NCBI GenBank assembly: GCA_963712735.1
Contig: CAVQIZ010000002.1
Coordinates: forward strand, 186,791-250,790
Source of the DNA: an uncultured Chloroflexia bacterium
Lineage (GTDB): Bacteria > Chloroflexota > Limnocylindria > Limnocylindrales > CSP1-4
Reading direction: 5' to 3'
Length of the DNA stretch: 64,000 nt
The position numbers were made by a program, and so were the translations under genes. Below, piece after piece: positions 1 through 64,000 of the stretch. Positions within the stretch are counted from its first letter, which is position 1, and each line of letters opens with the position of its first letter. The notes under the pieces were generated by a model, which saw only the letters and a list, made by a program, of their open reading frames with translations, searched no databases and was not told the DNA's origin.

Positions 1-208
1 CGAAACGCCGGGCTGGGTCGGCGATGCCGCCGGTGCGCTCATGCTGGTAGACGGTGGCGCCCATGCGTTCGGCGATGGCGGCGGTGTCATCCTCGCTGTG
101 CTGATCGACCACGATGACCTCGTCGCACCACGGCAGCAGGGTGGACAGCGCGTAGTGCAGCTGGTGGGCCTCGTTGAGGGCGATGATGACGCCGCTGATC
201 CTGGCCAT
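1..208 (-). CDS. glycosyltransferase family 2 protein, 5' part only (gene continues past window start)
   Basis: Minus-strand translation from ATG 208..206: MARISGVIIALNEAHQLHYALSTLLPWCDEVIVVDQHSEDDTAAIAERMGATVYQH... GT-A N-terminus, paralogous to the next gene. Confidence 0.6.
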   Translation of the reverse strand, partial: MARISGVIIALNEAHQLHYALSTLLPWCDEVIVVDQHSEDDTAAIAERMGATVYQHERTGGIADPARRF

Positions 209-210
209 GG

Positions 211-1116
211 CTAGAACTGCACCTCGCCGACGGCCTTGGGGGCCTTCTTCAGGCGCTCCAGCTCGGACGAGTCGATGGGCGCCAGCTCCGGAACGTGCTC
301 GAGGCCCAGCATCTGCTCCTTGAGGCGCTGGTACTCCCGCGCGCGGCCCCGTGAGGCCAGCTCGTCCCACTGCTTGGCCTGGACCAGGAAGCGGTCCATG
401 ATGCGCACGACCGAGACGGCGATGCCGGGCGCACCGTCCTTCCAGGCGCGGCCGCCGACGAACTCCTTCCAGGCCTGCCGGAGCGCCACCCGGAACCAGC
501 GGCGTGGCCCGGGACGACGGCCCGAGCGGGCGCGCTGCCAGGCCTGCACCGTCGTGTAGCGCTGCGACTTCCAGACCACGTCGGCGATGTTGTGATAGCT
601 GAAGTGCCAGAGGCAGCAGTCGCGGTCCATGGGCAGCATGATCTCGGTCGCACCGGGCGCGGCGTGGAAGCCACCGTGCATCTCCACTCGGATGTCGATG
701 TGGTCCTTGTGGAAGAAACGGCGCTTGGCGTTGGGCCACCACTGGCCGTGCTCCATCTCGCGGCCCAGGATGATGTTGCGCCGCGGGATGCGCACGACGT
801 TGGCCTCACCGGTCTCAGCGATCTGGCGCAGGCGCCGCCCCAGCGTCGGGTGCACGACCTCGTCCGAATCGAGCACCATGACCCAGTCGTGCTCGGTCAT
901 GGCAACCGACATCTCGCGGATGATCTCGACGTAGCCGGTCGCCTCCACCTCGATGACCTTGGCTCCGCAGGCGCGGGCGATGCGCTGCGTGTCGTCGCTC
1001 GACTGCTGGTCGACGACGAGCACCTCGTCACACCAGGACTTGAGCGACTCGACGGCGTAGCGGATCGTCTCCGCCTCGTTCCAGGTGTTGATGAGCCCAC
1101 TGATCCTGACGGCCAT
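211..1116 (-). CDS. glycosyltransferase family 2 protein
   Basis: 301-aa ORF; N-terminus ISGLINTWNEAETIRYAVESLKSWCDEVLVVDQQSSDDT...VLDSDE typical of GT2 (DxD); tandem paralog of the 1..208 gene. Confidence 0.75.
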   Translation of the reverse strand: MAVRISGLINTWNEAETIRYAVESLKSWCDEVLVVDQQSSDDTQRIARACGAKVIEVEATGYVEIIREMSVAMTEHDWVMVLDSDEVVHPTLGRRLRQIAETGEANVVRIPRRNIILGREMEHGQWWPNAKRRFFHKDHIDIRVEMHGGFHAAPGATEIMLPMDRDCCLWHFSYHNIADVVWKSQRYTTVQAWQRARSGRRPGPRRWFRVALRQAWKEFVGGRAWKDGAPGIAVSVVRIMDRFLVQAKQWDELASRGRAREYQRLKEQMLGLEHVPELAPIDSSELERLKKAPKAVGEVQF

Positions 1117-1151
1117 GGCTCGTCGATCGCCCTGCCGCTGCCGAAGCCGGC

Positions 1152-2255
1152 TCAGGCGCCGGGCAGATGGCGCTCTTGCGGGCCGGTGTAGATCACGTCG
1201 GGCCGGATGAGCTTGTCGGCCGCTGCCTGCTCGATAGCGTGCGCGGTCCAGCCCGCCGTCCGCGCCATGGCGAAGGTGGCCGGGAACAGGTCGGGCGGCA
1301 GGCCCACACCCTGCAGGACGGCCGCGGTGTAGTACTCCACGTTGGTCTTGAGGGGGCGGTCGGGATAGCGCTCTTCGAGCACGCGCAGGGCGACGTCCTC
1401 TACGGCCACGGCGAGCTCGAGCCAGTCAGCGATCGAGCCCATCTGCTCGGCGACTTCTCGCAGGGCGGCAGCGCGCGGATCGTAGGCGCGATAGACGCGA
1501 TGGCCGAAGCCCATCAGTCGCTCGCCGCGATCGATGGCGCCGTTGATCCATTCCTCGGCCGCTTCGGGCGATCCGATCTGGTTGAGCTGGCTCACCACCT
1601 CCGACGGGGCGCCGCCGTGGAGCGGGCCCTTGAGCGCACCTGTGGCACCGGCCACCGCGCTGGCGATATCAGAGCGAGTCGAGGTGATGACCCGCGCGGT
1701 GAACGTGGACGCGTTGAAGCCGTGGTCGGCGCCGACGATGAAGTAGGCGTCGAGCGCACGCGCGGCCGCCTCGTCGGGCACCTCACCGTTGAGCTGGTAC
1801 AGGAAGCCGGCCGTGGTGTCGAGGTCCGGGTCGGGCGGGATAGGCTCGAGCCCCTGGCGAAGACGTCCGAACGCAGCCAGTGCGGATGGGCCCATGGCGG
1901 TGATGGCGCGGGCCTGCTCAGGCGTCGGGGGCCACGCGATCCCGTTGGTGGCACCCCACACCGAGAATGCCGTACGCAGCGCATCCATCGGATGAGCGCC
2001 GGCCGGCAGGTCGCGCAGTGCAGCCACGATGGGCGCGTCCAGCGGCGCGAGTGGCAGATGGGTCTCGGATAGCCACTCGTCCGCCCACAGCAGGTGGGCC
2101 ACCTGGGCGAAGCTGCCCTTGCGCACGAGCTCACCGATGGGATAGCCACGGTAGAGCAGGCGGCCGTTGGCGCCGTCGACAAGCGACAGCGCGGTCTCGC
2201 CCGCGAGGACGCCTGCGAGACCTGGAGAGTAGGGTCGGTCGTCGTTCGTCGTCAT
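1152..2255 (-). CDS. citrate synthase (368 aa; start at internal ATG 2255 of the longer ORF)
   Basis: MTTNDDRPYSPGLAGV...GFGHRVY...NVEYYTA motifs diagnostic of citrate synthase; the upstream in-frame extension is low-complexity. Confidence 0.85.
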   Translation of the reverse strand: MTTNDDRPYSPGLAGVLAGETALSLVDGANGRLLYRGYPIGELVRKGSFAQVAHLLWADEWLSETHLPLAPLDAPIVAALRDLPAGAHPMDALRTAFSVWGATNGIAWPPTPEQARAITAMGPSALAAFGRLRQGLEPIPPDPDLDTTAGFLYQLNGEVPDEAAARALDAYFIVGADHGFNASTFTARVITSTRSDIASAVAGATGALKGPLHGGAPSEVVSQLNQIGSPEAAEEWINGAIDRGERLMGFGHRVYRAYDPRAAALREVAEQMGSIADWLELAVAVEDVALRVLEERYPDRPLKTNVEYYTAAVLQGVGLPPDLFPATFAMARTAGWTAHAIEQAAADKLIRPDVIYTGPQERHLPGA

Positions 2256-2265
2256 GGCGGGCAGT

Positions 2266-2898
2266 CTAGTGCGCCGCGAGCCCGCCCGTGGCGGCAGGCA
2301 GCGGCTCGGCCGCGCCCTCCACGCTGGCTCCCGCCCGGACCAGCTCCGCGAGAGCACGCTCGCCATCCCCCTCGGCCAGGTCGACGGCACGCACGGCCGC
2401 TGCCAGCACCGTGGTGTCCAGCCCACGGGCTCGCGCGTCGAGGCCGGTCGCCAGCACGCAGTAGTCGGTGGCGAGGCCCACGATGACCACGCGCACGGCA
2501 CCCACGGCCCGCAGCAGGCCCTCGAGCTCGGTCGGCTCGGTCTCGCCGGTCTGGGGGTCGCGCTGGGTGAAGCCGCTGTAGCCGTCCTCACCGTTGCGCC
2601 CTTTGCGCACGACCGATCCCTCCACGCGAAGGCCAGGGTGGAACTCGGCGCCCCAGGTGCCAACCACGCAGTGGACCGGCCAGATGCCGCCGTCCTTCTC
2701 GAAGTGGGGCGTCACCGGCGGGTGCCAGTCCTGTGTGTAGAACACGTGCGCGCCGGCCGCCAGGGCGGCCTCGATGTGGGCGTTGATGACTGGGACCACC
2801 TCCGCGCCGCCGGCGACGGAGAGTGAGCCGGAGGGGTCGGCGAAGTCGTTCTGGACGTCGACGACGAGGAGCGCGGTCTGGGGGTCGTAGCTGGCCAT
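2266..2898 (-). CDS. pncA: nicotinamidase/pyrazinamidase (isochorismatase family)
   Basis: LLVVDVQNDF...VFYTQDWHP...VVIVGLATDYCV matches the PncA/isochorismatase-fold catalytic core. Confidence 0.75.
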   Translation of the reverse strand: MASYDPQTALLVVDVQNDFADPSGSLSVAGGAEVVPVINAHIEAALAAGAHVFYTQDWHPPVTPHFEKDGGIWPVHCVVGTWGAEFHPGLRVEGSVVRKGRNGEDGYSGFTQRDPQTGETEPTELEGLLRAVGAVRVVIVGLATDYCVLATGLDARARGLDTTVLAAAVRAVDLAEGDGERALAELVRAGASVEGAAEPLPAATGGLAAH

Positions 2899-3056
2899 GA
2901 GGTGATGCTAACCCGGCGGGGCCTTCGGACCGTGCGAGCAGGCCCAAGCCCGTGCGTGAGCGCGCGCAAGGACGAGGTCGAGCTGGGCTAGCATCGCTGG
3001 ACGTGCCACCCGCCCGACCGATCACACGCTCGACCAACGATACCCAGACTTGGGCG

Positions 3057-4040
3057 ATGTTCCTGTCCCTGGCGGCGATCTGGGGCAGCTCCTTCCTGTT
3101 CATCCGGGTCGGCCTCGATGAGGGCATCGCACCCATGACCATCGTGAGCCAGCGGACCTTCTTCGCCAGCCTGCTGCTGGGCGCGGTGCTGCTGGCGCGT
3201 GGCGGCCGGCTGCCGCTGCAGTGGAACGTGTGGAAGCGCATGACCTTCATGGGCGTCACCAACATCGTCGTGCCCTTCGCGCTCATCGCCTGGGGCCAGC
3301 AGTACATCCCGTCGGGCCTGGCCTCGATCCTCAACGCCATGGTGCCGCTGTTCACCATCCTGCTGGCCGCGGTCGCCCTGGCCGATGAGCACATCACCGC
3401 CGCCAAGCTGGCCGGCCTCGGCATCGGCTTCGGCGGCGTGATCTTGTTGGCTCTGCCCAGCGTGGATGCGGCCCGCGTGGACGAGGACGCGCTGCTGGCG
3501 CTGGCGGGAATGCTGGCGGTCGCCCTGGCGGCCGTCTTCTATGCGGTGGCGTCGGTGTACACGCGGCGGCGTCTCAGCGGGCACGCCATCGTCCGGCTGC
3601 CCGACGGATCCCGCCGCGCTCCCACGCCGGCCGAGATCTCGTTCGGCAGCGCCTTCAGCGCCTTCCTCATCATCACCGTCATGGCCGTGGTCTTCGAGCG
3701 TCCAGCGGGCGGGCTTTATGCCCTTCCGGCGAGCGGTGCCGGCTGGCTGGCGATGATCTGGCTGGGTGCGCTCGGCACGGGTGTCGCCTACCTGCTGTTC
3801 TTCCGGCTCATCGAGCGCTGGGGTGCCACGCGCACCACCCTGGTCACCTACGTGATCCCGGTGGTGGCCATCGCGCTCGGCTTCATCTTCCTGGGCGAGC
3901 GGCTACGCCCGCTGGAACTGGCCGGCGCGGCGCTCATCATCGGCGGCGTGGTGCTGGTCAATGCCAACGTCGGGCAGCGGCCGCTGTTCGGCCGCGCGGC
4001 CGCTGAAGCGCGCGCAGAGACGAAGGTGGCGATCGAGTAG
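3057..4040 (+). CDS. DMT-superfamily (EamA-like) transporter
   Basis: Start at ATG 3057 (MFLSLAAIWGSSFLFI...); ~10 predicted TM helices, two EamA-like halves. Confidence 0.7.
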   Translation: MFLSLAAIWGSSFLFIRVGLDEGIAPMTIVSQRTFFASLLLGAVLLARGGRLPLQWNVWKRMTFMGVTNIVVPFALIAWGQQYIPSGLASILNAMVPLFTILLAAVALADEHITAAKLAGLGIGFGGVILLALPSVDAARVDEDALLALAGMLAVALAAVFYAVASVYTRRRLSGHAIVRLPDGSRRAPTPAEISFGSAFSAFLIITVMAVVFERPAGGLYALPASGAGWLAMIWLGALGTGVAYLLFFRLIERWGATRTTLVTYVIPVVAIALGFIFLGERLRPLELAGAALIIGGVVLVNANVGQRPLFGRAAAEARAETKVAIE

Positions 4041-4373
4041 CCGGGCGCCACTTCCGCCGGGAGCCACTTCGCCGGCGGCAGGTCCGCCAGCGGCAGTTCC
4101 CTCCGGGCGGGACAGCTCGACCGTGCAGGCCGCCGATGGATCGGTGGGTGCCGCATGGCGGGCAGGGGTGTCACCCGTTCCCGCCGTCTGGGATGGACCG
4201 GCAGGATCGCAGTCGGCCAGGTCGCGCTGGCCCACGTGGCGGGAACGGCCCGCCGACGAGCTCGGGGGCGGACGGGAACGGACCGGGTAGCCCGGGCAAG
4301 GCTGACCGGAACAGCCCGTTGGGCGACCCCTGAGTCCAGCCTGACAGGATCGGCCACGGCGGCCTGTCAGACT

Positions 4374-5251
4374 ATGAGGATGCAGCGATACGGCGTCGCC
4401 TCGAATGCGGGCCCCCTGCGCGACGTTGCCATGCGACGACCCGGCGCGATCCTCTCGGCCGACGCGGATGACTGGCACTACTCCAAGACCATCGACGCTG
4501 CGGCACTGCGCCTGCAGTTCGACGCCTTCGCCACGCTGCTGCAGGCGCATGGCACACGCATCCACTGGCTGGACAGCGACGACGGGGATGGCCTGGCCGA
4601 TTCCGATCTTCACCTACGACCCGTCCTTCGTCATTCCCGCGGGGGCGGTGATCCTGCGACCGGGAAAGCCGGCGCGCTCCCGCGAGGTCGAGCTGCATCG
4701 TCGCTTCTACGCCGATCGCATGCCCATCGTCGGTGCCATCGAGGCACCGGGCACGGTGGAGGGCGGAGACTGCTTCTGGCTGGACGAGACGACGCTGGCG
4801 GTGGGTCGCGGGTTCCGCACGAACATCGCCGGCATCGAGCAGCTGAGGGCCATCGTCGGCAGCTGTCGGCATCAGCGTGGAAGCCTACGACCTGCCGGTC
4901 CACCGCGGGCCCGACGCGTGCCTGCATCTGCTATCGCTGGTCAACCCGCTCGACAGGGACCTCTCGCTGGTGCACGCGCCGCTGATGCCGGTGGCGCTCT
5001 ACCAGCGCATGCTCGAGATGGGCTACCGCCTGCTGGACGTCCCGGCTGCAGAGTTCGAGGCCAGCGGTGGGTTGAGCCTCAATGTGCTGGCCACCGCCCC
5101 ACGACGCTGCCTGGCCATCGACGGCTTCCCCGACACCGCGGCGATGATGCGCGCCGCCGGATGCGAGGTGACCACCTTCGAGGCCGATGAGCTCTGCCTG
5201 CCCTGCGAAGGCGGACCCACCTGTCTCACTCGGCCGCTGTGGCGTGAGTGA
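4374..5251 (+). CDS. dimethylarginine dimethylaminohydrolase-family (guanidino-modifying enzyme superfamily) protein, reading frame broken twice
   Basis: Protein continues across three frames: MQRYGVASNAGPLRDVAMRRPGAIL... / ...FTYDPSFVIPAGAVILRPGK...GGDCFWLDETTLAVGRGFRTNIAGIEQLRAIV / ...EAYDLPVHRGPDACLHLLSLVNP...CLPCEGGPTCLTRPL; frameshifts near 4600 and 4865. Confidence 0.6.
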
Positions 5252-5987
5252 CGAGCCGGGCGGCCGCGGACGCCTCTACGCCGGCACCAGCGGCTTCGCC
5301 TACCCGGGTTGGGTGCCACGCTTCTACGCGCCCGGCAAGGCCAGCCGCAAGCCGCTCGTCGCCTACGCGGCGCGGCTGCCGGCGGTGGAATTGCACAACA
5401 CGTTCTTTCGCCGTCCTAACGAACAGCAGATCGAGAAGTGGCTGCGCGAGACCGGCCCCGCGTTCCGCTTCTGCCCCAAGGCCCAGCGAGCGACGTCGTG
5501 GCGGGCATGGTCGGAGCAGGACCCGAGCGCGTCGATCCGCTGGCTCACCGACGCGCTCGCCGGCTTCGGTGAGCGCCTGGGGGCCGTGCTTCTGTCGCTG
5601 CGCGCCACTGTCGAGCGGGACGACGCGGCGCTGGAACGGCTGCTGACCGCCTGGCCCTCCGACGTGCCGTTGGCGCTGGAGCTACTGCATCCGAGCTGGC
5701 AGGCCGAGGGGGTGCAGGAGCGGGCCGCGGCACACGGCGTCACCCTGGTCGCGACCGACCTGGAGGGCCGGGTCGAACCCGAGCTGCAGCCGGGGCCGCT
5801 CGTGTACCTGCGCCTCCGCCGCAGCGTCTACGAAGCCGCGGACCTGGAGCGGTGGGCACAGCGGCTGACACCGTACCTGCGCGCTGGCACCGACGCGTAC
5901 GTGTTCTTCCGCCACGATGAGGACGGGACCATGGCGCTCAACGCGGAGGCGCTGCTGGCCCGAGCCGGCGATGCCGGAAGGTCGTGA
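5244..5987 (+). CDS. DUF72 family protein (YecE-like)
   Basis: GTG start 5244; LYAGTSGFAYPGW...FYAPG...LVAYAARLPAVELHNTFFRRP is the DUF72 N-terminal signature. Confidence 0.7.
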   Translation: MSDEPGGRGRLYAGTSGFAYPGWVPRFYAPGKASRKPLVAYAARLPAVELHNTFFRRPNEQQIEKWLRETGPAFRFCPKAQRATSWRAWSEQDPSASIRWLTDALAGFGERLGAVLLSLRATVERDDAALERLLTAWPSDVPLALELLHPSWQAEGVQERAAAHGVTLVATDLEGRVEPELQPGPLVYLRLRRSVYEAADLERWAQRLTPYLRAGTDAYVFFRHDEDGTMALNAEALLARAGDAGRS

Positions 5988-6054
5988 GCGCGAACGGCGT
6001 AGCATGGGTGGCCGTCCCCCGAACGCCGAAGTCCACCGTCACAGAGGAGGCACC

Positions 6055-6504
6055 ATGGCCAAGCCCAAGAAGTCGGTCGCCAAGGACCTGCAGGCCACGC
6101 TCGTGGAGTTGATCGACCTGTCGTTGCTCGGCAAGCAGGCCCACTGGAATGTGGTCGGCTCGCACTTCCGCTCCATCCACCTGCAGCTGGATGAGATCGT
6201 CGATATCGCGCGCCTTTCCTCGGACCGCGTCGCCGAGCGGCTGGCCACCATCGGTGCTTCGCCCGATGGCCGCGCCGAGACGGTCGCCACCAGCAGCGAG
6301 CTGGCGCCCTTCCCGGAGGGCTTCGTCGCGGGCACTGACACGGTCAAGCTCGTCACCGCCGCCATGGAGACGATCTCCGGCCGCATGCGCGAGCGCATCC
6401 TGCGCATCGGTGACGACGACCCGGTCAGCCAGGACATCCTCATCGGGACGAGTGACGAGATCGAGAAGGCGGCCTGGATGCTGCGCGCCCAGCTCGAGCT
6501 GTAG
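6055..6504 (+). CDS. dps: Dps-family DNA-protection / ferritin-like protein
   Basis: ATG 6055 preceded by AGAGGAGG; MAKPKKSVAKDLQATLVELIDLSLLGKQAHWNVVGSHFRSIHLQLDE is the Dps ferroxidase region. Confidence 0.85.
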   Translation: MAKPKKSVAKDLQATLVELIDLSLLGKQAHWNVVGSHFRSIHLQLDEIVDIARLSSDRVAERLATIGASPDGRAETVATSSELAPFPEGFVAGTDTVKLVTAAMETISGRMRERILRIGDDDPVSQDILIGTSDEIEKAAWMLRAQLEL

Positions 6505-6552
6505 CGCAGCCTCAGCTGTCGCGCAGCTGGCGCCTGAGGCGCCGAGACGAAC

Positions 6553-6586
6553 GAAGCGGCGCACCGTTGTCCACGGGCGCCGCTTC
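6553..6586. terminator. candidate bidirectional intrinsic terminator hairpin between convergent dps and RTX-repeat gene
   Basis: Perfect 10-bp inverted repeat GAAGCGGCGC-N14-GCGCCGCTTC, 48 nt after the dps stop and 43 nt before the convergent gene's stop; no U-tract (common in high-GC genomes). Confidence 0.5.
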
Positions 6587-6628
6587 CTCGTCTGTGGCGA
6601 TGCCGGCCGATCGCGCCGGCTCAGGCGC

Positions 6629-7120
6629 TCAGCAGCTGTAGCGCCGCTCGATCTGGCGGCAGGTGTCGGAGCCGGGGCCGCCCTTGCCCTCGTCGAAGCC
6701 CGGGCCACCACCGAGCACATCGCTACCGCGGTGGCCGTAGAGCTCGTCGTTGCCGGTGTTGCCGTAGACGCGGTCGTTGCCGCCCTGCCCCTCGAGGTCG
6801 TCGTTGCCGCCGCCGCCGTAGACGCGGTCGTTGCCCGCGCCGGCCTCGACGTCATCGTTGCCGGCCCCGGCGCAGATCAGGTCGTTCCCGCCGCGACCGT
6901 AGATCTCATCATCGCCGCCACGGGCGACGATGACATCACGGCCGTTGGTGCCCTTGATCTCCTCGGAGGCGTTGGTGCCCACGATGGTGGCGGCCACGCC
7001 CTTGCACGTGAAGGTGGCACTGGGCTCGAGATCGGACGCCGCAACGGCCGTGGCGCCGACCAGCATCGCCACCGCGAGGCTGATGCTCGCCGCGGACGCC
7101 CGCATCGAACGTGTCGTCAT
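6629..7120 (-). CDS. small secreted protein with hemolysin-type (RTX-like) calcium-binding GGxGxD repeats
   Basis: N-terminal signal-peptide-like MTTRSMRASAASISLAVAMLVGATAVAAS, then repeated GGDDEIYGRGGNDLI / GAGNDDVE / GAGNDRVYGGGGNDDLEGQGGNDRVYGNTGNDELYGHRGSD. Confidence 0.65.
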   Translation of the reverse strand: MTTRSMRASAASISLAVAMLVGATAVAASDLEPSATFTCKGVAATIVGTNASEEIKGTNGRDVIVARGGDDEIYGRGGNDLICAGAGNDDVEAGAGNDRVYGGGGNDDLEGQGGNDRVYGNTGNDELYGHRGSDVLGGGPGFDEGKGGPGSDTCRQIERRYSC

Positions 7121-7289
7121 CTTCGAGGTTCCTCCTGCTCACGCCGCCCCCTCCTCTGCCCCGGCAGCTCCGCGGGCACGAGCGGCACAGTGCTGATGAT
7201 ACGAGGAACGCCGTGACGACGGCCGCGACAGCGTCGCCAGCGTTGTTGACCATGGGTGGCGCCGGAGACTCGCTCGAGACTCGCTCCTA

Positions 7290-8454
7290 TCAGGCGAACG
7301 ATCGCGCCAGCAGGCCGATGATGGCACCGGCGAGCAGCAGCGGCACCGGGCCCACGCGCCCCCACAGGAGTGCCGCGAAGGCGCCTCCTGCCAGGGCCGT
7401 CGCGAGCAGGTCGACGCCGCCGGCGTCGAACAGGGCGTCGCGCGCGAGGATGACCGCCGATGCGCCGATGAGGCCGACCGCGGCTGCGTTGAGCCCGTCG
7501 ATGGCGGCTGAGAGGTCGGCGTTGGCCCGGATGCGCGGCAGGAACGGGTGCGCCACGCCGACCAGCACGAGCGCCGGCAGGAAGATGCCGACGGTGGCCA
7601 CTATGGCGCCCGGGACCCCGGCGATGAGGTAGCCCAGGAAGGTCGCCGTGGTGAACACCGGCCCGGGCGTCAGCTGGCCGATGGCGATGGCATCGAGCAG
7701 CTCCTGCTCGCTGATGTAGCCCGGCGCCACCAGCTCCGAGCCCAGGAAGGCCACCAGCACGTAGCCGCTGCCGAAGACCACCAGGCCCATCTTCAGGAAC
7801 GACCAGAAGACGCCCACGAGCCCCAGGCTGCGCGGCCGTGGCCGCGGCGCCGACGACGAGCGACTCCGGCGAGCCCAGCGGCAGCAGGACCAGCGCCGCT
7901 CCCCCGCGCAGGCGCTCCCAGAGCGCCGGCCCGCGGCGTGCCGCCAGCGCTACCAGCGCAGCCGCCACGAGGATGGCGATGGGCTGCAGGACGACGAGCG
8001 CAACGAAGAAGGCGCCGATGCCGATGAGCCAGGTCAGCGCGTCGGTGCAGGCCGTCGGTGCCAGCTTGACCATGGCATGCGCGATGACAGCGATGACCAC
8101 CGGTGACATGCCGTAGAGCAGATCGTTGACCCAGGCTAACGAACCCAGCTCGGTGTAGACGATGGCGATGGCCAGCACGATCAGGCTGGCGGGCGCGATG
8201 AAGCCGAGGGCGGCGACGAGGAGGCCGGGCCAGCGTGCGCGCTCGAAGCCGATGCCCAGCGCCACTTCCGTGGAGGACGGACCGGGCAGCAGGCTGGAGA
8301 GACCGAGCAGATCGACGAACCGCTCGCGCGACAGCCACGCCCTCCGCTCCACGAACTCGCGCTGCATGATCGCGATGTGCGCGGCGGGGCCGCCGAAGGC
8401 GGTCAGCCCCAGGTGCGTGAACGCTCGCGCCAGCTCCCACAGGCGTGGCTGCAT
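7290..8454 (-). CDS. chrA: chromate transporter ChrA, frameshifted once near 7815
   Basis: N-half LWELARAFTHLGLTAFGGPAAHIAIMQREFVE... in one frame (8454 down), C-half MGVFWSFLKMGLVVFGSGYVLVAFL...QLTPGPVFTTATFLGY in another (7817..7290); both are ChrA signatures. Confidence 0.7.
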
Positions 8455-8520
8455 CGGTTCAGGCGAGCGACGAACGTGGTCACGGGCCGGATGGTACGGC
8501 ACAGGACGGCACAGAGACGC

Positions 8521-8548
8521 TTGACACCTGGTTCTCGAGTGCTAGGCT
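8521..8548 (+). promoter_or_regulatory. candidate sigma70-like promoter (TTGACA-N16-TAGGCT) for sorC and the microcompartment operon
   Basis: TTGACA at 8521..8526, TAGGCT at 8543..8548, 30 nt upstream of sorC ATG; direct repeats ATGAGCA x2 between promoter and start could be an operator. Confidence 0.3.
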
Positions 8549-8577
8549 TGCTGCATATGAGCAGGTGCATTGCTCGA

Positions 8578-9565
8578 ATGAGCACGCCCGCAGCCACCGC
8601 TCCGGACGCCGTCTCGGAAGACACGCGCCTGATGCTTCGGGCCGCGCAGCTCTACTACCACGGCGAGCTCACGCAGGACGCCATCGGCAAGCGCCTCGGC
8701 GTGAGCCGCTTCAAGGTCGGCCGACTGCTGGAGCGTGCCCTGCGCGAGGAGGCGGTGAGGATCGAGATCGTCCACCCGGCGTCACGACTGGTGGCCCTGG
8801 AAGACGCGCTCCGCGAACGCTTCGGCCTCGGCGAAGCCATCGTGGTGGACGTGCCCGCCGGAGGCGACCAGGCCGAAGACGAGCAGCTGGCGCGTGAGCG
8901 CGTCGCGGCCGCGGCCGCCGACCACCTGGCATTCGTCCGGCCGCAGGGCGTCATCGGCGTCTCCTGGGGTCGCACCATGCTGGAGCTGGCAGCCCGCCTG
9001 CAGCCGGGCTGGACGCAGGCCAGCCAGATCGTGCAGCTCAACGGCGCCATCTCGCGCTCGGCGCAGCCCACCCGCTACCAGGACGTGGTGGAGCGCTTCG
9101 GCAGCACCACCGGTGCCGGCATCCAGCTGATGCCGGCGCCGGCGATCGTCGGCAGCGCCGAGCTGCGGCGCGCGCTGGAGGCCGACCCGGCCGTCAGCCA
9201 GCCGTTGAAGGCCGCCCGCCGCGCCCCCACGGCCATCTTCGGCATGGGCGTCATGGGGCCCGAGAGCGTGCACGTGGCCTCCGGCTATCTCGATGCCAAG
9301 GCCCTCCGGCGGCTCGAGCGGGCCGGCGCCGTGGGCGACGTGCTGGGCCGCTTCATCACCATCGAGGGGCGCATCGCCCTGCGCGGTCTCGATGCACGCA
9401 CCGTCGGGCATGCCCCTCGACGAGCTGCAGGGCAAGCGGCTCACGCTGGGCCTGGCTGCCGGTCCCGGGCGCGGACCCATCGCCCTGGCCGCGCTGCGCG
9501 CAGGCTGCATGAACACCTTCGTGACTGACGAAGCCACGGCCGAGTGGGTGCTCGAGCATGACTGA
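8578..9565 (+). CDS. SorC/DeoR-family sugar-binding transcriptional regulator (frameshift near 9410)
   Basis: HTH LTQDAIGKRLGVSRFKVGRLLERA plus SorC sugar-binding domain (GVSWGRT...GMGV...); C-terminal 45 aa (MPLDELQGKRLTLGLAAGPGRG...[15 protein letters not shown]) lie in the +1 frame. Confidence 0.75.
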
Positions 9566-10136
9566 CCAGCGCAGCCCTTCGGCCGATGAGGTGCGGGCGC
9601 TGGTGCGCCGCATCGTCGATCAGACGCTCGAGACGAGCGCGCAGCCAACGCCAGCCGCACGACGGCCGGGTGGTGGTGGCCATCGCCGGCGACCACGGAG
9701 GCTGGCGCATGAAGGACGCCATCGGCAGCTGGCTCACGGAGCACGGCTACGGGGTGCGGGACTGCGGCACGGATAGTGACGAGGCCGTGGACTACCCCGA
9801 CTACGCGCTGGCGGTGGCCCGGCTGGTGGCCGATGGTTCGTGTCGCTGGGGCATCGTCGTCGACGGCGCCGGTATCGGCTCGGCCATGGCGGCCACCAAG
9901 GTGCCCGGGGTGCGTGCCGCCAACTGCCACGACCTCTCCTCGGCGCGCAACAGCCGCGAGCACAACTACGCCAACGTCCTCACCCTGGGCGCCGGCTTCC
10001 TGGGCACGGCCCTGGCCCTCCAGATCGTGGAGACCTGGCTGGCGACCGACTGGGGTGCCGAACGACACGGCGCCCGCGTAGACAAGATCACCGCCATCGA
10101 GCGCTCCTACAGCGGCGCCAGCGAGGGAAAGGACCG

Positions 10137-10140
<4 letters not shown>
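9558..10140 (+). CDS. rpiB: ribose-5-phosphate isomerase B-family (RpiB/LacAB) enzyme with N-terminal encapsulation-peptide-like extension (frameshift ~9660)
   Basis: ATG 9558 overlaps the sorC stop; [34 protein letters not shown] (amphipathic helix + linker) in one frame, then [33 protein letters not shown]...ANCHD (RpiB core) in the next; shift inside GGTGGTGGTGG. Confidence 0.75.
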
Positions 10141-11010
<870 letters not shown>

Positions 11011-11024
<14 letters not shown>

Positions 11025-11637
11025 GCTCCGGGCATATTCATTCATCGACAGCCTGCAGGCCCAGTACGCGGCCTTCCTGGGCACCGTCGCGCAGGGCTTC
11101 CTGCCCCTCGCCGGCGACGCCTCGCTGTCGATCGAGATCTCGCCCGGCATCGAGATCAACCGCCTCACCGACGTGGCCCTCAAGTCCACGCAGGTGAAGC
11201 CGGGCATGCAGATCATCGAGCGCTACTACGGCATGCTGGAGGTCCACTCCCCCAGCCAGGCGGAGGTGCGCGCCGCCGGCGCTGCCATCCTCGCCGAGAT
11301 GGGCCTGACGGAGACCGACCGCATCAAGCCGCGGGTGCTCTCGTCGCAGATCATCCGCCGCATCGACGACCACCAGGCGCAGCTCATCAACCGTACCCGG
11401 CACGGGCAGATGCTCATCCCGGGTCAGACGCTGTACGTGCTGGAGATGGAGCCCGCGGCCTACGCCGCCCTGGCCGCCAACGAGGCCGAGAAGGCAGCGG
11501 ACATCAACATCCTCGAAGTGCGCAACTTCGGCTCCATGGGCCGCATCTACCTCGGTGGCGAGGAGCGCGACATCGACGTCGGCTGGCGCGCCGCGCTGGC
11601 CGCGGTCGAGGGGCTGGAGGGTCGCGAGGCGAAGTAG
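11011..11637 (+). CDS. divergent tandem BMC-domain shell protein (BMC-T-like)
   Basis: GTG 11011 after GGAGG. Two halves each align to the PduA fold: ...[34 protein letters not shown]...[10 protein letters not shown] and [61 protein letters not shown]. Confidence 0.5.
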
Positions 11638-11703
11638 CAGCGGCCGATCGGGCAGCACACCAGAGAGACGAGTCAGACAGGCAACGCAAGGGAGAACGAA
11701 GAG

Positions 11704-12018
11704 ATGGCAGAAGCACTGGGCATGATCGAGGCGCGCGGCTTCACCGCCGTGGTCGAGGCCGCCGACGCGATGGTCAAGGCCGCCAAGGTCGAGCTGGTCA
11801 GCTATGAGAAGACCGGCGGCGGCTACGTCACCGTCGTCGTGCGCGGCGACGTCGCCGCCGTCAAGGCCGCGGTCGATGCCGGCGTGCGCAACGCCGAGAA
11901 GGTGGGCGAGGTCGTCAGCAGCCACGTCATCGCACGGCCGCACACCAACGTCGACCTGGTCATGCCGCTGGGCCGCCTGGACGAGGCCGAGTCCGAGTCC
12001 GGCAGCAAGAAGAAGTAG
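11704..12018 (+). CDS. BMC-H shell protein (PduA/EutM-like, Pfam BMC domain)
   Basis: [80 protein letters not shown] - canonical BMC-H sequence. Confidence 0.93.
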
Positions 12019-12087
12019 CGCAGGTGGGGCGCATCGGGCCCACGGGCCTGGTGCGCCACTCCCCTGCCCCTGACAGGCGGTAGAACG

Positions 12088-12375
12088 ATGTTGCTCGGAC
12101 GAGTGACCGGCACGGTGGTGGCCAGCCGCAAGGAGCCACTGACCGAGGGCTGGAAGCTCCTCGTCGTGCGCCAGCTCGACGCGGAGGACAAGGAGACCGG
12201 CGGCTATGTCGTGGCGGCCGATGCGGTCGGCGCGGGCGTGGGCGAGGTGGTGCTGTACGCGAGCGGCAGCTCCGCGCGCAATACCGAGACCACCCGCGAC
12301 AAGCCCTGCGACGCGGTGATCATGGCCATCGTCGACACCTGGGAGATCGAGGGGAAGGAGATCTACCGCAAGTAG
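12088..12375 (+). CDS. BMC-P vertex protein (EutN/PduN/CcmL family), copy 1
   Basis: [30 protein letters not shown]...[24 protein letters not shown] matches EutN_CcmL fold. Confidence 0.9.
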
Positions 12376-12405
12376 CCGGTCACCGGCTGGGCGCGGGCAC
12401 GACGC

Positions 12406-13861
12406 ATGGACGAACGCGAGATCGCGCAGATCATCGAACGGGTGCGGGGCCGCCTGGCGGCGGCCGACGGGGCACGCCCCGGGGCCGGCATGCAGGCCGC
12501 CGCCGAGGTGGCGCAGGCCGCCGAGGCGGAGCTGGGCGACGGCATCCACGCGAGCGTCGATGACGCCGTTGCCGCCGCCACGCGCGCGTTCCGTGCCTTC
12601 GGCGACAGCGGCCTCGGCACCCGCAAGGCCGTCATCGAGGCGGTCCGCGCCTCGATGCTGGCTCACGCGGAGCAGCTGGCCCGCATGGCCCATCTCGAGA
12701 CCGGCATCGGCCGCTACGAGGACAAGGTCGTCAAGAACCGGCTGGTGACCACCAAGGCGCCGGGGCCAGAGGACCTCGAGGTCGCAGGCCGTCAGTGGCG
12801 ACCAGGGCATGATGGTCACCGAGTGGGCGCCCTTCGGGGTCGTGGGCGCCATCAGCCCGGTGACCAACCCCACCTCGACCGTCATCAACAACACCATCAG
12901 CATCGTCTCGGCCGGGAACGCGGTGGTCTTCAACGCACACCCATCGGCGCGAGCCTGCTCGGCAGAGACCATCCGGCTCATCAACCGCGCCATCGTCGGC
13001 GCCGGCGGACCGCCCGACCTGGTCACCGGCGTCGCCGTCCCCACCATCGACACGGCGCGCGCGCTGATGAACCACCCCGGCGTGCGCGTGCTGCTCGTCA
13101 CCGGCGGCCCCGGCGTGGTGCGGGAGGCCCTGCGCACGGACAAGCGCGCCATCACCGCCGGTCCCGGCAATCCGCCCGCGGTGGTGGACCAGACCGCCGA
13201 CATCGAGCGCGCCGCGGCCGACATCGTGCGCGGCGCGTCGTTCGACAACAACCTCGTCTGTATCGACGAGAAGGTCGTGCTGGCGGTCGACAGCATCGCC
13301 GACCGCCTGCTGCGAGCCATGAGCCAGCGGGGCGCCTATCTGCTCAAGGAGCACGAGCTGCGACGCCTGGAGCGCGTCATCTTCAAGGAGCTGGGCCCGC
13401 CCGGCAAGCCCGGCGTGATGAACCCGGCCTGGATCGGCAAGGACGCCTCGAAGATCCTGGCCGAGATCGGCGTGCAGGCAGAACCCGAGCCGCGGCTGCT
13501 GGTGGCCGACGTGCCGCGCGAGCACAGCCTCGCCTGGACCGAGCAGATGATGCCGGTGCTGCCGGTCGTGCGCGTGGGCAACGTCGAGACGGCCATCGAG
13601 CTGGCGGTGCGCATGGAGCACGGCTTCCACCACACGGCCTCCATCCACTCCACCAACGTCGATGCCATCACGCGCATGGCCCGCGCCATGAACTGCAGCA
13701 TCTTCGTGGCCAACGGGCCCAATCTCGCGGGCCTCGGGGCCGGTGGCGAGGGCTTCACCTCGTTCTCCATCGCCTCGCCCACCGGCGACGGCATGACGCG
13801 GCCGCGGACGTTCTCGCGCGAGCGACGGGTCACCGTCGTGGGCGCGCTGAGGATCGTGTAG
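12406..13861 (+). CDS. CoA-acylating aldehyde dehydrogenase (PduP/EutE-like) with N-terminal encapsulation-peptide-like helix; frameshift ~12786
   Basis: [17 protein letters not shown]... then, in the +1 frame from ~12790: [50 protein letters not shown]...[11 protein letters not shown]...(catalytic Cys region); 1-nt insertion after LEV. Confidence 0.85.
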
Positions 13862-14475
13862 TGCCGATCGCCCGCGGCCGACTCCCCTCCCGCCATCGAG
13901 CCGGCGCTGGGGCTGCTCGAGCTGGAGACGGTGCCGGCCGGCATCGCCGCCGGCGACGCCATGGCCAAGCGCGCACCCATCGAGCTCATCCGGGCCGGTA
14001 CCGTGCACCCGGGCAAGTTCCTCGTGCTCGTGGCCGGCGCGGTGGCCGATGTCGAGGAGGCCCTCGCAGGCCGGCCGCGAGAGCGGCGGCCTGGCCGTGC
14101 GCGACGTGGTCTTCCTGCCCCACATCCACGCCGACGTGGTGGCGGGCGTGCGCGGACGGCGCCTGGCGGCCGGGACCGAGGCGCTGGGCATCATCGAGAC
14201 GGCCACCATCCCGGCCATCATCCGTGCCGCCGATGCGGGGGTGAAGGGCGCGCAGGTGCAGGCTGCTGGAGCTGCGGCTGGCGGATGACCTCGGCGGCAA
14301 GGGCTACCTGCTCTTCGACGGCGCCGTCTCCGAGGTGGAGGCGGCCGTCGAGCTGGGCCTGGCCGCGGTGGGCGAGGCGCGCGGCCTCAGCGCACGCGTC
14401 ATCGCGCAGCTGCACGCCGAGATGGCGGAGAACCTCGCCGCCGACGCCCGCTTCGCCGCGCGAGTCGGGGCGTAG
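13861..14475 (+). CDS. tandem-BMC-domain shell protein (PduT-like BMC-T), frame broken 2-3 times
   Basis: Domain 1 ALGLLELETVPAGIAAGDAMAKRAPIELIRAGTVHPGKFLVLVAGAVADVEEAL (frame 2), linker/second-domain start in frame 0 (EALGIIETATIPAIIRAADAGVKGAQVQ), C-terminus LLELRLADDLGGKGYLLFDGAVSEVEAAVELG... in frame 1 ending TAG 14475; likely start GTG 13861 overlapping aldDH stop needs one more shift. Confidence 0.65.
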
Positions 14476-14479
14476 TCCG

Positions 14480-14771
14480 ATGCAGCTCGCACGCGTGACC
14501 GGCACGGTCGTCGCCAGCACCAAGGTGGCGGGGCTCGAGGGCGTCAAGCTGCTCATCATCCAGCCGCTCGACCGCGCCCTGCGGCCCGGCCGGCAAGCCG
14601 GTCGTGGCAGCTGACGCGGTGCACATGGCCGGCCCCGGTGAGCTGGTCTACTTCGTGGCCTCGCGGGAGGCGGCACAGGCGCTCGAGGAGACGTTCGTGC
14701 CGGTGGACCACGCCATCGTCGGCATCGTCGACGCGGTCACGGAGCTGCCCGCTGCGGAGGACGGCGCGTGA
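14480..14771 (+). CDS. BMC-P vertex protein (EutN/PduN family), copy 2, frameshift ~14590
   Basis: [36 protein letters not shown] then (frame 0) GKPVVAADAVHMAGPGELVYFVASREAAQALEETFVPVDHAIVGIVDAV...; stop TGA 14769..14771. Confidence 0.75.
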
Positions 14772-15043
14772 AGCTCGCGCGGGTGGTGGGCAACGTCGTC
14801 TCCACCATCAACACGCCGGACTTCGAGGACCGCACCCTGCTGCTGTGCGACCTGCTCGGCCCGGACGGTGCTCCGGCCGGCGGCTACCAGATCGCGGTCG
14901 ACAACATCGGCGCGGGCGCCGGCGAGATGGTGCTGCTGCTCGACGAGGGCAACGGCGCGCGCCAGGTGCTGAACGCCCCGGGCGCGCCCATCCGCACGGT
15001 CGTCATCGGCATCGTCGACGAGGTCATCGAAGACGCGCGCTGA
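14768..15043 (+). CDS. BMC-P vertex protein (EutN/PduN family), copy 3
   Basis: GTGA overlap with previous gene; MKLARVVGNVVSTINTPDFEDRTLLLCDLL...YQIAVDNIGAGAGEMVLLLDEGNGARQVLN...VVIGIVDEV. Confidence 0.85.
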   Translation: MKLARVVGNVVSTINTPDFEDRTLLLCDLLGPDGAPAGGYQIAVDNIGAGAGEMVLLLDEGNGARQVLNAPGAPIRTVVIGIVDEVIEDAR

Positions 15044-17872
15044 GCCACGCAAGGCTGCGCCGGGCAGCGATGCCTGGCGGCGGGGCAGACGGCTGCGCGC
15101 GGGTGGCAGCACCAAGGTGATCAGGACGCGGCCGGCTCCTCGGACGCGCCGGCGGAACTTGGGCACCTCGTCGACGGGGATCTTCCAGACGCGCTTGCGG
15201 ATCTCGGCGATCACCAGCAGCGACATGCCGACGACGACGCAGAGGACCCACTGGTCGAACGTCAGCCCCACCGTGCCAAGGAGACGCTGCAGCAGGCCGA
15301 GCTCGGTGGCGAGGACCGTGATGAGCACAGAGGCGACGGTGGCAAGGATGAATGTCCGGTCAGCCAGGACCTCGTGGCTCAGCGCCGAGCGCGTCTCGTC
15401 CTTGGTCGAGATGGAGATCGCGATGTTGAACACGGCGAAGGTCACGAAGCCCATCGTCCGCCCCACGTCGTCACCGAACTGGCGGGCGCCCCAGTCGATG
15501 ACGAGCAGGGTGCCGGCGCCGATGATCAGCCCCACCAGCGCCAGCCACGTCAGCATCTGCCGGCCCAGGATGGGCACGCCCGCCGGCCTCGGCTTGCGAT
15601 CCATCAGGCCCGGCGTGGGCTCGGCGAAGCCCAGCCCGAACGCCTGGCTCAGCTGCACGGAGAAGTTGATGAAGATCGTCTGTGCCGGCAGGAACGGCAC
15701 GCCGCTCGCGATCCAGAAGATCGACGAGCCGAGGAAGGTGGCGATGAAGCCGAAGAGCCCGGCCATCTGGAAGCGGATGTAGCGCTGCAGGTTGTCGTAG
15801 ATGCTGCGGCCGAGGCGAACCGCCTTGACGATGGTGCTGAAGTTGTCGTCGGTCAGGATCATCACCGCGGCCTCCTTGGAGACCTCGGTCCCGGTGATGC
15901 CCATGGCGACGCCGATGTCGGCGGTCTTGAGCGCAGGCGCGTCGTTGACGCCGTCACCGGTCATGGCCACGACGCGCTTCTCGCGCTGCAGCAGCTGCAC
16001 GAGGCGAACCTTGTCCTCTGGCGTGACCCTGGCGATGATGCCGATGTCGTCGAGCTCGGCGAGCGCCTGCTCGTCGGACATGGCCCGGAACTCGGCGCCG
16101 CTGATGGCTCGCCCCCGCAGACCCAGGTCACGACCGATGGCCTCGGCCGTGACCACGTGGTCCCCGGTGATCATGCGTACCGCGATCCCGGCACGATGAG
16201 CCGTGGCGACGGCGTCGCGCACCTCGGGACGGGGCGGATCCATGATGCCGACGAGGGCCATCAGCGTGAGACCCTCGATCTGCGCCAGCAGGTCGCCAGC
16301 GGGATCGAAGTCCTTGGGCGCGATGTCCTTGCGCGCGGTGGCGAGGACACGCAGACCGTGTGAGGCCAGCCGGTCGTTCTCGGCCATGTAGCGCTCGCGG
16401 ACGTCGTCGTTCACCGTCACGGGATCGTCCTCACGCGCGAAGACGCTGGCGGCACGCGCCAGCAGCTGGTCGGGCGCACCCTTGACGTAGGCGCGGACGA
16501 CCTCCTTGCCGCGCTCGTCGGTCATGTGGTGGAAGGTCGCCATCAGCTTGTAGGCGGCGTCGAAGGGCAGCACCGCAGCGCGCGGATAGGCCTCGCGCGT
16601 GACCTCGGTGCTGAGACCACCCTTGGCCGCCAGGACGACCAGGGCGCCCTCGGTGGGGTCGCCCACCAGCTCGCCGTTGCGCGCGACCGCATCGGCTGCC
16701 AGGACCATGGGCATCAGGAACTGCTCGAGGTCCTCATCGACCCGACCACCCTCGTGGAGGATCTGGCCCTCGAAGCCGTAGCCGCTGCCGGTGATCTCGT
16801 AGCGGCGGCCGACGGTCGCCATCTCGACGGCGGTCATCTGGTTGAGCGTGAGGGTGCCGGTCTTGTCCGAGTTGATGGCGGAGGTCGCTCCCAGCGTCTC
16901 GACCGAGCGCAGGTTCTTGACGATGGCACCAGCCTCGGCCAGCGTCCGCGTACCCAGGGAGAGGATGGTCGTGACGACCGCCGGCAGGCCCGTGGGGATG
17001 GCGGCGACGGCGAAGGCGATGGCGGCCACGAACAGCTCGTCGAAGGGCTCGCCGCGCAGCAGGCCGAGCAGCATCGAGGCGATGAGCGCGGCCCCGGCGA
17101 TGGCGATGAGCTGGCGCGTGAGACGAGCCAGCTGGAGCGTGAGCGGGGTGACGGTCGCGTCCGCCTGCTCGAGCATCTCGGAGATGTGGCCCACCTCGGT
17201 CGCCATGCCGGTGGCCGTGACCACGAACGAACCCGAGCCACGCGTGGCGCTGGTGTTCATGAAGACCATGTTGGTGCGGTCGCCCAGGGTGGTCTCGGGG
17301 TCCTCCATGGCGGCGATGCCCTTGGGCACCGGGACCGACTCGCCCGTCAGGGGCGACTCGTCCACCTCCAGTGTCGCGGCGACCAGCAGGCGTCCGTCAG
17401 CCGGGATCAGGTCGCCGGCTTCGACCGAGACGACGTCGCCCGGCACCAGCTGCTCGGCCGGCAGCTCCACGAGGTCGCCATCGCGCAGGACGCGCGCCTT
17501 GACGATCATCATCTCCTGGAGCGCCGCGACGGCGGCGGCGGCCTTGCCCTCCTGCGCCATGCCCATGGCGGCGTTCAGCAGCGTCAGGCCGATCAGCAGG
17601 ACGCCGGTGCTGACCTGCTCGACCGGCCAGATGCTGAAGATGCCCGCGACCAGCAGCACGATCTGCATCAGGTCCTGGTACTGCCGCAGGAAGGCCTGCC
17701 AGCCTGGCTCCTTCTTGCCCTCGCTGAACTTGTTGGGGCCGTACTGCGTGCGCCGGGCGGTGACGTCAGCGCTGGACAGGCCGGACCTGGCATCGACGCC
17801 GGCCTGGGCGAGGGCCTCCTCGGGCGTTAGCAGGAACGGAGCACGCTCGCTCGAGCTGGATGTGGCAGTCAC
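15044..17872 (-). CDS. P-type cation-transporting ATPase (Ca2+/Mg2+-type, P2); true 3' end uncertain (~15150-15180)
   Basis: MTATSSSSERAPFLLTPEEALAQAGV...; DKTGTLT phosphorylation motif, TGDGVNDAPAL, MITGD present; conserved core ends ...VIAEIRKRVWK near 15182 but the ORF reads on without stop to 14648, antisense to BMC-P genes. Confidence 0.8.
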
Positions 17873-17955
17873 GTTGTCGATCTCCCTACCGGGTCATACA
17901 GCGACGCATGCACGCTCGGCGTCGCGGCACCAATGGTATAGGCCGGCAAGTCCGC

Positions 17956-18913
17956 TCAGTCACCCGTGACGAGCGCGACGAGCTCGTCGCGCCAGGCAGC
18001 GCCGGCCTCCTCGAGGGCGATGATGACGCCCTCGCGCAAGCTGGCGTCCGAGGCCTCCATGACATCGAGGTTGTAGCAGTCGAGCGCCGCTTCGATGAGG
18101 CTGGCGCCGGCAGCCATCTGCAGGATGCGGCGCTCACGCAGACCGTACGTCTCGACCAGCTCGACCGAGGAGGTGGCCTTGACGATCTCGATGGCGCGCG
18201 AGCGTGCGCTCGGTATCGATGAGGCCAAGGTCGCCGACGTCCTCGTCACCCTCGGCGCTGGTCAGGCGGATGAGGTTGGTGCCAGAGCCACCGACCACGA
18301 TGCCCCGCCTGGGACGACCGGCGGGCAGGCTGGAGAAGAGATGGTGCGACTCGGCACGGAGCTCCTGCACCTCTTCCTCGGTCGGCGGGTCGTCCTCGAC
18401 ATGCTGGGCTGTCAGCCGCGCCGATCCCACGGGGATGACACCGATGACCGGATCGGCTCCGGGCTCGAGCAACACCACCTCCGACGAGCCACCGCCGATG
18501 TCGAGCACCAGCAACGGCTCTGCGACGGGCTCGCCATCGAGCACGCCGATGACGGTCAGCAGGGCCTCCTCGTCGTGGCTGAGGACGTGCAGCGGATAGC
18601 CCGTGGCCTCCTCCACCGCCCGGCAGAAGCGACTCCGGTTGGAGGCCCGGCGCAGCGGCTCGGTCGCCAGCAGGGTGATCGAGCTGGCCCCCTCTTCCTC
18701 GGCAGCGGTGACGTACTCGGCCAGGGCCTCGATGGCCGCGGCGGCGCCCTCGTCGGGGATGTAGCCCGCCAGGTCCACCATGGCACCGAGGCCAAGGAGC
18801 ACCGATTCGTCCCGGAGCACGATGGTCCGATCACCCTCCAGCTCGACCAGCAGGAGGTGAACGCTGTTGCTGCCGATGTCGACGGCGGCCGCGATGCGAG
18901 CCTGGTCGCCCAT
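17956..18913 (-). CDS. Ppx/GppA-family exopolyphosphatase / pppGpp phosphohydrolase (frameshift ~18225)
   Basis: MGDQARIAAAVDIGSNSVHLLLVELEG...LLATEPLRRASN...VLDIGGGSSEVV; C-terminal 85 aa (..AIEIVKATSSVELVETYGLRERRILQMAAGASLIEAAL...) in the -1 frame; shift in GCGCGCC. Confidence 0.75.
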
Positions 18914-18928
18914 GAGTGATACCCCGCG

Positions 18929-21085
18929 CTACGTGCGGGGTAGCGTACGCCCTCCATCGACGAGGTAGTGCACGAACCAGTCACGGATGCGCTCGAGGTT
19001 CTCGATGCGGCGGAAGGGCGTGCCGCTGCGTGTCAGCTCGTGCGTCTCACCCGGCGTGCGCATGAGGCGCACCGGCCGTCGCAGCGAGCGCAGCACGCTG
19101 AACAGCTCTTCCGCCTGCGTGATGGGGCAGCGCAAGTCCTGCTCGGCGTGCTGGATCAGCAGCGGCGTGCGGATCCGTGTGGCGTAGGTCAGGGGGCTCA
19201 GGCGGCGGTAGAGCTCGGGGTCCTCCCACGGATGCGCGCCCAGCTCGTAGCCGCCGAAGAGGGGGCCACCGAGATCGCCGCTGAGCATCTCCGCGGTCAT
19301 GTCGTAGACACCGCGGCAGGCGACGGCGGCCGCGTAGCGCTCGCTGTGGCCGATCATCCAGGCCGTCAGGTAGCCGCCGTAGGAGCCGCCGGTCACGCCG
19401 ATGCGCTCGGGGTCGACGCGGCCATCCGTGACCAGCGCGTCCACGCCGCTCTCGATGTCCGCCTGGGGGCCGTCGCCCCAGTCGCGGTAGTTGGCGAGGG
19501 CGAAGTCCTGGCCGTAGCCGGTGGAGCCGCGCGGGTTGCAGGCGTAGACGCTGATGCCGGAGGCGACGAGCAGCTGCCATTCCCACATCAGGGAGAAGCC
19601 GTAGAGCGTGGCGGGGCCACCGTGGATCTCGATCACCAGCGGAGCCGGCTTGCCGCGCCTGGCGGGCGCCTCGTAGAACCAGCCCTGGATGCGCCGGCCG
19701 TCGACCCTGTGCCAGCGCTCCTGCGGCTCGACGAGCGTGATGCCCTTCCAGGCCTCCTCCATGAGGCCGGTGAGCCGGCGCATGGCCCTGGGCTTGACGG
19801 GCTTGGCCGGCTTGGCGGCCGACTCGGCGGGGATGGTGAAGCTGACGAGATCGGGCGGGCTGGTGGCCGCAGCGCGGATGGCGACGACGGTCAGCGTGTC
19901 GGCGGCGGGGCCGATGCGTGGCGAGACCAGCATGTGCTGACCACTGGTGAGCCGCTCGACACGGCTGTCGGCGAGGCGCACGCGCCACAGCTCGAACGAG
20001 CCGTCGACCGGCGCGTTGAAGAAGATCGAGTCACCGTCGGGCGCCCACTGTGGACCGCTCGTGCCGGCACTGAAGAGGTCGCTGTTCATGGCGGCATCGA
20101 CGAAGAGGTCCGACTGCGCGGTCAGGTTCTTGCCGGCCTGGTCGGCGCGCGGACGGAAGACGTGCACGTCCTCGCGCGTGGGGTTGCCCGACTCCAGGCG
20201 ATGGCCGACGACGGCGATGCGCTTGCCGTCCGGGCTCCAGGCTGGGTGGGAGAAGACGCGCTCCTTGCCGGCACTCACACGCACGGGCTTGCCGCCGGCG
20301 GCATCGATGAGGGTGAGGTCGGCGCGCCAGGCCAGGTCGCGGTCGGGGCCACGGTCGGAGATGTAGGCGATGCGCTTGCCGTCGGGGCTCCAGGCCGGCT
20401 GCTCGTCGGCACTGCGACCGGACGTCAGGCGGCGCGCCTTGCCGCTGGCCACGTCGACGACCCACAGCTTGGGCGGGAACTCGTAGACGAAGCCGGCGCC
20501 GTTGAGCTGGTAGGACAGCTCGTCGATGAGACGGATGTCACGCCGCGGCGGCTCGCCGGCGTCCTTGCGCGACTGCGGCCGCCGGGTGGAGGTGGCGCCC
20601 GAGACGATGCACAGGCGGGTGCTGTCGGGGCTCCACTCGAGCGCACCAACGTCCTGCGGCAGGTCCGTGAGCTGATGGGCCTCCCCGCCCGCCAGCGGCA
20701 GCAGCCAGACCTGCACGCTGCCACGTGGGATGTCGCGCCCGACGAGGTCCTTGAGCCCGACCGGCGTGGCCTCCGCGCGGCGCATGTCCTCGGCGTCGCG
20801 CGGAGCGCCGCCCTTGCGCAGGACGGCGGCACGGTCGGACAGGAACGCCAGCCAGCGGCCGTCGGGGCTCCAGCGGGGCGCGGCATCGTGGCTGGCTCCG
20901 AGGGTCAGCTGGCGCGCGGGCTCGGATCCGTCGGTGGGCACGATCCACAGTGCGCTGCGATACCCGCTCTGGTCGGGTGCGCCCGACTTGACGACGAAAC
21001 AGGCGAAGCGCCCGTCGGGAGACAGGCGCACATCGGTAGGAACGCGCAGCGACGCGAGGTCGGCCGCGGTGGGCGATTTCGGCAT
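18929..21085 (-). CDS. S9-family serine peptidase (prolyl oligopeptidase / acylaminoacyl-peptidase-like) with N-terminal beta-propeller
   Basis: Start at MPKSPTAADLASL (21085); repeated WSPDG propeller motifs; C-terminal hydrolase GGSYGGYL (nucleophile Ser), ...HAEQDLRCP... Confidence 0.8.
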   Translation of the reverse strand: MPKSPTAADLASLRVPTDVRLSPDGRFACFVVKSGAPDQSGYRSALWIVPTDGSEPARQLTLGASHDAAPRWSPDGRWLAFLSDRAAVLRKGGAPRDAEDMRRAEATPVGLKDLVGRDIPRGSVQVWLLPLAGGEAHQLTDLPQDVGALEWSPDSTRLCIVSGATSTRRPQSRKDAGEPPRRDIRLIDELSYQLNGAGFVYEFPPKLWVVDVASGKARRLTSGRSADEQPAWSPDGKRIAYISDRGPDRDLAWRADLTLIDAAGGKPVRVSAGKERVFSHPAWSPDGKRIAVVGHRLESGNPTREDVHVFRPRADQAGKNLTAQSDLFVDAAMNSDLFSAGTSGPQWAPDGDSIFFNAPVDGSFELWRVRLADSRVERLTSGQHMLVSPRIGPAADTLTVVAIRAAATSPPDLVSFTIPAESAAKPAKPVKPRAMRRLTGLMEEAWKGITLVEPQERWHRVDGRRIQGWFYEAPARRGKPAPLVIEIHGGPATLYGFSLMWEWQLLVASGISVYACNPRGSTGYGQDFALANYRDWGDGPQADIESGVDALVTDGRVDPERIGVTGGSYGGYLTAWMIGHSERYAAAVACRGVYDMTAEMLSGDLGGPLFGGYELGAHPWEDPELYRRLSPLTYATRIRTPLLIQHAEQDLRCPITQAEELFSVLRSLRRPVRLMRTPGETHELTRSGTPFRRIENLERIRDWFVHYLVDGGRTLPRT

Positions 21086-21391
21086 CGAGCCATGGTACCT
21101 GTGCGCGGGTCGGCGATGGCCGCCGGGGGCGTGCGGTGGCCGCGGCGTGCGCCCGCGGCGGTCGGTCGAGCGTGGCCGCGGGGCGGTGATGGCCGCGCGG
21201 CGGTGATGGCCAGCGGCGTCGTCTCGCCCGGCCGTTGGTGCCGTCCTGGTTCCCTCCATGCGGGCGAGCGCGACCAACGACACGCCGAACGAGCTGGGAC
21301 TGCCCGTCGCGCGGTCGCCAGTGACATCCGCTCCCGCCCGGCGGTCCAACGCCTGCACCTGGGCATGAGGCCGTGTCGAAGTGTCCCTCCG

Positions 21392-21476
21392 GGCGGGAAC
21401 GCACGTGAGCGCCAGGCGGGAATGCACGTGAGCCAGGCGGGAATGCACGTGAGCTCAGGCGGGAGCGCACGGCGAC
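21392..21476. repeat. ~4 tandem copies of a 21-22-bp unit CAGGCGGGAATGCACGTGAGC (contains palindromic CACGTG)
   Basis: Units at 21392-21412, 21413-21433, 21434-21455, 21456-21476 (last degenerate); lies between arcA 3' end and the S9 peptidase 5' region; a second small direct repeat GCGGTGATGGCC x2 at ~21185-21210. Confidence 0.7.
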
Positions 21477-21546
21477 GCGCCGGCATGCCGCGCGCCACTG
21501 GCGACGCGCCGCGAACCTGGCAAGCGTGGCGAACACCCGCTGCGCG

Positions 21547-22777
21547 TCAGTCGAAGACCGGCTCCCGCCACACCGGGCAGGTCATGCAGTGGCCGCCACC
21601 GCGACCGCGCCCCAGCTCGGAGCCGTCGATCTCCATGACCGCGACACCGGCCCGTCGCAGGCGCGCGTTGGTCCACTCGTTGCGGTCGTAGGCCACCACC
21701 ACTCCCGGCTCCAGCGCGACGACGTTGTTGCCGTCGTCCCACTGCTCGCGCTCCTGCTGGAACTCGTCGCCACCGGTGGGGATGGTGCGCAGCTCGGCGA
21801 AGCCCAGCGCCTCGGCCACCGTCTCGATCCAGCCGTGCCGCTCCACGGTGACCTCGAGACCGTGCTCGCCGGGGCGGTAGCTGATGGGCTGGATGGCGGC
21901 CACGGCCGGCTCGTACACCGTGACCAGGTCGCGATCGCAGAAGCTGAAGATGGTGTCGAGATGCATGCTGGCGCGGTCGGCCGGCATCTTGGCCGCGATG
22001 ACCCGTTCGGCAGCAGCGTGCTCGAACAGGGCGAATGCCACCTGGCTCACGGCCTGGTACGTCGTGCGCTCGCCCATGCCGATGAGGACGACGCCTTTGT
22101 CCGACGGGCATGACGTCGCCGCCCTCGAGGGTGGCACTGCCGTAGTGGCGCTCGTCAGGATCGCCCCACCAGACCCGGAAGTCGCCGTCGCGGAACTGGG
22201 GGTGGAACCGGTAGATGGCCGCGAGGTGCAGCGCCTCCTTGCGCCTCGCCGGTCGGGCCATGGGGTTGATGGTCACGCCGCCGTAGATCCAGGCCGAGCT
22301 GTCACGCGCGAAGAGCTGGTTGGGCAGTGGCGCGATGACGAAGTCGGACGGCGAATAGGCCTGCTGCACCCAGTGGCGGAAGTCCTCGGGCAGCTCGCTG
22401 ACGGTGACGCCGCCGATGAGGTGGCCCACCAGCTCCCGCGAGTCCAGCTCGTCCATCCAGGCGCGCAGCTCGCTCAGGCCCAGCACCCCGACCTCGTCGG
22501 GGATGATGGTGCGGTCGAGGATGTAGGCGCGGCCGGCGGCCTCGTCGACGACGTCCTTCAGCAGCTCGTGCACGCGGTAGACCGTGACGCCGAACTCCTC
22601 GCGCATGAGGTCCACGAAGCCGTCGTGGTGGACACGCGCCCGGCGAGCCCAGATGACGTCATCGAAGAGCAGCTCGGCGGCGTTGGTCGGGGTCAGGCGC
22701 CGCATCTCCAGCCCGGGCCGATGGACGATGACCTTGCGCAGCTTGCCGACCTCGGAATAGGCACCGAACCCGGACAT
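21547..22777 (-). CDS. arcA: arginine deiminase (frameshift ~22115)
   Basis: N-part [41 protein letters not shown]...; C-part in other frame ...[16 protein letters not shown]...[12 protein letters not shown] (catalytic Cys). Confidence 0.85.
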
Positions 22778-22799
22778 CGCTTCCTCCGGGCTCCCGACC

Positions 22800-23809
22800 C
22801 TACGAGCCCAGCGTGGCGACCATCACGGCCTTGATGGTGTGCATGCGGTTCTCGGCCTGGTCGAAGACGATGCTGGCCGGCGACTCGAAGACCTCGTGGC
22901 TGACCTCCAGCCCGTCGGGCATGCCGGTGGCCTCCATGACCTCGCCGCCGACCGTGGTGCTGGCATCGTGGAAGGCCGGCAGGCAGTGCATGAAGCGGAC
23001 GTCGGCGTTGCCGCTCTTCTCGAGCAGCGCGGCGTTGACCTGGTAGGTCGCGCAGCAGCTCGACGCGCTCGTTCCAGACGTCCTTGGCCTCACCCATCGA
23101 GACCCACACGTCGGTGTGGATGAAGTCGACGCCCTCGACGCCCTGGCCGGCGTCGTCGGTGATGGTGATGCGCGCCCGGTGTCTGCGGCGATGCTCCTGT
23201 GCCGATCTCTGACCACGTCGGCCGGTGGCGCCAGCTCCGCCGGACCGACCATGCGCACGTCGCTGCCCATGAGCGCACCCATCACCAGCAGCGAGCGGCC
23301 CATGTTGAAGCGCTGGTCGCCCACGAAGGCGAAGCGACAGCTCGCGGTACTCCTTGCCGCTGTGCTCGCCCATGGTCAGGAAGTCGGCCAGCATCTGGGT
23401 GGGATGCCACTCGTCGGTGAGGCCGTTGTAGACCGGCACGTTGGCGTACTCGGCCAGCGTCTCCACGGTCGGCCTGGCTCTTGCCGCGGTACTCGATGGC
23501 GTCGTAGTAGCGGCCCAGCACGCGAGCGGTGTCCTCGGTCGACTCCTTGTGGCCCATCTGCGAGCCGGAGGGATCGAGGTACGTCACGTGCGCGCCCTGG
23601 TCGAAGGCGGCGACCTCGAAGGCACAGCGCGTGCGCGTGGAGGTCTTCTCGAAGATGAGCGCGATGTTCTTGCCCGACAGGCGCGGCTGCTCGGTGCCGG
23701 TGTACTTGGCTTCCTTGAGGTCGGCGGACAGCTTGAGGAGGAAGCGCAGCTCGGCGGGGCTGAAGTCGATCTCCTTGACGAAGCTGCGGTTGCGCAGGTT
23801 GTAGGGCAC
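22800..23809 (-). CDS. arcB: ornithine carbamoyltransferase (catabolic-type), at least 4 frame switches
   Basis: GTG 23809 after AGGAGA; ...[22 protein letters not shown]...[17 protein letters not shown] / [31 protein letters not shown] / [15 protein letters not shown] / [13 protein letters not shown] / HCLPAFHD...[17 protein letters not shown] spread over two alternating frames. Confidence 0.85.
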
Positions 23810-23874
23810 GGGATGAGCTCTCCTGTCGAGTCGAACGGGTGGCGCGCGTCGGGACGCGGCGGCGCGCCGGGCGG

Positions 23875-24843
23875 CTAACGGTAGGCGATGCCGTCCTGCT
23901 CGGTCGTGACGATGGTGCCGGCGGCGCCCGCTGAGCATCTTCTCGATGTCGTCAAGCCCGCCGATGGCAGCCTTGTGGCCGGTGGCGGCGACGAACTCGC
24001 ACGCCGCCTGCACCTTGGGCAGCATCGATCCGGGCGCGAAGTGCGAGCTGAGCTCGAGCAGGGCGTCCGGGTGGGCCCGCGCGATGGCCCGCTGGCCCGG
24101 CTTGCCGAAGTCGACATAGACCGCGTCGGCATCGGTGGCCATGACGAAGTAGTCGGCCTCGATGCCCGACGAGAGCAGGCTCGAGGCGAGGTCCTTGTCG
24201 ATGACGGCCTCGACGCCCACGAGCTCACGGTCGGGTCCGCCATCGTCGGCTGGACCCTGGTGGTCGGCGTACATGACCGGGATGCCGCCACCGCCGGCAC
24301 AGATGACCACCGCGCCCTTCTCCAGCAGCCAGCGGATCTGGCGCAGCTCGAAGATGCGCCGCGGCCTGGGCGAGGGCACGACCCGGCGGAAGTAGTCGCC
24401 GTCGGGCTTGAAGGTCCAGCTCCTTCTCGGTCGCCATCGCCTCGGCCGTTTCACGGTCGTAGATCGGCCCGATGGGCTTGGTGGGGTTGTCGAAGGCCGG
24501 GTCGTCGTGGTCGACCTCGATCATCGTCAGCATCGTCGCGAGCGGCTTGTCGAAGGGCAGCAGGTTGCCCAGCTCCTGCTCCACGAGGTAGCCGATCATG
24601 CCCTGCGTCTCCGCGCCGAGGATGTCGAGCGGGTAGATGGGCACCTCCGTGTAGGCCGCGCCCTGGAGCGCCAGCAGGCCCACCTGGGGGCCGTTGCCGT
24701 GGGCGATGACCAGCTCGTGGCGAGCGGCCGACCGGGGCCAGCTCGACGCAGGCTGTCTTGACGTTCGCGCGCTGGTTGTCGCTGGTCATGGCCTGGCCAC
24801 GCCGCAGCAGCGCATTGCCGCCGAGGGCGACGACGACTCTCAT
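23875..24843 (-). CDS. arcC: carbamate kinase, at least 3 frame switches
   Basis: [17 protein letters not shown]... (frame 0) / [37 protein letters not shown]... (frame 2) / ...[12 protein letters not shown]...[14 protein letters not shown]...[15 protein letters not shown] (frame 1) / ...AGTIVT (frame 0). Confidence 0.8.
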
Positions 24844-25020
24844 CGGATCCTTGGACCTCCACTACCGCTGGCGCCGCATCCCGGGCGCGACAGCCCGAGC
24901 ATGGACGGTACCAGCCGCAGGGTGACCGACGTGACCCGGGGCCGCCGTGGGAAGATGTCGAGCGACCGACGGAAGGCTAGACACGAACGCCGCGCGCGGA
25001 GCTGAGCGGAGGATCGACCG

Positions 25021-25929
25021 ATGGCCAAGGCGGGACGAGGACCGAAGAAGGACAAGGCAGCCAAGGCGGCTGCCAGGGGCGACGCGTCCGAGCCGGGTGA
25101 GGGCATCGTCCGACCGCCCTTCTGGGCGGGGCGCCAGGCCGTGAAGATGCCCAGGGCCGAGTACGAGGCCGAGCTGGCGCGCCTGGAGGTCGAGCTGGTC
25201 AAGCTGCAGCACTGGGTCAAGGCCAAGGGCCTGAAGGTGGCGGTCGTCTTCGAGGGCCGCGACTCGGCCGGCAAGGGCGGGGTCATCAAGCGCATCACCT
25301 ACCGCACCAATCCACGCATCGTCCACGTGGTCGCGCTGCAGGCGCCGACCGACAAGGAACGCAGCCAGTGGTACTTCCAGCGCTACGTGCCGCACCTGCC
25401 GGCGGCCGGTGAGATGGTGCTCTTCGACCGCAGCTGGTACAACCGCGCCGGTGTGGAACGGGTGATGGGCTTCTGCACCGATGCCGAGTACGACGAGTTC
25501 ATGGCCACGGTCAACGGCTTCGAGCTGGCCCTTGTCCGCTCGGGCACGATCCTGCTCAAGTACTGGCTCGACATCGCCGACGAGACCCAGGAGGAACGCT
25601 TCCGCGGGCGCATCGAGGATCCGCGCAAGCGCTGGAAGCTCTCGCCCATGGACCTCGAGGCACGCTCGCGCTGGGTCGACTACTCGAGGGCCCGCGACGC
25701 CATGCTGGCCCACACCGACACCGAGCACGCGCCCTGGTACATCGTCGACGCCAACATCAAGCGTCATGCCCGGCTCAACCTCATCACGCACCTGCTCGGG
25801 CAGGTGCCCTACAAGGACCTCACGCCGAAGAAGATGAAGCTGCCCGCCACGTCAGAAGGCACGCGGCTACCGCACGCCCGACTACAGCGGCTTCAAGATC
25901 GTGCCCGGCGGTCTTCCCCAAGGGAGTAG
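25021..25929 (+). CDS. ppk2: polyphosphate kinase 2 (PPK2 family)
   Basis: ...KVAVVFEGRDSAGKGGVIKRITYRTNPRIVHVVALQAPTDKERSQWYFQRYVPHLPAAGEMVLFDRSWYNRAGVERVMGFC - Walker A GKGG and PPK2 lid; last ~30 aa may be frameshifted. Confidence 0.85.
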   Translation: MAKAGRGPKKDKAAKAAARGDASEPGEGIVRPPFWAGRQAVKMPRAEYEAELARLEVELVKLQHWVKAKGLKVAVVFEGRDSAGKGGVIKRITYRTNPRIVHVVALQAPTDKERSQWYFQRYVPHLPAAGEMVLFDRSWYNRAGVERVMGFCTDAEYDEFMATVNGFELALVRSGTILLKYWLDIADETQEERFRGRIEDPRKRWKLSPMDLEARSRWVDYSRARDAMLAHTDTEHAPWYIVDANIKRHARLNLITHLLGQVPYKDLTPKKMKLPATSEGTRLPHARLQRLQDRARRSSPRE

Positions 25930-25947
25930 ATCGGCCCGCTGGCGCGT

Positions 25948-26362
25948 GTGCCGGGGCACAGTCGGAGCATGACCACCGACCCCCGCGGCGACGCCATCAA
26001 GCCCAAGACGATCCACGCTGACCGACCGGCCCGCGAGCTCCAGATCGAGTGGGCCGATGGCCACCGGCAGCGTCTATCGACTTCGATGCCCTGCGCTGGC
26101 TCTGCCCCTGCGCCTTCTGCCGGGGAGAGGCCGGCCAGCCCGGCTGGCTCGACTTCGAACCCCACGCTGACCGACGGAGCAGATGGAGCTGATCGACATC
26201 TCCCTGGTGGGCCACTACGCCGTGCAGCCGGTCTGGGCCGACGGGCACAGCACCGGCTTCTACACCTTCGTCCATCTGCGGCGCAACTGCCCCTGTGACG
26301 AGGAAGGCGCGGCGGGCCAGGGACCGCCGCGAGGCTTCCACGCCCGCACGACGCACGGCTGA
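25948..26362 (+). CDS. DUF971-family protein (frame broken several times)
   Basis: IKPKTIHADRPARELQIEWADGH... / SIDFDALRWLCPCAFCRGEAGQPGWLD / QMELIDISLVGHYAVQPVWADGHSTGFYTFVHLRRNCPCDEEG across frames; stop TGA 26360..26362. Confidence 0.5.
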
Positions 26363-26434
26363 GCTCTGCGGCCAGGCGGCACGTGCGCGGCGACCAGGGC
26401 CGCCGGACGGCGCCCCTGCTAGCATCACTGCATC

Positions 26435-28552
26435 GTGACCACGACTCGAGACGCGTCCCGCTCCGGCACCGGACCTCGCCGCAAGCGCGAGCCAAGCTTC
26501 CCGTTCCTGACGCGGGAGCTGTCCTGGCTGGACTTCAACGAGCGCGTGCTGTACCAGGCCGAGGACGCGCGCAATCCGCTGCTGGAGCGCGTCCGCTTCC
26601 TCTCCATCTTCAGCGAGCAACCTCGACGAGTTCTTCCAGGTGCGCGTCTCCGGCCTGATGCAGCAGGTGGCGGCGGGCCACTCCAAGCCCACGCCCGACG
26701 GCCTCTCGGCCAGCCAGAAGCTCGACCGCATCCGCGGGCGCGTGCTGCAGCTGCAGGCCCAGCACTCGGACCTGTGGGAGACCATCAGCGAGCGAGCTGG
26801 CGCGAAGAGGGCATCCGCGTGCTGCCGCTGGAGGACCGCCCAGCAGCGCCAGAACGAGCTGCGCCAGCGCTTCATGGACGAGATCTTCCCGGTCCTGACG
26901 CCGCTGGCGGTGGACCCCTCGCACCCCTTCCCCTACATCAGCGACCTGTCGCTCTCGCTGGCGGTGACGGTGCGCGACCCGGCCAGCGGCGACCGCCGCT
27001 TCGCGCGCGTGAAGGTGCCGCCCGTCCTGCCGCGCATGTGGGAGGTGGCGCCGCGCACGTACGTGCTGCTCGAGCGCGTCATCGCCGCCAACCTCGATGC
27101 GCTCTTCCCGGGCATGGAGGTGGAGTCGCACCACCTCTTCCGCGTCACCCGCAACGCCGACCTCGACATCGAGGAGGACGAGGCGGACGACCTGCTGATG
27201 GCGATGGAGGAGGAGCTGCGTCGGCGGCGCTTCGGCAAGGTCGTGCGCCTGGAGGTGGAGCGCTCCATGCCGCACGCGACGCGCGCGCTGCTGCAGCGCG
27301 GCCTGAGCCTGGAACCTGCGAACATCTACGAGATCCGCGGCATGCTCGACCTGCGCGGCCTGGACTCCATCGCCGACCTCGACATCCCCGAGCTGCAGCC
27401 GGCAGCCGTGGACGCCGGTGGTCCCGCCGCGCCTGACCCGTCGCGAGGAGGAGGAGGACGAAGGCGTGGACATCTTCGCCCGCATCCGCGAGGGCGACAT
27501 CCTGGTGCACCACCCCTACGAGTCGTTCACCCACTCGGTGCAGCGGCTCATCGCCCAGGCGGCCGACGACCCCGACGTCCTGACCATCAAGATGACGCTC
27601 TACCGCACCAGCGGCGATTCGCCCATCGTGCACTCGCTCATCCGCGCGGCGGAGAGCGGCAAGCAGGTCGTGGTGATGGTGGAGATCAAGGCCCGCTTCG
27701 ACGAGCGCGCCAACATCGTCTGGGCACGAGCCCTGGAGCGCGCCGGCGCCCACGTGGCCTACGGGCTGCTGGGCCTCAAGACGCACTCCAAGTGCACGCT
27801 CATCATCCGCCGCGAGTCGGGCGGCCTGCGCCGCTACGCCCACATCGGGACCGGCAACTACAACCACAAGACGGCCCACATCTACACCGACATGGGCCTG
27901 CTCACCGCCGACCGCGTGCTCACCGGGCGACGTGACCGACCTGTTCAACGTCCTCACCGGCGTGGCCAAGAAGGACCGCTACCGGGAGCTGCTGGTGGCG
28001 CCCAAGTCCATGCGGCCCGGGATCGAGGACCTCATCGACGGCGAGATCGAGCGTCACCGCGAGCACGGCGACGGCCGCATCATCATCAAGTGCAACGCCT
28101 GCGTCGACCCGGAGATGATCCGGCGGCTCTACCAGGCCAGCGGCGCCGGCGTGCCCATCGACCTCATCGTGCGCGGCATGTGCTCGCTGCAGCCGGGCGT
28201 GCCGGGGTTCTCCGAGTCCATCGCCGTGCGCTCGATCGTGGGCCGCTTCCTGGAGCACTCGCGCATCTTCTGCTTCGGCCAGGGCGAGCGTGAGCGCTAC
28301 TTCATCGGCTCGGCCGACCTGATGGAGCGCAACCTCGACCGGCGCGTCGAGGCCATGACGCCGGTCAAGGACGAGGCCCTCGCCGAGCAGCTGCGCAAGG
28401 TGCTGGCCATCATGCGCCGCGACGACCGTCGGGCCTGGACGCTGGGCGAGGACGGCGAGTGGACGCGCGTCGAGACGACCATCGAGGGGGCGCCCACGAT
28501 CGACACCTTCGACGCGCTGATGGAGGACGCCGCGCGGCGGACCGAGGCGTGA
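26435..28552 (+). CDS. ppk1: polyphosphate kinase 1, at least 5 frame switches
   Basis: [37 protein letters not shown] / [30 protein letters not shown] / [37 protein letters not shown] / [12 protein letters not shown]...[14 protein letters not shown]...[17 protein letters not shown] / ...[16 protein letters not shown]...LEHSRIF... = complete PPK1 (N, H, C1, C2 domains) distributed over all three frames. Confidence 0.85.
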
Positions 28553-28653
28553 CCGGGACGCGCGACGAGGACCTGGGGGCGGAGCTGCTGCCGCTCGCCT
28601 GATCGCGCCGCTCGGAGAAGACCATCCCGCGCGAGGTCGAGCTCAAGTACCTG

Positions 28654-30259
28654 GTGCGTGACCTCGAGGCCCTGCGCAGCTGGCTGGCCAACGACTGGGG
28701 CGGCGCGCTCGATGGCGTCGAGTCCGGCAACGAGCGCACCGTCGAGGTCGAGGATCGCTACATCGACACGGCCTACGGCGCGCTCGACGCAGGCCGGCTT
28801 CGGGGCGCGCCTGCGACGCGAGGACAGCGGCCCCATCACGCGTGACGGTCAAGTCGGTCTCCCACGACCGACCCGGCGATGACCGACGGCGATGACGCGC
28901 GAGCGAGCTCGCGGGCGCTCTCGCGCGGGTGGAGGTCGAGGGTCCGGCCAACGACCGGCTGGACCCGGACCTGTGGCCGCCCAGCGCCGCGCGCGAGCTC
29001 ATCAACGAGGTCCGCGACGGCGCACGCATGCGAACGCTGTTCACCATCAACCAGCGCCGCGAGAAGCGCACGCTGGCCCTCGATGACGGGCCCGTGCTGG
29101 TCACGCTCGACCGGGTCGCCGTGTTCCGGGGAGCCCGTCCGCTGTCGTCCTTCTCGGTGCTGGAGGTGGAGGCGCCGCCACGCAGCGGTGCCGATCTGCG
29201 GCGGCTCGCCGCGCTCGTCGAGGCCACCGGCTTCGTCGTGCCCGAGCCACGCTCGAAGGAGGAGATCGCCCGCCACTACGTGGCCCAGGCGATGGAGGAC
29301 CCGGCCCATCGACTGCCGCGCGTGCCGGCATCGCCCGGGCGTCAAGGCCGACGATCCGCTGGGCGAGGCCGGGCGCAAGGTGCTGCGCATGCACCTCGCG
29401 CGGATGCTCCACTTCGAGGCCGGCACGCGCTCGGGCGAGGACGCCGAGGACCTGCACAGGATGCGCGTGGCGACGCGTCGCATGCGGGCCGCGTGGCGGG
29501 TCTTCGAGGGCGCCTACCGGCCCAAGGTGCAGCGTCGCTACGTCAGGGAGCTGCGCAGCATCGCCGGCGCCCTGGGCGAGGTGCGGGACATCGATGTGCT
29601 GCTCGAGCACCTCGACGCCTACATGGCCCAGCTGCCCGCTCCCGGCCGAGCCGGCGTGGAGCCGCTGCGCAGCGCCTGGCGACAGCAGCGAGAGGTCGCC
29701 CGCAAACGGCTCATCGGGCGCCTCGACTCCAAGGCAGTACCGCGAGTTCGTGGACGACTACCTCGACTTCACCGAGTCGCCGCGCGAGGGCGAGATCATC
29801 ACGCCACTGGGACAGCCGAGCCTCGTCCGCGACACGGCCGGCTCCCTCATCCTCGCCGCCTACGAGCGCGTGCGGGCCTACGAGACCATCATCACCTGGG
29901 CCGACGTGCGCACGCTGCACGCCCTGCGCATCGAGGGCAAGCGGCTGCGCTACACCCTGGAGTACTTCAGCGAGGTGCTGCCGGTGACCTCGCGCGGGCT
30001 CATCACGCAGGTCACGGAGATGCAGGATCACCTGGGGCTGATGAACGACGCCGACGTGGCCGCGCGGGCGACCCGCGACTGGCTCAACCTCAACGCGCCC
30101 ATGCTGCCGGCGCGATCACGCGAGGCGGTGGGGCTCTACCTCGACTCGCGCGAAGCGGATGCCGAGCGACTGCGGCGCGCGTTCCGTCCGCTGTGGCGAC
30201 GCATCACCGGGCGGGCGTTCCGCAAGGCGCTGGGCAGCGCCATCACGCAGATCGAGTAG
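28654..30259 (+). CDS. CYTH-domain + CHAD-domain protein (polyphosphate-associated), several frame switches; real start probably ~28620
   Basis: ...IPREVELKYLVRDLEALRSW...RTVEVEDRYIDT (CYTH) ... HRMRVATRRMRAAWRVFEGAY...LRSIAGALGEVRDIDVLLEHL...RIEGKRLRYTLEYFSEVLP (CHAD) ending TAG 30259. Confidence 0.7.
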
Positions 30260-30268
30260 CACGGGCGG

Positions 30269-30679
30269 CTAGGGCGCCGGGGACGACTCTGCCGCGGGGG
30301 CTGCCTCGCTCGCCACCTCCGGTTCGGGAGGCGTGGCGGACACTCCTGCCTTGGCCGCCGGGCTGGCCGACTTGGGCTTGGCCGACGGCTTGTGGCTTGG
30401 CTGCGCGACCTGGGCTTGGCAGCCTGAGCGGCTGCCCCGGGCTCCTGGCGGCCTTCGACTCGTCGGCCTTGGGTTCTCGCCTTGGGCTTCTGCCTGCTCG
30501 ATCTCCGCCAGCTGCGCACGGATCTCGTCGGCGATGATGGACAACGCCTCGACGCGCGCCTGCGCCCGGTCACGCTTGGTCTGGGCTTGCTGGAGCTGGT
30601 CCTTTGCCTTGCGCAGCCGCTTGCGCAGCTGCTTGGGCTTGGCGCTCCCGGCATCCCGGGTGGCACGCTTCTTCGCCAT
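30269..30679 (-). CDS. hypothetical Lys/Ala/Pro-rich basic coiled-coil protein
   Basis: MAKKRATRDAGSAKPKQLRKRLRKAKDQLQQAQTKRDRAQARVEALSII...KPSAKPKSASPAAKAG; no domain recognised. Confidence 0.4.
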   Translation of the reverse strand: MAKKRATRDAGSAKPKQLRKRLRKAKDQLQQAQTKRDRAQARVEALSIIADEIRAQLAEIEQAEAQGENPRPTSRRPPGARGSRSGCQAQVAQPSHKPSAKPKSASPAAKAGVSATPPEPEVASEAAPAAESSPAP

Positions 30680-30830
30680 CTGTGGTTATCCCTTTCGTCC
30701 CATCCCAGCGTTCGCCAGACCCAGTCCTCCCCGGGGCGCGGGCGCTGTGGCTCGGGACATTGTGGCAGGCCGCACAAGGTCCGCGTGACGCTCCGCGTCC
30801 GCGGCGGGGACTATCGCCCCGAGAGCGTGC

Positions 30831-30850
30831 CGTTAACCAAGCGTTAACCA
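30831..30850 (+). promoter_or_regulatory. candidate Pho box: direct repeat CGTTAACCA x2 with 11-bp periodicity, ~105 bp upstream of pstS
   Basis: CGTTAACCA at 30831-30839 and 30842-30850; OmpR/PhoB-family regulators bind tandem direct repeats with one-helical-turn spacing. Confidence 0.4.
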
Positions 30851-30954
30851 GGGTGCAATCAGGCGTTCATGCGCGCGCCCGATTCTGCGGCATGTCCAAG
30901 GGGACCCTTCGGGGGCACCCTGACAAGACCATCACCAGGAGGATCGTTCGTCCC

Positions 30955-31962
30955 ATGCGAACCACCACCCGCCTCAGCGTGGCCGCGGCCACGGCTGCAC
31001 TGCTGACCACGAGCGTGGTCGGCGGGGCGCTGGCCCAGGATGTCGAGGGCAGCGTCGACGTGCACGGCTCGTCCACCGTGGCCCCCATCTCACTGGCCGT
31101 CTCCGAGGCCTTCGCCGCCATCAACCGCGGCTTCGGCTACGCCGTGGGCGAGGAGGGCACCGGCGACGGCTTCGCGCAGTTCTTCTGCGTCGACAACAGC
31201 GACGTCTCCGACGCGTCCCGCCAGATCAAGGACGAGGAAGCCGCCCTCTGCTCGGAGAACGGCGTCGACTGGGTCGAGCTCAAGGTCGGCTACGACGGCA
31301 TCGCCGTCCTGACCTCGCCGCAGAACCCGATCGAGTGCCTGAACATGATGGATCTCTACGCCATCTTCGGACCCGAGTCCAACGAGATCACGACCTGGCA
31401 GCAGGCCGGCGAGTTCGCCGCGGAGCTGGGTTCCACGACGGTGTTCCCCGAGGGTGACATCGCCATCACCGCGCCCGGCACCGAGTCCGGCACCTACGAC
31501 TCCTTCATCGAGCTGGCCCTCGAGGGCACGGCCGAGGAGCGCGGCGTCGACGCCGGCACCCGTGACCCCGTGCCGCCCTACTACGTCGGCGCGGCCAACG
31601 ACCTGGTCATCATCCAGGGCGTCTCGCAGTTCCCCACCTCCGTGGGCTTCGTCGGCCTGGCCTACGCGCAGGAGGCCGGTGACGCCGTCAAGGTCCTCGG
31701 CGTCGACGGCGGCGACGGCTGCGTCGTGCCCACGCCTGAGACCGTCTCCGACGGCAGCTATCCCATCAGCCGCCCACTGTTCGTCTATCCCGCCCTGAAC
31801 CGGCTGGAGTCCAACCCCGCGCTCGGCCCGTGGGTCGACTTCTACCTCTCCGACGAGGGCATCGCCAACGTCAGCGACGTGGGCTACGTCCAGCTTCCGC
31901 CCGAGGAGCTCGAGGAGACCCGCGCTGCCTGGGCCGAGGCCTCCGGCACGAGCGCCGAGTAA
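30955..31962 (+). CDS. pstS: phosphate ABC transporter substrate-binding protein PstS
   Basis: ATG 30955 after AGGAGG; signal-peptide-like MRTTTRLSVAAATAALLTTSVVGGALAQ then HGSSTVAPI...GTGDGF... PstS fold. Confidence 0.85.
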   Translation: MRTTTRLSVAAATAALLTTSVVGGALAQDVEGSVDVHGSSTVAPISLAVSEAFAAINRGFGYAVGEEGTGDGFAQFFCVDNSDVSDASRQIKDEEAALCSENGVDWVELKVGYDGIAVLTSPQNPIECLNMMDLYAIFGPESNEITTWQQAGEFAAELGSTTVFPEGDIAITAPGTESGTYDSFIELALEGTAEERGVDAGTRDPVPPYYVGAANDLVIIQGVSQFPTSVGFVGLAYAQEAGDAVKVLGVDGGDGCVVPTPETVSDGSYPISRPLFVYPALNRLESNPALGPWVDFYLSDEGIANVSDVGYVQLPPEELEETRAAWAEASGTSAE

Positions 31963-32079
31963 CCCTGACGCCTCCTCCCTCCCGACGGTCGTCGAGGACC
32001 GGACCCTCGTCCCGGGGTCCGGTCCTCCGGCCGCGTTCACGACGCCCCGCACCACGTAGCGAAGGAGCCCCAGAGGCAG

Positions 32080-33026
<947 letters not shown>

Positions 33027-33027
<1 letters not shown>

Positions 33028-33977
33028 TGGCCGGCCGGATGGCGGGACTGGGCCAGCAGCCCGAGGCGGCCGAGCTCGTGCGCCGCGCGCTGGAGGGCAA
33101 GAAGGCGGACTGGCGCAGCCGGGCCTTCGAGGGGTTCCTGCTGTTCTCGCTGGTGGTGGCCTTCTTCTTCCTGGTCTGGCTGCTGGTGGCCACCTTCGTC
33201 GAATCCATCCCCGTCTGGACCGAGCGCGGACTGCTGGACTTCCTCAACACGCCGCTGGCGTCGCGCCCGGAGAACGCGGGCATCTCGCAGGGCCTCTTCG
33301 GCTCCGTGGTGATGATGCTGCTGGTGGCGATGCTGGCCCTGCCGGCAGGCATCGCCGCGGCCATCTACCTCGAGGAGTACGCCCCGGACAACCTGCTGAG
33401 CCGCACGCTCAACACCATCATCCGCAACCTCGCCGGCGTGCCCGCGGTCGTCTACGGCATCCTGGGCCTGTCCTTCTTCGTGCTCACGATGGAGGGCGTC
33501 ACCGGCGGGCGCACGGTGATCTCCGGCGGGCTCACGCTGGCCGTGCTGGTGCTGCCCATCACCATCATCGTGAGCGCCGAGTCGCTGCGCGCGGTGCCGC
33601 CCAGCATCCGCGAGGCCGGCTTCGGCGTGGGCGCCACGCGCTGGGAGGTCATCCGCTCGCACGTGCTCCCCTACTCCGCGCCGGGCATCCTGACGGGCGT
33701 GATCCTGACGCTGGCACGGGCCTTCGGGGAGACCGCGCCGTTGCTGCTGGTGGGCGCCGCCGCCACGGGCTTCGCGCAGCCGGCGAACGCCACCTTCCTG
33801 GACCAGCTCCACGGTCCCTACACCTCGCTCCCGACGATCATCTACGTCTGGGCGCGCAACCCCAATCCGGGCTTCCAGCCGCTGACCTCGGCCGCCATCC
33901 TCGTCCTCGTCGTGGTCATCCTGCTGGTGAACGCCATTGCCATCATCCTGAGGAACCGTTATGCAAGGAAGTGGTGA
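33027..33977 (+). CDS. pstA: phosphate ABC transporter permease PstA
   Basis: ...[18 protein letters not shown]... PstA signature; overlaps pstC stop. Confidence 0.85.
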
Positions 33978-34872
33978 GTCGATGACCGTAGAGCAACCCC
34001 GCACGAGCAGCGGCAGCGGCAGCGACGAGCAGGCCGCTCGCGCCGCCGGCATGCGGGCGATGAAGGTGGACGTCGGTGGTGGCGGCGAGCAGAAGGGCGC
34101 CGATGTCGGCGAGAACGTGTTCGAAGTGTCCGACTTCAACGCCTACTACGGCGACTTCCGGGCCGTCCGCGACATCACCATGGACATCGCCAAGAACCGC
34201 ATCACGGCCTTCATCGGGCCCTCCGGCTGTGGCAAGTCGACGCTGCTGCGCTGCTTCAACCGCATGAACGACCTGGTCCCGGTGGCGCACAACACGGGCA
34301 CGATCCTGTACCACGGCGTGGACCTCTACGACCAGAAGGTCGATCCGGTCGAGGTACGGCGGCGCATCGGCATGGTCTTCCAGAAGCCCAACCCGTTCCC
34401 CAAGTCGATCCACGAGAACATCGCCTTCGGCGCGCGCATCGCCGGCTACAAGGGCAACATCGACGAGCTGGTCGAGCGCAGCCTGCGGCGGGCCGCCATC
34501 TGGGACGAGGTCAAGGACAAGCTGAAGCAGCCCGGCACGGCGCTGTCCGGCGGGCAGCAGCAGCGCCTCTGCATCGCGCGCGCCATCGCCGTGGAACCGG
34601 ATGTCATCCTCATGGACGAACCCTGCTCGGCGCTGGACCCGGTGGCCACGCTCAAGATCGAGGAGCTCATGTTCGAGCTCCGCAACGAGTTCACCATCGT
34701 CATCGTGACGCACAACATGCAGCAGGCGGCACGGGCGTCGGACGAGACGGTGTTCCTGACCATGGGCGAGGACCGCGCCGGGTACCTCGTCGAGAAGGCG
34801 CCGACCAGCGAGATCTTCACCAACCCCAGGAACCGACTGACCGAGGACTACGTCTCCGGTCGCTTCGGATGA
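33961..34872 (+). CDS. pstB: phosphate ABC transporter ATP-binding protein PstB (alternative start ATG 33982)
   Basis: [45 protein letters not shown]...[33 protein letters not shown]. Confidence 0.9.
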
Positions 34873-35016
34873 GGAGCACGCGATGACCGATCCGACAGGC
34901 CGACATCTCGAGGAGCAGCCAGCGGCGCCGAGTCCGATGAGCCACAGGAGGCTCTGCCGACCGACCTCGACGAGCATCCCCTCGCGGAGATCCCCCGACC
35001 GTACACGCGCGAGGCG

Positions 35017-35659
35017 ATGGACACCCGCGAGCAGGAGATCAAGGACGACATCCTGCGCATGGGCAGCCTCGTGGCAGAGCGCATCCTCGACGCCATCGTG
35101 GCACTCGAGGCGCACGACGCCGAGGCAGCGACGGCGATCATCGAGCACGACGATGACATCAACGCCATGGAGCACAGGGTCTCCAATCTCATCACCCTGA
35201 CCATCGCCACGCAGCAGCCGGTGGCCCGTGACCTGCGCTTCCTGCTGGCACTCGACCGGGTCGCGTACGACCTCGAGCGGATGGGCGACTACGCCGCGTC
35301 CGTCGCCAAGCAGGCGCGCAAGCTGGCGCCGGTCGCTCCGCTCAGGGGCCATGTCCACCTGCCGGAGATGGGCCGCCTGGCGGCAGCCATGGTGCGTGGT
35401 GTGCTCGAAGCCGTGGTCGAGACCGACGCCGAGCGCGCCCGCGATCGTCGCGCGTCAGGACGACGAGGTCGACGAGCTCTACCACGCCATCTTCGCCGAG
35501 ACGCTGGACCTCATGCGAGCCGACCCGGCCAACGTCGACCCCGGCGCGCGCATCATCTTCGCCGCCCACTACCTCGAACGCGTGGGCGACCGGGTCACCA
35601 ACATCGCCGAGGACGTCGTGTTCCTCGCCACCGGAGAGGTCACGGAGCTCAACCAGTGA
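35017..35659 (+). CDS. phoU: phosphate signalling regulator PhoU (frameshift ~35440)
   Basis: [34 protein letters not shown]...[14 protein letters not shown]... then +1 frame ...[19 protein letters not shown]...[19 protein letters not shown]. Confidence 0.8.
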
Positions 35660-35708
35660 CGAGCCATCGACGCCGCCCCACGACGACGGCGACGGCCCTC
35701 GTGTCCGC

Positions 35709-36135
35709 GTGCTCTTCGTCTGCACCCACAACTCGGCCCGCTCGATCATGGCGGAGGCGCTGCTGCGCGCGAAGGGTGGCGACGGCTTCGAGGTCTTCTC
35801 GGCCGGCACCGAGGCGGCCGAGGTGCGGCCGCTGACCCTGACGGTGCTGCGAGAGGCCGGGCTGCCGACCGAGGGCCTGCGCTCCAAGTCGGTGGAGGAG
35901 TTCACCGGCGAGGCGTTCGACTACGTCATCACCGTCTGCGACTCGGCACGCCAGACACTGCCCCGTCTTCCCCGGCGAGGGTGAGCGGCTCCACTGGGGC
36001 TACCCCGATCCGTCGCAGGCAGAGGGCAGCGAGGAGGAGCGCCTGGAGGCCTTCCGCCGCGTCTTCACGGCCATCAGCCAGCGCATCGACCTGTTCATGT
36101 CAGTGTCGGACAAGCGTCGGACGAACGGCGGCTGA
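35709..36135 (+). CDS. arsC: arsenate reductase / low-molecular-weight protein-tyrosine-phosphatase family (thioredoxin-coupled ArsC type), frameshift ~35940
   Basis: GTG 35709; [18 protein letters not shown] (CX5R P-loop)...[14 protein letters not shown] then +1 frame [18 protein letters not shown]...[15 protein letters not shown]; extra C in ACACTGCCCC. Confidence 0.7.
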
Positions 36136-36215
36136 GCGAGCGATCGCGCAGGAGCCTGCGCCCGGTGCGGAGATGCACCGTCCACGACCCGGCCTGACGT
36201 GCGACCCTATCGAGC

Positions 36216-36722
36216 ATGCCTGGACGTACCGAGGATCGAGAGCGGGTGCGCGTGCACCTGCTGCGCCACGCCCACGCCGGCGACGCGTTCGAGTGGATCG
36301 GCGATGACGACCTGCGCCCGCTGACGGCGAAGGGCCGCGGCCAGTGCCAGCGCCTCGGGGCATTCCTCCACGCGCACGGTGTGCGGCCCGACGTCATCGT
36401 CAGCAGCCCCAGGACGCGGGCACGCCAGACCGCCGAGATCGTGGCGTCCTCGCTGGGCATGAGCGTCAAGCTCGACCAGCGCCTGGCGGACGGCTTCGGC
36501 AAGCAGGAGCTGTGGGCGCTGCTCGACGAGCTGGGCGCCCGCGAACCGATGTTCGTGGGTCACGACCCCGACTTCTCCAGCCTGCTCGAGTACCTCATCG
36601 ATGCGGCCGGCGTCAGCATGAAGAAGGGCGCGCTGGCGACCATCGACCTGAACACCCAGCTGAGCGATGGCGATGCCGAGCTTCGCTGGCTGGTGCCACC
36701 GGAGCTGCTGGCGGAGGCGTAG
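36216..36722 (+). CDS. histidine-phosphatase-family protein (SixA-like phosphohistidine phosphatase)
   Basis: VRVHLLRHAHAGD (RHG catalytic motif)...SSPRTRARQTAEIV...FVGHDP. Confidence 0.7.
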   Translation: MPGRTEDRERVRVHLLRHAHAGDAFEWIGDDDLRPLTAKGRGQCQRLGAFLHAHGVRPDVIVSSPRTRARQTAEIVASSLGMSVKLDQRLADGFGKQELWALLDELGAREPMFVGHDPDFSSLLEYLIDAAGVSMKKGALATIDLNTQLSDGDAELRWLVPPELLAEA

Positions 36723-36728
36723 GCGCGA

Positions 36729-37766
36729 TCAGGCGAACGGCAGCGAGAAGCTGAAGGTGGAGCCCTCGCCCTCCACGGACTCGAGCCAGATGCGGCCACC
36801 GTGGGCCTCGGCGATGTGGCGAGCGATGGCCAGGCCCAGGCCGGTGCCACCCAGTCCGCGCTCGCGGGCACGGTCGACCTTGTAGAAGCGCTCGAAGACC
36901 CGCGCCTGGTCCTTGCGTGGGATGCCCACGCCGTGGTCGGCGACCGAGATGACGACGCCATCGGGATGCTCATCGGTGGTGACGGTCACGGTCCCTCCGT
37001 CGGGCGAGAACTTGACCGCGTTGTGCAGCAGGTTCATGAGCAGCTGGTCGAGGCGCTCCTCGTCTCCACGGATGGGCGGCAGGTCGTCGGGGACGAGCTC
37101 CACGAGCACGACGCCCTGCCGCTCGGCGAAGGTCTGCAGGCGGCGCATGGACGCGGCCACCAGCGGAGCGAGCAGCACCTTGTCGTGCCGCACCCGCGTG
37201 GAGGTCTGCTCGATGCGCGAGAGGTCCAGCAGCTCGTTGATCATCTGGACCAGGTGCCCGGTCTCGATGTCGATGGTGGCCACCCGCTCGCGGACGCGCG
37301 TGGAGACCTCCTCGTTCTCCAGGTCGTCGAGGAGCATCTCGGTGAGCAGGCGGATGTTGGCCAGGGGCGTGCGCAGCTCGTGGCTGAGGTTGTCGATGAA
37401 CTCGCTGCGGATGCGTCGCAGGCGCTGCAGCTCGGTGACGTTCTCGATGGTCACCCAGGCGCCGCCGCCGCTGGCCGGTCGGGCACGGACGATGATGCTG
37501 GTGCGGTCGCGTGGATCCGACTCACGCATGCCGCTCTCGCCGGCGGCAGCGGCGCGGACCAGCTCCTCGAGCTTGTGGTCGACGAAGGTCTCCATCAGCG
37601 TCCGTCCCACCAGCGAGCCCGGTCGACGCTCGAGCGCATGGTGCGCCGCCAGGTTGGCGGTGCGCACGCGCAGGAGCTCGTCGAAGCGGATCAGGCCGAG
37701 GGAGGCATGGTCGGCGACCAGGGCGAGCTCGGACTCGCTGACGCTGGGCGGGTGCTCCTGTGGCAT
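36729..37766 (-). CDS. PAS-domain sensor histidine kinase (SenX3/PhoR-like), apparently cytoplasmic
   Basis: Start MPQEHPPSV (37766); H-box FIDNLSHELRTPLANI, N/G boxes LLMNLLHNAVKFSPDGG...DHGVGIP...GGTGLGLAIARHI; the ORF continues in frame upstream to 38201 without TM segments. Confidence 0.8.
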   Translation of the reverse strand: MPQEHPPSVSESELALVADHASLGLIRFDELLRVRTANLAAHHALERRPGSLVGRTLMETFVDHKLEELVRAAAAGESGMRESDPRDRTSIIVRARPASGGGAWVTIENVTELQRLRRIRSEFIDNLSHELRTPLANIRLLTEMLLDDLENEEVSTRVRERVATIDIETGHLVQMINELLDLSRIEQTSTRVRHDKVLLAPLVAASMRRLQTFAERQGVVLVELVPDDLPPIRGDEERLDQLLMNLLHNAVKFSPDGGTVTVTTDEHPDGVVISVADHGVGIPRKDQARVFERFYKVDRARERGLGGTGLGLAIARHIAEAHGGRIWLESVEGEGSTFSFSLPFA

Positions 37767-38297
37767 CGACCTAGGATAGGCTCGGTCACCGACATCGCTC
37801 CGATCCGGCCGTAGCGCCCGCCGATCGCGCCAGGAGCGAGGCCGCGTCGGGGGCGGCGCAGCTGGTCGGTGAGTCGACGGGTCCGGCGCGCCCTGATCCG
37901 CCGCAGGCTCACGGAAGGGCTCGTTGGCAGAGGGTGCGCCAGCCACGAAGCTCCCTTCCGCCGTGCAGTTCGATCCAGCGCATGACGTAGGCGACCTCCA
38001 GCGGGTCGGAGAGTGCCGCCAGCGTGCGGATGGACCGCAGCTGCCGCGGCGTGTGGTCGACCTTGCGGGCGAAGCGCTCCGAGCGCCAACCCGCGGGGAG
38101 CCGCTGCGGTTGGCGCCAGGAGCGCTGGAGGAGCCAAGCGCCGGAGCGCAGCATCCGTGCGGGACCGACGGGGTGCGGGGCCTTGGCCAGGGATGGTTCA
38201 CTCACTGGTCACAGCATGGGCGGAGCGTGTCAACGGCCCATCATCGAGCGGTCAACATCCTGTAAGCAACGCGCGCGGCTGCGCGCACGCGCGCCGG

Positions 38298-39029
38298 TCA
38301 GCCCTGGTTCGCGCCCTCGGGCAGGCGCAGCACGTAGCCCACGCCGCGAACGGTCTGGAGGTAGGTGGGCCGACTGGGGTCGGCCTCGATGGCGGAGCGC
38401 AGCCAGTGCACGTGCACGTCCACGGTGCGGGTCTCGCCGGCGTAGTCATAGCCCCACACCTTCTCCAGCAGCTGGTCACGGCTGAAGACCTGGCCCGGGT
38501 TGCGCACGAGGAAGGCCAGCAGCTCGAAGGCCTTGGGCTTGAGCCGCAGCTCGGCGCCGTCGCGGAGCACGCGGTGGCCGGCCACGTCCACGCTGACGGC
38601 GCCCAGCCGCACGGGCTCCGGGGTCGTCGGCTCGGCTGCGCCAGTGCCGGCCTCGGCCCCGCCTCGCTCGAGATGCCGCAGCTGGGTCCGGATGCGCGCC
38701 ATCAGCTCGCGCAGGCTGAAGGGCTTGGTGACGTAGTCGTCGGCACCCAGCTCCAGGCCCACGACCTTGTCGATCTCGCCGTCCTTGGCGGTCAGCATGA
38801 TGATGGGCACCGACGACTCGCGGCGCAGGATGCGGCAGACCTCGATGCCGGAGACCTCCGGCAGCATCAGGTCCAGCAGCACCAGGTCGGGGGCTTCGGC
38901 CCGAAAGCGCTCCAGCGCCTCGCGGCCGTCAGCGGCGGTGACCACGCGCAGGCCGTCCTGGGCCAGCGCCTCGGCCAGCGTCTCGCGCAGCGTGGGCTCG
39001 TCGTCCACGACGAGGATCGTGCGAGCCAT
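38298..39029 (-). CDS. OmpR/PhoB-family response regulator (RegX3/PhoP-like)
   Basis: MARTILVVDDEPTLRETLAEALAQDGLRVV...DLVLLDLMLPEVSG...MLTAKD + winged-helix C-domain ...VWGYDYAGETRTVDVHVHWLRSAIE. Confidence 0.9.
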   Translation of the reverse strand: MARTILVVDDEPTLRETLAEALAQDGLRVVTAADGREALERFRAEAPDLVLLDLMLPEVSGIEVCRILRRESSVPIIMLTAKDGEIDKVVGLELGADDYVTKPFSLRELMARIRTQLRHLERGGAEAGTGAAEPTTPEPVRLGAVSVDVAGHRVLRDGAELRLKPKAFELLAFLVRNPGQVFSRDQLLEKVWGYDYAGETRTVDVHVHWLRSAIEADPSRPTYLQTVRGVGYVLRLPEGANQG

Positions 39030-39031
39030 CG

Positions 39032-39427
39032 TCAGTCGAGCCGAGCCGACCGGACCCGGGCGCGCGCATCCACCACTCGCTGAACTCGTGGCAGCGGCCA
39101 TCGTCGTCGAAGCGGCAGACGAAGATGTTGCTGTACTCGTCGCGCACCAGGCCGCCTTCGTCGAAGTAGCGCGTCCAGCCGATGGCGACGTGGACCTGGT
39201 CGTCGATGGCCAGGGGCTCGTAGGCGGCCTCCCATGAACCCGCCTCCTCCTCGTCGAGCCAGCCCTGGACGATGGCCTCACGCCCGCTGACCACGTCATG
39301 GCCGCCGCGGTAGCTGTAGGCGCAGTCGAGCGCTGAAGAGCTCGCCGATGACGTCGGCATCGCGGCTGCGCCAGGCCTCGACGTAGCGGCCCAGCCAGGA
39401 CGCGAACTGGTCTCGTGTCAGGTGCAT
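39032..39427 (-). CDS. NTF2/SnoaL-like fold protein (frameshift ~39335; 3' end uncertain)
   Basis: ATG 39427 after GGAGAGGAG; MHLTRDQFASWLGRYVEAWRSRDADVIGELFS then other frame DCAYSYRGGHDVVSGREAIVQGWLDEEEAGSWEAAYEPLAIDDQVHVAIGWTRYFDEGG. Confidence 0.5.
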
Positions 39428-39430
39428 CAG

Positions 39431-40941
39431 CTACTCCTCTCCGGCGATGCTGGCGGCCAGCTCGCGTGGCGGAGGCCAGCCGGTCCAGGGTGGTCTCGTA
39501 GCCCAGGGCGGCCATGACATCGAACAGCGGCGGCGTCGCGGTGCGGCCGGTGATGGCGACGCGGATGGCCATGAAGAGGTCGCCCACCTTCCAGCCGTGC
39601 TGCTCGCAGAGCAGCACGCAGGGCCGGCTCCAGCTCCTCTGCCGTCGAAGCCATCCTCACCGGCCTCCTCGATGACGCGGCAGCGCGTCGGCCAGGCCGA
39701 GCTCGGTGGTGGCGGCATCCCAGCGCTTGGGCACCAGCAGCGCGGGGTCGATCTCGAGGTCCTCGATGAAGACGAAGTCGAGCATCGAGCCGATGGCGTC
39801 GAGGCGCGGCAGGCGCTCGACGACCATGGGCAGCAGCGGGGCGACGATCGGCCGCGGTCGGCTGGCGCACCGCGTAGCCGTCCTCGGCAGCCGAGTGCAC
39901 CGCGCGCTCCAGGAACGGCAGCGCCCGCTCGACCAGGTCGTCCGGCGGCAGGCGGCGGATCCACTGGCCGTTGAGCCAGTCGAGCCGCTCGGCGTCGAAG
40001 ATGGCGCCGGACGGCTGCACGCGCGAGAGGTCGAAGCGCGCCTCGAGGTCCGCCAGCGAGAAGATGTCCTCGTCGTCGCCGCTGCTCCAGCCCAGCAGGG
40101 CCAGGTGGTTGACGATGGCCTCGGGTATGTAGCCTTGCTCACGATAGGCGTCGACGGCGGTCTGGCTCTTGCGCTTGCTCATCTTGGAGCGGTCGGTGTT
40201 GAGGATGAGCGGCAGGTGCGCGAAGACCGGCGGCTCCGCGCCCAGGGCCCGGAAGAGCAGCACGTGCTTGGGCGTGTTGGAGAGGTGGTCCTCGCCGCGG
40301 ATGACGTGGCTGATGCGCATGGCGATGTCGTCGACCACCACCACGAAGTGGTAGAGCGGCGAGCCGTCGGAGCGGGCGATGACGAGGTCGCCGCCGAGCT
40401 GGCTGGTGTCGATGCTGACGTGGCCACGCACGAGGTCGTCGAACTCGACACTGCCCTCCCCGATGCGGAAGCGGATGACCGACTCGCGTCCCTCGGCACG
40501 GCGAGCCGCGCGCTCGCTCTCGCTCAGGCCGGCACAGCGGCCGCTGTAGCCGGACACCTCGGGATGCGGCGACGCGGTCGGCCTCGCGCTCCTCGGTGGT
40601 GCAGAAGCAGGGGTAGGCCTTGTCCTCTGCCAGCAGCGTCGCGATGGCCTCGGCATAGCGATCGCCTCGCTCCGACTGGCGATAGGGTCCATCGTCGCCG
40701 CGCTCCGGGTGGTCCGGCCACGGCCGGACCCTCGTCCCACTCGATGCCCAGCCAGTGCAGACCGTCGAGGATGTCCTGCTCGTACTCGAGGCGTGGAACG
40801 AGCCTGGTCGGTGTCCTCCAGGCGCAGCACGAAGGTGCCGCCCGTGTGCCGCGCGAAGAGGTAGTTGAACAGCGCCGTGCGGGCGGTGCCGATGTGCAGC
40901 GGCCCGGTGGGGCTGGGGGCGATGCGGCACCGCGTCGTCAT
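39431..40941 (-). CDS. gltX: glutamate--tRNA ligase (GluRS), at least 5 frame switches in this assembly
   Basis: [45 protein letters not shown] / [26 protein letters not shown] / ...[47 protein letters not shown] (KMSKS) / anticodon-binding region / ...[33 protein letters not shown]; fragments occupy all three frames. Confidence 0.85.
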
Positions 40942-41601
40942 CCTGCCTGGTCCTCCTTCTCCTCTTCGGCTGCCACCTTGCGAGCCTCGGCCCCGGTCAC
41001 GACCTGGGTCCCACGGTAGCGCCACACACCTCGCGAGGGAAGGTCATCGGTGCCACGGCGGAAGTGGCGGCGCGCGGCCGACGACCAGGCCGCGCCGCTG
41101 GAACGGTCGAAGACGTCGAACTCGTGGGCGTCGTCAGCGCTCGCCGGAGGGCTCGGCTGCGGAGGCGTCGGCTCGCCGCGCGAGCCGGGCCGGAAGTCCT
41201 CCCACCAGGGCACCCGCTCGGCCGTCCAGGTGCGGGTCCGCGTGCCGTTGCTGCCGCGCCCGGGCGGCAGTCGACGTGGGTGCCGCCGCGGCGCGGCGGG
41301 ACGGTGGAGCTGCCGGCGGCGCCGCGACGAGCATCGCGGGTCGGCGCAGGGGTCGGCGCGACGTCGCCGGTCGCCGGCACGCACGGGGCCGGGCGCGTGG
41401 CGCCGGTCCCACTCACGTCGCCGCAGCGGGTCGGACAGCAGCTGGTAGGCCTCCTGCACATCGAGGAAGCGCCGCGCGGTCGCCGGTGGAGCCGTCGGGG
41501 TGGAACAGCTTGGCCAGTCGTCGATGGGCCGCCTTGATCTGCTCGGCGTCCGCGCCACGCAGGATGCCGAGGGTGCGATAGGGGTCGGTGGTCGGCTTCA
41601 T
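40938..41601 (-). CDS. J-domain (DnaJ-like) protein (frameshift ~41425)
   Basis: MKPTTDPYRTLGILRGADAEQIKAAHRRLAKLFHPD then other frame ...RRFLDVQEAYQLLSDPLRRREWDR; ATGA overlap with gltX start. Confidence 0.65.
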
Positions 41602-42699
41602 GCTGGCCGTGGTCGTCCTCGCTGGGGTGGGCTTGGGCTTGCGCTAGCGCCTGCTCGTCGCGCGGCAGCCAGCTCGAATCGTGGCACCGCCGTGGCGGCC
41701 TCTCCCCCTCCGGCGCCAGGACCGTCGGGATGGTGGTACTCGGCCATCGCTCGCAGGTCGCGTTCGTCGAGCAGCGCCGACCTGGGCCAGCGTCTCGACC
41801 GAGGCGGCCTTGGTGGCGCGGCGCGACATGTCACCGTCCTCGATCTTGATGGCGATGCCGCTGGCCTCGACGCCGTCTCCGCCGACCAGGCCGATGGCGC
41901 GCATGCCGTCGGCGCCGGCCTTGGCCACGAGCCGACCGGGGCGGCGACGCATCAGCTCGGTGTCGAGGTGGTCGTAGGTGCCGCCGACCATGTCCGGGTC
42001 GCCCATCATGGCGTCGCGGACGCGCCGCAGCGCGGCTGCCGACTCGGCCCGCGGCCCGTCGGCCGCGGGACCCTCGGGATCGGCCAGCAGCAGGTAGGCC
42101 CGGGCCAGCTCCAGCAGCGTGACCTCGTAGGTCAGCAGCGCCGCAGTTGTCGGTGGCGATCGTGAGCGTCTCGAGCTTGCGGCCGAAGAGCCGCGCCACG
42201 GTCTCGCGCACGGCGACCTGGCTGGGATGCTTGGGGTCGGCGTAGTCGTCGAGCGACCAGCCGGCGTAGGCGCTCATCAGGATGGACGCGGCGTGGAAGC
42301 CCGAGCAGCCGTGACGGACGGGGCCCGGTGTCTCGCCGTCGCGGGCCAGGCGGGCGGCCGTGAGCGCATCGCTGGGCGCACCGTCCGTGCCGCACTGCAG
42401 CAGGGCCTGGGTGACGCTGGCGCGGCGGAAGATCGCCTGCAGCGTGCGCACGTGCTTGTCCTCGCCGGTGTGGCGAGGCGCACATGATGGCCAGCTCGGC
42501 CGGCGTCAGCGCGAGGTCGTCGGCAGCGCCGCACTCGATGAGCGCGACCACGCCGAAGGGCTTGACGGTGGACCGCAGCATCACCTCGGTGCCCGGGGCG
42601 CCCACGGCACGCAGCACCTTGCCGGAGGCGTCGACCTGCACGATGTGGCCGCGGTGCCGGCTCTCGACGGTCTCGCCGCGACGGACCTCGACCGATCAC
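41598..42699 (-). CDS. asparaginase II-family (PF06089-like) protein, at least 4 frame switches
   Basis: GTG 42699; ...VEVRRGETVESRHRGHIVQVDASGKVLRAVGAPGTEVMLRSTVKPFGVVALIECGA... / HGCSGFHAASILMSAYAGWSLDDYADPKHPSQ... / KAGADGMRAIGLV...GIAIKIEDGD across frames; assignment by recalled family signature. Confidence 0.5.
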
Positions 42700-43009
42700 C
42701 GGGGGTGCTGCACCCTTGCGCGTGCGCGTCGATCGCTGGGCGGGGACGCGCGGCTCGGCGGCGGCGGGCGCGGCCGAGGTCGGCGGTCGAGCCGGCGGAC
42801 GCTGGCGCGTCAGCGGGGCCGGCGCGTCGGCGAGCAGAGGCTCTTCGCTGGGGAAGGCCGGGATGGAGGCTTGCTCTGGCACGTGTCGATGGTATCGCGG
42901 GCAGGCCAGGCGGGTGCTGCGTGCCGCTCGCTGACGCCGCGGCCCGTCCCGATCGCGCGGCGCGCCGTAGAATCAGCACTCGCCATCCTGCCGTACCCCG
43001 GAGGCGTTC

Positions 43010-43648
43010 GTGCCCGACCAGCCCAACCTCTTCATCTCCAGCCATCCCGCGGTGCTCCACAAGCTGGCGCTGTTGCGCGACGAGACCACCGAGCCCAAGA
43101 AGTTCCGCGAGCTGGTCCGCGAGATCAGCTGGCTGGTGGGCTACGAGGCCCTCGCCGACGCCCGTCTCGACGAGATCGAGGTGCGGACACCGCTCGAGAC
43201 GACCACCGGTCACAAGCTCGCCGAGCGCATCGGCCTGGTGCCCATCCTGCGTGCGGGCCTGGGCATGGTCGATGCCTTCCTGGAGCTGTTCCCGACCGCA
43301 CAGGTCTGGCACCTGGGCCTGTTCCGCGACGAGCGCACCCTGCGCCCGGTGGAGTACTACAACAAGCTGCCCGACCAGACCACCGTCGACACCTGCCTCA
43401 TCCTCGACCCGATGCTGGCCACCGGTGGCTCCGCCACCGCCGCCATCGAGGTGCTCAAGGATTGGGGTGCGCAGCGCATCAAGATGGTCAACCTGATCGC
43501 TGCGCCCGAGGGCGTGGCCGCGGTGGCTGCCGCGCACCCTGACGTGGCCATGTACTGCGCCGCGCTCGACCGCCAGCTCAACGAGAAGGGCTACATCCAG
43601 CCCGGACTGGGCGATGCCGGCGATCGCCAGTTCGGGACGGGCCTGTAG
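43010..43648 (+). CDS. upp: uracil phosphoribosyltransferase
   Basis: GTG 43010 after GGAGG; ...[43 protein letters not shown]...[25 protein letters not shown]...[16 protein letters not shown]. Confidence 0.9.
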
Positions 43649-43685
43649 CCGCCGCGCCCAGCCGTCCGGACGTCCGGCAGCACCG

Positions 43686-44650
43686 ATGTCCCTCGAGCGG
43701 TCTGAGGCGCGCCGTGCGCTGCTGTGCATCACGCCGGCGCCGGCGATCGACCGGACGGCGCACGTGGAGCGCATCGAGCACGGACCGGGTGCTGCGTCCG
43801 CTGGAGCTGGTGGCGCTGCCCGGCGGCAAGGGCGTCAACGCCGCGCGCGCCGCGGTGCGGCTCGGTGGTCAGCGTCATCACCACCGGCATCGCCGGCGGC
43901 CACGCCGGGCGCTGGATCGTGGAGGCGCTGGCTGCCGAGGGCCTTGCGCCGCGATGGTCGTCGGCCGCTGCCGAGTCGCGCACGACCTACGTGACGGTGG
44001 ACCGTTCCGGCGGCGTCGGTCATCGTCTACGAGCGGCCGGGGCCGGCGAGCGAGGCGGAGTTCGCCGCCTTCCTGCGGCTACTGGAGGACGACCTGCTGC
44101 CACGCTCGGGCCGCGCCATCGTCGCCGGCAGCATCCCCGCCGGTCTCGACGCGCGCGTCTCACGCGGCCATCGTGGAGGTCTGCCGACGCGCCGGCTGTC
44201 CCCTGCTGGTGGACGCATCCGGACCCGGGCTGCTGGCGGCGTTGGCGGCCCGCCCCGACGTGGTCAAGATCGGGCGCATCGAGGCAGTCGAGGCGGGGCT
44301 GGTGGCGCCGGAGGCGAGCGGCGCCGAGACCGCCGCGGCGCTCGTGGACCAGGGCGCCGCCCTGGCGGTGGTCACCGATGGTGCTGAGGAGGTCGCGGCT
44401 GCCGATGCGACGACGTCGTGGCGGGCGAGCGTGCCCACCGTCGACGGCGCTCAACCCGGTCGGCTCAGGCGATGCCTTCAATGCCGCCTTCTCGCTGGCG
44501 CTGATGGCGGGCACATCGATGGAGACGGCCCTCGCACGCGGCGTTGCCGCCGGTTCGGCCAACGCGCTTGCGCTCGGGGCGGGCATGCTCGACGCTGCTG
44601 TCGCACACCAGCTGGAGAGCCGGGTGAGCGTCACGAGCACGAGGAGGTAA
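43686..44650 (+). CDS. PfkB-family carbohydrate kinase (1-phosphofructokinase/tagatose-6-P kinase-like), at least 4 frame switches
   Basis: MSLERSEARRALLCITPAPAIDRTAHVERIEHG / RVLRPLELVALPGGKGVNAARAAVRLGG / ...VSVITTGIAGGHAGRWIVEALAAEGL... / ...NPVGSGDAFNAAFSLALMAG (C-terminal DTxGAGD-type motif). Confidence 0.65.
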
Positions 44651-44653
44651 GGC

Positions 44654-45455
44654 GTGGATCGATTGACTGGTCGCAGCATCATCGTCACCGGCGCCACCGG
44701 CATCGCGGCGGCATCGGCCGTGCGCTTCGCCGCCGAGGGCGCCCGGGTGGTCGTCATCTCCCGCACCGAGGCCAGCTGCCGTGCTCTCGTCGACGAGATC
44801 GCCGACGCCGGGGGCCGGGCCGCACAGCGTGACCGCGGACCTGACGGATGCCGTCGCGGCGCAGGCGGCAGTGGCACAGGCGATCGAGATGCTCGAGCGC
44901 GTCGACGGCCTGTTCAACGTGGCCGGCGGGTCCGGGCGGCGCCTGGGCGACGGTCCCCTGCACGAGCTCACACCGGAGGCGTACGAGGCCACGATGCGGC
45001 TCAACGCGACCACGCACGTCACGGTGAGCGCGCCGGTGCTGCGGGCGATGCTGGGCCAGGAGCCAGACGCCAACGGCCAGCGCGGCGCCATCGTCAACAT
45101 GGGCTCGGTCCTTGCCACGCGCCCCGTGCCCGACCTCTTCGGCACCCACGCCTACGCGACGGCCAAGGGCGCCATCGCGGCGCTGACGACGGCATCGGCC
45201 GCCTACTACGCGCCGCGGGGCATCCGCATCAACATGGTGGCGCCGGCGCTGACGACATCGCGCATGTCCGAACGTGCCGCCGCCGACGAGGCCACGCAGT
45301 CGTTCTCACGGCGCAAGCAGCCGCTGTCCGGCGGCTTCATCCCGGCGCAGGACGTGGCCGACGCGGCCGTGTACCTGCTGTCGTCAGAGTCGCGTGCCGT
45401 CACCGGCCAGACCATCACCGTCGACGGCGGCTGGTCCGTCCTCGACGTCGGCTGA
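44654..45455 (+). CDS. SDR-family NAD(P)-dependent oxidoreductase (frameshift ~44830)
   Basis: GTG 44654 after GAGGAGG; IIVTGATGIAAASAVRFAAEGARVVVISR (TGxxxGxG) then +1 frame ...NMGSVLATRP...YATAKGAIAALT (YxxxK)...ITVDGGW. Confidence 0.75.
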
Positions 45456-45522
45456 GCGCGGGACCAACCGAGCCCAGCACACCGCAGTCTTCCGCGAGCC
45501 TCCACGGCCCACACTCAAGGAG

Positions 45523-46575
45523 ATGACGATGACCGAGCCCTTCCGCCCGCAGCCCCTCACCACCTCTGTCTGCGGCTCTCACGCTCACCCCGGCTGGCTG
45601 GAGCTCGCCGTCGCGGCGGCCGAGCGCGGAGAGCTCGGCCCACGCGACGTCCGCGAGGTGCAGGACGATGCGGTCGACATGGCGCTGCGCGACCAGGAGG
45701 ACGCCGGCGTCGACGTCGTCTCGGAGGGCGAGATGCGGCGCGTGGGCTTCTTCACCGCCGAGTTCTACCGCCACCTCACGGGTGTGTCGGCGCTGGACCC
45801 GGCGCGGCGGCTGGGCCCGGCCGGCCACGACCAGCAGCATCGCTTCGCGGTCTTCGAGCCCATCGCTGCGCCCGACGGCCTGGGCGTGGTGGAGGAGTTC
45901 GAGTACGCCCGCACCCGCACGCGCCGGCCCATCAAGGTCACCCTGCCCGGGCCGTTCACCCTGTCGGGGCGGCTGACCTACGGACCCGGCGAGGTCTACG
46001 CCGACCGCATCGCCGCGGCCCGCGCGTTCGTGCCCATCCTCGCCGCCGAGCTCGAGCGGCTGGCCGACGCCGGTGCCAGCTACATCCAGCTCGACGAACC
46101 CTCCCCCGCCATCCACCCCGAGGCATCCGACGAGTTCGCCGCGCTCTTCAACGCGGCCACCGCGAGCGTCCAGGGGCGGGTGACGCTGGCCGCACACCTG
46201 TGCTTCGGCAACTTCTTCGGCCGGCCGCTCTCGAAGCGCCTGTACCGCCCGGTGCTGGAGCAGGCACTCGCCTTCGAGGTGAGTGAGCTCGTGCTCGAGT
46301 TCGCCAATCGCGAGATGGCGGAGCTGGACGTGGCCGCCGACATCACCGCGGCGGGGCGACACCTCTCGGCCGGCGTGATCGACGTCAAGAACTACTACCT
46401 CGAGACGGCCGACGACGTGGCCTGGCGCATCGATCGCCTGCTGGCCGCCGGCGTGCCCGAGGCGCAGCTGTCGATCGTGCCCGATTGCGGCTTCAGCCAG
46501 ACCGCGCGCTGGGCCACCAAGCCGAAGCTGGCAGCGATGGTCGCCGGCCGCGATCTCGTTCGAGGTCGCGCGTAG
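45523..46575 (+). CDS. cobalamin-independent methionine synthase (MetE) C-terminal-domain-like protein (COG0620 family)
   Basis: ATG 45523 after AAGGAG; ...TTSVCGSHAHPGWL...VDVVSEGEMRR...IQLDEP...HLCFGNF...PDCGF: zinc-binding His/Cys/Glu/Cys pattern of the MetE catalytic barrel. Confidence 0.65.
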   Translation: MTMTEPFRPQPLTTSVCGSHAHPGWLELAVAAAERGELGPRDVREVQDDAVDMALRDQEDAGVDVVSEGEMRRVGFFTAEFYRHLTGVSALDPARRLGPAGHDQQHRFAVFEPIAAPDGLGVVEEFEYARTRTRRPIKVTLPGPFTLSGRLTYGPGEVYADRIAAARAFVPILAAELERLADAGASYIQLDEPSPAIHPEASDEFAALFNAATASVQGRVTLAAHLCFGNFFGRPLSKRLYRPVLEQALAFEVSELVLEFANREMAELDVAADITAAGRHLSAGVIDVKNYYLETADDVAWRIDRLLAAGVPEAQLSIVPDCGFSQTARWATKPKLAAMVAGRDLVRGRA

Positions 46576-46777
46576 CCGCACTCGGCGCTCCGGCCGCGTC
46601 CGCGCTCGGAGGACGGAGCGCCCGCGTAGAGCCATCTCGCGTTCGGCTCCGGGCCTGACCGACGGACCGTCCGCCCGAAGTGGACGGACCTTTGCGGGTG
46701 AGCGCGGCACGTCAAAGGGCCGGCCCCGAAGGACCGGCCCGCGCTTGTCGATGCTGCCGCCGAAGCGGCAGGGGTGG

Positions 46778-47877
46778 CTACTCGCCGCCGGGGGTCGGCT
46801 CCACGACGGCCTTCTCGAAGCCCTCGCCGGTGACGTCACCCTCGATCATGCTGCGCGCCGCATCGGAGAGGTCGGTGCGGTAGGCACCGTCGCCGGGATC
46901 CTCGCTGATGATGCCCGCGTCGAGCATGATCTGGACGGTGGTGTCCCAGGTGTCCTGCGGCAGCGCACCGACGCCCTCGGGCGACGGCCAGATGAGCGCG
47001 TTGATCTCGTTCATCATCCAGGCCTGGTGGCCGGTGCCGAGGATGGAGCCATTGTTGGCCACGATCTCGGCGCACTCTTCGGGATTGTCCCGGCAGTGCT
47101 GCCAACCCTGGAAGCTGGCGGCGAGGAAGCGTGTGGCGAGGTCCTCGTTGCCCTCCTCGGCGAGCCATGACTCGCGCGCCCAGATGGCGTCCTGCAGCAT
47201 GGCCGTGCCGACATCGTTGTAGTCGATGATGACCATGTCCTCTGGCTGGTACAGCTCGCCCGTCTCGGGGTTCTCCGTCTCCAGCACCTGCGCGTACTCG
47301 TTGTAGATCATCGCCTCGGCGACGTCGATCTCGCGGTTGAGGAACGCATTCATGTCGAAGTTCTGGATGATGCGCTCGTAGTCCTCGCCCGGCTCCAGGC
47401 CCGCGGCGCGGCCGGCGGCGATGACCTCGTAGTCGTTGCCGAAGTCCCACATGCCGACCTTCTTGCCGGCGAACTCCTCGGGGCTGTTGACGGGGCGTCG
47501 GCCCACGAGACCGACAGCGTGCCCGAACGCTGGAAGTGCTGCGCGATGTTGACCAGGTCGGACTGCACCTCCGACTCGCGGACCTCGAGCACGCGCGGCA
47601 CCCAGGCGATGGTGAACTCGGGGCCGTCCGGCTGCGAGCCGAGCACCTGCGGGGCCTGGTCGGACGGGGTCTCGTTGATGGTGACGTCGAGGCCCATGGC
47701 CTCGTAGAAGCCCAGGTCCTTGGCCGCGTAGAAGCCGCCGAACTGGGCCTGTGCGAACCACTGCAGCTGCAGGTCGACCGGCGTCAGCTCGTCCTGCGCA
47801 CCGACGCTGCCGATGGTTCCCGCGGCCAGCAACGCGGACGCACCGAGCGCCACGCCGATCCGGGTGGGATTCCTCAT
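46778..47877 (-). CDS. ABC transporter substrate-binding protein, NMT1/THI5-like (NitT/TauT family), frameshift ~47540
   Basis: Signal peptide MRNPTRIGVALGASALLAAGTIGSVGAQD, LQLQWFAQAQFGGFYAAKDLGFYEAMGLDVT...; C-terminal 240 aa in the other frame. Confidence 0.7.
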
Positions 47878-48003
47878 GGATACACCTCTCCTCTGGCGCG
47901 CCAGGCGCCTCTACTCTCGCCGAGCCCGGCGAAAGACCTAGTGGTTCGGTGCACGATAGCGCACCAGACCCTGGATGACAGCCCCCCGCGTTGACACCCC
48001 AGC

Positions 48004-48765
48004 TCAGACCTCGCCATCGCGCAGCGAGATGTACCAGGGGATGGCACGACGCTCGACCGCCGCCACCACCATGTAGGCGATGATGGCGGCCACGGCGCCG
48101 AGCAGGATGCCGGCCCAGCCCAGGCCGAAGTTGCCCGCGAACATGGCCGTGATGACGACACGCCCGATGACGTCGGAGGTGCCGCCGAAGTACTCGGCCA
48201 CGATGGCGCCGATGAAGGCCAGCGTGGTCCCGACCTTCAGCGCGGTGAAGAAGAACGGCAGCATGTTGGGGATGCGCACCTTGCGCAGGATCTCGGTGTC
48301 GGAGACGGCGTACGAGCGCATCAGCTCCAGCGCGCCGGGTGACACCTCCACCAGCCCGCGCGTGGTGCTGATGAAGATGGGGAAGAACACCAGCACCGAC
48401 GACATCGCCATCTTGGATAGCGGGTTGGCGATGCCGAACCAGTTGTTGAAGATCGGCGCCAGCGCCACCAGCGGGATGGCGGCGGCGCCGATGGCGAGGG
48501 GCAGCAGGATGTCGCGCGCGACGATGAAGCGCGAGGCGGCGAAGGCGATGAGCAGGCCCAGCGTGGTGCCGATGAACAGGCCGCCGAGCGCCTCGATGAG
48601 GGTGTTCCAGCCGCTGCGCAGGAGGATCTCCCAGTGCTCGCTGAAGCCATCGACGATGGAGGATGGCGTCGAGAGCGGGCGCGGCAGCGCATCGGCCCGG
48701 CCCAGCACCTCCCACAGCACCAGCAACACCACCAGCGCCGCGAGGGGCGGCCCGACCTGGCCCAC
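48004..48765 (-). CDS. ABC transporter permease (NitT/TauT family)
   Basis: 6 TM; ...ISTTRGLVEVSPGALELMRSYAVSDTEILRKVRIPNMLPFFFTALKVGTTLAFIGAIVAEYFGG (BPD_transp_1 EAA region). Confidence 0.8.
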   Translation of the reverse strand: MGQVGPPLAALVVLLVLWEVLGRADALPRPLSTPSSIVDGFSEHWEILLRSGWNTLIEALGGLFIGTTLGLLIAFAASRFIVARDILLPLAIGAAAIPLVALAPIFNNWFGIANPLSKMAMSSVLVFFPIFISTTRGLVEVSPGALELMRSYAVSDTEILRKVRIPNMLPFFFTALKVGTTLAFIGAIVAEYFGGTSDVIGRVVITAMFAGNFGLGWAGILLGAVAAIIAYMVVAAVERRAIPWYISLRDGEV

Positions 48766-49671
<906 letters not shown>

Positions 49672-49675
<4 letters not shown>

Positions 49676-50811
49676 AGGTTGGCCCCCGGGCGGTTGCGCA
49701 GGATGAGCACCTCGGCCGCGCGCACCGCGAGGTAGGCCGACGATGCCGACGAGCGAGGCGATGAGGATGGTGGCCCACAGCTTCTCCGGGCCGGTGATGT
49801 ACTGCTGGCTGAAGCTGATGATGGCCTTGCCCAGGCCCTCGCCCACTCCGCCCGGACCCTCGCCGATGATGGCGCCGATGATGGCCCACGTCGCCGCCAC
49901 CTTGAGCGCCGTGAAGAGGAACGGCACGGAGGCCGGGAAGCGCAGCTTGCGGTAGATGTCCCAGCGCGAGGCACCGTAGGAGCGCATGAGCTCCATCGCC
50001 CGCGGGTCAGGCGAGCGCAGGCCGCGCAGCTGCGAGATGGTGACCGGGAAGAACGTGAGGTAGGTGGCCACGATGACCACCGCCGTCGGGCCCAGGCCGA
50101 CGGCCAGCGCGATGACCGGCGCCAGCGCCACGATGGGGATGGTCTGCGAGGCCACCACGTAGGGCATGAACGTCCGCTCGGAGCGGATGGAGTGGACGAA
50201 GATCGACGCGATGCCGATGCCGATGACGCGCGCCCAGCACGAAGCCGATGAACGCCTGCCGCATGGTGAACAGGGCCGCTCCGAGAAGGAACTCGAGCAG
50301 GGTCTGGTCCGAGCCACGTCGGAACGGCTCGAGGAGCTCGAACAGGATGTCCCAGATGTGCGGCAGCTGGCGGTCGCTCAGCTGCAGCACCCGGAAGGGC
50401 GGGTCGTGGAAGATGTCGACCCCCGTGCCAAGGACGTTCTCGAAGCGCCAGGGCGTGCCGCCGAACCACTTGAGGGCCTCCCAGATGAAGCCGGCGATGA
50501 GGAAGAACGCGCCCAGTGCCAGGGCGGTGCGAGCGAAGCGCCCCAGCGGCGTCTGCCAGCGGCCGACGATAGCCCTCGGCCCCGCCCACCGTGTGGATGG
50601 CGACGTCGTCGGCCGCGTCGCCGATGTCGAGCGCCACCTCGCCTGCCTCAGGGTCGGCGAGCGGATCGCGCCGGCGGTCGGCGGGTGACCAGGCGGAGGT
50701 GTTCGGCCCCAGCGCGCGGTAGGGCATGGGCACGCGCCGGCCGTCATCGGACTGCCCCCGGGCTGCCGGCGGGTTCGGTGGCGTGGCCTGCTCGGGGCGC
50801 TCGTCGCTCAT
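49672..50811 (-). CDS. ABC transporter permease (NitT/TauT family), ~3 frame switches
   Basis: ...GRWQTPLGRFARTALALGAFFLIAGFIWEALKWF... / ...IPIVALAPVIALAVGLGPTAVVIVATYLTFFPVTISQLRGLRSPDPRAMELMRSYGASRWDIYRKLRFPASVPFLFTALKVAATWAIIGAIIGE / ...AYLAVRAAEVLILRNRPGANL. Confidence 0.65.
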
Positions 50812-50850
50812 CGGTGGCTCGTGTCGGCCGTCTACCGGTCGGGTCCGGCG

Positions 50851-52185
50851 CTAGGCGCGCACACCCTTGTCGGCGAGGTCCAGGGCGGCGTCGATGATCT
50901 CGAAGCCCTCGGCCATCTCCTCCTCGCTGATGGTCAGCGGCGGGTTGCAGTGGATGGTGTTGAAGCGGATGAAGGTGAAGAGGCCGTGCTCACGGAAGTA
51001 CGCTCCGATGGCCTTCATCTCGTCCGACAGCCCCCCGTAGGGCGCCATCGGCTCGTAGGTCTCGCGGTCCCGCACGAGCTCGAGGATGCCGAACAGGCCG
51101 ATGTTGCGATGCGCACCCACGCTGGGATGCTTCTCCTTGAGGCGCACCATGTGGTCGCGCATGACCTCGCCCATGCGCCTGGCTCGCTCGATGAGGCCAT
51201 CCTGCTCGTAGACGTCGATGACCGCAAGGGCCGTGGCGCAGCCCATGGGATGGCTGTTGTAGGTCAGGCCGCCGCCGAAGGCCTTGTCCTCGAAGGCGTC
51301 GGCGATCTGCCGGCGCATGGCCACCGCGCCAAGGGGCAGGTACGACGAGGTCAGGCCCTTGGCCATGGTGAGGAGATCGGGCACGACGCCCCAGTGATCG
51401 ACGGCGAACCAGGCGCCGGTGCGGCCGAACCCGCTCATGACCTCGTCGGCGATGAGCATGATGCCGTGCTTGTCGCAGATCTCGCGTACGCCCTGCAGGT
51501 AGCCGTCGGGCGGGATGAGGATGCCGTTGGTGCCCACGACCGGCTCGAGGATGAAGCCGGCGATGGTGTGGCCACCCTCGAACATGATCACTTCCTCGAG
51601 GTCGGCGAGGGCCTGCTCGACCGGCTCCGGCTCCGGCCGGCCATAGCGATGCGGGTCGGGCGCACGGTAGATGCCCGCGACGCCGGTCTCGCTGGCCCAG
51701 CGGCGCGGATCGCCGGTGGCGACCATGACCTGGCCGGTGGCGCCGTGATACGAGCGATAGCGGGCCAGGATCTTGTGCCGGCCGGTGTACTGCCGCGCCA
51801 GCTTGATGGCATTCTCGTTGGCTTCGGCACCGCCGTTGGTGAAGAACACGACGTCGAGGTCGCCCGGCGTGAGCTGCGCCAGCTTCTGGCCCAGGCGGGC
51901 ACGGGGCTCGTGCGCCATGAAGGGGTTGGCGTAGGCCAGCTTCTGCGCCTGCGCCGCGATGGCGTCGATGACACGCTGGTCGCCGTGGCCGATGTTGACC
52001 GACATCAGCTGGCTGTTCCAGTCGAGATACCGCTTGCCGTCGGTGGAGTAGAAGTACGAGCCCTTGGCCGTCTCGACGGGGATGGGATCAGCCGCGCTCT
52101 GGGCGACCCACTCGAACAGCGTGTGCTTCTTCGACAGCGCCACGATCTCCTCGGCGCTCATGACCCCCCGGGTCTCCTCGACCAT
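50851..52185 (-). CDS. class-III (omega-) aminotransferase, PLP-dependent
   Basis: Start MVEETRGVMSAEEIV (52185); ...ILEPVVGTNGILIPPDGYLQGVREICDKHGIMLIADEVMSGFGRTGAWFAVDHWGVVPDLLTMAKGLTSSYLPLGAV. Confidence 0.85.
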   Translation of the reverse strand: MVEETRGVMSAEEIVALSKKHTLFEWVAQSAADPIPVETAKGSYFYSTDGKRYLDWNSQLMSVNIGHGDQRVIDAIAAQAQKLAYANPFMAHEPRARLGQKLAQLTPGDLDVVFFTNGGAEANENAIKLARQYTGRHKILARYRSYHGATGQVMVATGDPRRWASETGVAGIYRAPDPHRYGRPEPEPVEQALADLEEVIMFEGGHTIAGFILEPVVGTNGILIPPDGYLQGVREICDKHGIMLIADEVMSGFGRTGAWFAVDHWGVVPDLLTMAKGLTSSYLPLGAVAMRRQIADAFEDKAFGGGLTYNSHPMGCATALAVIDVYEQDGLIERARRMGEVMRDHMVRLKEKHPSVGAHRNIGLFGILELVRDRETYEPMAPYGGLSDEMKAIGAYFREHGLFTFIRFNTIHCNPPLTISEEEMAEGFEIIDAALDLADKGVRA

Positions 52186-52448
52186 GTCGTCCACCTTCCG
52201 TTCCGCGGCGCGGGGGTCCCCCGGGCGGATCCGGTCCCGGGGTCGGCCTCTGCGCCGCTGCGTCCGCCGGAGTGTGCCACGGATGCCGCGCGGGTTGGGC
52301 CCCGAAGGCCGCACGTCGGTGCCAGCAGCCGGAAGTGAGACTGAGGCGTAACCGCGGGGCATCGTCTCCGCGACCCGGGCCAGGTCGAGTGACCAGGCGA
52401 GGCGGCGATGGCGCCCCCTGGAGTCGAACGGCCCGTGAACGCCGGCGG

Positions 52449-52835
52449 CTACGCGGCCAGGAGCGTCTCGTCCTCGAAGAGCACCTCGATGAGCGGCGAG
52501 CGGGCGATGAAGTCCTCCGTCTGTGCCTGGCGGTTCCACGCCTCGCAGACACGTGTCAGCACGGGACGGCGCTCCGCCTCGTCGGTCACGATGCGGGCCG
52601 TTGCCGGGAGGTCCGCCACGACACGCTTCTTGAGATGGAACACCAGCCGGGGATCAGCCGCGAGGTTGGCCAGCCACGCGCGCTTGCCCGGCAGTCCGGT
52701 GATGTACACGTGACCGTCCTGGTAGAAGAAGACGATCTCGATGCGTCGTGGCTGCCCTGACTGGCGGCCGGTGGTGGTGATGTCGATGATGCCGCCGGCG
52801 CGCAGAGCGGCGACGATGTCGGCTCGTTCGGTCAT
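52449..52835 (-). CDS. deazaflavin (F420H2)-dependent nitroreductase-family protein (Ddn/PNPOx-like, PF04075)
   Basis: ...ITTTGRQSGQPRRIEIVFFYQDGHVYITGLPGKRAWLANLAADPRLVF... split-barrel signature. Confidence 0.65.
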   Translation of the reverse strand: MTERADIVAALRAGGIIDITTTGRQSGQPRRIEIVFFYQDGHVYITGLPGKRAWLANLAADPRLVFHLKKRVVADLPATARIVTDEAERRPVLTRVCEAWNRQAQTEDFIARSPLIEVLFEDETLLAA

Positions 52836-52894
52836 GGATGGTCGGCCTCCGATCGGGCAGGAGAGGGTACCGCGGCGCTGCTAGCATCGTGTGA

Positions 52895-53722
52895 ATGCCT
52901 GATGACGCGGGAGGCCGCATCCCCTATCGACCTGCCCGCCTGGACCCGGCGGAGATGGATGCCCGTGCGGCCGACTTCTACGCCAAGATGGACCGACGTC
53001 GATCGGTGCGCGCCTTCAGCCCCGATCCAGTTCCCCGACACCTCATCGAAACGGCCATCCTGACCGCCTCCACGGCGCCCAGCGGTGCCCACCAGCAGCC
53101 GTGGACGTTCGTGGCCATCGGTGACCCCGGCACCAGGTGGCACATCCGGCTGGCCGCAGAGGCCGAGGAGCGGCGATCGTACGAGAGCCGCATGTCCGAG
53201 GAGTGGCTCGAGGCACTGGCGCCGCTGGGCACCGACTGGCGCAAGCCGTACCTGGAGACCGCGCCCTGGCTGGTCGTGCTCTTCGAGCAGATCCACGGCA
53301 CCTTCCCCGACGGCAGCCACCGCAAGCACTACTACACACGCGAGTCGGTGGGCATCGCGGCCGGCCTCTTCATCGCCGCCATCCACCACATGGGCCTGGC
53401 GACGCTCACGCACACGCCCAGCCCCATGGGGTTCCTCACCCAGGTCCTCGATCGGCCGCGCAACGAGCGGCCGTTCGTGCTGTTCCCGGTGGGCTACCCG
53501 GCGGCTGACGCGACGGTGCCCGACCTGCGCCGCAAGACCCTCGAGGAGGTCGCAGTGTTCGACCCGCAGCTGGCGGACCCGGACGAGGACGAGGACGAGA
53601 CGAGGCGAGCAGCTCGCCGTCCGCCCCGGCCTCGGCGGCAGCTACTCGTCGCTGGCGGTCTCCGCCTCCAGCTCGCGAGCCAGCTCCTCGGTGCGCCGGT
53701 AGGCGGCGAAGACCGCTTCTGA
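52895..53722 (+). CDS. nitroreductase-family (FMN-dependent) protein; C-terminal tail doubtful
   Basis: ...MDRRRSVRAFSPDPVPRHLIETAILTASTAPSGAHQQPWTFVAI...; the last ~25 aa overlap convergent proC. Confidence 0.65.
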   Translation: MPDDAGGRIPYRPARLDPAEMDARAADFYAKMDRRRSVRAFSPDPVPRHLIETAILTASTAPSGAHQQPWTFVAIGDPGTRWHIRLAAEAEERRSYESRMSEEWLEALAPLGTDWRKPYLETAPWLVVLFEQIHGTFPDGSHRKHYYTRESVGIAAGLFIAAIHHMGLATLTHTPSPMGFLTQVLDRPRNERPFVLFPVGYPAADATVPDLRRKTLEEVAVFDPQLADPDEDEDETRRAARRPPRPRRQLLVAGGLRLQLASQLLGAPVGGEDRF

Positions 53723-54490
53723 TAGCACCGTGCGAAGGCCGCCCTTCTCCAGCTCGTGGATGGCGGCCGCCGACGTGCCCGCGGGCGAGGTGACCATGTT
53801 GCGCAGGTACGCCGGGTGGTCACCGCTGGCCTGTGCCAGCAGCGTCCCGCCGAGCAGTGTCTCGATGACCAGGTCGTGGGCGATGTGGCGGGGGAACCCG
53901 AGGTGGACGGCGGCGTCGATGAGTGCCTCCATCACGAGGAACACGTAGGCCGGGCCGGTCCCGCTCACGGCCGTCGACATCGAGACGTACTTCTCGTCCT
54001 CGACCTCGATCTCGACCCCCAGGCTGCGCAGGAGCGCCGCCGCCTGCTCACGCTGCCGGTGGGTGACCTGCGGCGTGGCGCACCAGACGGTCATGCCCTT
54101 GCCCAGCTGCGCCGGCGTGTTGGGCATGGCGCGCACGATGGCCTCGTGCCGCAGGGCGTTGCGCAGCGCCTTGGTCGTGGCGCCGGCGAGGATGGAGATG
54201 ACGAGCTGCTCGGGGCGCAGGCACTCGGAGACCTCACGGCCGACGTCGGCGAGCATCTGCGGCTTGATCGCCAGCACCACCACGTCGGCCGCCTCGACAG
54301 CCTCGGTGTTGGAGGCCGTGGCCCTGATGCCGAGCCTGGCCACCAGCTCATCGCGGCGCTCGGCACGCGGATCGCTGGCGATCACCTGGGCCGCCTCGAA
54401 GCCGTCCACGGACAGCAGGCCGGCGATCATCGATTCGGCCATGACGCCGGTGCCGACGGTGGCGATGGTCGTTCCCTGCAGTGATGACAC
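53642..54490 (-). CDS. proC: pyrroline-5-carboxylate reductase
   Basis: GTG 54490: MSSLQGTTIATVGTGVMAESMIAGLL...VVVLAIKPQML...AMPNTPAQLGKGMTVW...SGTGPAYVFLVMEALIDAAVHLGF. Confidence 0.85.
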   Translation of the reverse strand: MSSLQGTTIATVGTGVMAESMIAGLLSVDGFEAAQVIASDPRAERRDELVARLGIRATASNTEAVEAADVVVLAIKPQMLADVGREVSECLRPEQLVISILAGATTKALRNALRHEAIVRAMPNTPAQLGKGMTVWCATPQVTHRQREQAAALLRSLGVEIEVEDEKYVSMSTAVSGTGPAYVFLVMEALIDAAVHLGFPRHIAHDLVIETLLGGTLLAQASGDHPAYLRNMVTSPAGTSAAAIHELEKGGLRTVLSEAVFAAYRRTEELARELEAETASDE

Positions 54491-54528
54491 GCTCGCGAGT
54501 ATAGGTCGCGAGCGTGGCCCCGCGGGCA

Positions 54529-55452
54529 TCAGCTGCCCGCCGCGATCGCCTCCAGCGTGGGCCCGTGCTCAGGGGTGCCGTCGGCAGCCAGCGGGATGAT
54601 GGCCACGTGGTCGGCGCCCGCGGCGTGGTATTCCGCGATACGGGCACGCACCCGTTCCGGGTCGCCCCAGGCCACCGTCGCATCGACCAGGCGGTCAGAG
54701 AACGGAGGCTCCCAGTCTTCCGCGCCGAAGCCCTGCTCGATGAGGCTGTGCTGGTAGTTCTCGGCCCGGCAGTACGGCGTCATCCAGGCGCGGCCGGCGG
54801 CACGGGCGCGGCCGGCGTCGGGCTCCACCACCGTCGCCAGCGCCGTCGCGATGAGCGGGCGCGGCCGGCCGGCGGGTGCAGCCTCGTCCAGCACCTCTCG
54901 CATCCAGCCGATGCGCTCGGTCGTCACGAAGAAGGGCAACGTGCCGTCCGTCTCGGTAGCAGCCAGCTCCAGCATGCGCCGCCGCAGGGCGGCGATCAGC
55001 ACGGGCGGCTCGGTCGCCACTCCGTCGCCCTCGAGCAGCGGGCCACGATAGGGCAGCTGGTGGTAGGCAGCGAGATACTCGCGCATGCGAGACATGGGCT
55101 TGTCGTAGATGTGCCCGCGCAGCTTCTCGACGAGATGGACGTGGGACACCCCCAGACCCAGGACGAAGCGGCCGCCGGTGAGCTCGTGCAGCGTCATGGC
55201 CCCCATCCTGCTGGCCATCGCGTCGCGGCCGAAGATGTTGACGATGCTCGTGCCGAGGGTCATCGATCCGGCCGCGTCGGCCACGGCCGCCAGCTGCGCG
55301 AAGGGGTCGCGGGCGGCGCCATCTCCGACCCACAGCGCGCCGTAGCCGAGCTCGGCGGCCCGGGCCACGAACGGACGAAGCTCGGCAGCAGGCAACGAGG
55401 CCAGATGGCCCCAGACCCCCAGCGGGCCGAGGAGCTTGCGGGTGTCACTCAT
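54529..55452 (-). CDS. LLM-class F420-dependent oxidoreductase (luciferase-like monooxygenase family)
   Basis: MSDTRKLLGPLGVWGHL...AELGYGALWVGD...LGTSIVNIFGRD...LGLGVSH; TIM-barrel LLM signature. Confidence 0.75.
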   Translation of the reverse strand: MSDTRKLLGPLGVWGHLASLPAAELRPFVARAAELGYGALWVGDGAARDPFAQLAAVADAAGSMTLGTSIVNIFGRDAMASRMGAMTLHELTGGRFVLGLGVSHVHLVEKLRGHIYDKPMSRMREYLAAYHQLPYRGPLLEGDGVATEPPVLIAALRRRMLELAATETDGTLPFFVTTERIGWMREVLDEAAPAGRPRPLIATALATVVEPDAGRARAAGRAWMTPYCRAENYQHSLIEQGFGAEDWEPPFSDRLVDATVAWGDPERVRARIAEYHAAGADHVAIIPLAADGTPEHGPTLEAIAAGS

Positions 55453-55512
55453 GCGCCCGAGTCTACGCGGGCGCATGAGTGTGCCCCGGTCCACGCGGGC
55501 GCGAGTGCGGCG

Positions 55513-56346
55513 CTACGCGGGCGTCACGGCACGGCCGAAGACGAACGCACTGAGCGTGACGTCGAGCTCGACCGAGGCGAACCCGGCCTGCAGGACGGCC
55601 GTCCGCAGGATGTCCGGTGCCAGCGGCTGCAGGGGACCCGCGGGACCGGCGATCGGCCGCGCCGCGGGGCCACCCTTGGCCTCCACGAACAGGAACGAAC
55701 CGCCCGGCTTGAGCCAGCCACGTACGACCGGGAGGGCAGCGGAGACGCCGGCCGCCCCCAGCAGGTAGGCGGCGAAGACGGTGTCGACCGACGTGTCCGG
55801 CGTGGCCAGCGGATCACGCTCATGCAGGTGGGCCAGGAGCCCGTGGACCATCAGGCGCGTGCGGGCAGCATCGAGCGACGCGGCGTCGGTGTCGTAGAGC
55901 CACAGCTCCCCCTTCTCGGCGAGGAGCGCCGTCCACCAGCCCATGCCCGCGCCGAGCTCGACGATGACGCCGCCGCTGACGCTCTCGTCCAGCCAGCCGG
56001 TGACCTGCTCGAGCTCCATCGACCAGGGTCCGTCGTGGATGGGCCCCCGCGAGAACCCACCTCGGCGCAGGTACCAGTCCTCCCAGTCCCCGGGCGCCAC
56101 CGGGAGCGCCAAGTCGGTTGTCGGCGACCCCGGCACGCTCGGCGCGGCAGCCGTCGCTGTCGCCGGCGCTGCGGCGGCAGCACGGTCGCGCAGGGCGGCA
56201 CGCAGGCGCATCCGCAGGAACTCGTTGCCATCCGCCTTGCCCAGGCACTCAGGGCACAGCCCGGCCCAGCCCTCCAGGTCCTCGGCAGCGCGCACCTGCC
56301 ACGGCCGGCCGCACCAGAGGCAGTCGAAGGCACGTCGGAAGACCAT
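55513..56346 (-). CDS. class I SAM-dependent methyltransferase with N-terminal CxxC...CxxC zinc ribbon
   Basis: MVFRRAFDCLWCGRPW...GLCPECLGK then ...GGVIVELGAGMGWWTALLAE...LWLYDTD (motif I / post-I). Confidence 0.6.
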   Translation of the reverse strand: MVFRRAFDCLWCGRPWQVRAAEDLEGWAGLCPECLGKADGNEFLRMRLRAALRDRAAAAAPATATAAAPSVPGSPTTDLALPVAPGDWEDWYLRRGGFSRGPIHDGPWSMELEQVTGWLDESVSGGVIVELGAGMGWWTALLAEKGELWLYDTDAASLDAARTRLMVHGLLAHLHERDPLATPDTSVDTVFAAYLLGAAGVSAALPVVRGWLKPGGSFLFVEAKGGPAARPIAGPAGPLQPLAPDILRTAVLQAGFASVELDVTLSAFVFGRAVTPA

Positions 56347-56435
56347 CGCCGCAACCTCAGCCGGCTCGGCGGTCGGACAGGTCGCGGCCGACGAGACGCA
56401 TCGGCGCGAGGGGCAGCCAGCTCCCGACCGGGCCA

Positions 56436-57255
56436 TCACCGGCGAAGACGTCGGGGGCGATGAGCTCGGCCAGGACCACGATGCCCTCGATCACCCGCGG
56501 GCCCGGATAGGCGAGACAGGCCGCGACCGTCGACGGCGAAGAACTCGCCCTCCCGCACCGCTTCAAGCTCATCGAACCAGGCCGGCAGGGGCACAGCGTC
56601 GAGGGCTCGGGCGGCGCCCGCCGCGTCGGCGTCACGCAGCGCGAGGACGAGCACCTGCGGCTCCACCTCGCGGACCTGCTCCCAGTCGGTCAGCGCCGAC
56701 GCTTCGCCCTCCCGCCCGAGCAGCTCCCATCCGCCGGCGCGGCGAACCATCTCCGGCACCCATCGCCCACAGCTCGTGGGTGGGTCGAGGCCTTCCAGCA
56801 CGACGACCCGTCGTGTCGCGTGCGCCGGCACGCGCTGCTCCACTTCCGCCAGGCGCTCACGCAGCAGCTCGACGAGGCCGACCGCCTCGTACTCCGATTC
56901 GGTGTAGGCACCGACGGTGGAGATGCTGTTGAAGATGCCCTCCAGTGTCTGCGGTGCCAACGCCACGAGCGTGACGTCCCGCTTCAGGCCACCGACCGCG
57001 GCGCTGATCTCGGCATAGTCCACGAGCGGCTCGTCGTCGGAGCCGTCGGCCAGCACGAGGTCGGGCTCCAGGGCCGCCAGCAGGTTCGCATCGAGGCGCC
57101 GACCCATCACATCGGGGCCACGCCGCGTCACGATGGGCACGTCCATCACCTCAGGCGGGTCCTCGCAGGCGTGGCTGCGGCCGACCAGCTCGTCACCCAG
57201 GCCAAGGGCAGTAGACGATCTGGGTGGCTGAGGGCGTGAGGGAGACGATGCGCAT
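56436..57255 (-). CDS. BtuF-like cobalamin-binding / class-III periplasmic-binding-protein-fold protein without signal peptide (frameshift right after start)
   Basis: MRIVSLTPSAT then other frame ALGLGDELVGRSHACEDPPEVMDVPIVT...LEPDLVLADGSDDEPL; PBP type III fold, no signal peptide. Confidence 0.55.
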
Positions 57256-57336
57256 GGCGGTCCCATCGTCCCACGCCGGCACAGACCTGTCCGCCGAGCA
57301 GCACGACGTCGAGAGGCGATGCGCTAGCCTCTAGGC

Positions 57337-58264
57337 ATGCCATCGCCAGCGGTCGACGTCCGCAACGTCTGGAAGCGCTACGGTGACACCGATGTCGTGA
57401 TCGACCTCTCCTTCGATCTGCAGCCGGGCGAGGTGCTCGGCTTCCTGGGGCCCAACGGCTCGGGCAAGACCACCACGATGCGCATGATCCTCGACATCGT
57501 GCGACCGGCTCGGGGCGAGATCGAGGTCTTCGGAAACCCGCCCGGCGTCGAGCACCAGGATCGGGTGGGCTACCTGCCGGAAGACCGCGGCCTCTACCGA
57601 GACGTCAAGATCATCGACACGCTGACCTACTTCGGAGCCCTGCGTGGGATGTCGCAGTCGGCGGCGCGCAAGCGGGCGATGTCGCTGCTCACCGAGATGG
57701 GGCTCGACGACGCTGCCGACAAGAAGGCCGCCGAGCTGTCCCGCGGCATGCACCAGAAGGCGCAGCTCATCGCCACCATCCTCAACGACCCCGACCTGCT
57801 CATCATCGACGAACCCTTCCAGGGCCTCGACCCGGTCAATGCCGACATGCTCAAGGGCGTGGTCCGGCAGCAGCGCGACCGTGGGGCGGCGGTGATCATG
57901 AGCACCCACGACATGGGCGACGCGCAGACGCTCTGCGACCGCATCCTGCTCATCGACAAGGGCACGCGTCTGCTCTACGGCACCGTGGCGAGGGTGCGCG
58001 ACGCGTTCAGCGATGGTGCCGTCCAGGTCAGCGGCCCGGACATCCCCACCAGTGCTGCCGAGCTGCGCCAGCGTCACCGACGTCAGCGTCGTCGACGGCG
58101 CGGTGCGCTACCTCATCCGCGACGGAGCCTCGCCTCAGGACCTCTTCCGCGAGCTCGCCGCCAGCGGGGCCCACGTCGACCAGTTCGCGGTGCAGGCACC
58201 CAGCCTCGACGAGATCTTCATCCGCACGGTCGCCGGCGACCCACGCGCCCAGGCCGTCCGGTGA
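57337..58264 (+). CDS. ABC transporter ATP-binding protein (ABC-2/NatA-like), frameshift ~58070
   Basis: ...GEVLGFLGPNGSGKTTTMRMIL...LSRGMHQKAQLIATILNDPDLLIIDEPFQGLDP...; C-terminal ~65 aa in another frame. Confidence 0.8.
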
Positions 58265-59548
58265 GCACGACCCATCCGTCCCGCTCGCAGCCGCCCGAGG
58301 CCCGCTCCGGACGGCTGCGCCTGACGTCGCTCGTCGCGCGCCGCGAGTACCTGCGCACGGTGCGACGGCGTGGCTACATGTTCGGCACCATCCTGCTGCC
58401 GCTGGGCATCGGCTTCCTCATGACCATCTCGATGTTCTTCTCCACCAGCGGCTTCTCCTCTGACGGCGAGGCCAGCGGCACCATCGTCATCGTCAACGCG
58501 TCCGACGTGCCCATCAGCGACTTCAGCACCGACTCGGCGACGCTGCGAACGCTGAGCGAACCGGAGGCGGCCGCACAGCTCGAGGCCGGCTCCATCAGCG
58601 AGTACTACCAGATCCCGGCCGACTTCCGCAGCAGCGGCGAGGTGACGCGCATCGAACCAGCCGCGGGGCTGAACATCTCGCGCCTGGAGGGCCAGCAGAA
58701 CAACGAGGGCCTGCTGCGCTATGTCATCCGCGACGCGCTGCTGCGCGAAGCCGGCGTGTCGAGCCAGGACGCCGCGCGCATCCTGCAGGGCGTCACGGTC
58801 ACCGCCGTCACCACCGAGGGCGACGAGGTCTCCGCCGCCGATCGTCGCCGCCGGCATCGCCATCCCCATCGTCTTCGTGGCCATCTTCATGATCAGCATC
58901 TTCATGACCAGCGGCTACCTGCTGCAGTCGGTGACCGAGGAGAAGGAGAACCGCGTCGTCGAGATCGTGCTGAGCTCCGTTCCGGCCACGCCGCTGATGG
59001 GCGGCAAGATCCTGGGCCTCGGTGGTGCCGGCTTGACGCAGGTCGCCATCTGGACCGTCTCTGCGCTGATCGCCGTGCCGCTGCTGTCGAGCCAGGTCCC
59101 GGATATCGGCCCCATCAGCCTCGACCCCACCGTGCTGCTCCTGGCGCTCACCTACTTCATCCTGGGCTACCTCGCCTACGGCGCTATCTTCGCGGCCATC
59201 GGCGCCATCGCCCCGGGCAACCGTGAGGCGCAGCAGTACTCGGGGTTCCTGGGCTTCGCGGCGGCCATCCCGCTCATCGTCTCGTCGCTGTTCCTGACGG
59301 ACCTGACATCACCGCTGGTGGTGGCACTCTCGATATTCCCGCTCACCGCGCCCACCTCGATGCTGCTGGTGCTCGGGCTGTCCGAGTCCATCCCGTGGAC
59401 GCTGGTGGGCGCGTCACTGGTGAGCCTGTCGCTGTTCGCCCTGTTCGCCACCTGGGCCTCGGCACGCATCTTCCGCGCGACCGTGCTGCTGTACGGCGTG
59501 CGACCCTCGGTGCGCCAGCTGATGGACGCGGTCCGCTCCCCGCGCTGA
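58261..59548 (+). CDS. ABC-2 family transporter permease (frameshift ~58845)
   Basis: GTGA overlap with ATPase; N-terminal TM + large extracytoplasmic loop, then 5 TM ...IPIVFVAIFMISIFMTSGYLLQSVTEEKENRVVEIVLSSVPATPLM... Confidence 0.7.
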
Positions 59549-59684
59549 AGCACCGGGCCGCCAGCCCAGGCGCGCGACCGTCAGGCGGCGCTACCGAGCC
59601 GCGCGAGCGAAGACCCCACGCTGGCCCACGTGGGGTCTTGCTGCAGGTGTGATGTGCGAGCCGCCCGTGCGAGCGGCAGCGCGA

Positions 59685-59972
59685 TCAGGCGGGCTTGAGC
59701 TCGTTGACCATGGCGCGAGCCGCGTCCTTGTCCTTGAACCAGAGCGCGTTGATCTCGGTGTAGGCGGCCTGGTCGCCGGGCACGGAGTCCTCGGGGAAGA
59801 TCGCCGCCACCGGGCACTCGGGCTCACACGCGCCGCAATCGATGCACTCGTCGGGGTCGATGTACAGGGTCCGGTCGATGCCTTCCTCGAAGTGGATGCA
59901 ATCCACCGGGCAGACGGCCACGCAGGCCTGGTCCATCGTATCGACGCAGGGCTCTGCGATGACGTAGGTCAT
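59685..59972 (-). CDS. fdxA: ferredoxin (7Fe FdxA-type, [3Fe-4S][4Fe-4S])
   Basis: ATG 59972 after AAGGAG; [27 protein letters not shown]...[17 protein letters not shown]. Confidence 0.85.
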
Positions 59973-60147
59973 TGACGCACTCCTTCGTTGTCTCGGTTGG
60001 TCGCCGAGGCGCACGCCCCGGTGGTCATTCACTGGTCGGCTGAGCCCATCTTACCCACGAGCGCCGACATCCGTGGGTGCATTCGGACCCTGCGGCGGGT
60101 GCACTATGGACCGGAATCAGGGGCCTCGCCGGGTCCCTGCGCGGGCC

Positions 60148-60682
60148 TCACGGGCTGATGGTGATGTCGCGCAGGTCGACCGCCCCGACCATGCCCTTCT
60201 CGATGTGGCCCGGGATGTGGCAGAGGATGGCCAGGTACTCGTCGCTGGGCACGTGGTAGTCGATGCGTCGTCTGCTCGCCCGAGCCGAGGAGCACGCGCA
60301 GGCCACCGGTGCTGGGTGGAACGCTGGCAGGTGGCGCGGTGGCGAACAGGCTGGGTGGCGTCGCAGCGGCGTCGGCCCGATGCCAGGCCTCCTGCACGTC
60401 GGCGTCCCCGATGACGAAGTCGTGCACCTCCAGCCCGGCGTTGAAGATGGTGAAGCGCACGGTCTCTCCGGGCACCAGCACGACCGGGGTGGGGTCGAAG
60501 CGATAGTCGCGCATGATGACGGTCACGTCGCGGGGAGCCGCCGCCGTGCCAGGCTCGGCGATGGTGACGTCCGGTGGCGGCTCGCCGGGGCGCTGCATGC
60601 CGATGAGCACCAGCGTGACGGCCACGACAGCGAAGACGATGACCACGACGACGGGCGCGCGGGAGATGGACTGCTGTGGCAC
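60148..60682 (-). CDS. membrane-anchored cupredoxin (type-1 blue copper) protein, frameshift ~60250
   Basis: N-terminal TM VVVVIVFAVVAVTLVLI; ...MRDYRFDPTPVVLVPGETVRFTIFNAGLEVHDF; C-terminus in other frame ...YLAILCHIPGHIEKGMVGAV (Cys-His-Met copper ligands). Confidence 0.65.
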
Positions 60683-60760
60683 CGTCGCAGGGTAGCCGAC
60701 CGCACGGAGAGTGGCTTCACATGGCCAAGCGGGGGCATCCCGAGCGACGGACCGACGGCG

Positions 60761-60937
60761 CTACCAGCGGAACGGAGCCGCCAGCACCGGCTCCGGCCCG
60801 GGCAGCAGGAGCCCGGCAAGGGCGAGCGCGGCGACGAGCACGACGCCGACGACGCCGAGCCACGCCAGCCAGAGCGGCGCCCCCGTGCGTCCGAGGCGAC
60901 GACCCAGTTCGGCGACGAGTGCGGCTGCGGTCTGCAT
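60761..60937 (-). CDS. hypothetical small membrane protein (58 aa)
   Basis: ATG 60937 after AAGGATGG; MQTAAALVAELGRRLGRTGAPLWLAWLGVVGVVLVAALALAGLLLP...; one TM. Confidence 0.3.
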   Translation of the reverse strand: MQTAAALVAELGRRLGRTGAPLWLAWLGVVGVVLVAALALAGLLLPGPEPVLAAPFRW

Positions 60938-61139
60938 GAGGTCCCATCCTTCTGCGCGTACATGGCGGATCGATGGGAGCGAGGCTACGGTCGAGCCCTT
61001 GGACGACCATCGCCGGGGACTTCACGCGCGCTTATCCGGATGTGGACAAGCCCGGCAGGTGGACGAATCGAAAGGCGCCCTCCGAGGAGAGCGCCTTCGT
61101 GCGACTGCTGCGGGCGACCAAGTCGGCCGCCACGATCAC

Positions 61140-61508
61140 CTAGCGGCGAGCGCGGAAGCAGTCGTTGCAGTAGACCGGGCGGCTGCCGGTGGGCTGGAAG
61201 GGCACCTGCGCGACCTTGCCGCAGTCGGCACAGGTGGCGTCGTAGAGCTGGCGCGGGGGACGGTCGTACCCGCCGCCACCACCACCGTAGCCACCACCGC
61301 CGCCACTGCTGTAGCCGCCACCGCCGCTGCTGTAGCTGTCATCGCCATAGCCGCCGGTGTTGCGCTGGGCCTTGCGGGCCTGGCGGCACGACTTGCAGCG
61401 CTTGGGGGCGTCGGTGAAGCCCTTCTCCGCGTAGAACGCCTGCTCGGATGCGGTGAAGGTGAACTCCTGACCACAATCGGCACAGGTGATAGTCCTGTCC
61501 TCGTACAC
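61140..61508 (-). CDS. double zinc-ribbon (zf-trcl-like CxxC...CxxCR) protein with Gly/Tyr/Ser-rich linker
   Basis: ITCADCGQEFTFTASEQAFYAEKGFTDAPKRCKSCRQ ...GGYGDDSYSSGGGGYSSGGGGGYGGGGGGYD... ATCADCGKVAQVPFQPTGSRPVYCNDCF. Confidence 0.7.
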   Translation of the reverse strand: MYEDRTITCADCGQEFTFTASEQAFYAEKGFTDAPKRCKSCRQARKAQRNTGGYGDDSYSSGGGGYSSGGGGGYGGGGGGYDRPPRQLYDATCADCGKVAQVPFQPTGSRPVYCNDCFRARR

Positions 61509-61670
61509 GAACGAACGAACCTCCTAGGTTCCTAACATTGACCAGGGACGTTCGAGCGGGATACGGGACCACGATGAGCGTTCCTGAGATTACCGAGACG
61601 GACTATAGCGACCGCATCGACGCGGCGCCAGCACCTTTTTGCACCTCCGACATCACCGGTCCATCACGGA

Positions 61671-61869
61671 CTACATCGATGGCTCGTAGTCGGGCGCAAG
61701 GATGCGCCCGGGATCATCCTCGAAGTCGAGCCGGCAGCCCTTGCCGCAGAAGTAGTAGGTCGTGCCCTCGTGCTCGGCGGTGTGCTGTGCATCCTCGATG
61801 ACGACCTGCATGCCGCAGACCGGGTCGATGGCGATGCCGGGACCGGGGGGTGTGTCTGTGATGGTTCAT
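61671..61869 (-). CDS. YHS-domain (TRASH-type metal-binding) small protein; frame depends on the length of a C6 homopolymer
   Basis: ATG 61869: MNHHRHT, then with one C fewer in the C-run: PGPGIAIDPVCGMQVVIEDAQHTAEHEGTTYYFCGKGCRLDFEDDPGRILAPDYEPSM*, stop 61671. Confidence 0.55.
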
Positions 61870-61981
61870 GCGCGCGAGTGTACGCGACGACCCGATCCGG
61901 GCTCGTCCGCGTATCCTGCCCCTTGTGACTGACAGACCCAAGCACTCTCGCTCCCGGTCCACGGACGATCGCAAGCTGCTC

Positions 61982-62665
61982 ATGCAGCGGCCGTTCGCCG
62001 ACCCCTCCTTCCTCGAGTCCGACGCCTGGCGCGCGCTGCGCATCATGGGTGAGTTCATCGACGGCTTCGATGCGCTCGCGCGGCTGGGGCCGGCGGTCAG
62101 CATCTTCGGCTCCGCGCGGACCAAGCCCGACGATCCCATGTTCAGGCAGGCCGAGACGCTCGCGGCCCGGCTCTCCGAGCAGGGCTTCACCGTCATCACC
62201 GGCGGCGGCCCGGGCATCATGACGGCCGCCAACAAGGGCGCCAAGGAAGCCGACGGCGTGTCCGTCGGCCTGGCCATCGACCTGCCGCGCGAGACCGGCC
62301 TCAATCCCTACGTCGACCTGCCCGCCTACTTCCGCTACTTCTTCGTGCGCAAGACGATGTTCGTCAAGTACGCCCAGGCCTTCGTCATCTTCCCCGGCGG
62401 CTTCGGCACCTTCGACGAGCTGTTCGAGTCGCTGACGCTGGTTCAGACCGACAAGATCGACCACTTCCCCATCATCCTCTTCGACAGCAGCTACTGGGCG
62501 GGGCTCATCGACTGGCTGCGAGCGCAGGTGGTCGCGCGCGGCAACGTCTCGGAGCCGGACCTCGAGCTCTTCCGTGTCAGCGACGACATCGAGGAGGTGG
62601 TTGACATCATCGCCGAGTCCTATCGGGCCCGCGAGGCCAACCACGTGAGCGAGGAGGGGCGCTGA
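61982..62665 (+). CDS. LOG-family (TIGR00730) Rossmann-fold nucleotide-binding protein / cytokinin riboside 5'-monophosphate phosphoribohydrolase-like; alternative starts 61925 (GTG) or 61868
   Basis: ...GPAVSIFGSARTKPDDPMFRQAETLAARLSEQGFTVITGGGPGIMTAANKGAKEADGVSVGL...PGGFGTFDELFESLTLVQTDKI. Confidence 0.75.
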   Translation: MQRPFADPSFLESDAWRALRIMGEFIDGFDALARLGPAVSIFGSARTKPDDPMFRQAETLAARLSEQGFTVITGGGPGIMTAANKGAKEADGVSVGLAIDLPRETGLNPYVDLPAYFRYFFVRKTMFVKYAQAFVIFPGGFGTFDELFESLTLVQTDKIDHFPIILFDSSYWAGLIDWLRAQVVARGNVSEPDLELFRVSDDIEEVVDIIAESYRAREANHVSEEGR

Positions 62666-63106
62666 TGCGCATCGCCGTCGGGCACCGATCACGCCGGTCT
62701 GCCGCTCAAGCAGGTCATCGTGGCGTGGCTCGCCGAGCACGGCTACGAGGTCGTGGACTTCGGCGTGGACACGCCCGACCAGGTGGACTACCCCGACTAC
62801 GTCGCCCCCGCGGCACGTGCGGTGGCCGCCGGCGACTGCCGCTTCGGCATCGTCTTCGGCGGCAGCGGCACCGGGGAGCAGATCGTGGCCAACAAGATCG
62901 ACGGCATCCGCTGCTGCCAGGCCACCGAGCCGGTCACGGCGGCGCTGTCGCGCCAGCACAACGACGCCAACATGCTCTCGATGGGTGCGCGCATCGTGGG
63001 CACCCAGGTCGCCATCGGCTGCGTGGAGGCGTTCCTGGCGGCGCAGTTCGAGGGTGGCCGCCACGTGGCGCGGGTCGAGAAGATCATGGCCCTGGAGTCC
63101 GCGTAG
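62665..63106 (+). CDS. rpiB: ribose-5-phosphate isomerase B, second copy without N-terminal extension (frameshift ~62685)
   Basis: MRIAVG then other frame DHAGLPLKQVIVAWLAEHGYEVVDFGVDTPDQVDYPDY...GIVFGGSGTGEQIVANKIDGIRCCQATE. Confidence 0.75.
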
Positions 63107-63819
63107 GAGCCGTCTACGGTGCCTTCTCGCCTGGCTGCCTGTCGGGCACGATGGGCCTTGGTCTTCTCTAGGTACTCGATGGGATCGGGCATGACGCAGG
63201 CGGTCTGACCGGGGTCGAACTCGACGTGGCCCAGGGCGGAAGCGGTCCTGCGCGCCGCGGCCTCCAGCTCATCGCTGCGCAGCCCGATGCCCGTGATGGC
63301 GTTGCTGGCCGACCGGCGCGTCCAGTTGCCGTACTCCTCCATGCGCTCCGCGATGGTGTCGAGCTGTGCCTCGAAGTAGCCGCTCGGCACCTCCTCGTCG
63401 CCGAGGGCCACGAGGTTCATCAGGTCCCAGCCGGCCTGTGCCGTGCGGTCGCGACGCGAGCCGATCCAGCGCTCCGCTCGCTCACGTCGGCCGGGCACGC
63501 GCGAGGCGAGGGACGACAACGAAGGTATCGACCAGGAAGTAGCTGTCGATGTCCTCGAGCCAGGCATCCAGTCCGTCCTCCGAGACCGACGCGGATCGGC
63601 CACCATGCAGGCGAGCAGCCGCGCATCGGCGTTGCCGCTGGCCCACAGCTGGTCGGCGAGGGCCTGGTCGGTCCCGATGCGCCGGGCCAGCGGCCGCAGG
63701 TCGCCGAACTTGACACCGAAGAGCGGCTCGGACGCTCCGTGGCGCAGGTACGTCCTGCGTGTCTGCTCGCTGCCGCTGGCTTCCAGCGCGGCCATGGCCG
63801 CGTCGTACGTCAGCGTCAT
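63107..63819 (-). CDS. AlkD-like DNA alkylation repair protein (HEAT-repeat glycosylase family), at least 2 frame switches; 3' end approximate
   Basis: MTLTYDAAMAALEASGSEQTRRTYLRHGASEPLFGVKFGDLRPLARRIGTDQALADQLWASGNADARLLACMVADP ... VSEDGLDAWLEDIDSYFLVDTFVV ... ERWIGSRRDRTAQAGWDLMNLV... Confidence 0.55.
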
Positions 63820-64000
63820 GGCGCGGCAGGCAGCTCCCGCAGCTGTCGCGCGATGGACTCTGCCCACGTGGAGATCTCCGACCACGGCCGGAAGTCGCCC
63901 TCCTGTGCCCGCACCAGCGCCACGAGCGCCTTCTCGCTGATGCCCAGGTCGGAACCCTCGATCTTGCCGGCGAAGAGCCGGTGACCGCGGGCGTCGATGC
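63816..64000 (-). CDS. hypothetical protein, C-terminal fragment (gene starts beyond window end)
   Basis: ...IDARGHRLFAGKIEGSDLGISEKALVALVRAQEGDFRPWSEISTWAESIARQLRELPAAP*; stop overlaps AlkD-like start (ATGA). Confidence 0.4.
   Translation of the reverse strand, partial: IDARGHRLFAGKIEGSDLGISEKALVALVRAQEGDFRPWSEISTWAESIARQLRELPAAP

Follow-up and report, generated by a model that had tools for sequence, protein, structure and literature searches.

Private single-base insertions interrupt otherwise functional genes in a soil Chloroflexota contig, very probably through consensus error

The closest described counterparts of the region studied here are Nanopore-only assemblies of bacteria and metagenomes, in which, as here, single-base indels break genes (IDEEL-type full-length-protein tests). 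The severity of the defect differs among MAGs and contigs, as it does among the relatives of the present sequence (0.05–2.16 frame switches per kb at loci with Flye-style contig names); the defect is not found, again as here, where short reads of the same species were assembled, and is acknowledged for low-coverage Nanopore bins. Relatives are MFD long-read MAGs, assembled with Flye (--meta --nano-hq) and one round of Medaka, whose authors describe Nanopore-associated errors in lower-coverage MAGs, and R10.4 bins below ~40x are still in need of polishing. The literature stresses homopolymer indels, and residual Nanopore errors are usually called homopolymer-associated and deletion-prone; the errors found here avoid homopolymers and are almost all insertions, with a purine bias on the contig + strand and substitution-type errors alongside, and thus do not bear the textbook signature. 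In Trypanosoma brucei Lister 427 (PMC8445201), apparent frameshifts in otherwise intact genes were likewise made by the consensus and local variant density was raised, but there the reads were PacBio and the source a diploid eukaryote, and the mismatches neighbouring our extra bases are unlike real alleles, so that strain collapse can have contributed at most in part. The pseudogene-rich Mycobacterium leprae, a product of reductive evolution, also has many genes interrupted by frameshifts; true decay of this type brings nonsense codons, deletions, relaxed dN/dS and lesions common to related strains, none of which was seen here.

The window (the whole 64-kb stretch of DNA analysed, 70% GC) derives from an uncultured soil Chloroflexota bacterium (Candidatus Limnocylindria/Limnocylindrales). 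Its P-type ATPase ORF is identical to P0122, which lies on a 1,175,487-bp NCBI/ENA MAG contig. Reading frames were mapped across the 64 kb with a seven-state Viterbi model of codon usage, and a switch was counted where the frame changed on the same strand without a stop codon within 18 nt. The map comprises 157 segments and 70 same-strand switches (1.17 per coding kb), nearly all of them +1. With the identical detector, 31 short-read loci of the same clade gave 0.145 per kb (maximum 0.33), a rate that predicts ~9 switches in the window and is one-eighth of that observed, and 26 Flye-named loci gave 0.52 per kb (range 0.05–2.16); the association with assembly type is significant (Mann-Whitney p=6e-6). 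Dense frame switching, reported in an earlier note on this DNA, is therefore real, and its estimate of about 30 genes in about 70 agrees with the roughly 30–35 affected here, about half of the genes of the window. The switches are unevenly spread (dispersion index 1.93, chi-square p=0.0014), in keeping with the patchiness and the clean first ~4 kb noticed earlier: zero switches in the first 4.6 kb has a Poisson probability of 0.0065, and the longest switch-free stretch is 29734–35443.

Every extra base tested was absent from five independent same-species contigs (92–96.5% nucleotide identity, three of them short-read), which is the comparison with close relatives that the earlier note had proposed. 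Same-species nucleotide references span only ~35 kb of 60 kb; sites at 4.4–9.3, 28–31.7 and 46–49.7 kb come from the frame map, with protein support from L003 and L004 for 28–31.7 kb only. In a four-way alignment the private indels of the window were six insertions and no deletions, compared with two insertions in the Flye-named contig L082 and none in both short-read contigs. Once polarised, the lesions amount to 31 reference-by-site calls (~21 unique sites) that are insertions in the window, against one deletion. The window and L001 each carry their own frameshifts, with none in common. The extra bases are private to the assembly of the window, are almost all insertions and avoid homopolymers.

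Genes at 1–4379 (glycosyltransferase, citrate synthase, isochorismatase-like, EamA) show no switch by Viterbi and Pfam and form a clean control. The adjacent amidinotransferase/ADI-superfamily gene (4380–5251, +) occupies three frames in the Viterbi map, with +1 shifts near 4605 and 4863 whose positions are approximate because no same-species reference covers the gene; its stitched product matches Pfam ADI. Alignment to L082 places an extra G at 9408 in a SorC-type sugar-binding regulator (8605–9562, +; stitched, Sugar-bind 3–257 of 257) and an extra A at 9653 (GCC[A]GCC) in RpiB (LacAB_rpiB; 9563–10134, +), whose 193-aa L082 orthologue is intact. At the microcompartment locus, extra bases are found in the aldehyde dehydrogenase (12406–13861, +; 12783/12784, GGT[C]GCA), a tandem-domain BMC shell protein (13861–14475, +; 13866, 14067 and 14258) and an EutN/CcmL vertex protein (14459–14765, +; G at 14584); a Ppx-GppA phosphatase (17959–18916, −) has one at 18199–18202, within a cluster of window-private mismatches. 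All of these bases are missing in L082, L083 and L084, where the 484-aa dehydrogenase is intact; the shell protein (203 aa) and phosphatase (308–318 aa) also have intact orthologues.

Arginine deiminase (21613–22802, −) contains an extra G at 22103; its 409-aa L082 orthologue is intact, and the stitched protein matches ADI 2–361 of 377. The gene for ornithine carbamoyltransferase (OTC; 22803–23809, −) shows five frame segments and, in the L082 alignment, five extra bases (23046, 23205, 23210, 23335, 23471), its −1 frame step at ~23177 resulting from the two insertions at 23205 and 23210; a gap at 23175 is an error of L082 itself. Carbamate kinase (23930–24837, −) has extra bases at 23927, 24419 and 24730 and an intact 321-aa L082 orthologue. 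Stitched OTC covers OTCace_N 1–148 of 148 and OTCace 2–156 of 157, and stitched carbamate kinase covers AA_kinase 3–232 of 234. Four extra bases (26066, 26079, 26153, 26174) fall in a GBBH-like_N/DUF971 gene (25969–26287, +) that is intact in L082 (128 aa). Polyphosphate kinase 1 (PPK1; 26477–28546, +) has at least six frame lesions, namely single extra bases at 26613, 26791, 26803, 26844 and 27404, two extra nucleotides at 27457 and a switch near 27924, and its stitched product contains all four Pfam domains in order. In the CYTH-CHAD gene (28600–30256, +) the Viterbi map places about five switches, approximately at 28788, 28861, 28896, 29327 and 29734; the L003 and L004 orthologues map to four frame pieces, and the stitched protein covers CHAD 2–225 of 228.

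A second clean control is the pstS-pstC-pstA-pstB operon (30922–34866, +), which falls inside the longest switch-free stretch; each pst gene lies in a single frame and matches its L002 orthologue (90–93% identical) in a single HSP, bearing out the earlier note's remark on clean genes elsewhere. Frame splits by tblastn resume in PhoU (~35452) and an LMW phosphatase/ArsC-like gene (~35956; both within 34919–36132, +), where the extras are unpaired single bases against L002, a short-read MAG locus. A small SnoaL-like gene (39063–39464, −) has an extra base at ~39329. Glutamyl-tRNA synthetase (GluRS; 39462–40947, −) carries eight private 1-bp insertions (39464, 39616, 39645, 39680, 39845, 40572, 40713, 40790) and no deletions relative to the JGI short-read contig L085 (92.3% nucleotide identity), which lacks all eight; the sites reappear against L002. 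Stitched GluRS is 94% identical to P0139, belongs to a uniformly 500-aa family and covers tRNA-synt_1c 3–314 of 314. A DnaJ-domain gene (40948–41643, −) is interrupted by single extra bases at 41148 and 41180, by two extra nucleotides at 41164 and by a switch at ~41478. L-asparaginase II (41670–43028, −) has unpaired extras at 41774, 42138, 42474 and 42694; the 412-aa orthologue in L002 is intact and aligns here in five or more frame pieces, and the stitched protein covers Asparaginase_II 1–291 of 322. The PfkB-family sugar kinase (43646–44650, +; 43784, 43871, 44016, 44161, 44446) covers PfkB 12–296 of 302 when stitched, and a short-chain dehydrogenase (44654–45452, +) has an extra C at 44820.

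Toward the end of the window, comparison with L001 locates extra bases in an ABC permease (G at 49739 and 50228) and a class-III aminotransferase (A at 50571; both within 49678–52197, −), where L001 keeps frame, in the gene block 54532–57214 (T at 56335 and G at 56515, −), in an ABC ATPase (G at 58067) and an ABC-2 permease (G at 58844; both within 57337–59536, +), in a membrane/hypothetical gene (60157–60694, −; C at 60266), in a second RpiB copy (62665–63097, +; C at 62679, between MRIAV and GTDHAG) and in a DNA-alkylation-repair-like gene (63098–63830, −; C at 63517), in which a missing base at 63592 is the only polarised deletion of the window. The switch counts given earlier for individual genes were matched or exceeded (OTC 5, carbamate kinase 3, PPK1 at least 6, GluRS 8, asparaginase 4, PfkB 5). 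The fragments had also been described as unblemished protein, and frame-stitched OTC, carbamate kinase, ADI, PPK1, GluRS, asparaginase and PfkB indeed match Pfam models colinearly over their full length; the Pfam-checked stitched genes are free of internal stops.

The sequence context was analysed for 62 precisely located extra bases (29 G, 14 A, 14 C and 5 T). The base bias is equal for genes on both strands and hence follows the contig strand rather than the gene strand. An extra base stands beside its transition partner at 33 of 62 sites (23.7 expected, p=0.007). Mismatch density within 5–10 nt of extra bases is twice the background, and these mismatches are distributed 15/14/14 over the three codon positions, compared with 169/143/629 elsewhere (p=8e-6). 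The extra bases therefore sit in small patches of garbled consensus whose mismatches are blind to codon position.

The window is almost certainly a piece of ordinary functional chromosome whose deposited consensus contains ~60–80 spurious single-base insertions, about one per kb and patchily distributed; the broken-looking genes are then an artefact of data quality and not biology. Because each extra base shifts the true frame by +1, gene callers report the genes in pieces. The faulty consensus would, judging from the comparisons above, have been built from error-prone long reads that were few, heterogeneous or both. The relatives, the contig size and the contig's sources suggest that the most likely route was a Nanopore-only metagenome assembly with Flye plus Medaka at low local depth, and the patchiness may stem from local differences in depth or read quality. 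The same defect, in varying degree, is present in relatives with Flye-style contig names, and this fits a low-depth, Nanopore-only consensus. Candidate steps for the insertion-only profile are the basecaller, the Flye consensus, Medaka at low depth and strain mixing.

Mixing of strains, with reads of co-occurring strains collapsed and a polisher, misled by misalignment around strain variants, emitting both alleles or an extra base, would be a subtype of this artefact, possible but rather doubtful. Several close strains coexist in soil metagenomes, relatives at 92–96.5% identity were found in other samples, and INDEL errors arose beside allelic variants when a diploid long-read assembly was collapsed (PMC8445201). 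The doubled mismatch density and the excess of transition partners described above are in line with it, as is the G/A variation among references at the site neighbouring 12783. However, genuine strain SNPs in these genes fall at third codon positions in 67% of cases, and the even codon-position spread beside the extra bases makes those mismatches look like additional errors, not real variants; furthermore, the adjacent base is variable at only 1–2 of the six sites with three references.

The mechanism favoured by the earlier note, miscalled homopolymer lengths in short C/G runs, whether through flow-based chemistry or as the classic Nanopore error, is very improbable. Homopolymer indels are the best-known consensus error of long reads in the literature, a GC content of 70% leaves hardly any site far from a short G/C run, and at 13 of the 62 sites the extra base lengthens a run to 2 or 3. 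Yet the other 49 (79%) differ from both neighbours (49% expected at random, p=2e-6), no extra base falls within a run of 4 or longer (4.7% expected), and the 36 homopolymers of 5+ in the regions compared are all free of window-extra bases. Homopolymer miscalls would mix insertions and deletions, whereas the lesions are almost exclusively insertions. Context and the insertion-only spectrum refute the mechanism for the 62 mapped sites. Most of the positions singled out earlier do match real extra bases (12786, found at 12783/4; 23300–23500, at 23335 and 23471; 27400–27950, at 27404 and 27457), but the proposed motifs do not coincide with them: the G6/C6 run at 61846–61851 (C6 of the YHS gene) has no gap relative to L001, GGTGGTGGTGG in rpiB lies at 9669 rather than at the extra base at 9653, no C-run (CCC/CCCC) follows the ABC ATPase start codon at 57337, and GCGCGCC, given as the shift site in ppx, is unconfirmed and, at more than 30 places in a window of 70% GC, uninformative. 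As for technology, the suggestion of long reads or a low-coverage MAG agrees with the Nanopore-only relatives, while flow-based chemistry conflicts with the context and the insertion-only profile.

Still less credible are real frameshifts, that is, massive recent pseudogenisation (for example by a +1-insertion mutator) or DNA from dead or decaying cells. The alignment to L001 contains 43 gaps and 398 mismatches, a ratio of indels to substitutions not far from the neutral expectation. The pattern of changes tells otherwise: dN/dS against L001 is 0.197 over 4,450 codons, mismatches by codon position are 70/52/235, 75% of window-private substitutions are at third positions, and longer indels within coding sequence have for the most part lengths divisible by 3 (3, 9, 12, 27). 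Purifying selection thus acts on substitutions in these genes, yet the extra bases are not counter-selected in the same coding DNA: 1-bp indels are as frequent in coding as in non-coding DNA against L001 (2.52 and 2.36 per kb). Counting against an artefact, relative to L082 the non-coding density is the higher, 14 per kb over only 713 nt. Real lesions would have struck an aminoacyl-tRNA synthetase, GluRS, eight times, plus about half of all genes, with nonsense codons absent from the stitched genes and a base bias tracking the contig strand. The insertion-only spectrum is the opposite of the deletional bias that Mira, Ochman and Moran are said to have described in bacterial pseudogenes in 2001. 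The frameshifts of a second long-read contig, from a sister strain, form a separate set that arose independently, and the short-read assemblies have none. The view that these are errors and not pseudogenes is therefore upheld by intact GluRS and other genes in every independent same-species assembly, by purifying selection and by the dependence on assembly type. Programmed recoding, by genome-wide +1 ribosomal frameshifting or transcriptional slippage restoring the frame, has a negligible chance of being correct, for although the shifts are nearly all +1 and each fragment is good protein sequence, the 51 oriented coding sites show no shared motif (maximum 0.17 bit vs 0.21 for the 95th percentile of random sites) and all lack a slippery run or heptamer within 9 nt, and the shifts are unconserved in orthologues at 92–96% identity, programmed frameshift sites being conserved by definition.

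Private shifts of L001 itself lie at 57419, 57898, 58389 and 58766, in the ABC ATPase and ABC-2 permease genes. The P-type ATPase ORF (14648–17872, −) has a clean body and measures 1074 aa, whereas its length in three relatives is 920 aa. Near 15157, in the variable C-terminal tail, 11 nt are missing, so that the frame runs past its stop codon and gains a spurious tail of 155 aa, which overlaps the EutN gene convergent with it.

The dense frame switching in the window is confirmed as an observation, and it is an assembly artefact rather than a feature of the genome. Plain ORF lists (383 ORFs of at least 60 aa) are useless here because the GC content is approximately 70%. Reading frames were assigned with a codon model trained on confident ORFs and a 7-state Viterbi decoding (six frames plus non-coding), and a switch was counted where the frame changed on the same strand with no stop codon within 18 nt. 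The decoded path contains 157 segments and 70 switches, corresponding to 1.17 per coding kb. The identical detector gave 0.145 per kb (maximum 0.33) for 31 short-read loci (MEGAHIT, SPAdes and JGI) and 0.52 per kb (range 0.05–2.16) for 26 long-read loci with Flye-style names (Mann-Whitney p = 6e-6). Frameshift frequency depends on the sequencing and assembly platform, and the rate of the window lies towards the upper, worse end of the long-read range. Based on the short-read baseline, approximately nine switches are therefore expected in the window, compared to the 70 seen, and the switch counts per gene and most of the coordinates in the earlier note were right. The switches are clustered (dispersion index 1.93, chi-square p = 0.0014) and the first 4.6 kb are clean (Poisson P = 0.0065), in agreement with the patchiness and the clean first ~4 kb noticed previously.

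Proteins joined across the switches are complete. Pfam matches to the stitched proteins are single, full-length and colinear, as for ornithine carbamoyltransferase (OTC; OTCace_N 1–148/148 and OTCace 2–156/157), glutamyl-tRNA synthetase (GluRS; tRNA-synt_1c 3–314/314 and Anticodon_2 2–140/141) and polyphosphate kinase 1 (PPK1; all four PPK1 domains), with further matches for arginine deiminase (ADI), Asparaginase_II, PfkB, CHAD and Sugar-bind. No internal stops are present in the stitched proteins, and the description of the fragments as unblemished protein sequence thus holds. Intact orthologues (80–95% amino acid identity) on L002, a syntenic contig from a short-read MAG, are split over several frames of the window (asparaginase into at least five pieces, and also GluRS, PfkB, SDR and PhoU), and PPK1 from L003, a further relative, is spread over three window frames.

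L002 and the platform control set were obtained from a histidine-kinase scan of species-representative genomes, which returned only Chloroflexota MAGs, mostly Candidatus Limnocylindria/Limnocylindrales; many of these are named 'MFDxxxxx.bin' and have Flye-style contig_N names. No genome of the same species was found among these representatives (best 82% amino acid identity). Exact-protein look-ups and protein searches identified five same-species contigs with 92–96.5% nucleotide identity: two Flye-style contigs from ENA assembly ERZ25039603 (L001, covering 49668–64000, and L082, covering 9272–27908), two JGI contigs (L083, covering 11546–18796, and L085, which carries GluRS), and a MEGAHIT k141 contig (L084, covering 10748–21897). 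The regions at 4.4–9.3 kb, 28–31.7 kb and 46–49.7 kb have no same-species reference. Pairs of gaps that compensate one another are frequent in the noisy nucleotide alignment with L002 (82–86% identity), and only unpaired extra bases were used from it.

The lesions are private to one assembly, as every extra base tested is missing from L082, L083, L084, L085 or L001. Window bases 12783/4, 13866, 14067, 14258, 14584 and 18199–202 are missing from all of L082, L083 and L084. The private indels in this four-way alignment are six insertions and no deletions in the window, two insertions in L082, and none in the two short-read contigs. Compared to L085, the GluRS gene of the window contains eight single-base insertions and no deletions, and the stitched GluRS shares 94% identity with one protein of a family whose members are all 500 aa long. 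The gene calls on L082 are intact (carbamate kinase, 321 aa; ADI, 409 aa; Ppx-GppA, 308 aa; aldehyde dehydrogenase, 484 aa). The comparison with L001 is symmetrical: the carrier of each extra base switches frame and the other sequence keeps it. L001 has about 15 frameshifts in 18 kb, and none is common to the two sequences.

Other Flye-named contigs of the clade also have dense frameshifts of their own (L001, L016, L058, L055, L017 and L057), with detector rates of 2.16, 1.35 and 1.21 per kb for L016, L058 and L055, respectively. Contigs with the identical naming scheme can be nearly clean (L032, 0.05 per kb; L082, 0.11 per kb). The problem is therefore specific to individual contigs or MAGs, and is widespread in this public set.

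The direction of each event was polarised by which sequence keeps frame. For the window, 31 reference-by-site calls (~21 unique sites) are insertions and one is a deletion (63592); for the long-read references, the polarised calls are nine insertions and two deletions. Many sites were classed as 'short' or 'ambiguous' by the strict polarisation filter because the errors are so dense, and the short-read references and Viterbi switches were relied on instead. Nearly all Viterbi shifts are +1, and the lone –1 step, in OTC, results from two insertions (23205 and 23210) only five bases apart.

A total of 62 unique extra bases were placed to the nucleotide. On the contig plus strand these are 29 G, 14 A, 14 C and 5 T, with purines accounting for 43 of the 62 (p = 0.003). 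The bias is equal in genes of either strand and so follows the contig strand rather than the gene strand. The private insertions of L001, read on the window plus strand, are also mostly G. By our reading of two reversals, the window plus strand is also the native contig plus strand of L001; with this shared orientation, an effect of the contig strand is inseparable from one of the replication strand. An extra base lies beside its transition partner in 33 cases (23.7 expected, p = 0.007). Mismatches are twice as dense within 5–10 nt of an extra base as in the background, and those near the extra bases are distributed evenly over the codon positions (15/14/14, compared to 169/143/629 elsewhere; p = 8e-6). 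The insertions therefore lie in small patches of garbled consensus, rather than at ordinary synonymous SNPs between strains, which argues that low-quality local consensus would be the main cause of the extra bases.

A consensus collapsed from mixed strains is a possible contributor, and a collapsed diploid assembly provides a precedent for consensus indel artefacts (PMC8445201); as the main cause, strain mixing is disfavoured by the same indifference of the flanking mismatches to codon position. A specific version, in which each insertion arises where both alleles of a synonymous SNP between strains were written one after the other, was rejected on this ground and is kept as a possible contributor only.

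Homopolymer-length miscalls, as in 454, Ion Torrent or classic Nanopore data, were the mechanism proposed in the earlier note, and are refuted for the mapped sites. Such miscalls should fall inside homopolymers, more often in longer runs, and should include both over-calls and under-calls. In contrast, 49 of the 62 extra bases differ from both neighbours (random insertion predicts 49%, p = 2e-6), none is located in a run of four or more, none of the 36 homopolymers of five or more in the compared regions carries an extra base, and the polarised sites are almost exclusively insertions. The excess of singletons and the absence of affected runs indicate that the errors avoid homopolymers. Three of the runs that had been singled out as shift sites are also not where the shifts occur. 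In rpiB, GGTGGTGGTGG is at 9669, whereas the insertion lies at 9653; the run at 61846–61851 is a G6 run without a gap; and no C-run follows the ATG of the ABC ATPase gene at 57337.

Genuine pseudogenes, whether from reductive decay or a mutator lineage, are contradicted by the pattern of selection. Decay predicts a dN/dS near 1 and an even distribution over codon positions. Between the window and L001, dN/dS is 0.197 (4,450 codons) and the mismatches at codon positions 1, 2 and 3 number 70, 52 and 235; on the window's own branch, 75% of 110 private substitutions are at third positions. Most longer indels within coding sequence have lengths divisible by three (3, 9, 12 and 27), and single-base indels relative to L001 are about as dense in coding (2.52 per kb) as in non-coding sequence (2.36 per kb). 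Thus, the genes are under purifying selection and the single-base lesions fall irrespective of coding. Such a pattern would arise from real mutations only if both lineages were pseudogenised independently and very recently; errors give it routinely. Decay should also leave nonsense codons, rearrangements and a bias towards deletions, and should spare essential single-copy genes, whereas the lesions are nearly all insertions, internal stops are absent, and GluRS, presumably such a gene, has eight frameshifts. Furthermore, the two long-read assemblies have independent private sets and the short-read assemblies have none. The earlier reading of these lesions as sequencing errors and not pseudogenes therefore stands, and the comparison with close relatives that it called for agrees, since the extra bases are missing from independent same-species assemblies and the orthologues are in a single frame. 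It is extremely improbable that the population's DNA really carries the extra bases, whether because a hypermutator lineage with a +1-insertion signature arose very recently or because damaged DNA of dead cells was caught by deep sequencing. Programmed ribosomal frameshifting or transcriptional slippage, which should show a conserved slippery motif and a conserved shift, is contradicted by the 51 oriented coding sites, where no sequence motif (information content is nowhere above that of random sites) and no slippery run or heptamer was found, and by orthologues at 92–96% nucleotide identity that are in a single frame.

The relatives are dominated by MFD MAGs, which were assembled from Nanopore reads alone (Flye 2.9.2, --meta --nano-hq) and polished once with Medaka; their authors describe Nanopore-associated errors in lower-coverage MAGs (PMC12313526). 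The same group reported that R10.4 bins below ~40x still require short-read polishing (PMC9262707). Judging from these relatives, the window is likely also of Nanopore-type origin and of low depth. Systematic, homopolymer-avoiding, purine-biased single-base insertions could represent a little-described type of error in low-depth Flye/Medaka consensus; if so, pseudogene counts in public catalogues of long-read MAGs would be inflated.

The frameshifts are biologically immaterial, as the genes are intact in the organism, and their biological interest is low; they are a useful warning on gene calls from such contigs and a practical concern for users of this contig or of long-read-only MAGs like it. 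In the window, about half of the gene calls are truncated or split. Errors of this type would distort pseudogene counts, estimates of pathway completeness, protein-family clustering and selection analyses. Since the profile is insertion-only, homopolymer-avoiding and patchy, homopolymer-aware correction is no remedy, and short-read or reference-guided frameshift correction is required.

One ORF is falsely lengthened. The P-type ATPase ORF encodes 1074 residues in the window and 920 in each of three relatives. Because 11 nt are missing from the window in the part that codes for the variable, Ala/Gly-rich C-terminal tail, the reading frame passes the stop codon (14648–15165) and the ORF overruns by 155 aa, antisense through the adjoining EutN gene. 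Truncated and extended products of this kind are already in public protein collections: the false ATPase is identical to P0122, a public protein encoded on a 1,175,487-bp contig (NCBI and ENA), so that the window derives from a MAG contig of megabase scale.

The long ORFs match Pfam families of ordinary bacterial genes (P-type ATPase, S9 peptidase, citrate synthase, EamA transporter, histidine kinase, class-III aminotransferase and PstS), and no tRNA genes were found in the 64-kb window. A bacterial microcompartment locus is located at 8605–15028, and its genes are named after the Pfam annotation of L082, which is syntenic. The locus encodes a SorC-type sugar-binding regulator, RpiB, DeoC aldolase, a CsoS1D_N-type BMC-T, a BMC-H, three EutN/CcmL vertex proteins, a tandem-domain BMC protein and an aldehyde dehydrogenase, and presumably resembles the sugar-phosphate-utilising (SPU) type, here in a Limnocylindria genome. 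The RpiB of this locus (9563–10134) has a paralogue (LacAB_rpiB) at 62665–63097 that adjoins a YHS-domain gene, and each contains one spurious insertion. The phosphate/polyphosphate neighbourhood is unusually complete (17959–18916 and 25045–39062), with Ppx-GppA, PPK2, PPK1, a CYTH-CHAD protein, pstSCAB, PhoU, a LMW phosphatase/ArsC-like gene and a PhoR/PhoB-type two-component pair; an arginine deiminase pathway operon (ADI, OTC and carbamate kinase, 21613–24837) lies between its two segments. Three short tandem-repeat arrays (periods 16, 17 and 21; 2.4–3.7 copies) are found at 21124–21471 between the S9 peptidase and ADI, and their copy number and sequence vary among sister strains, resulting in a dense patch of real indels.
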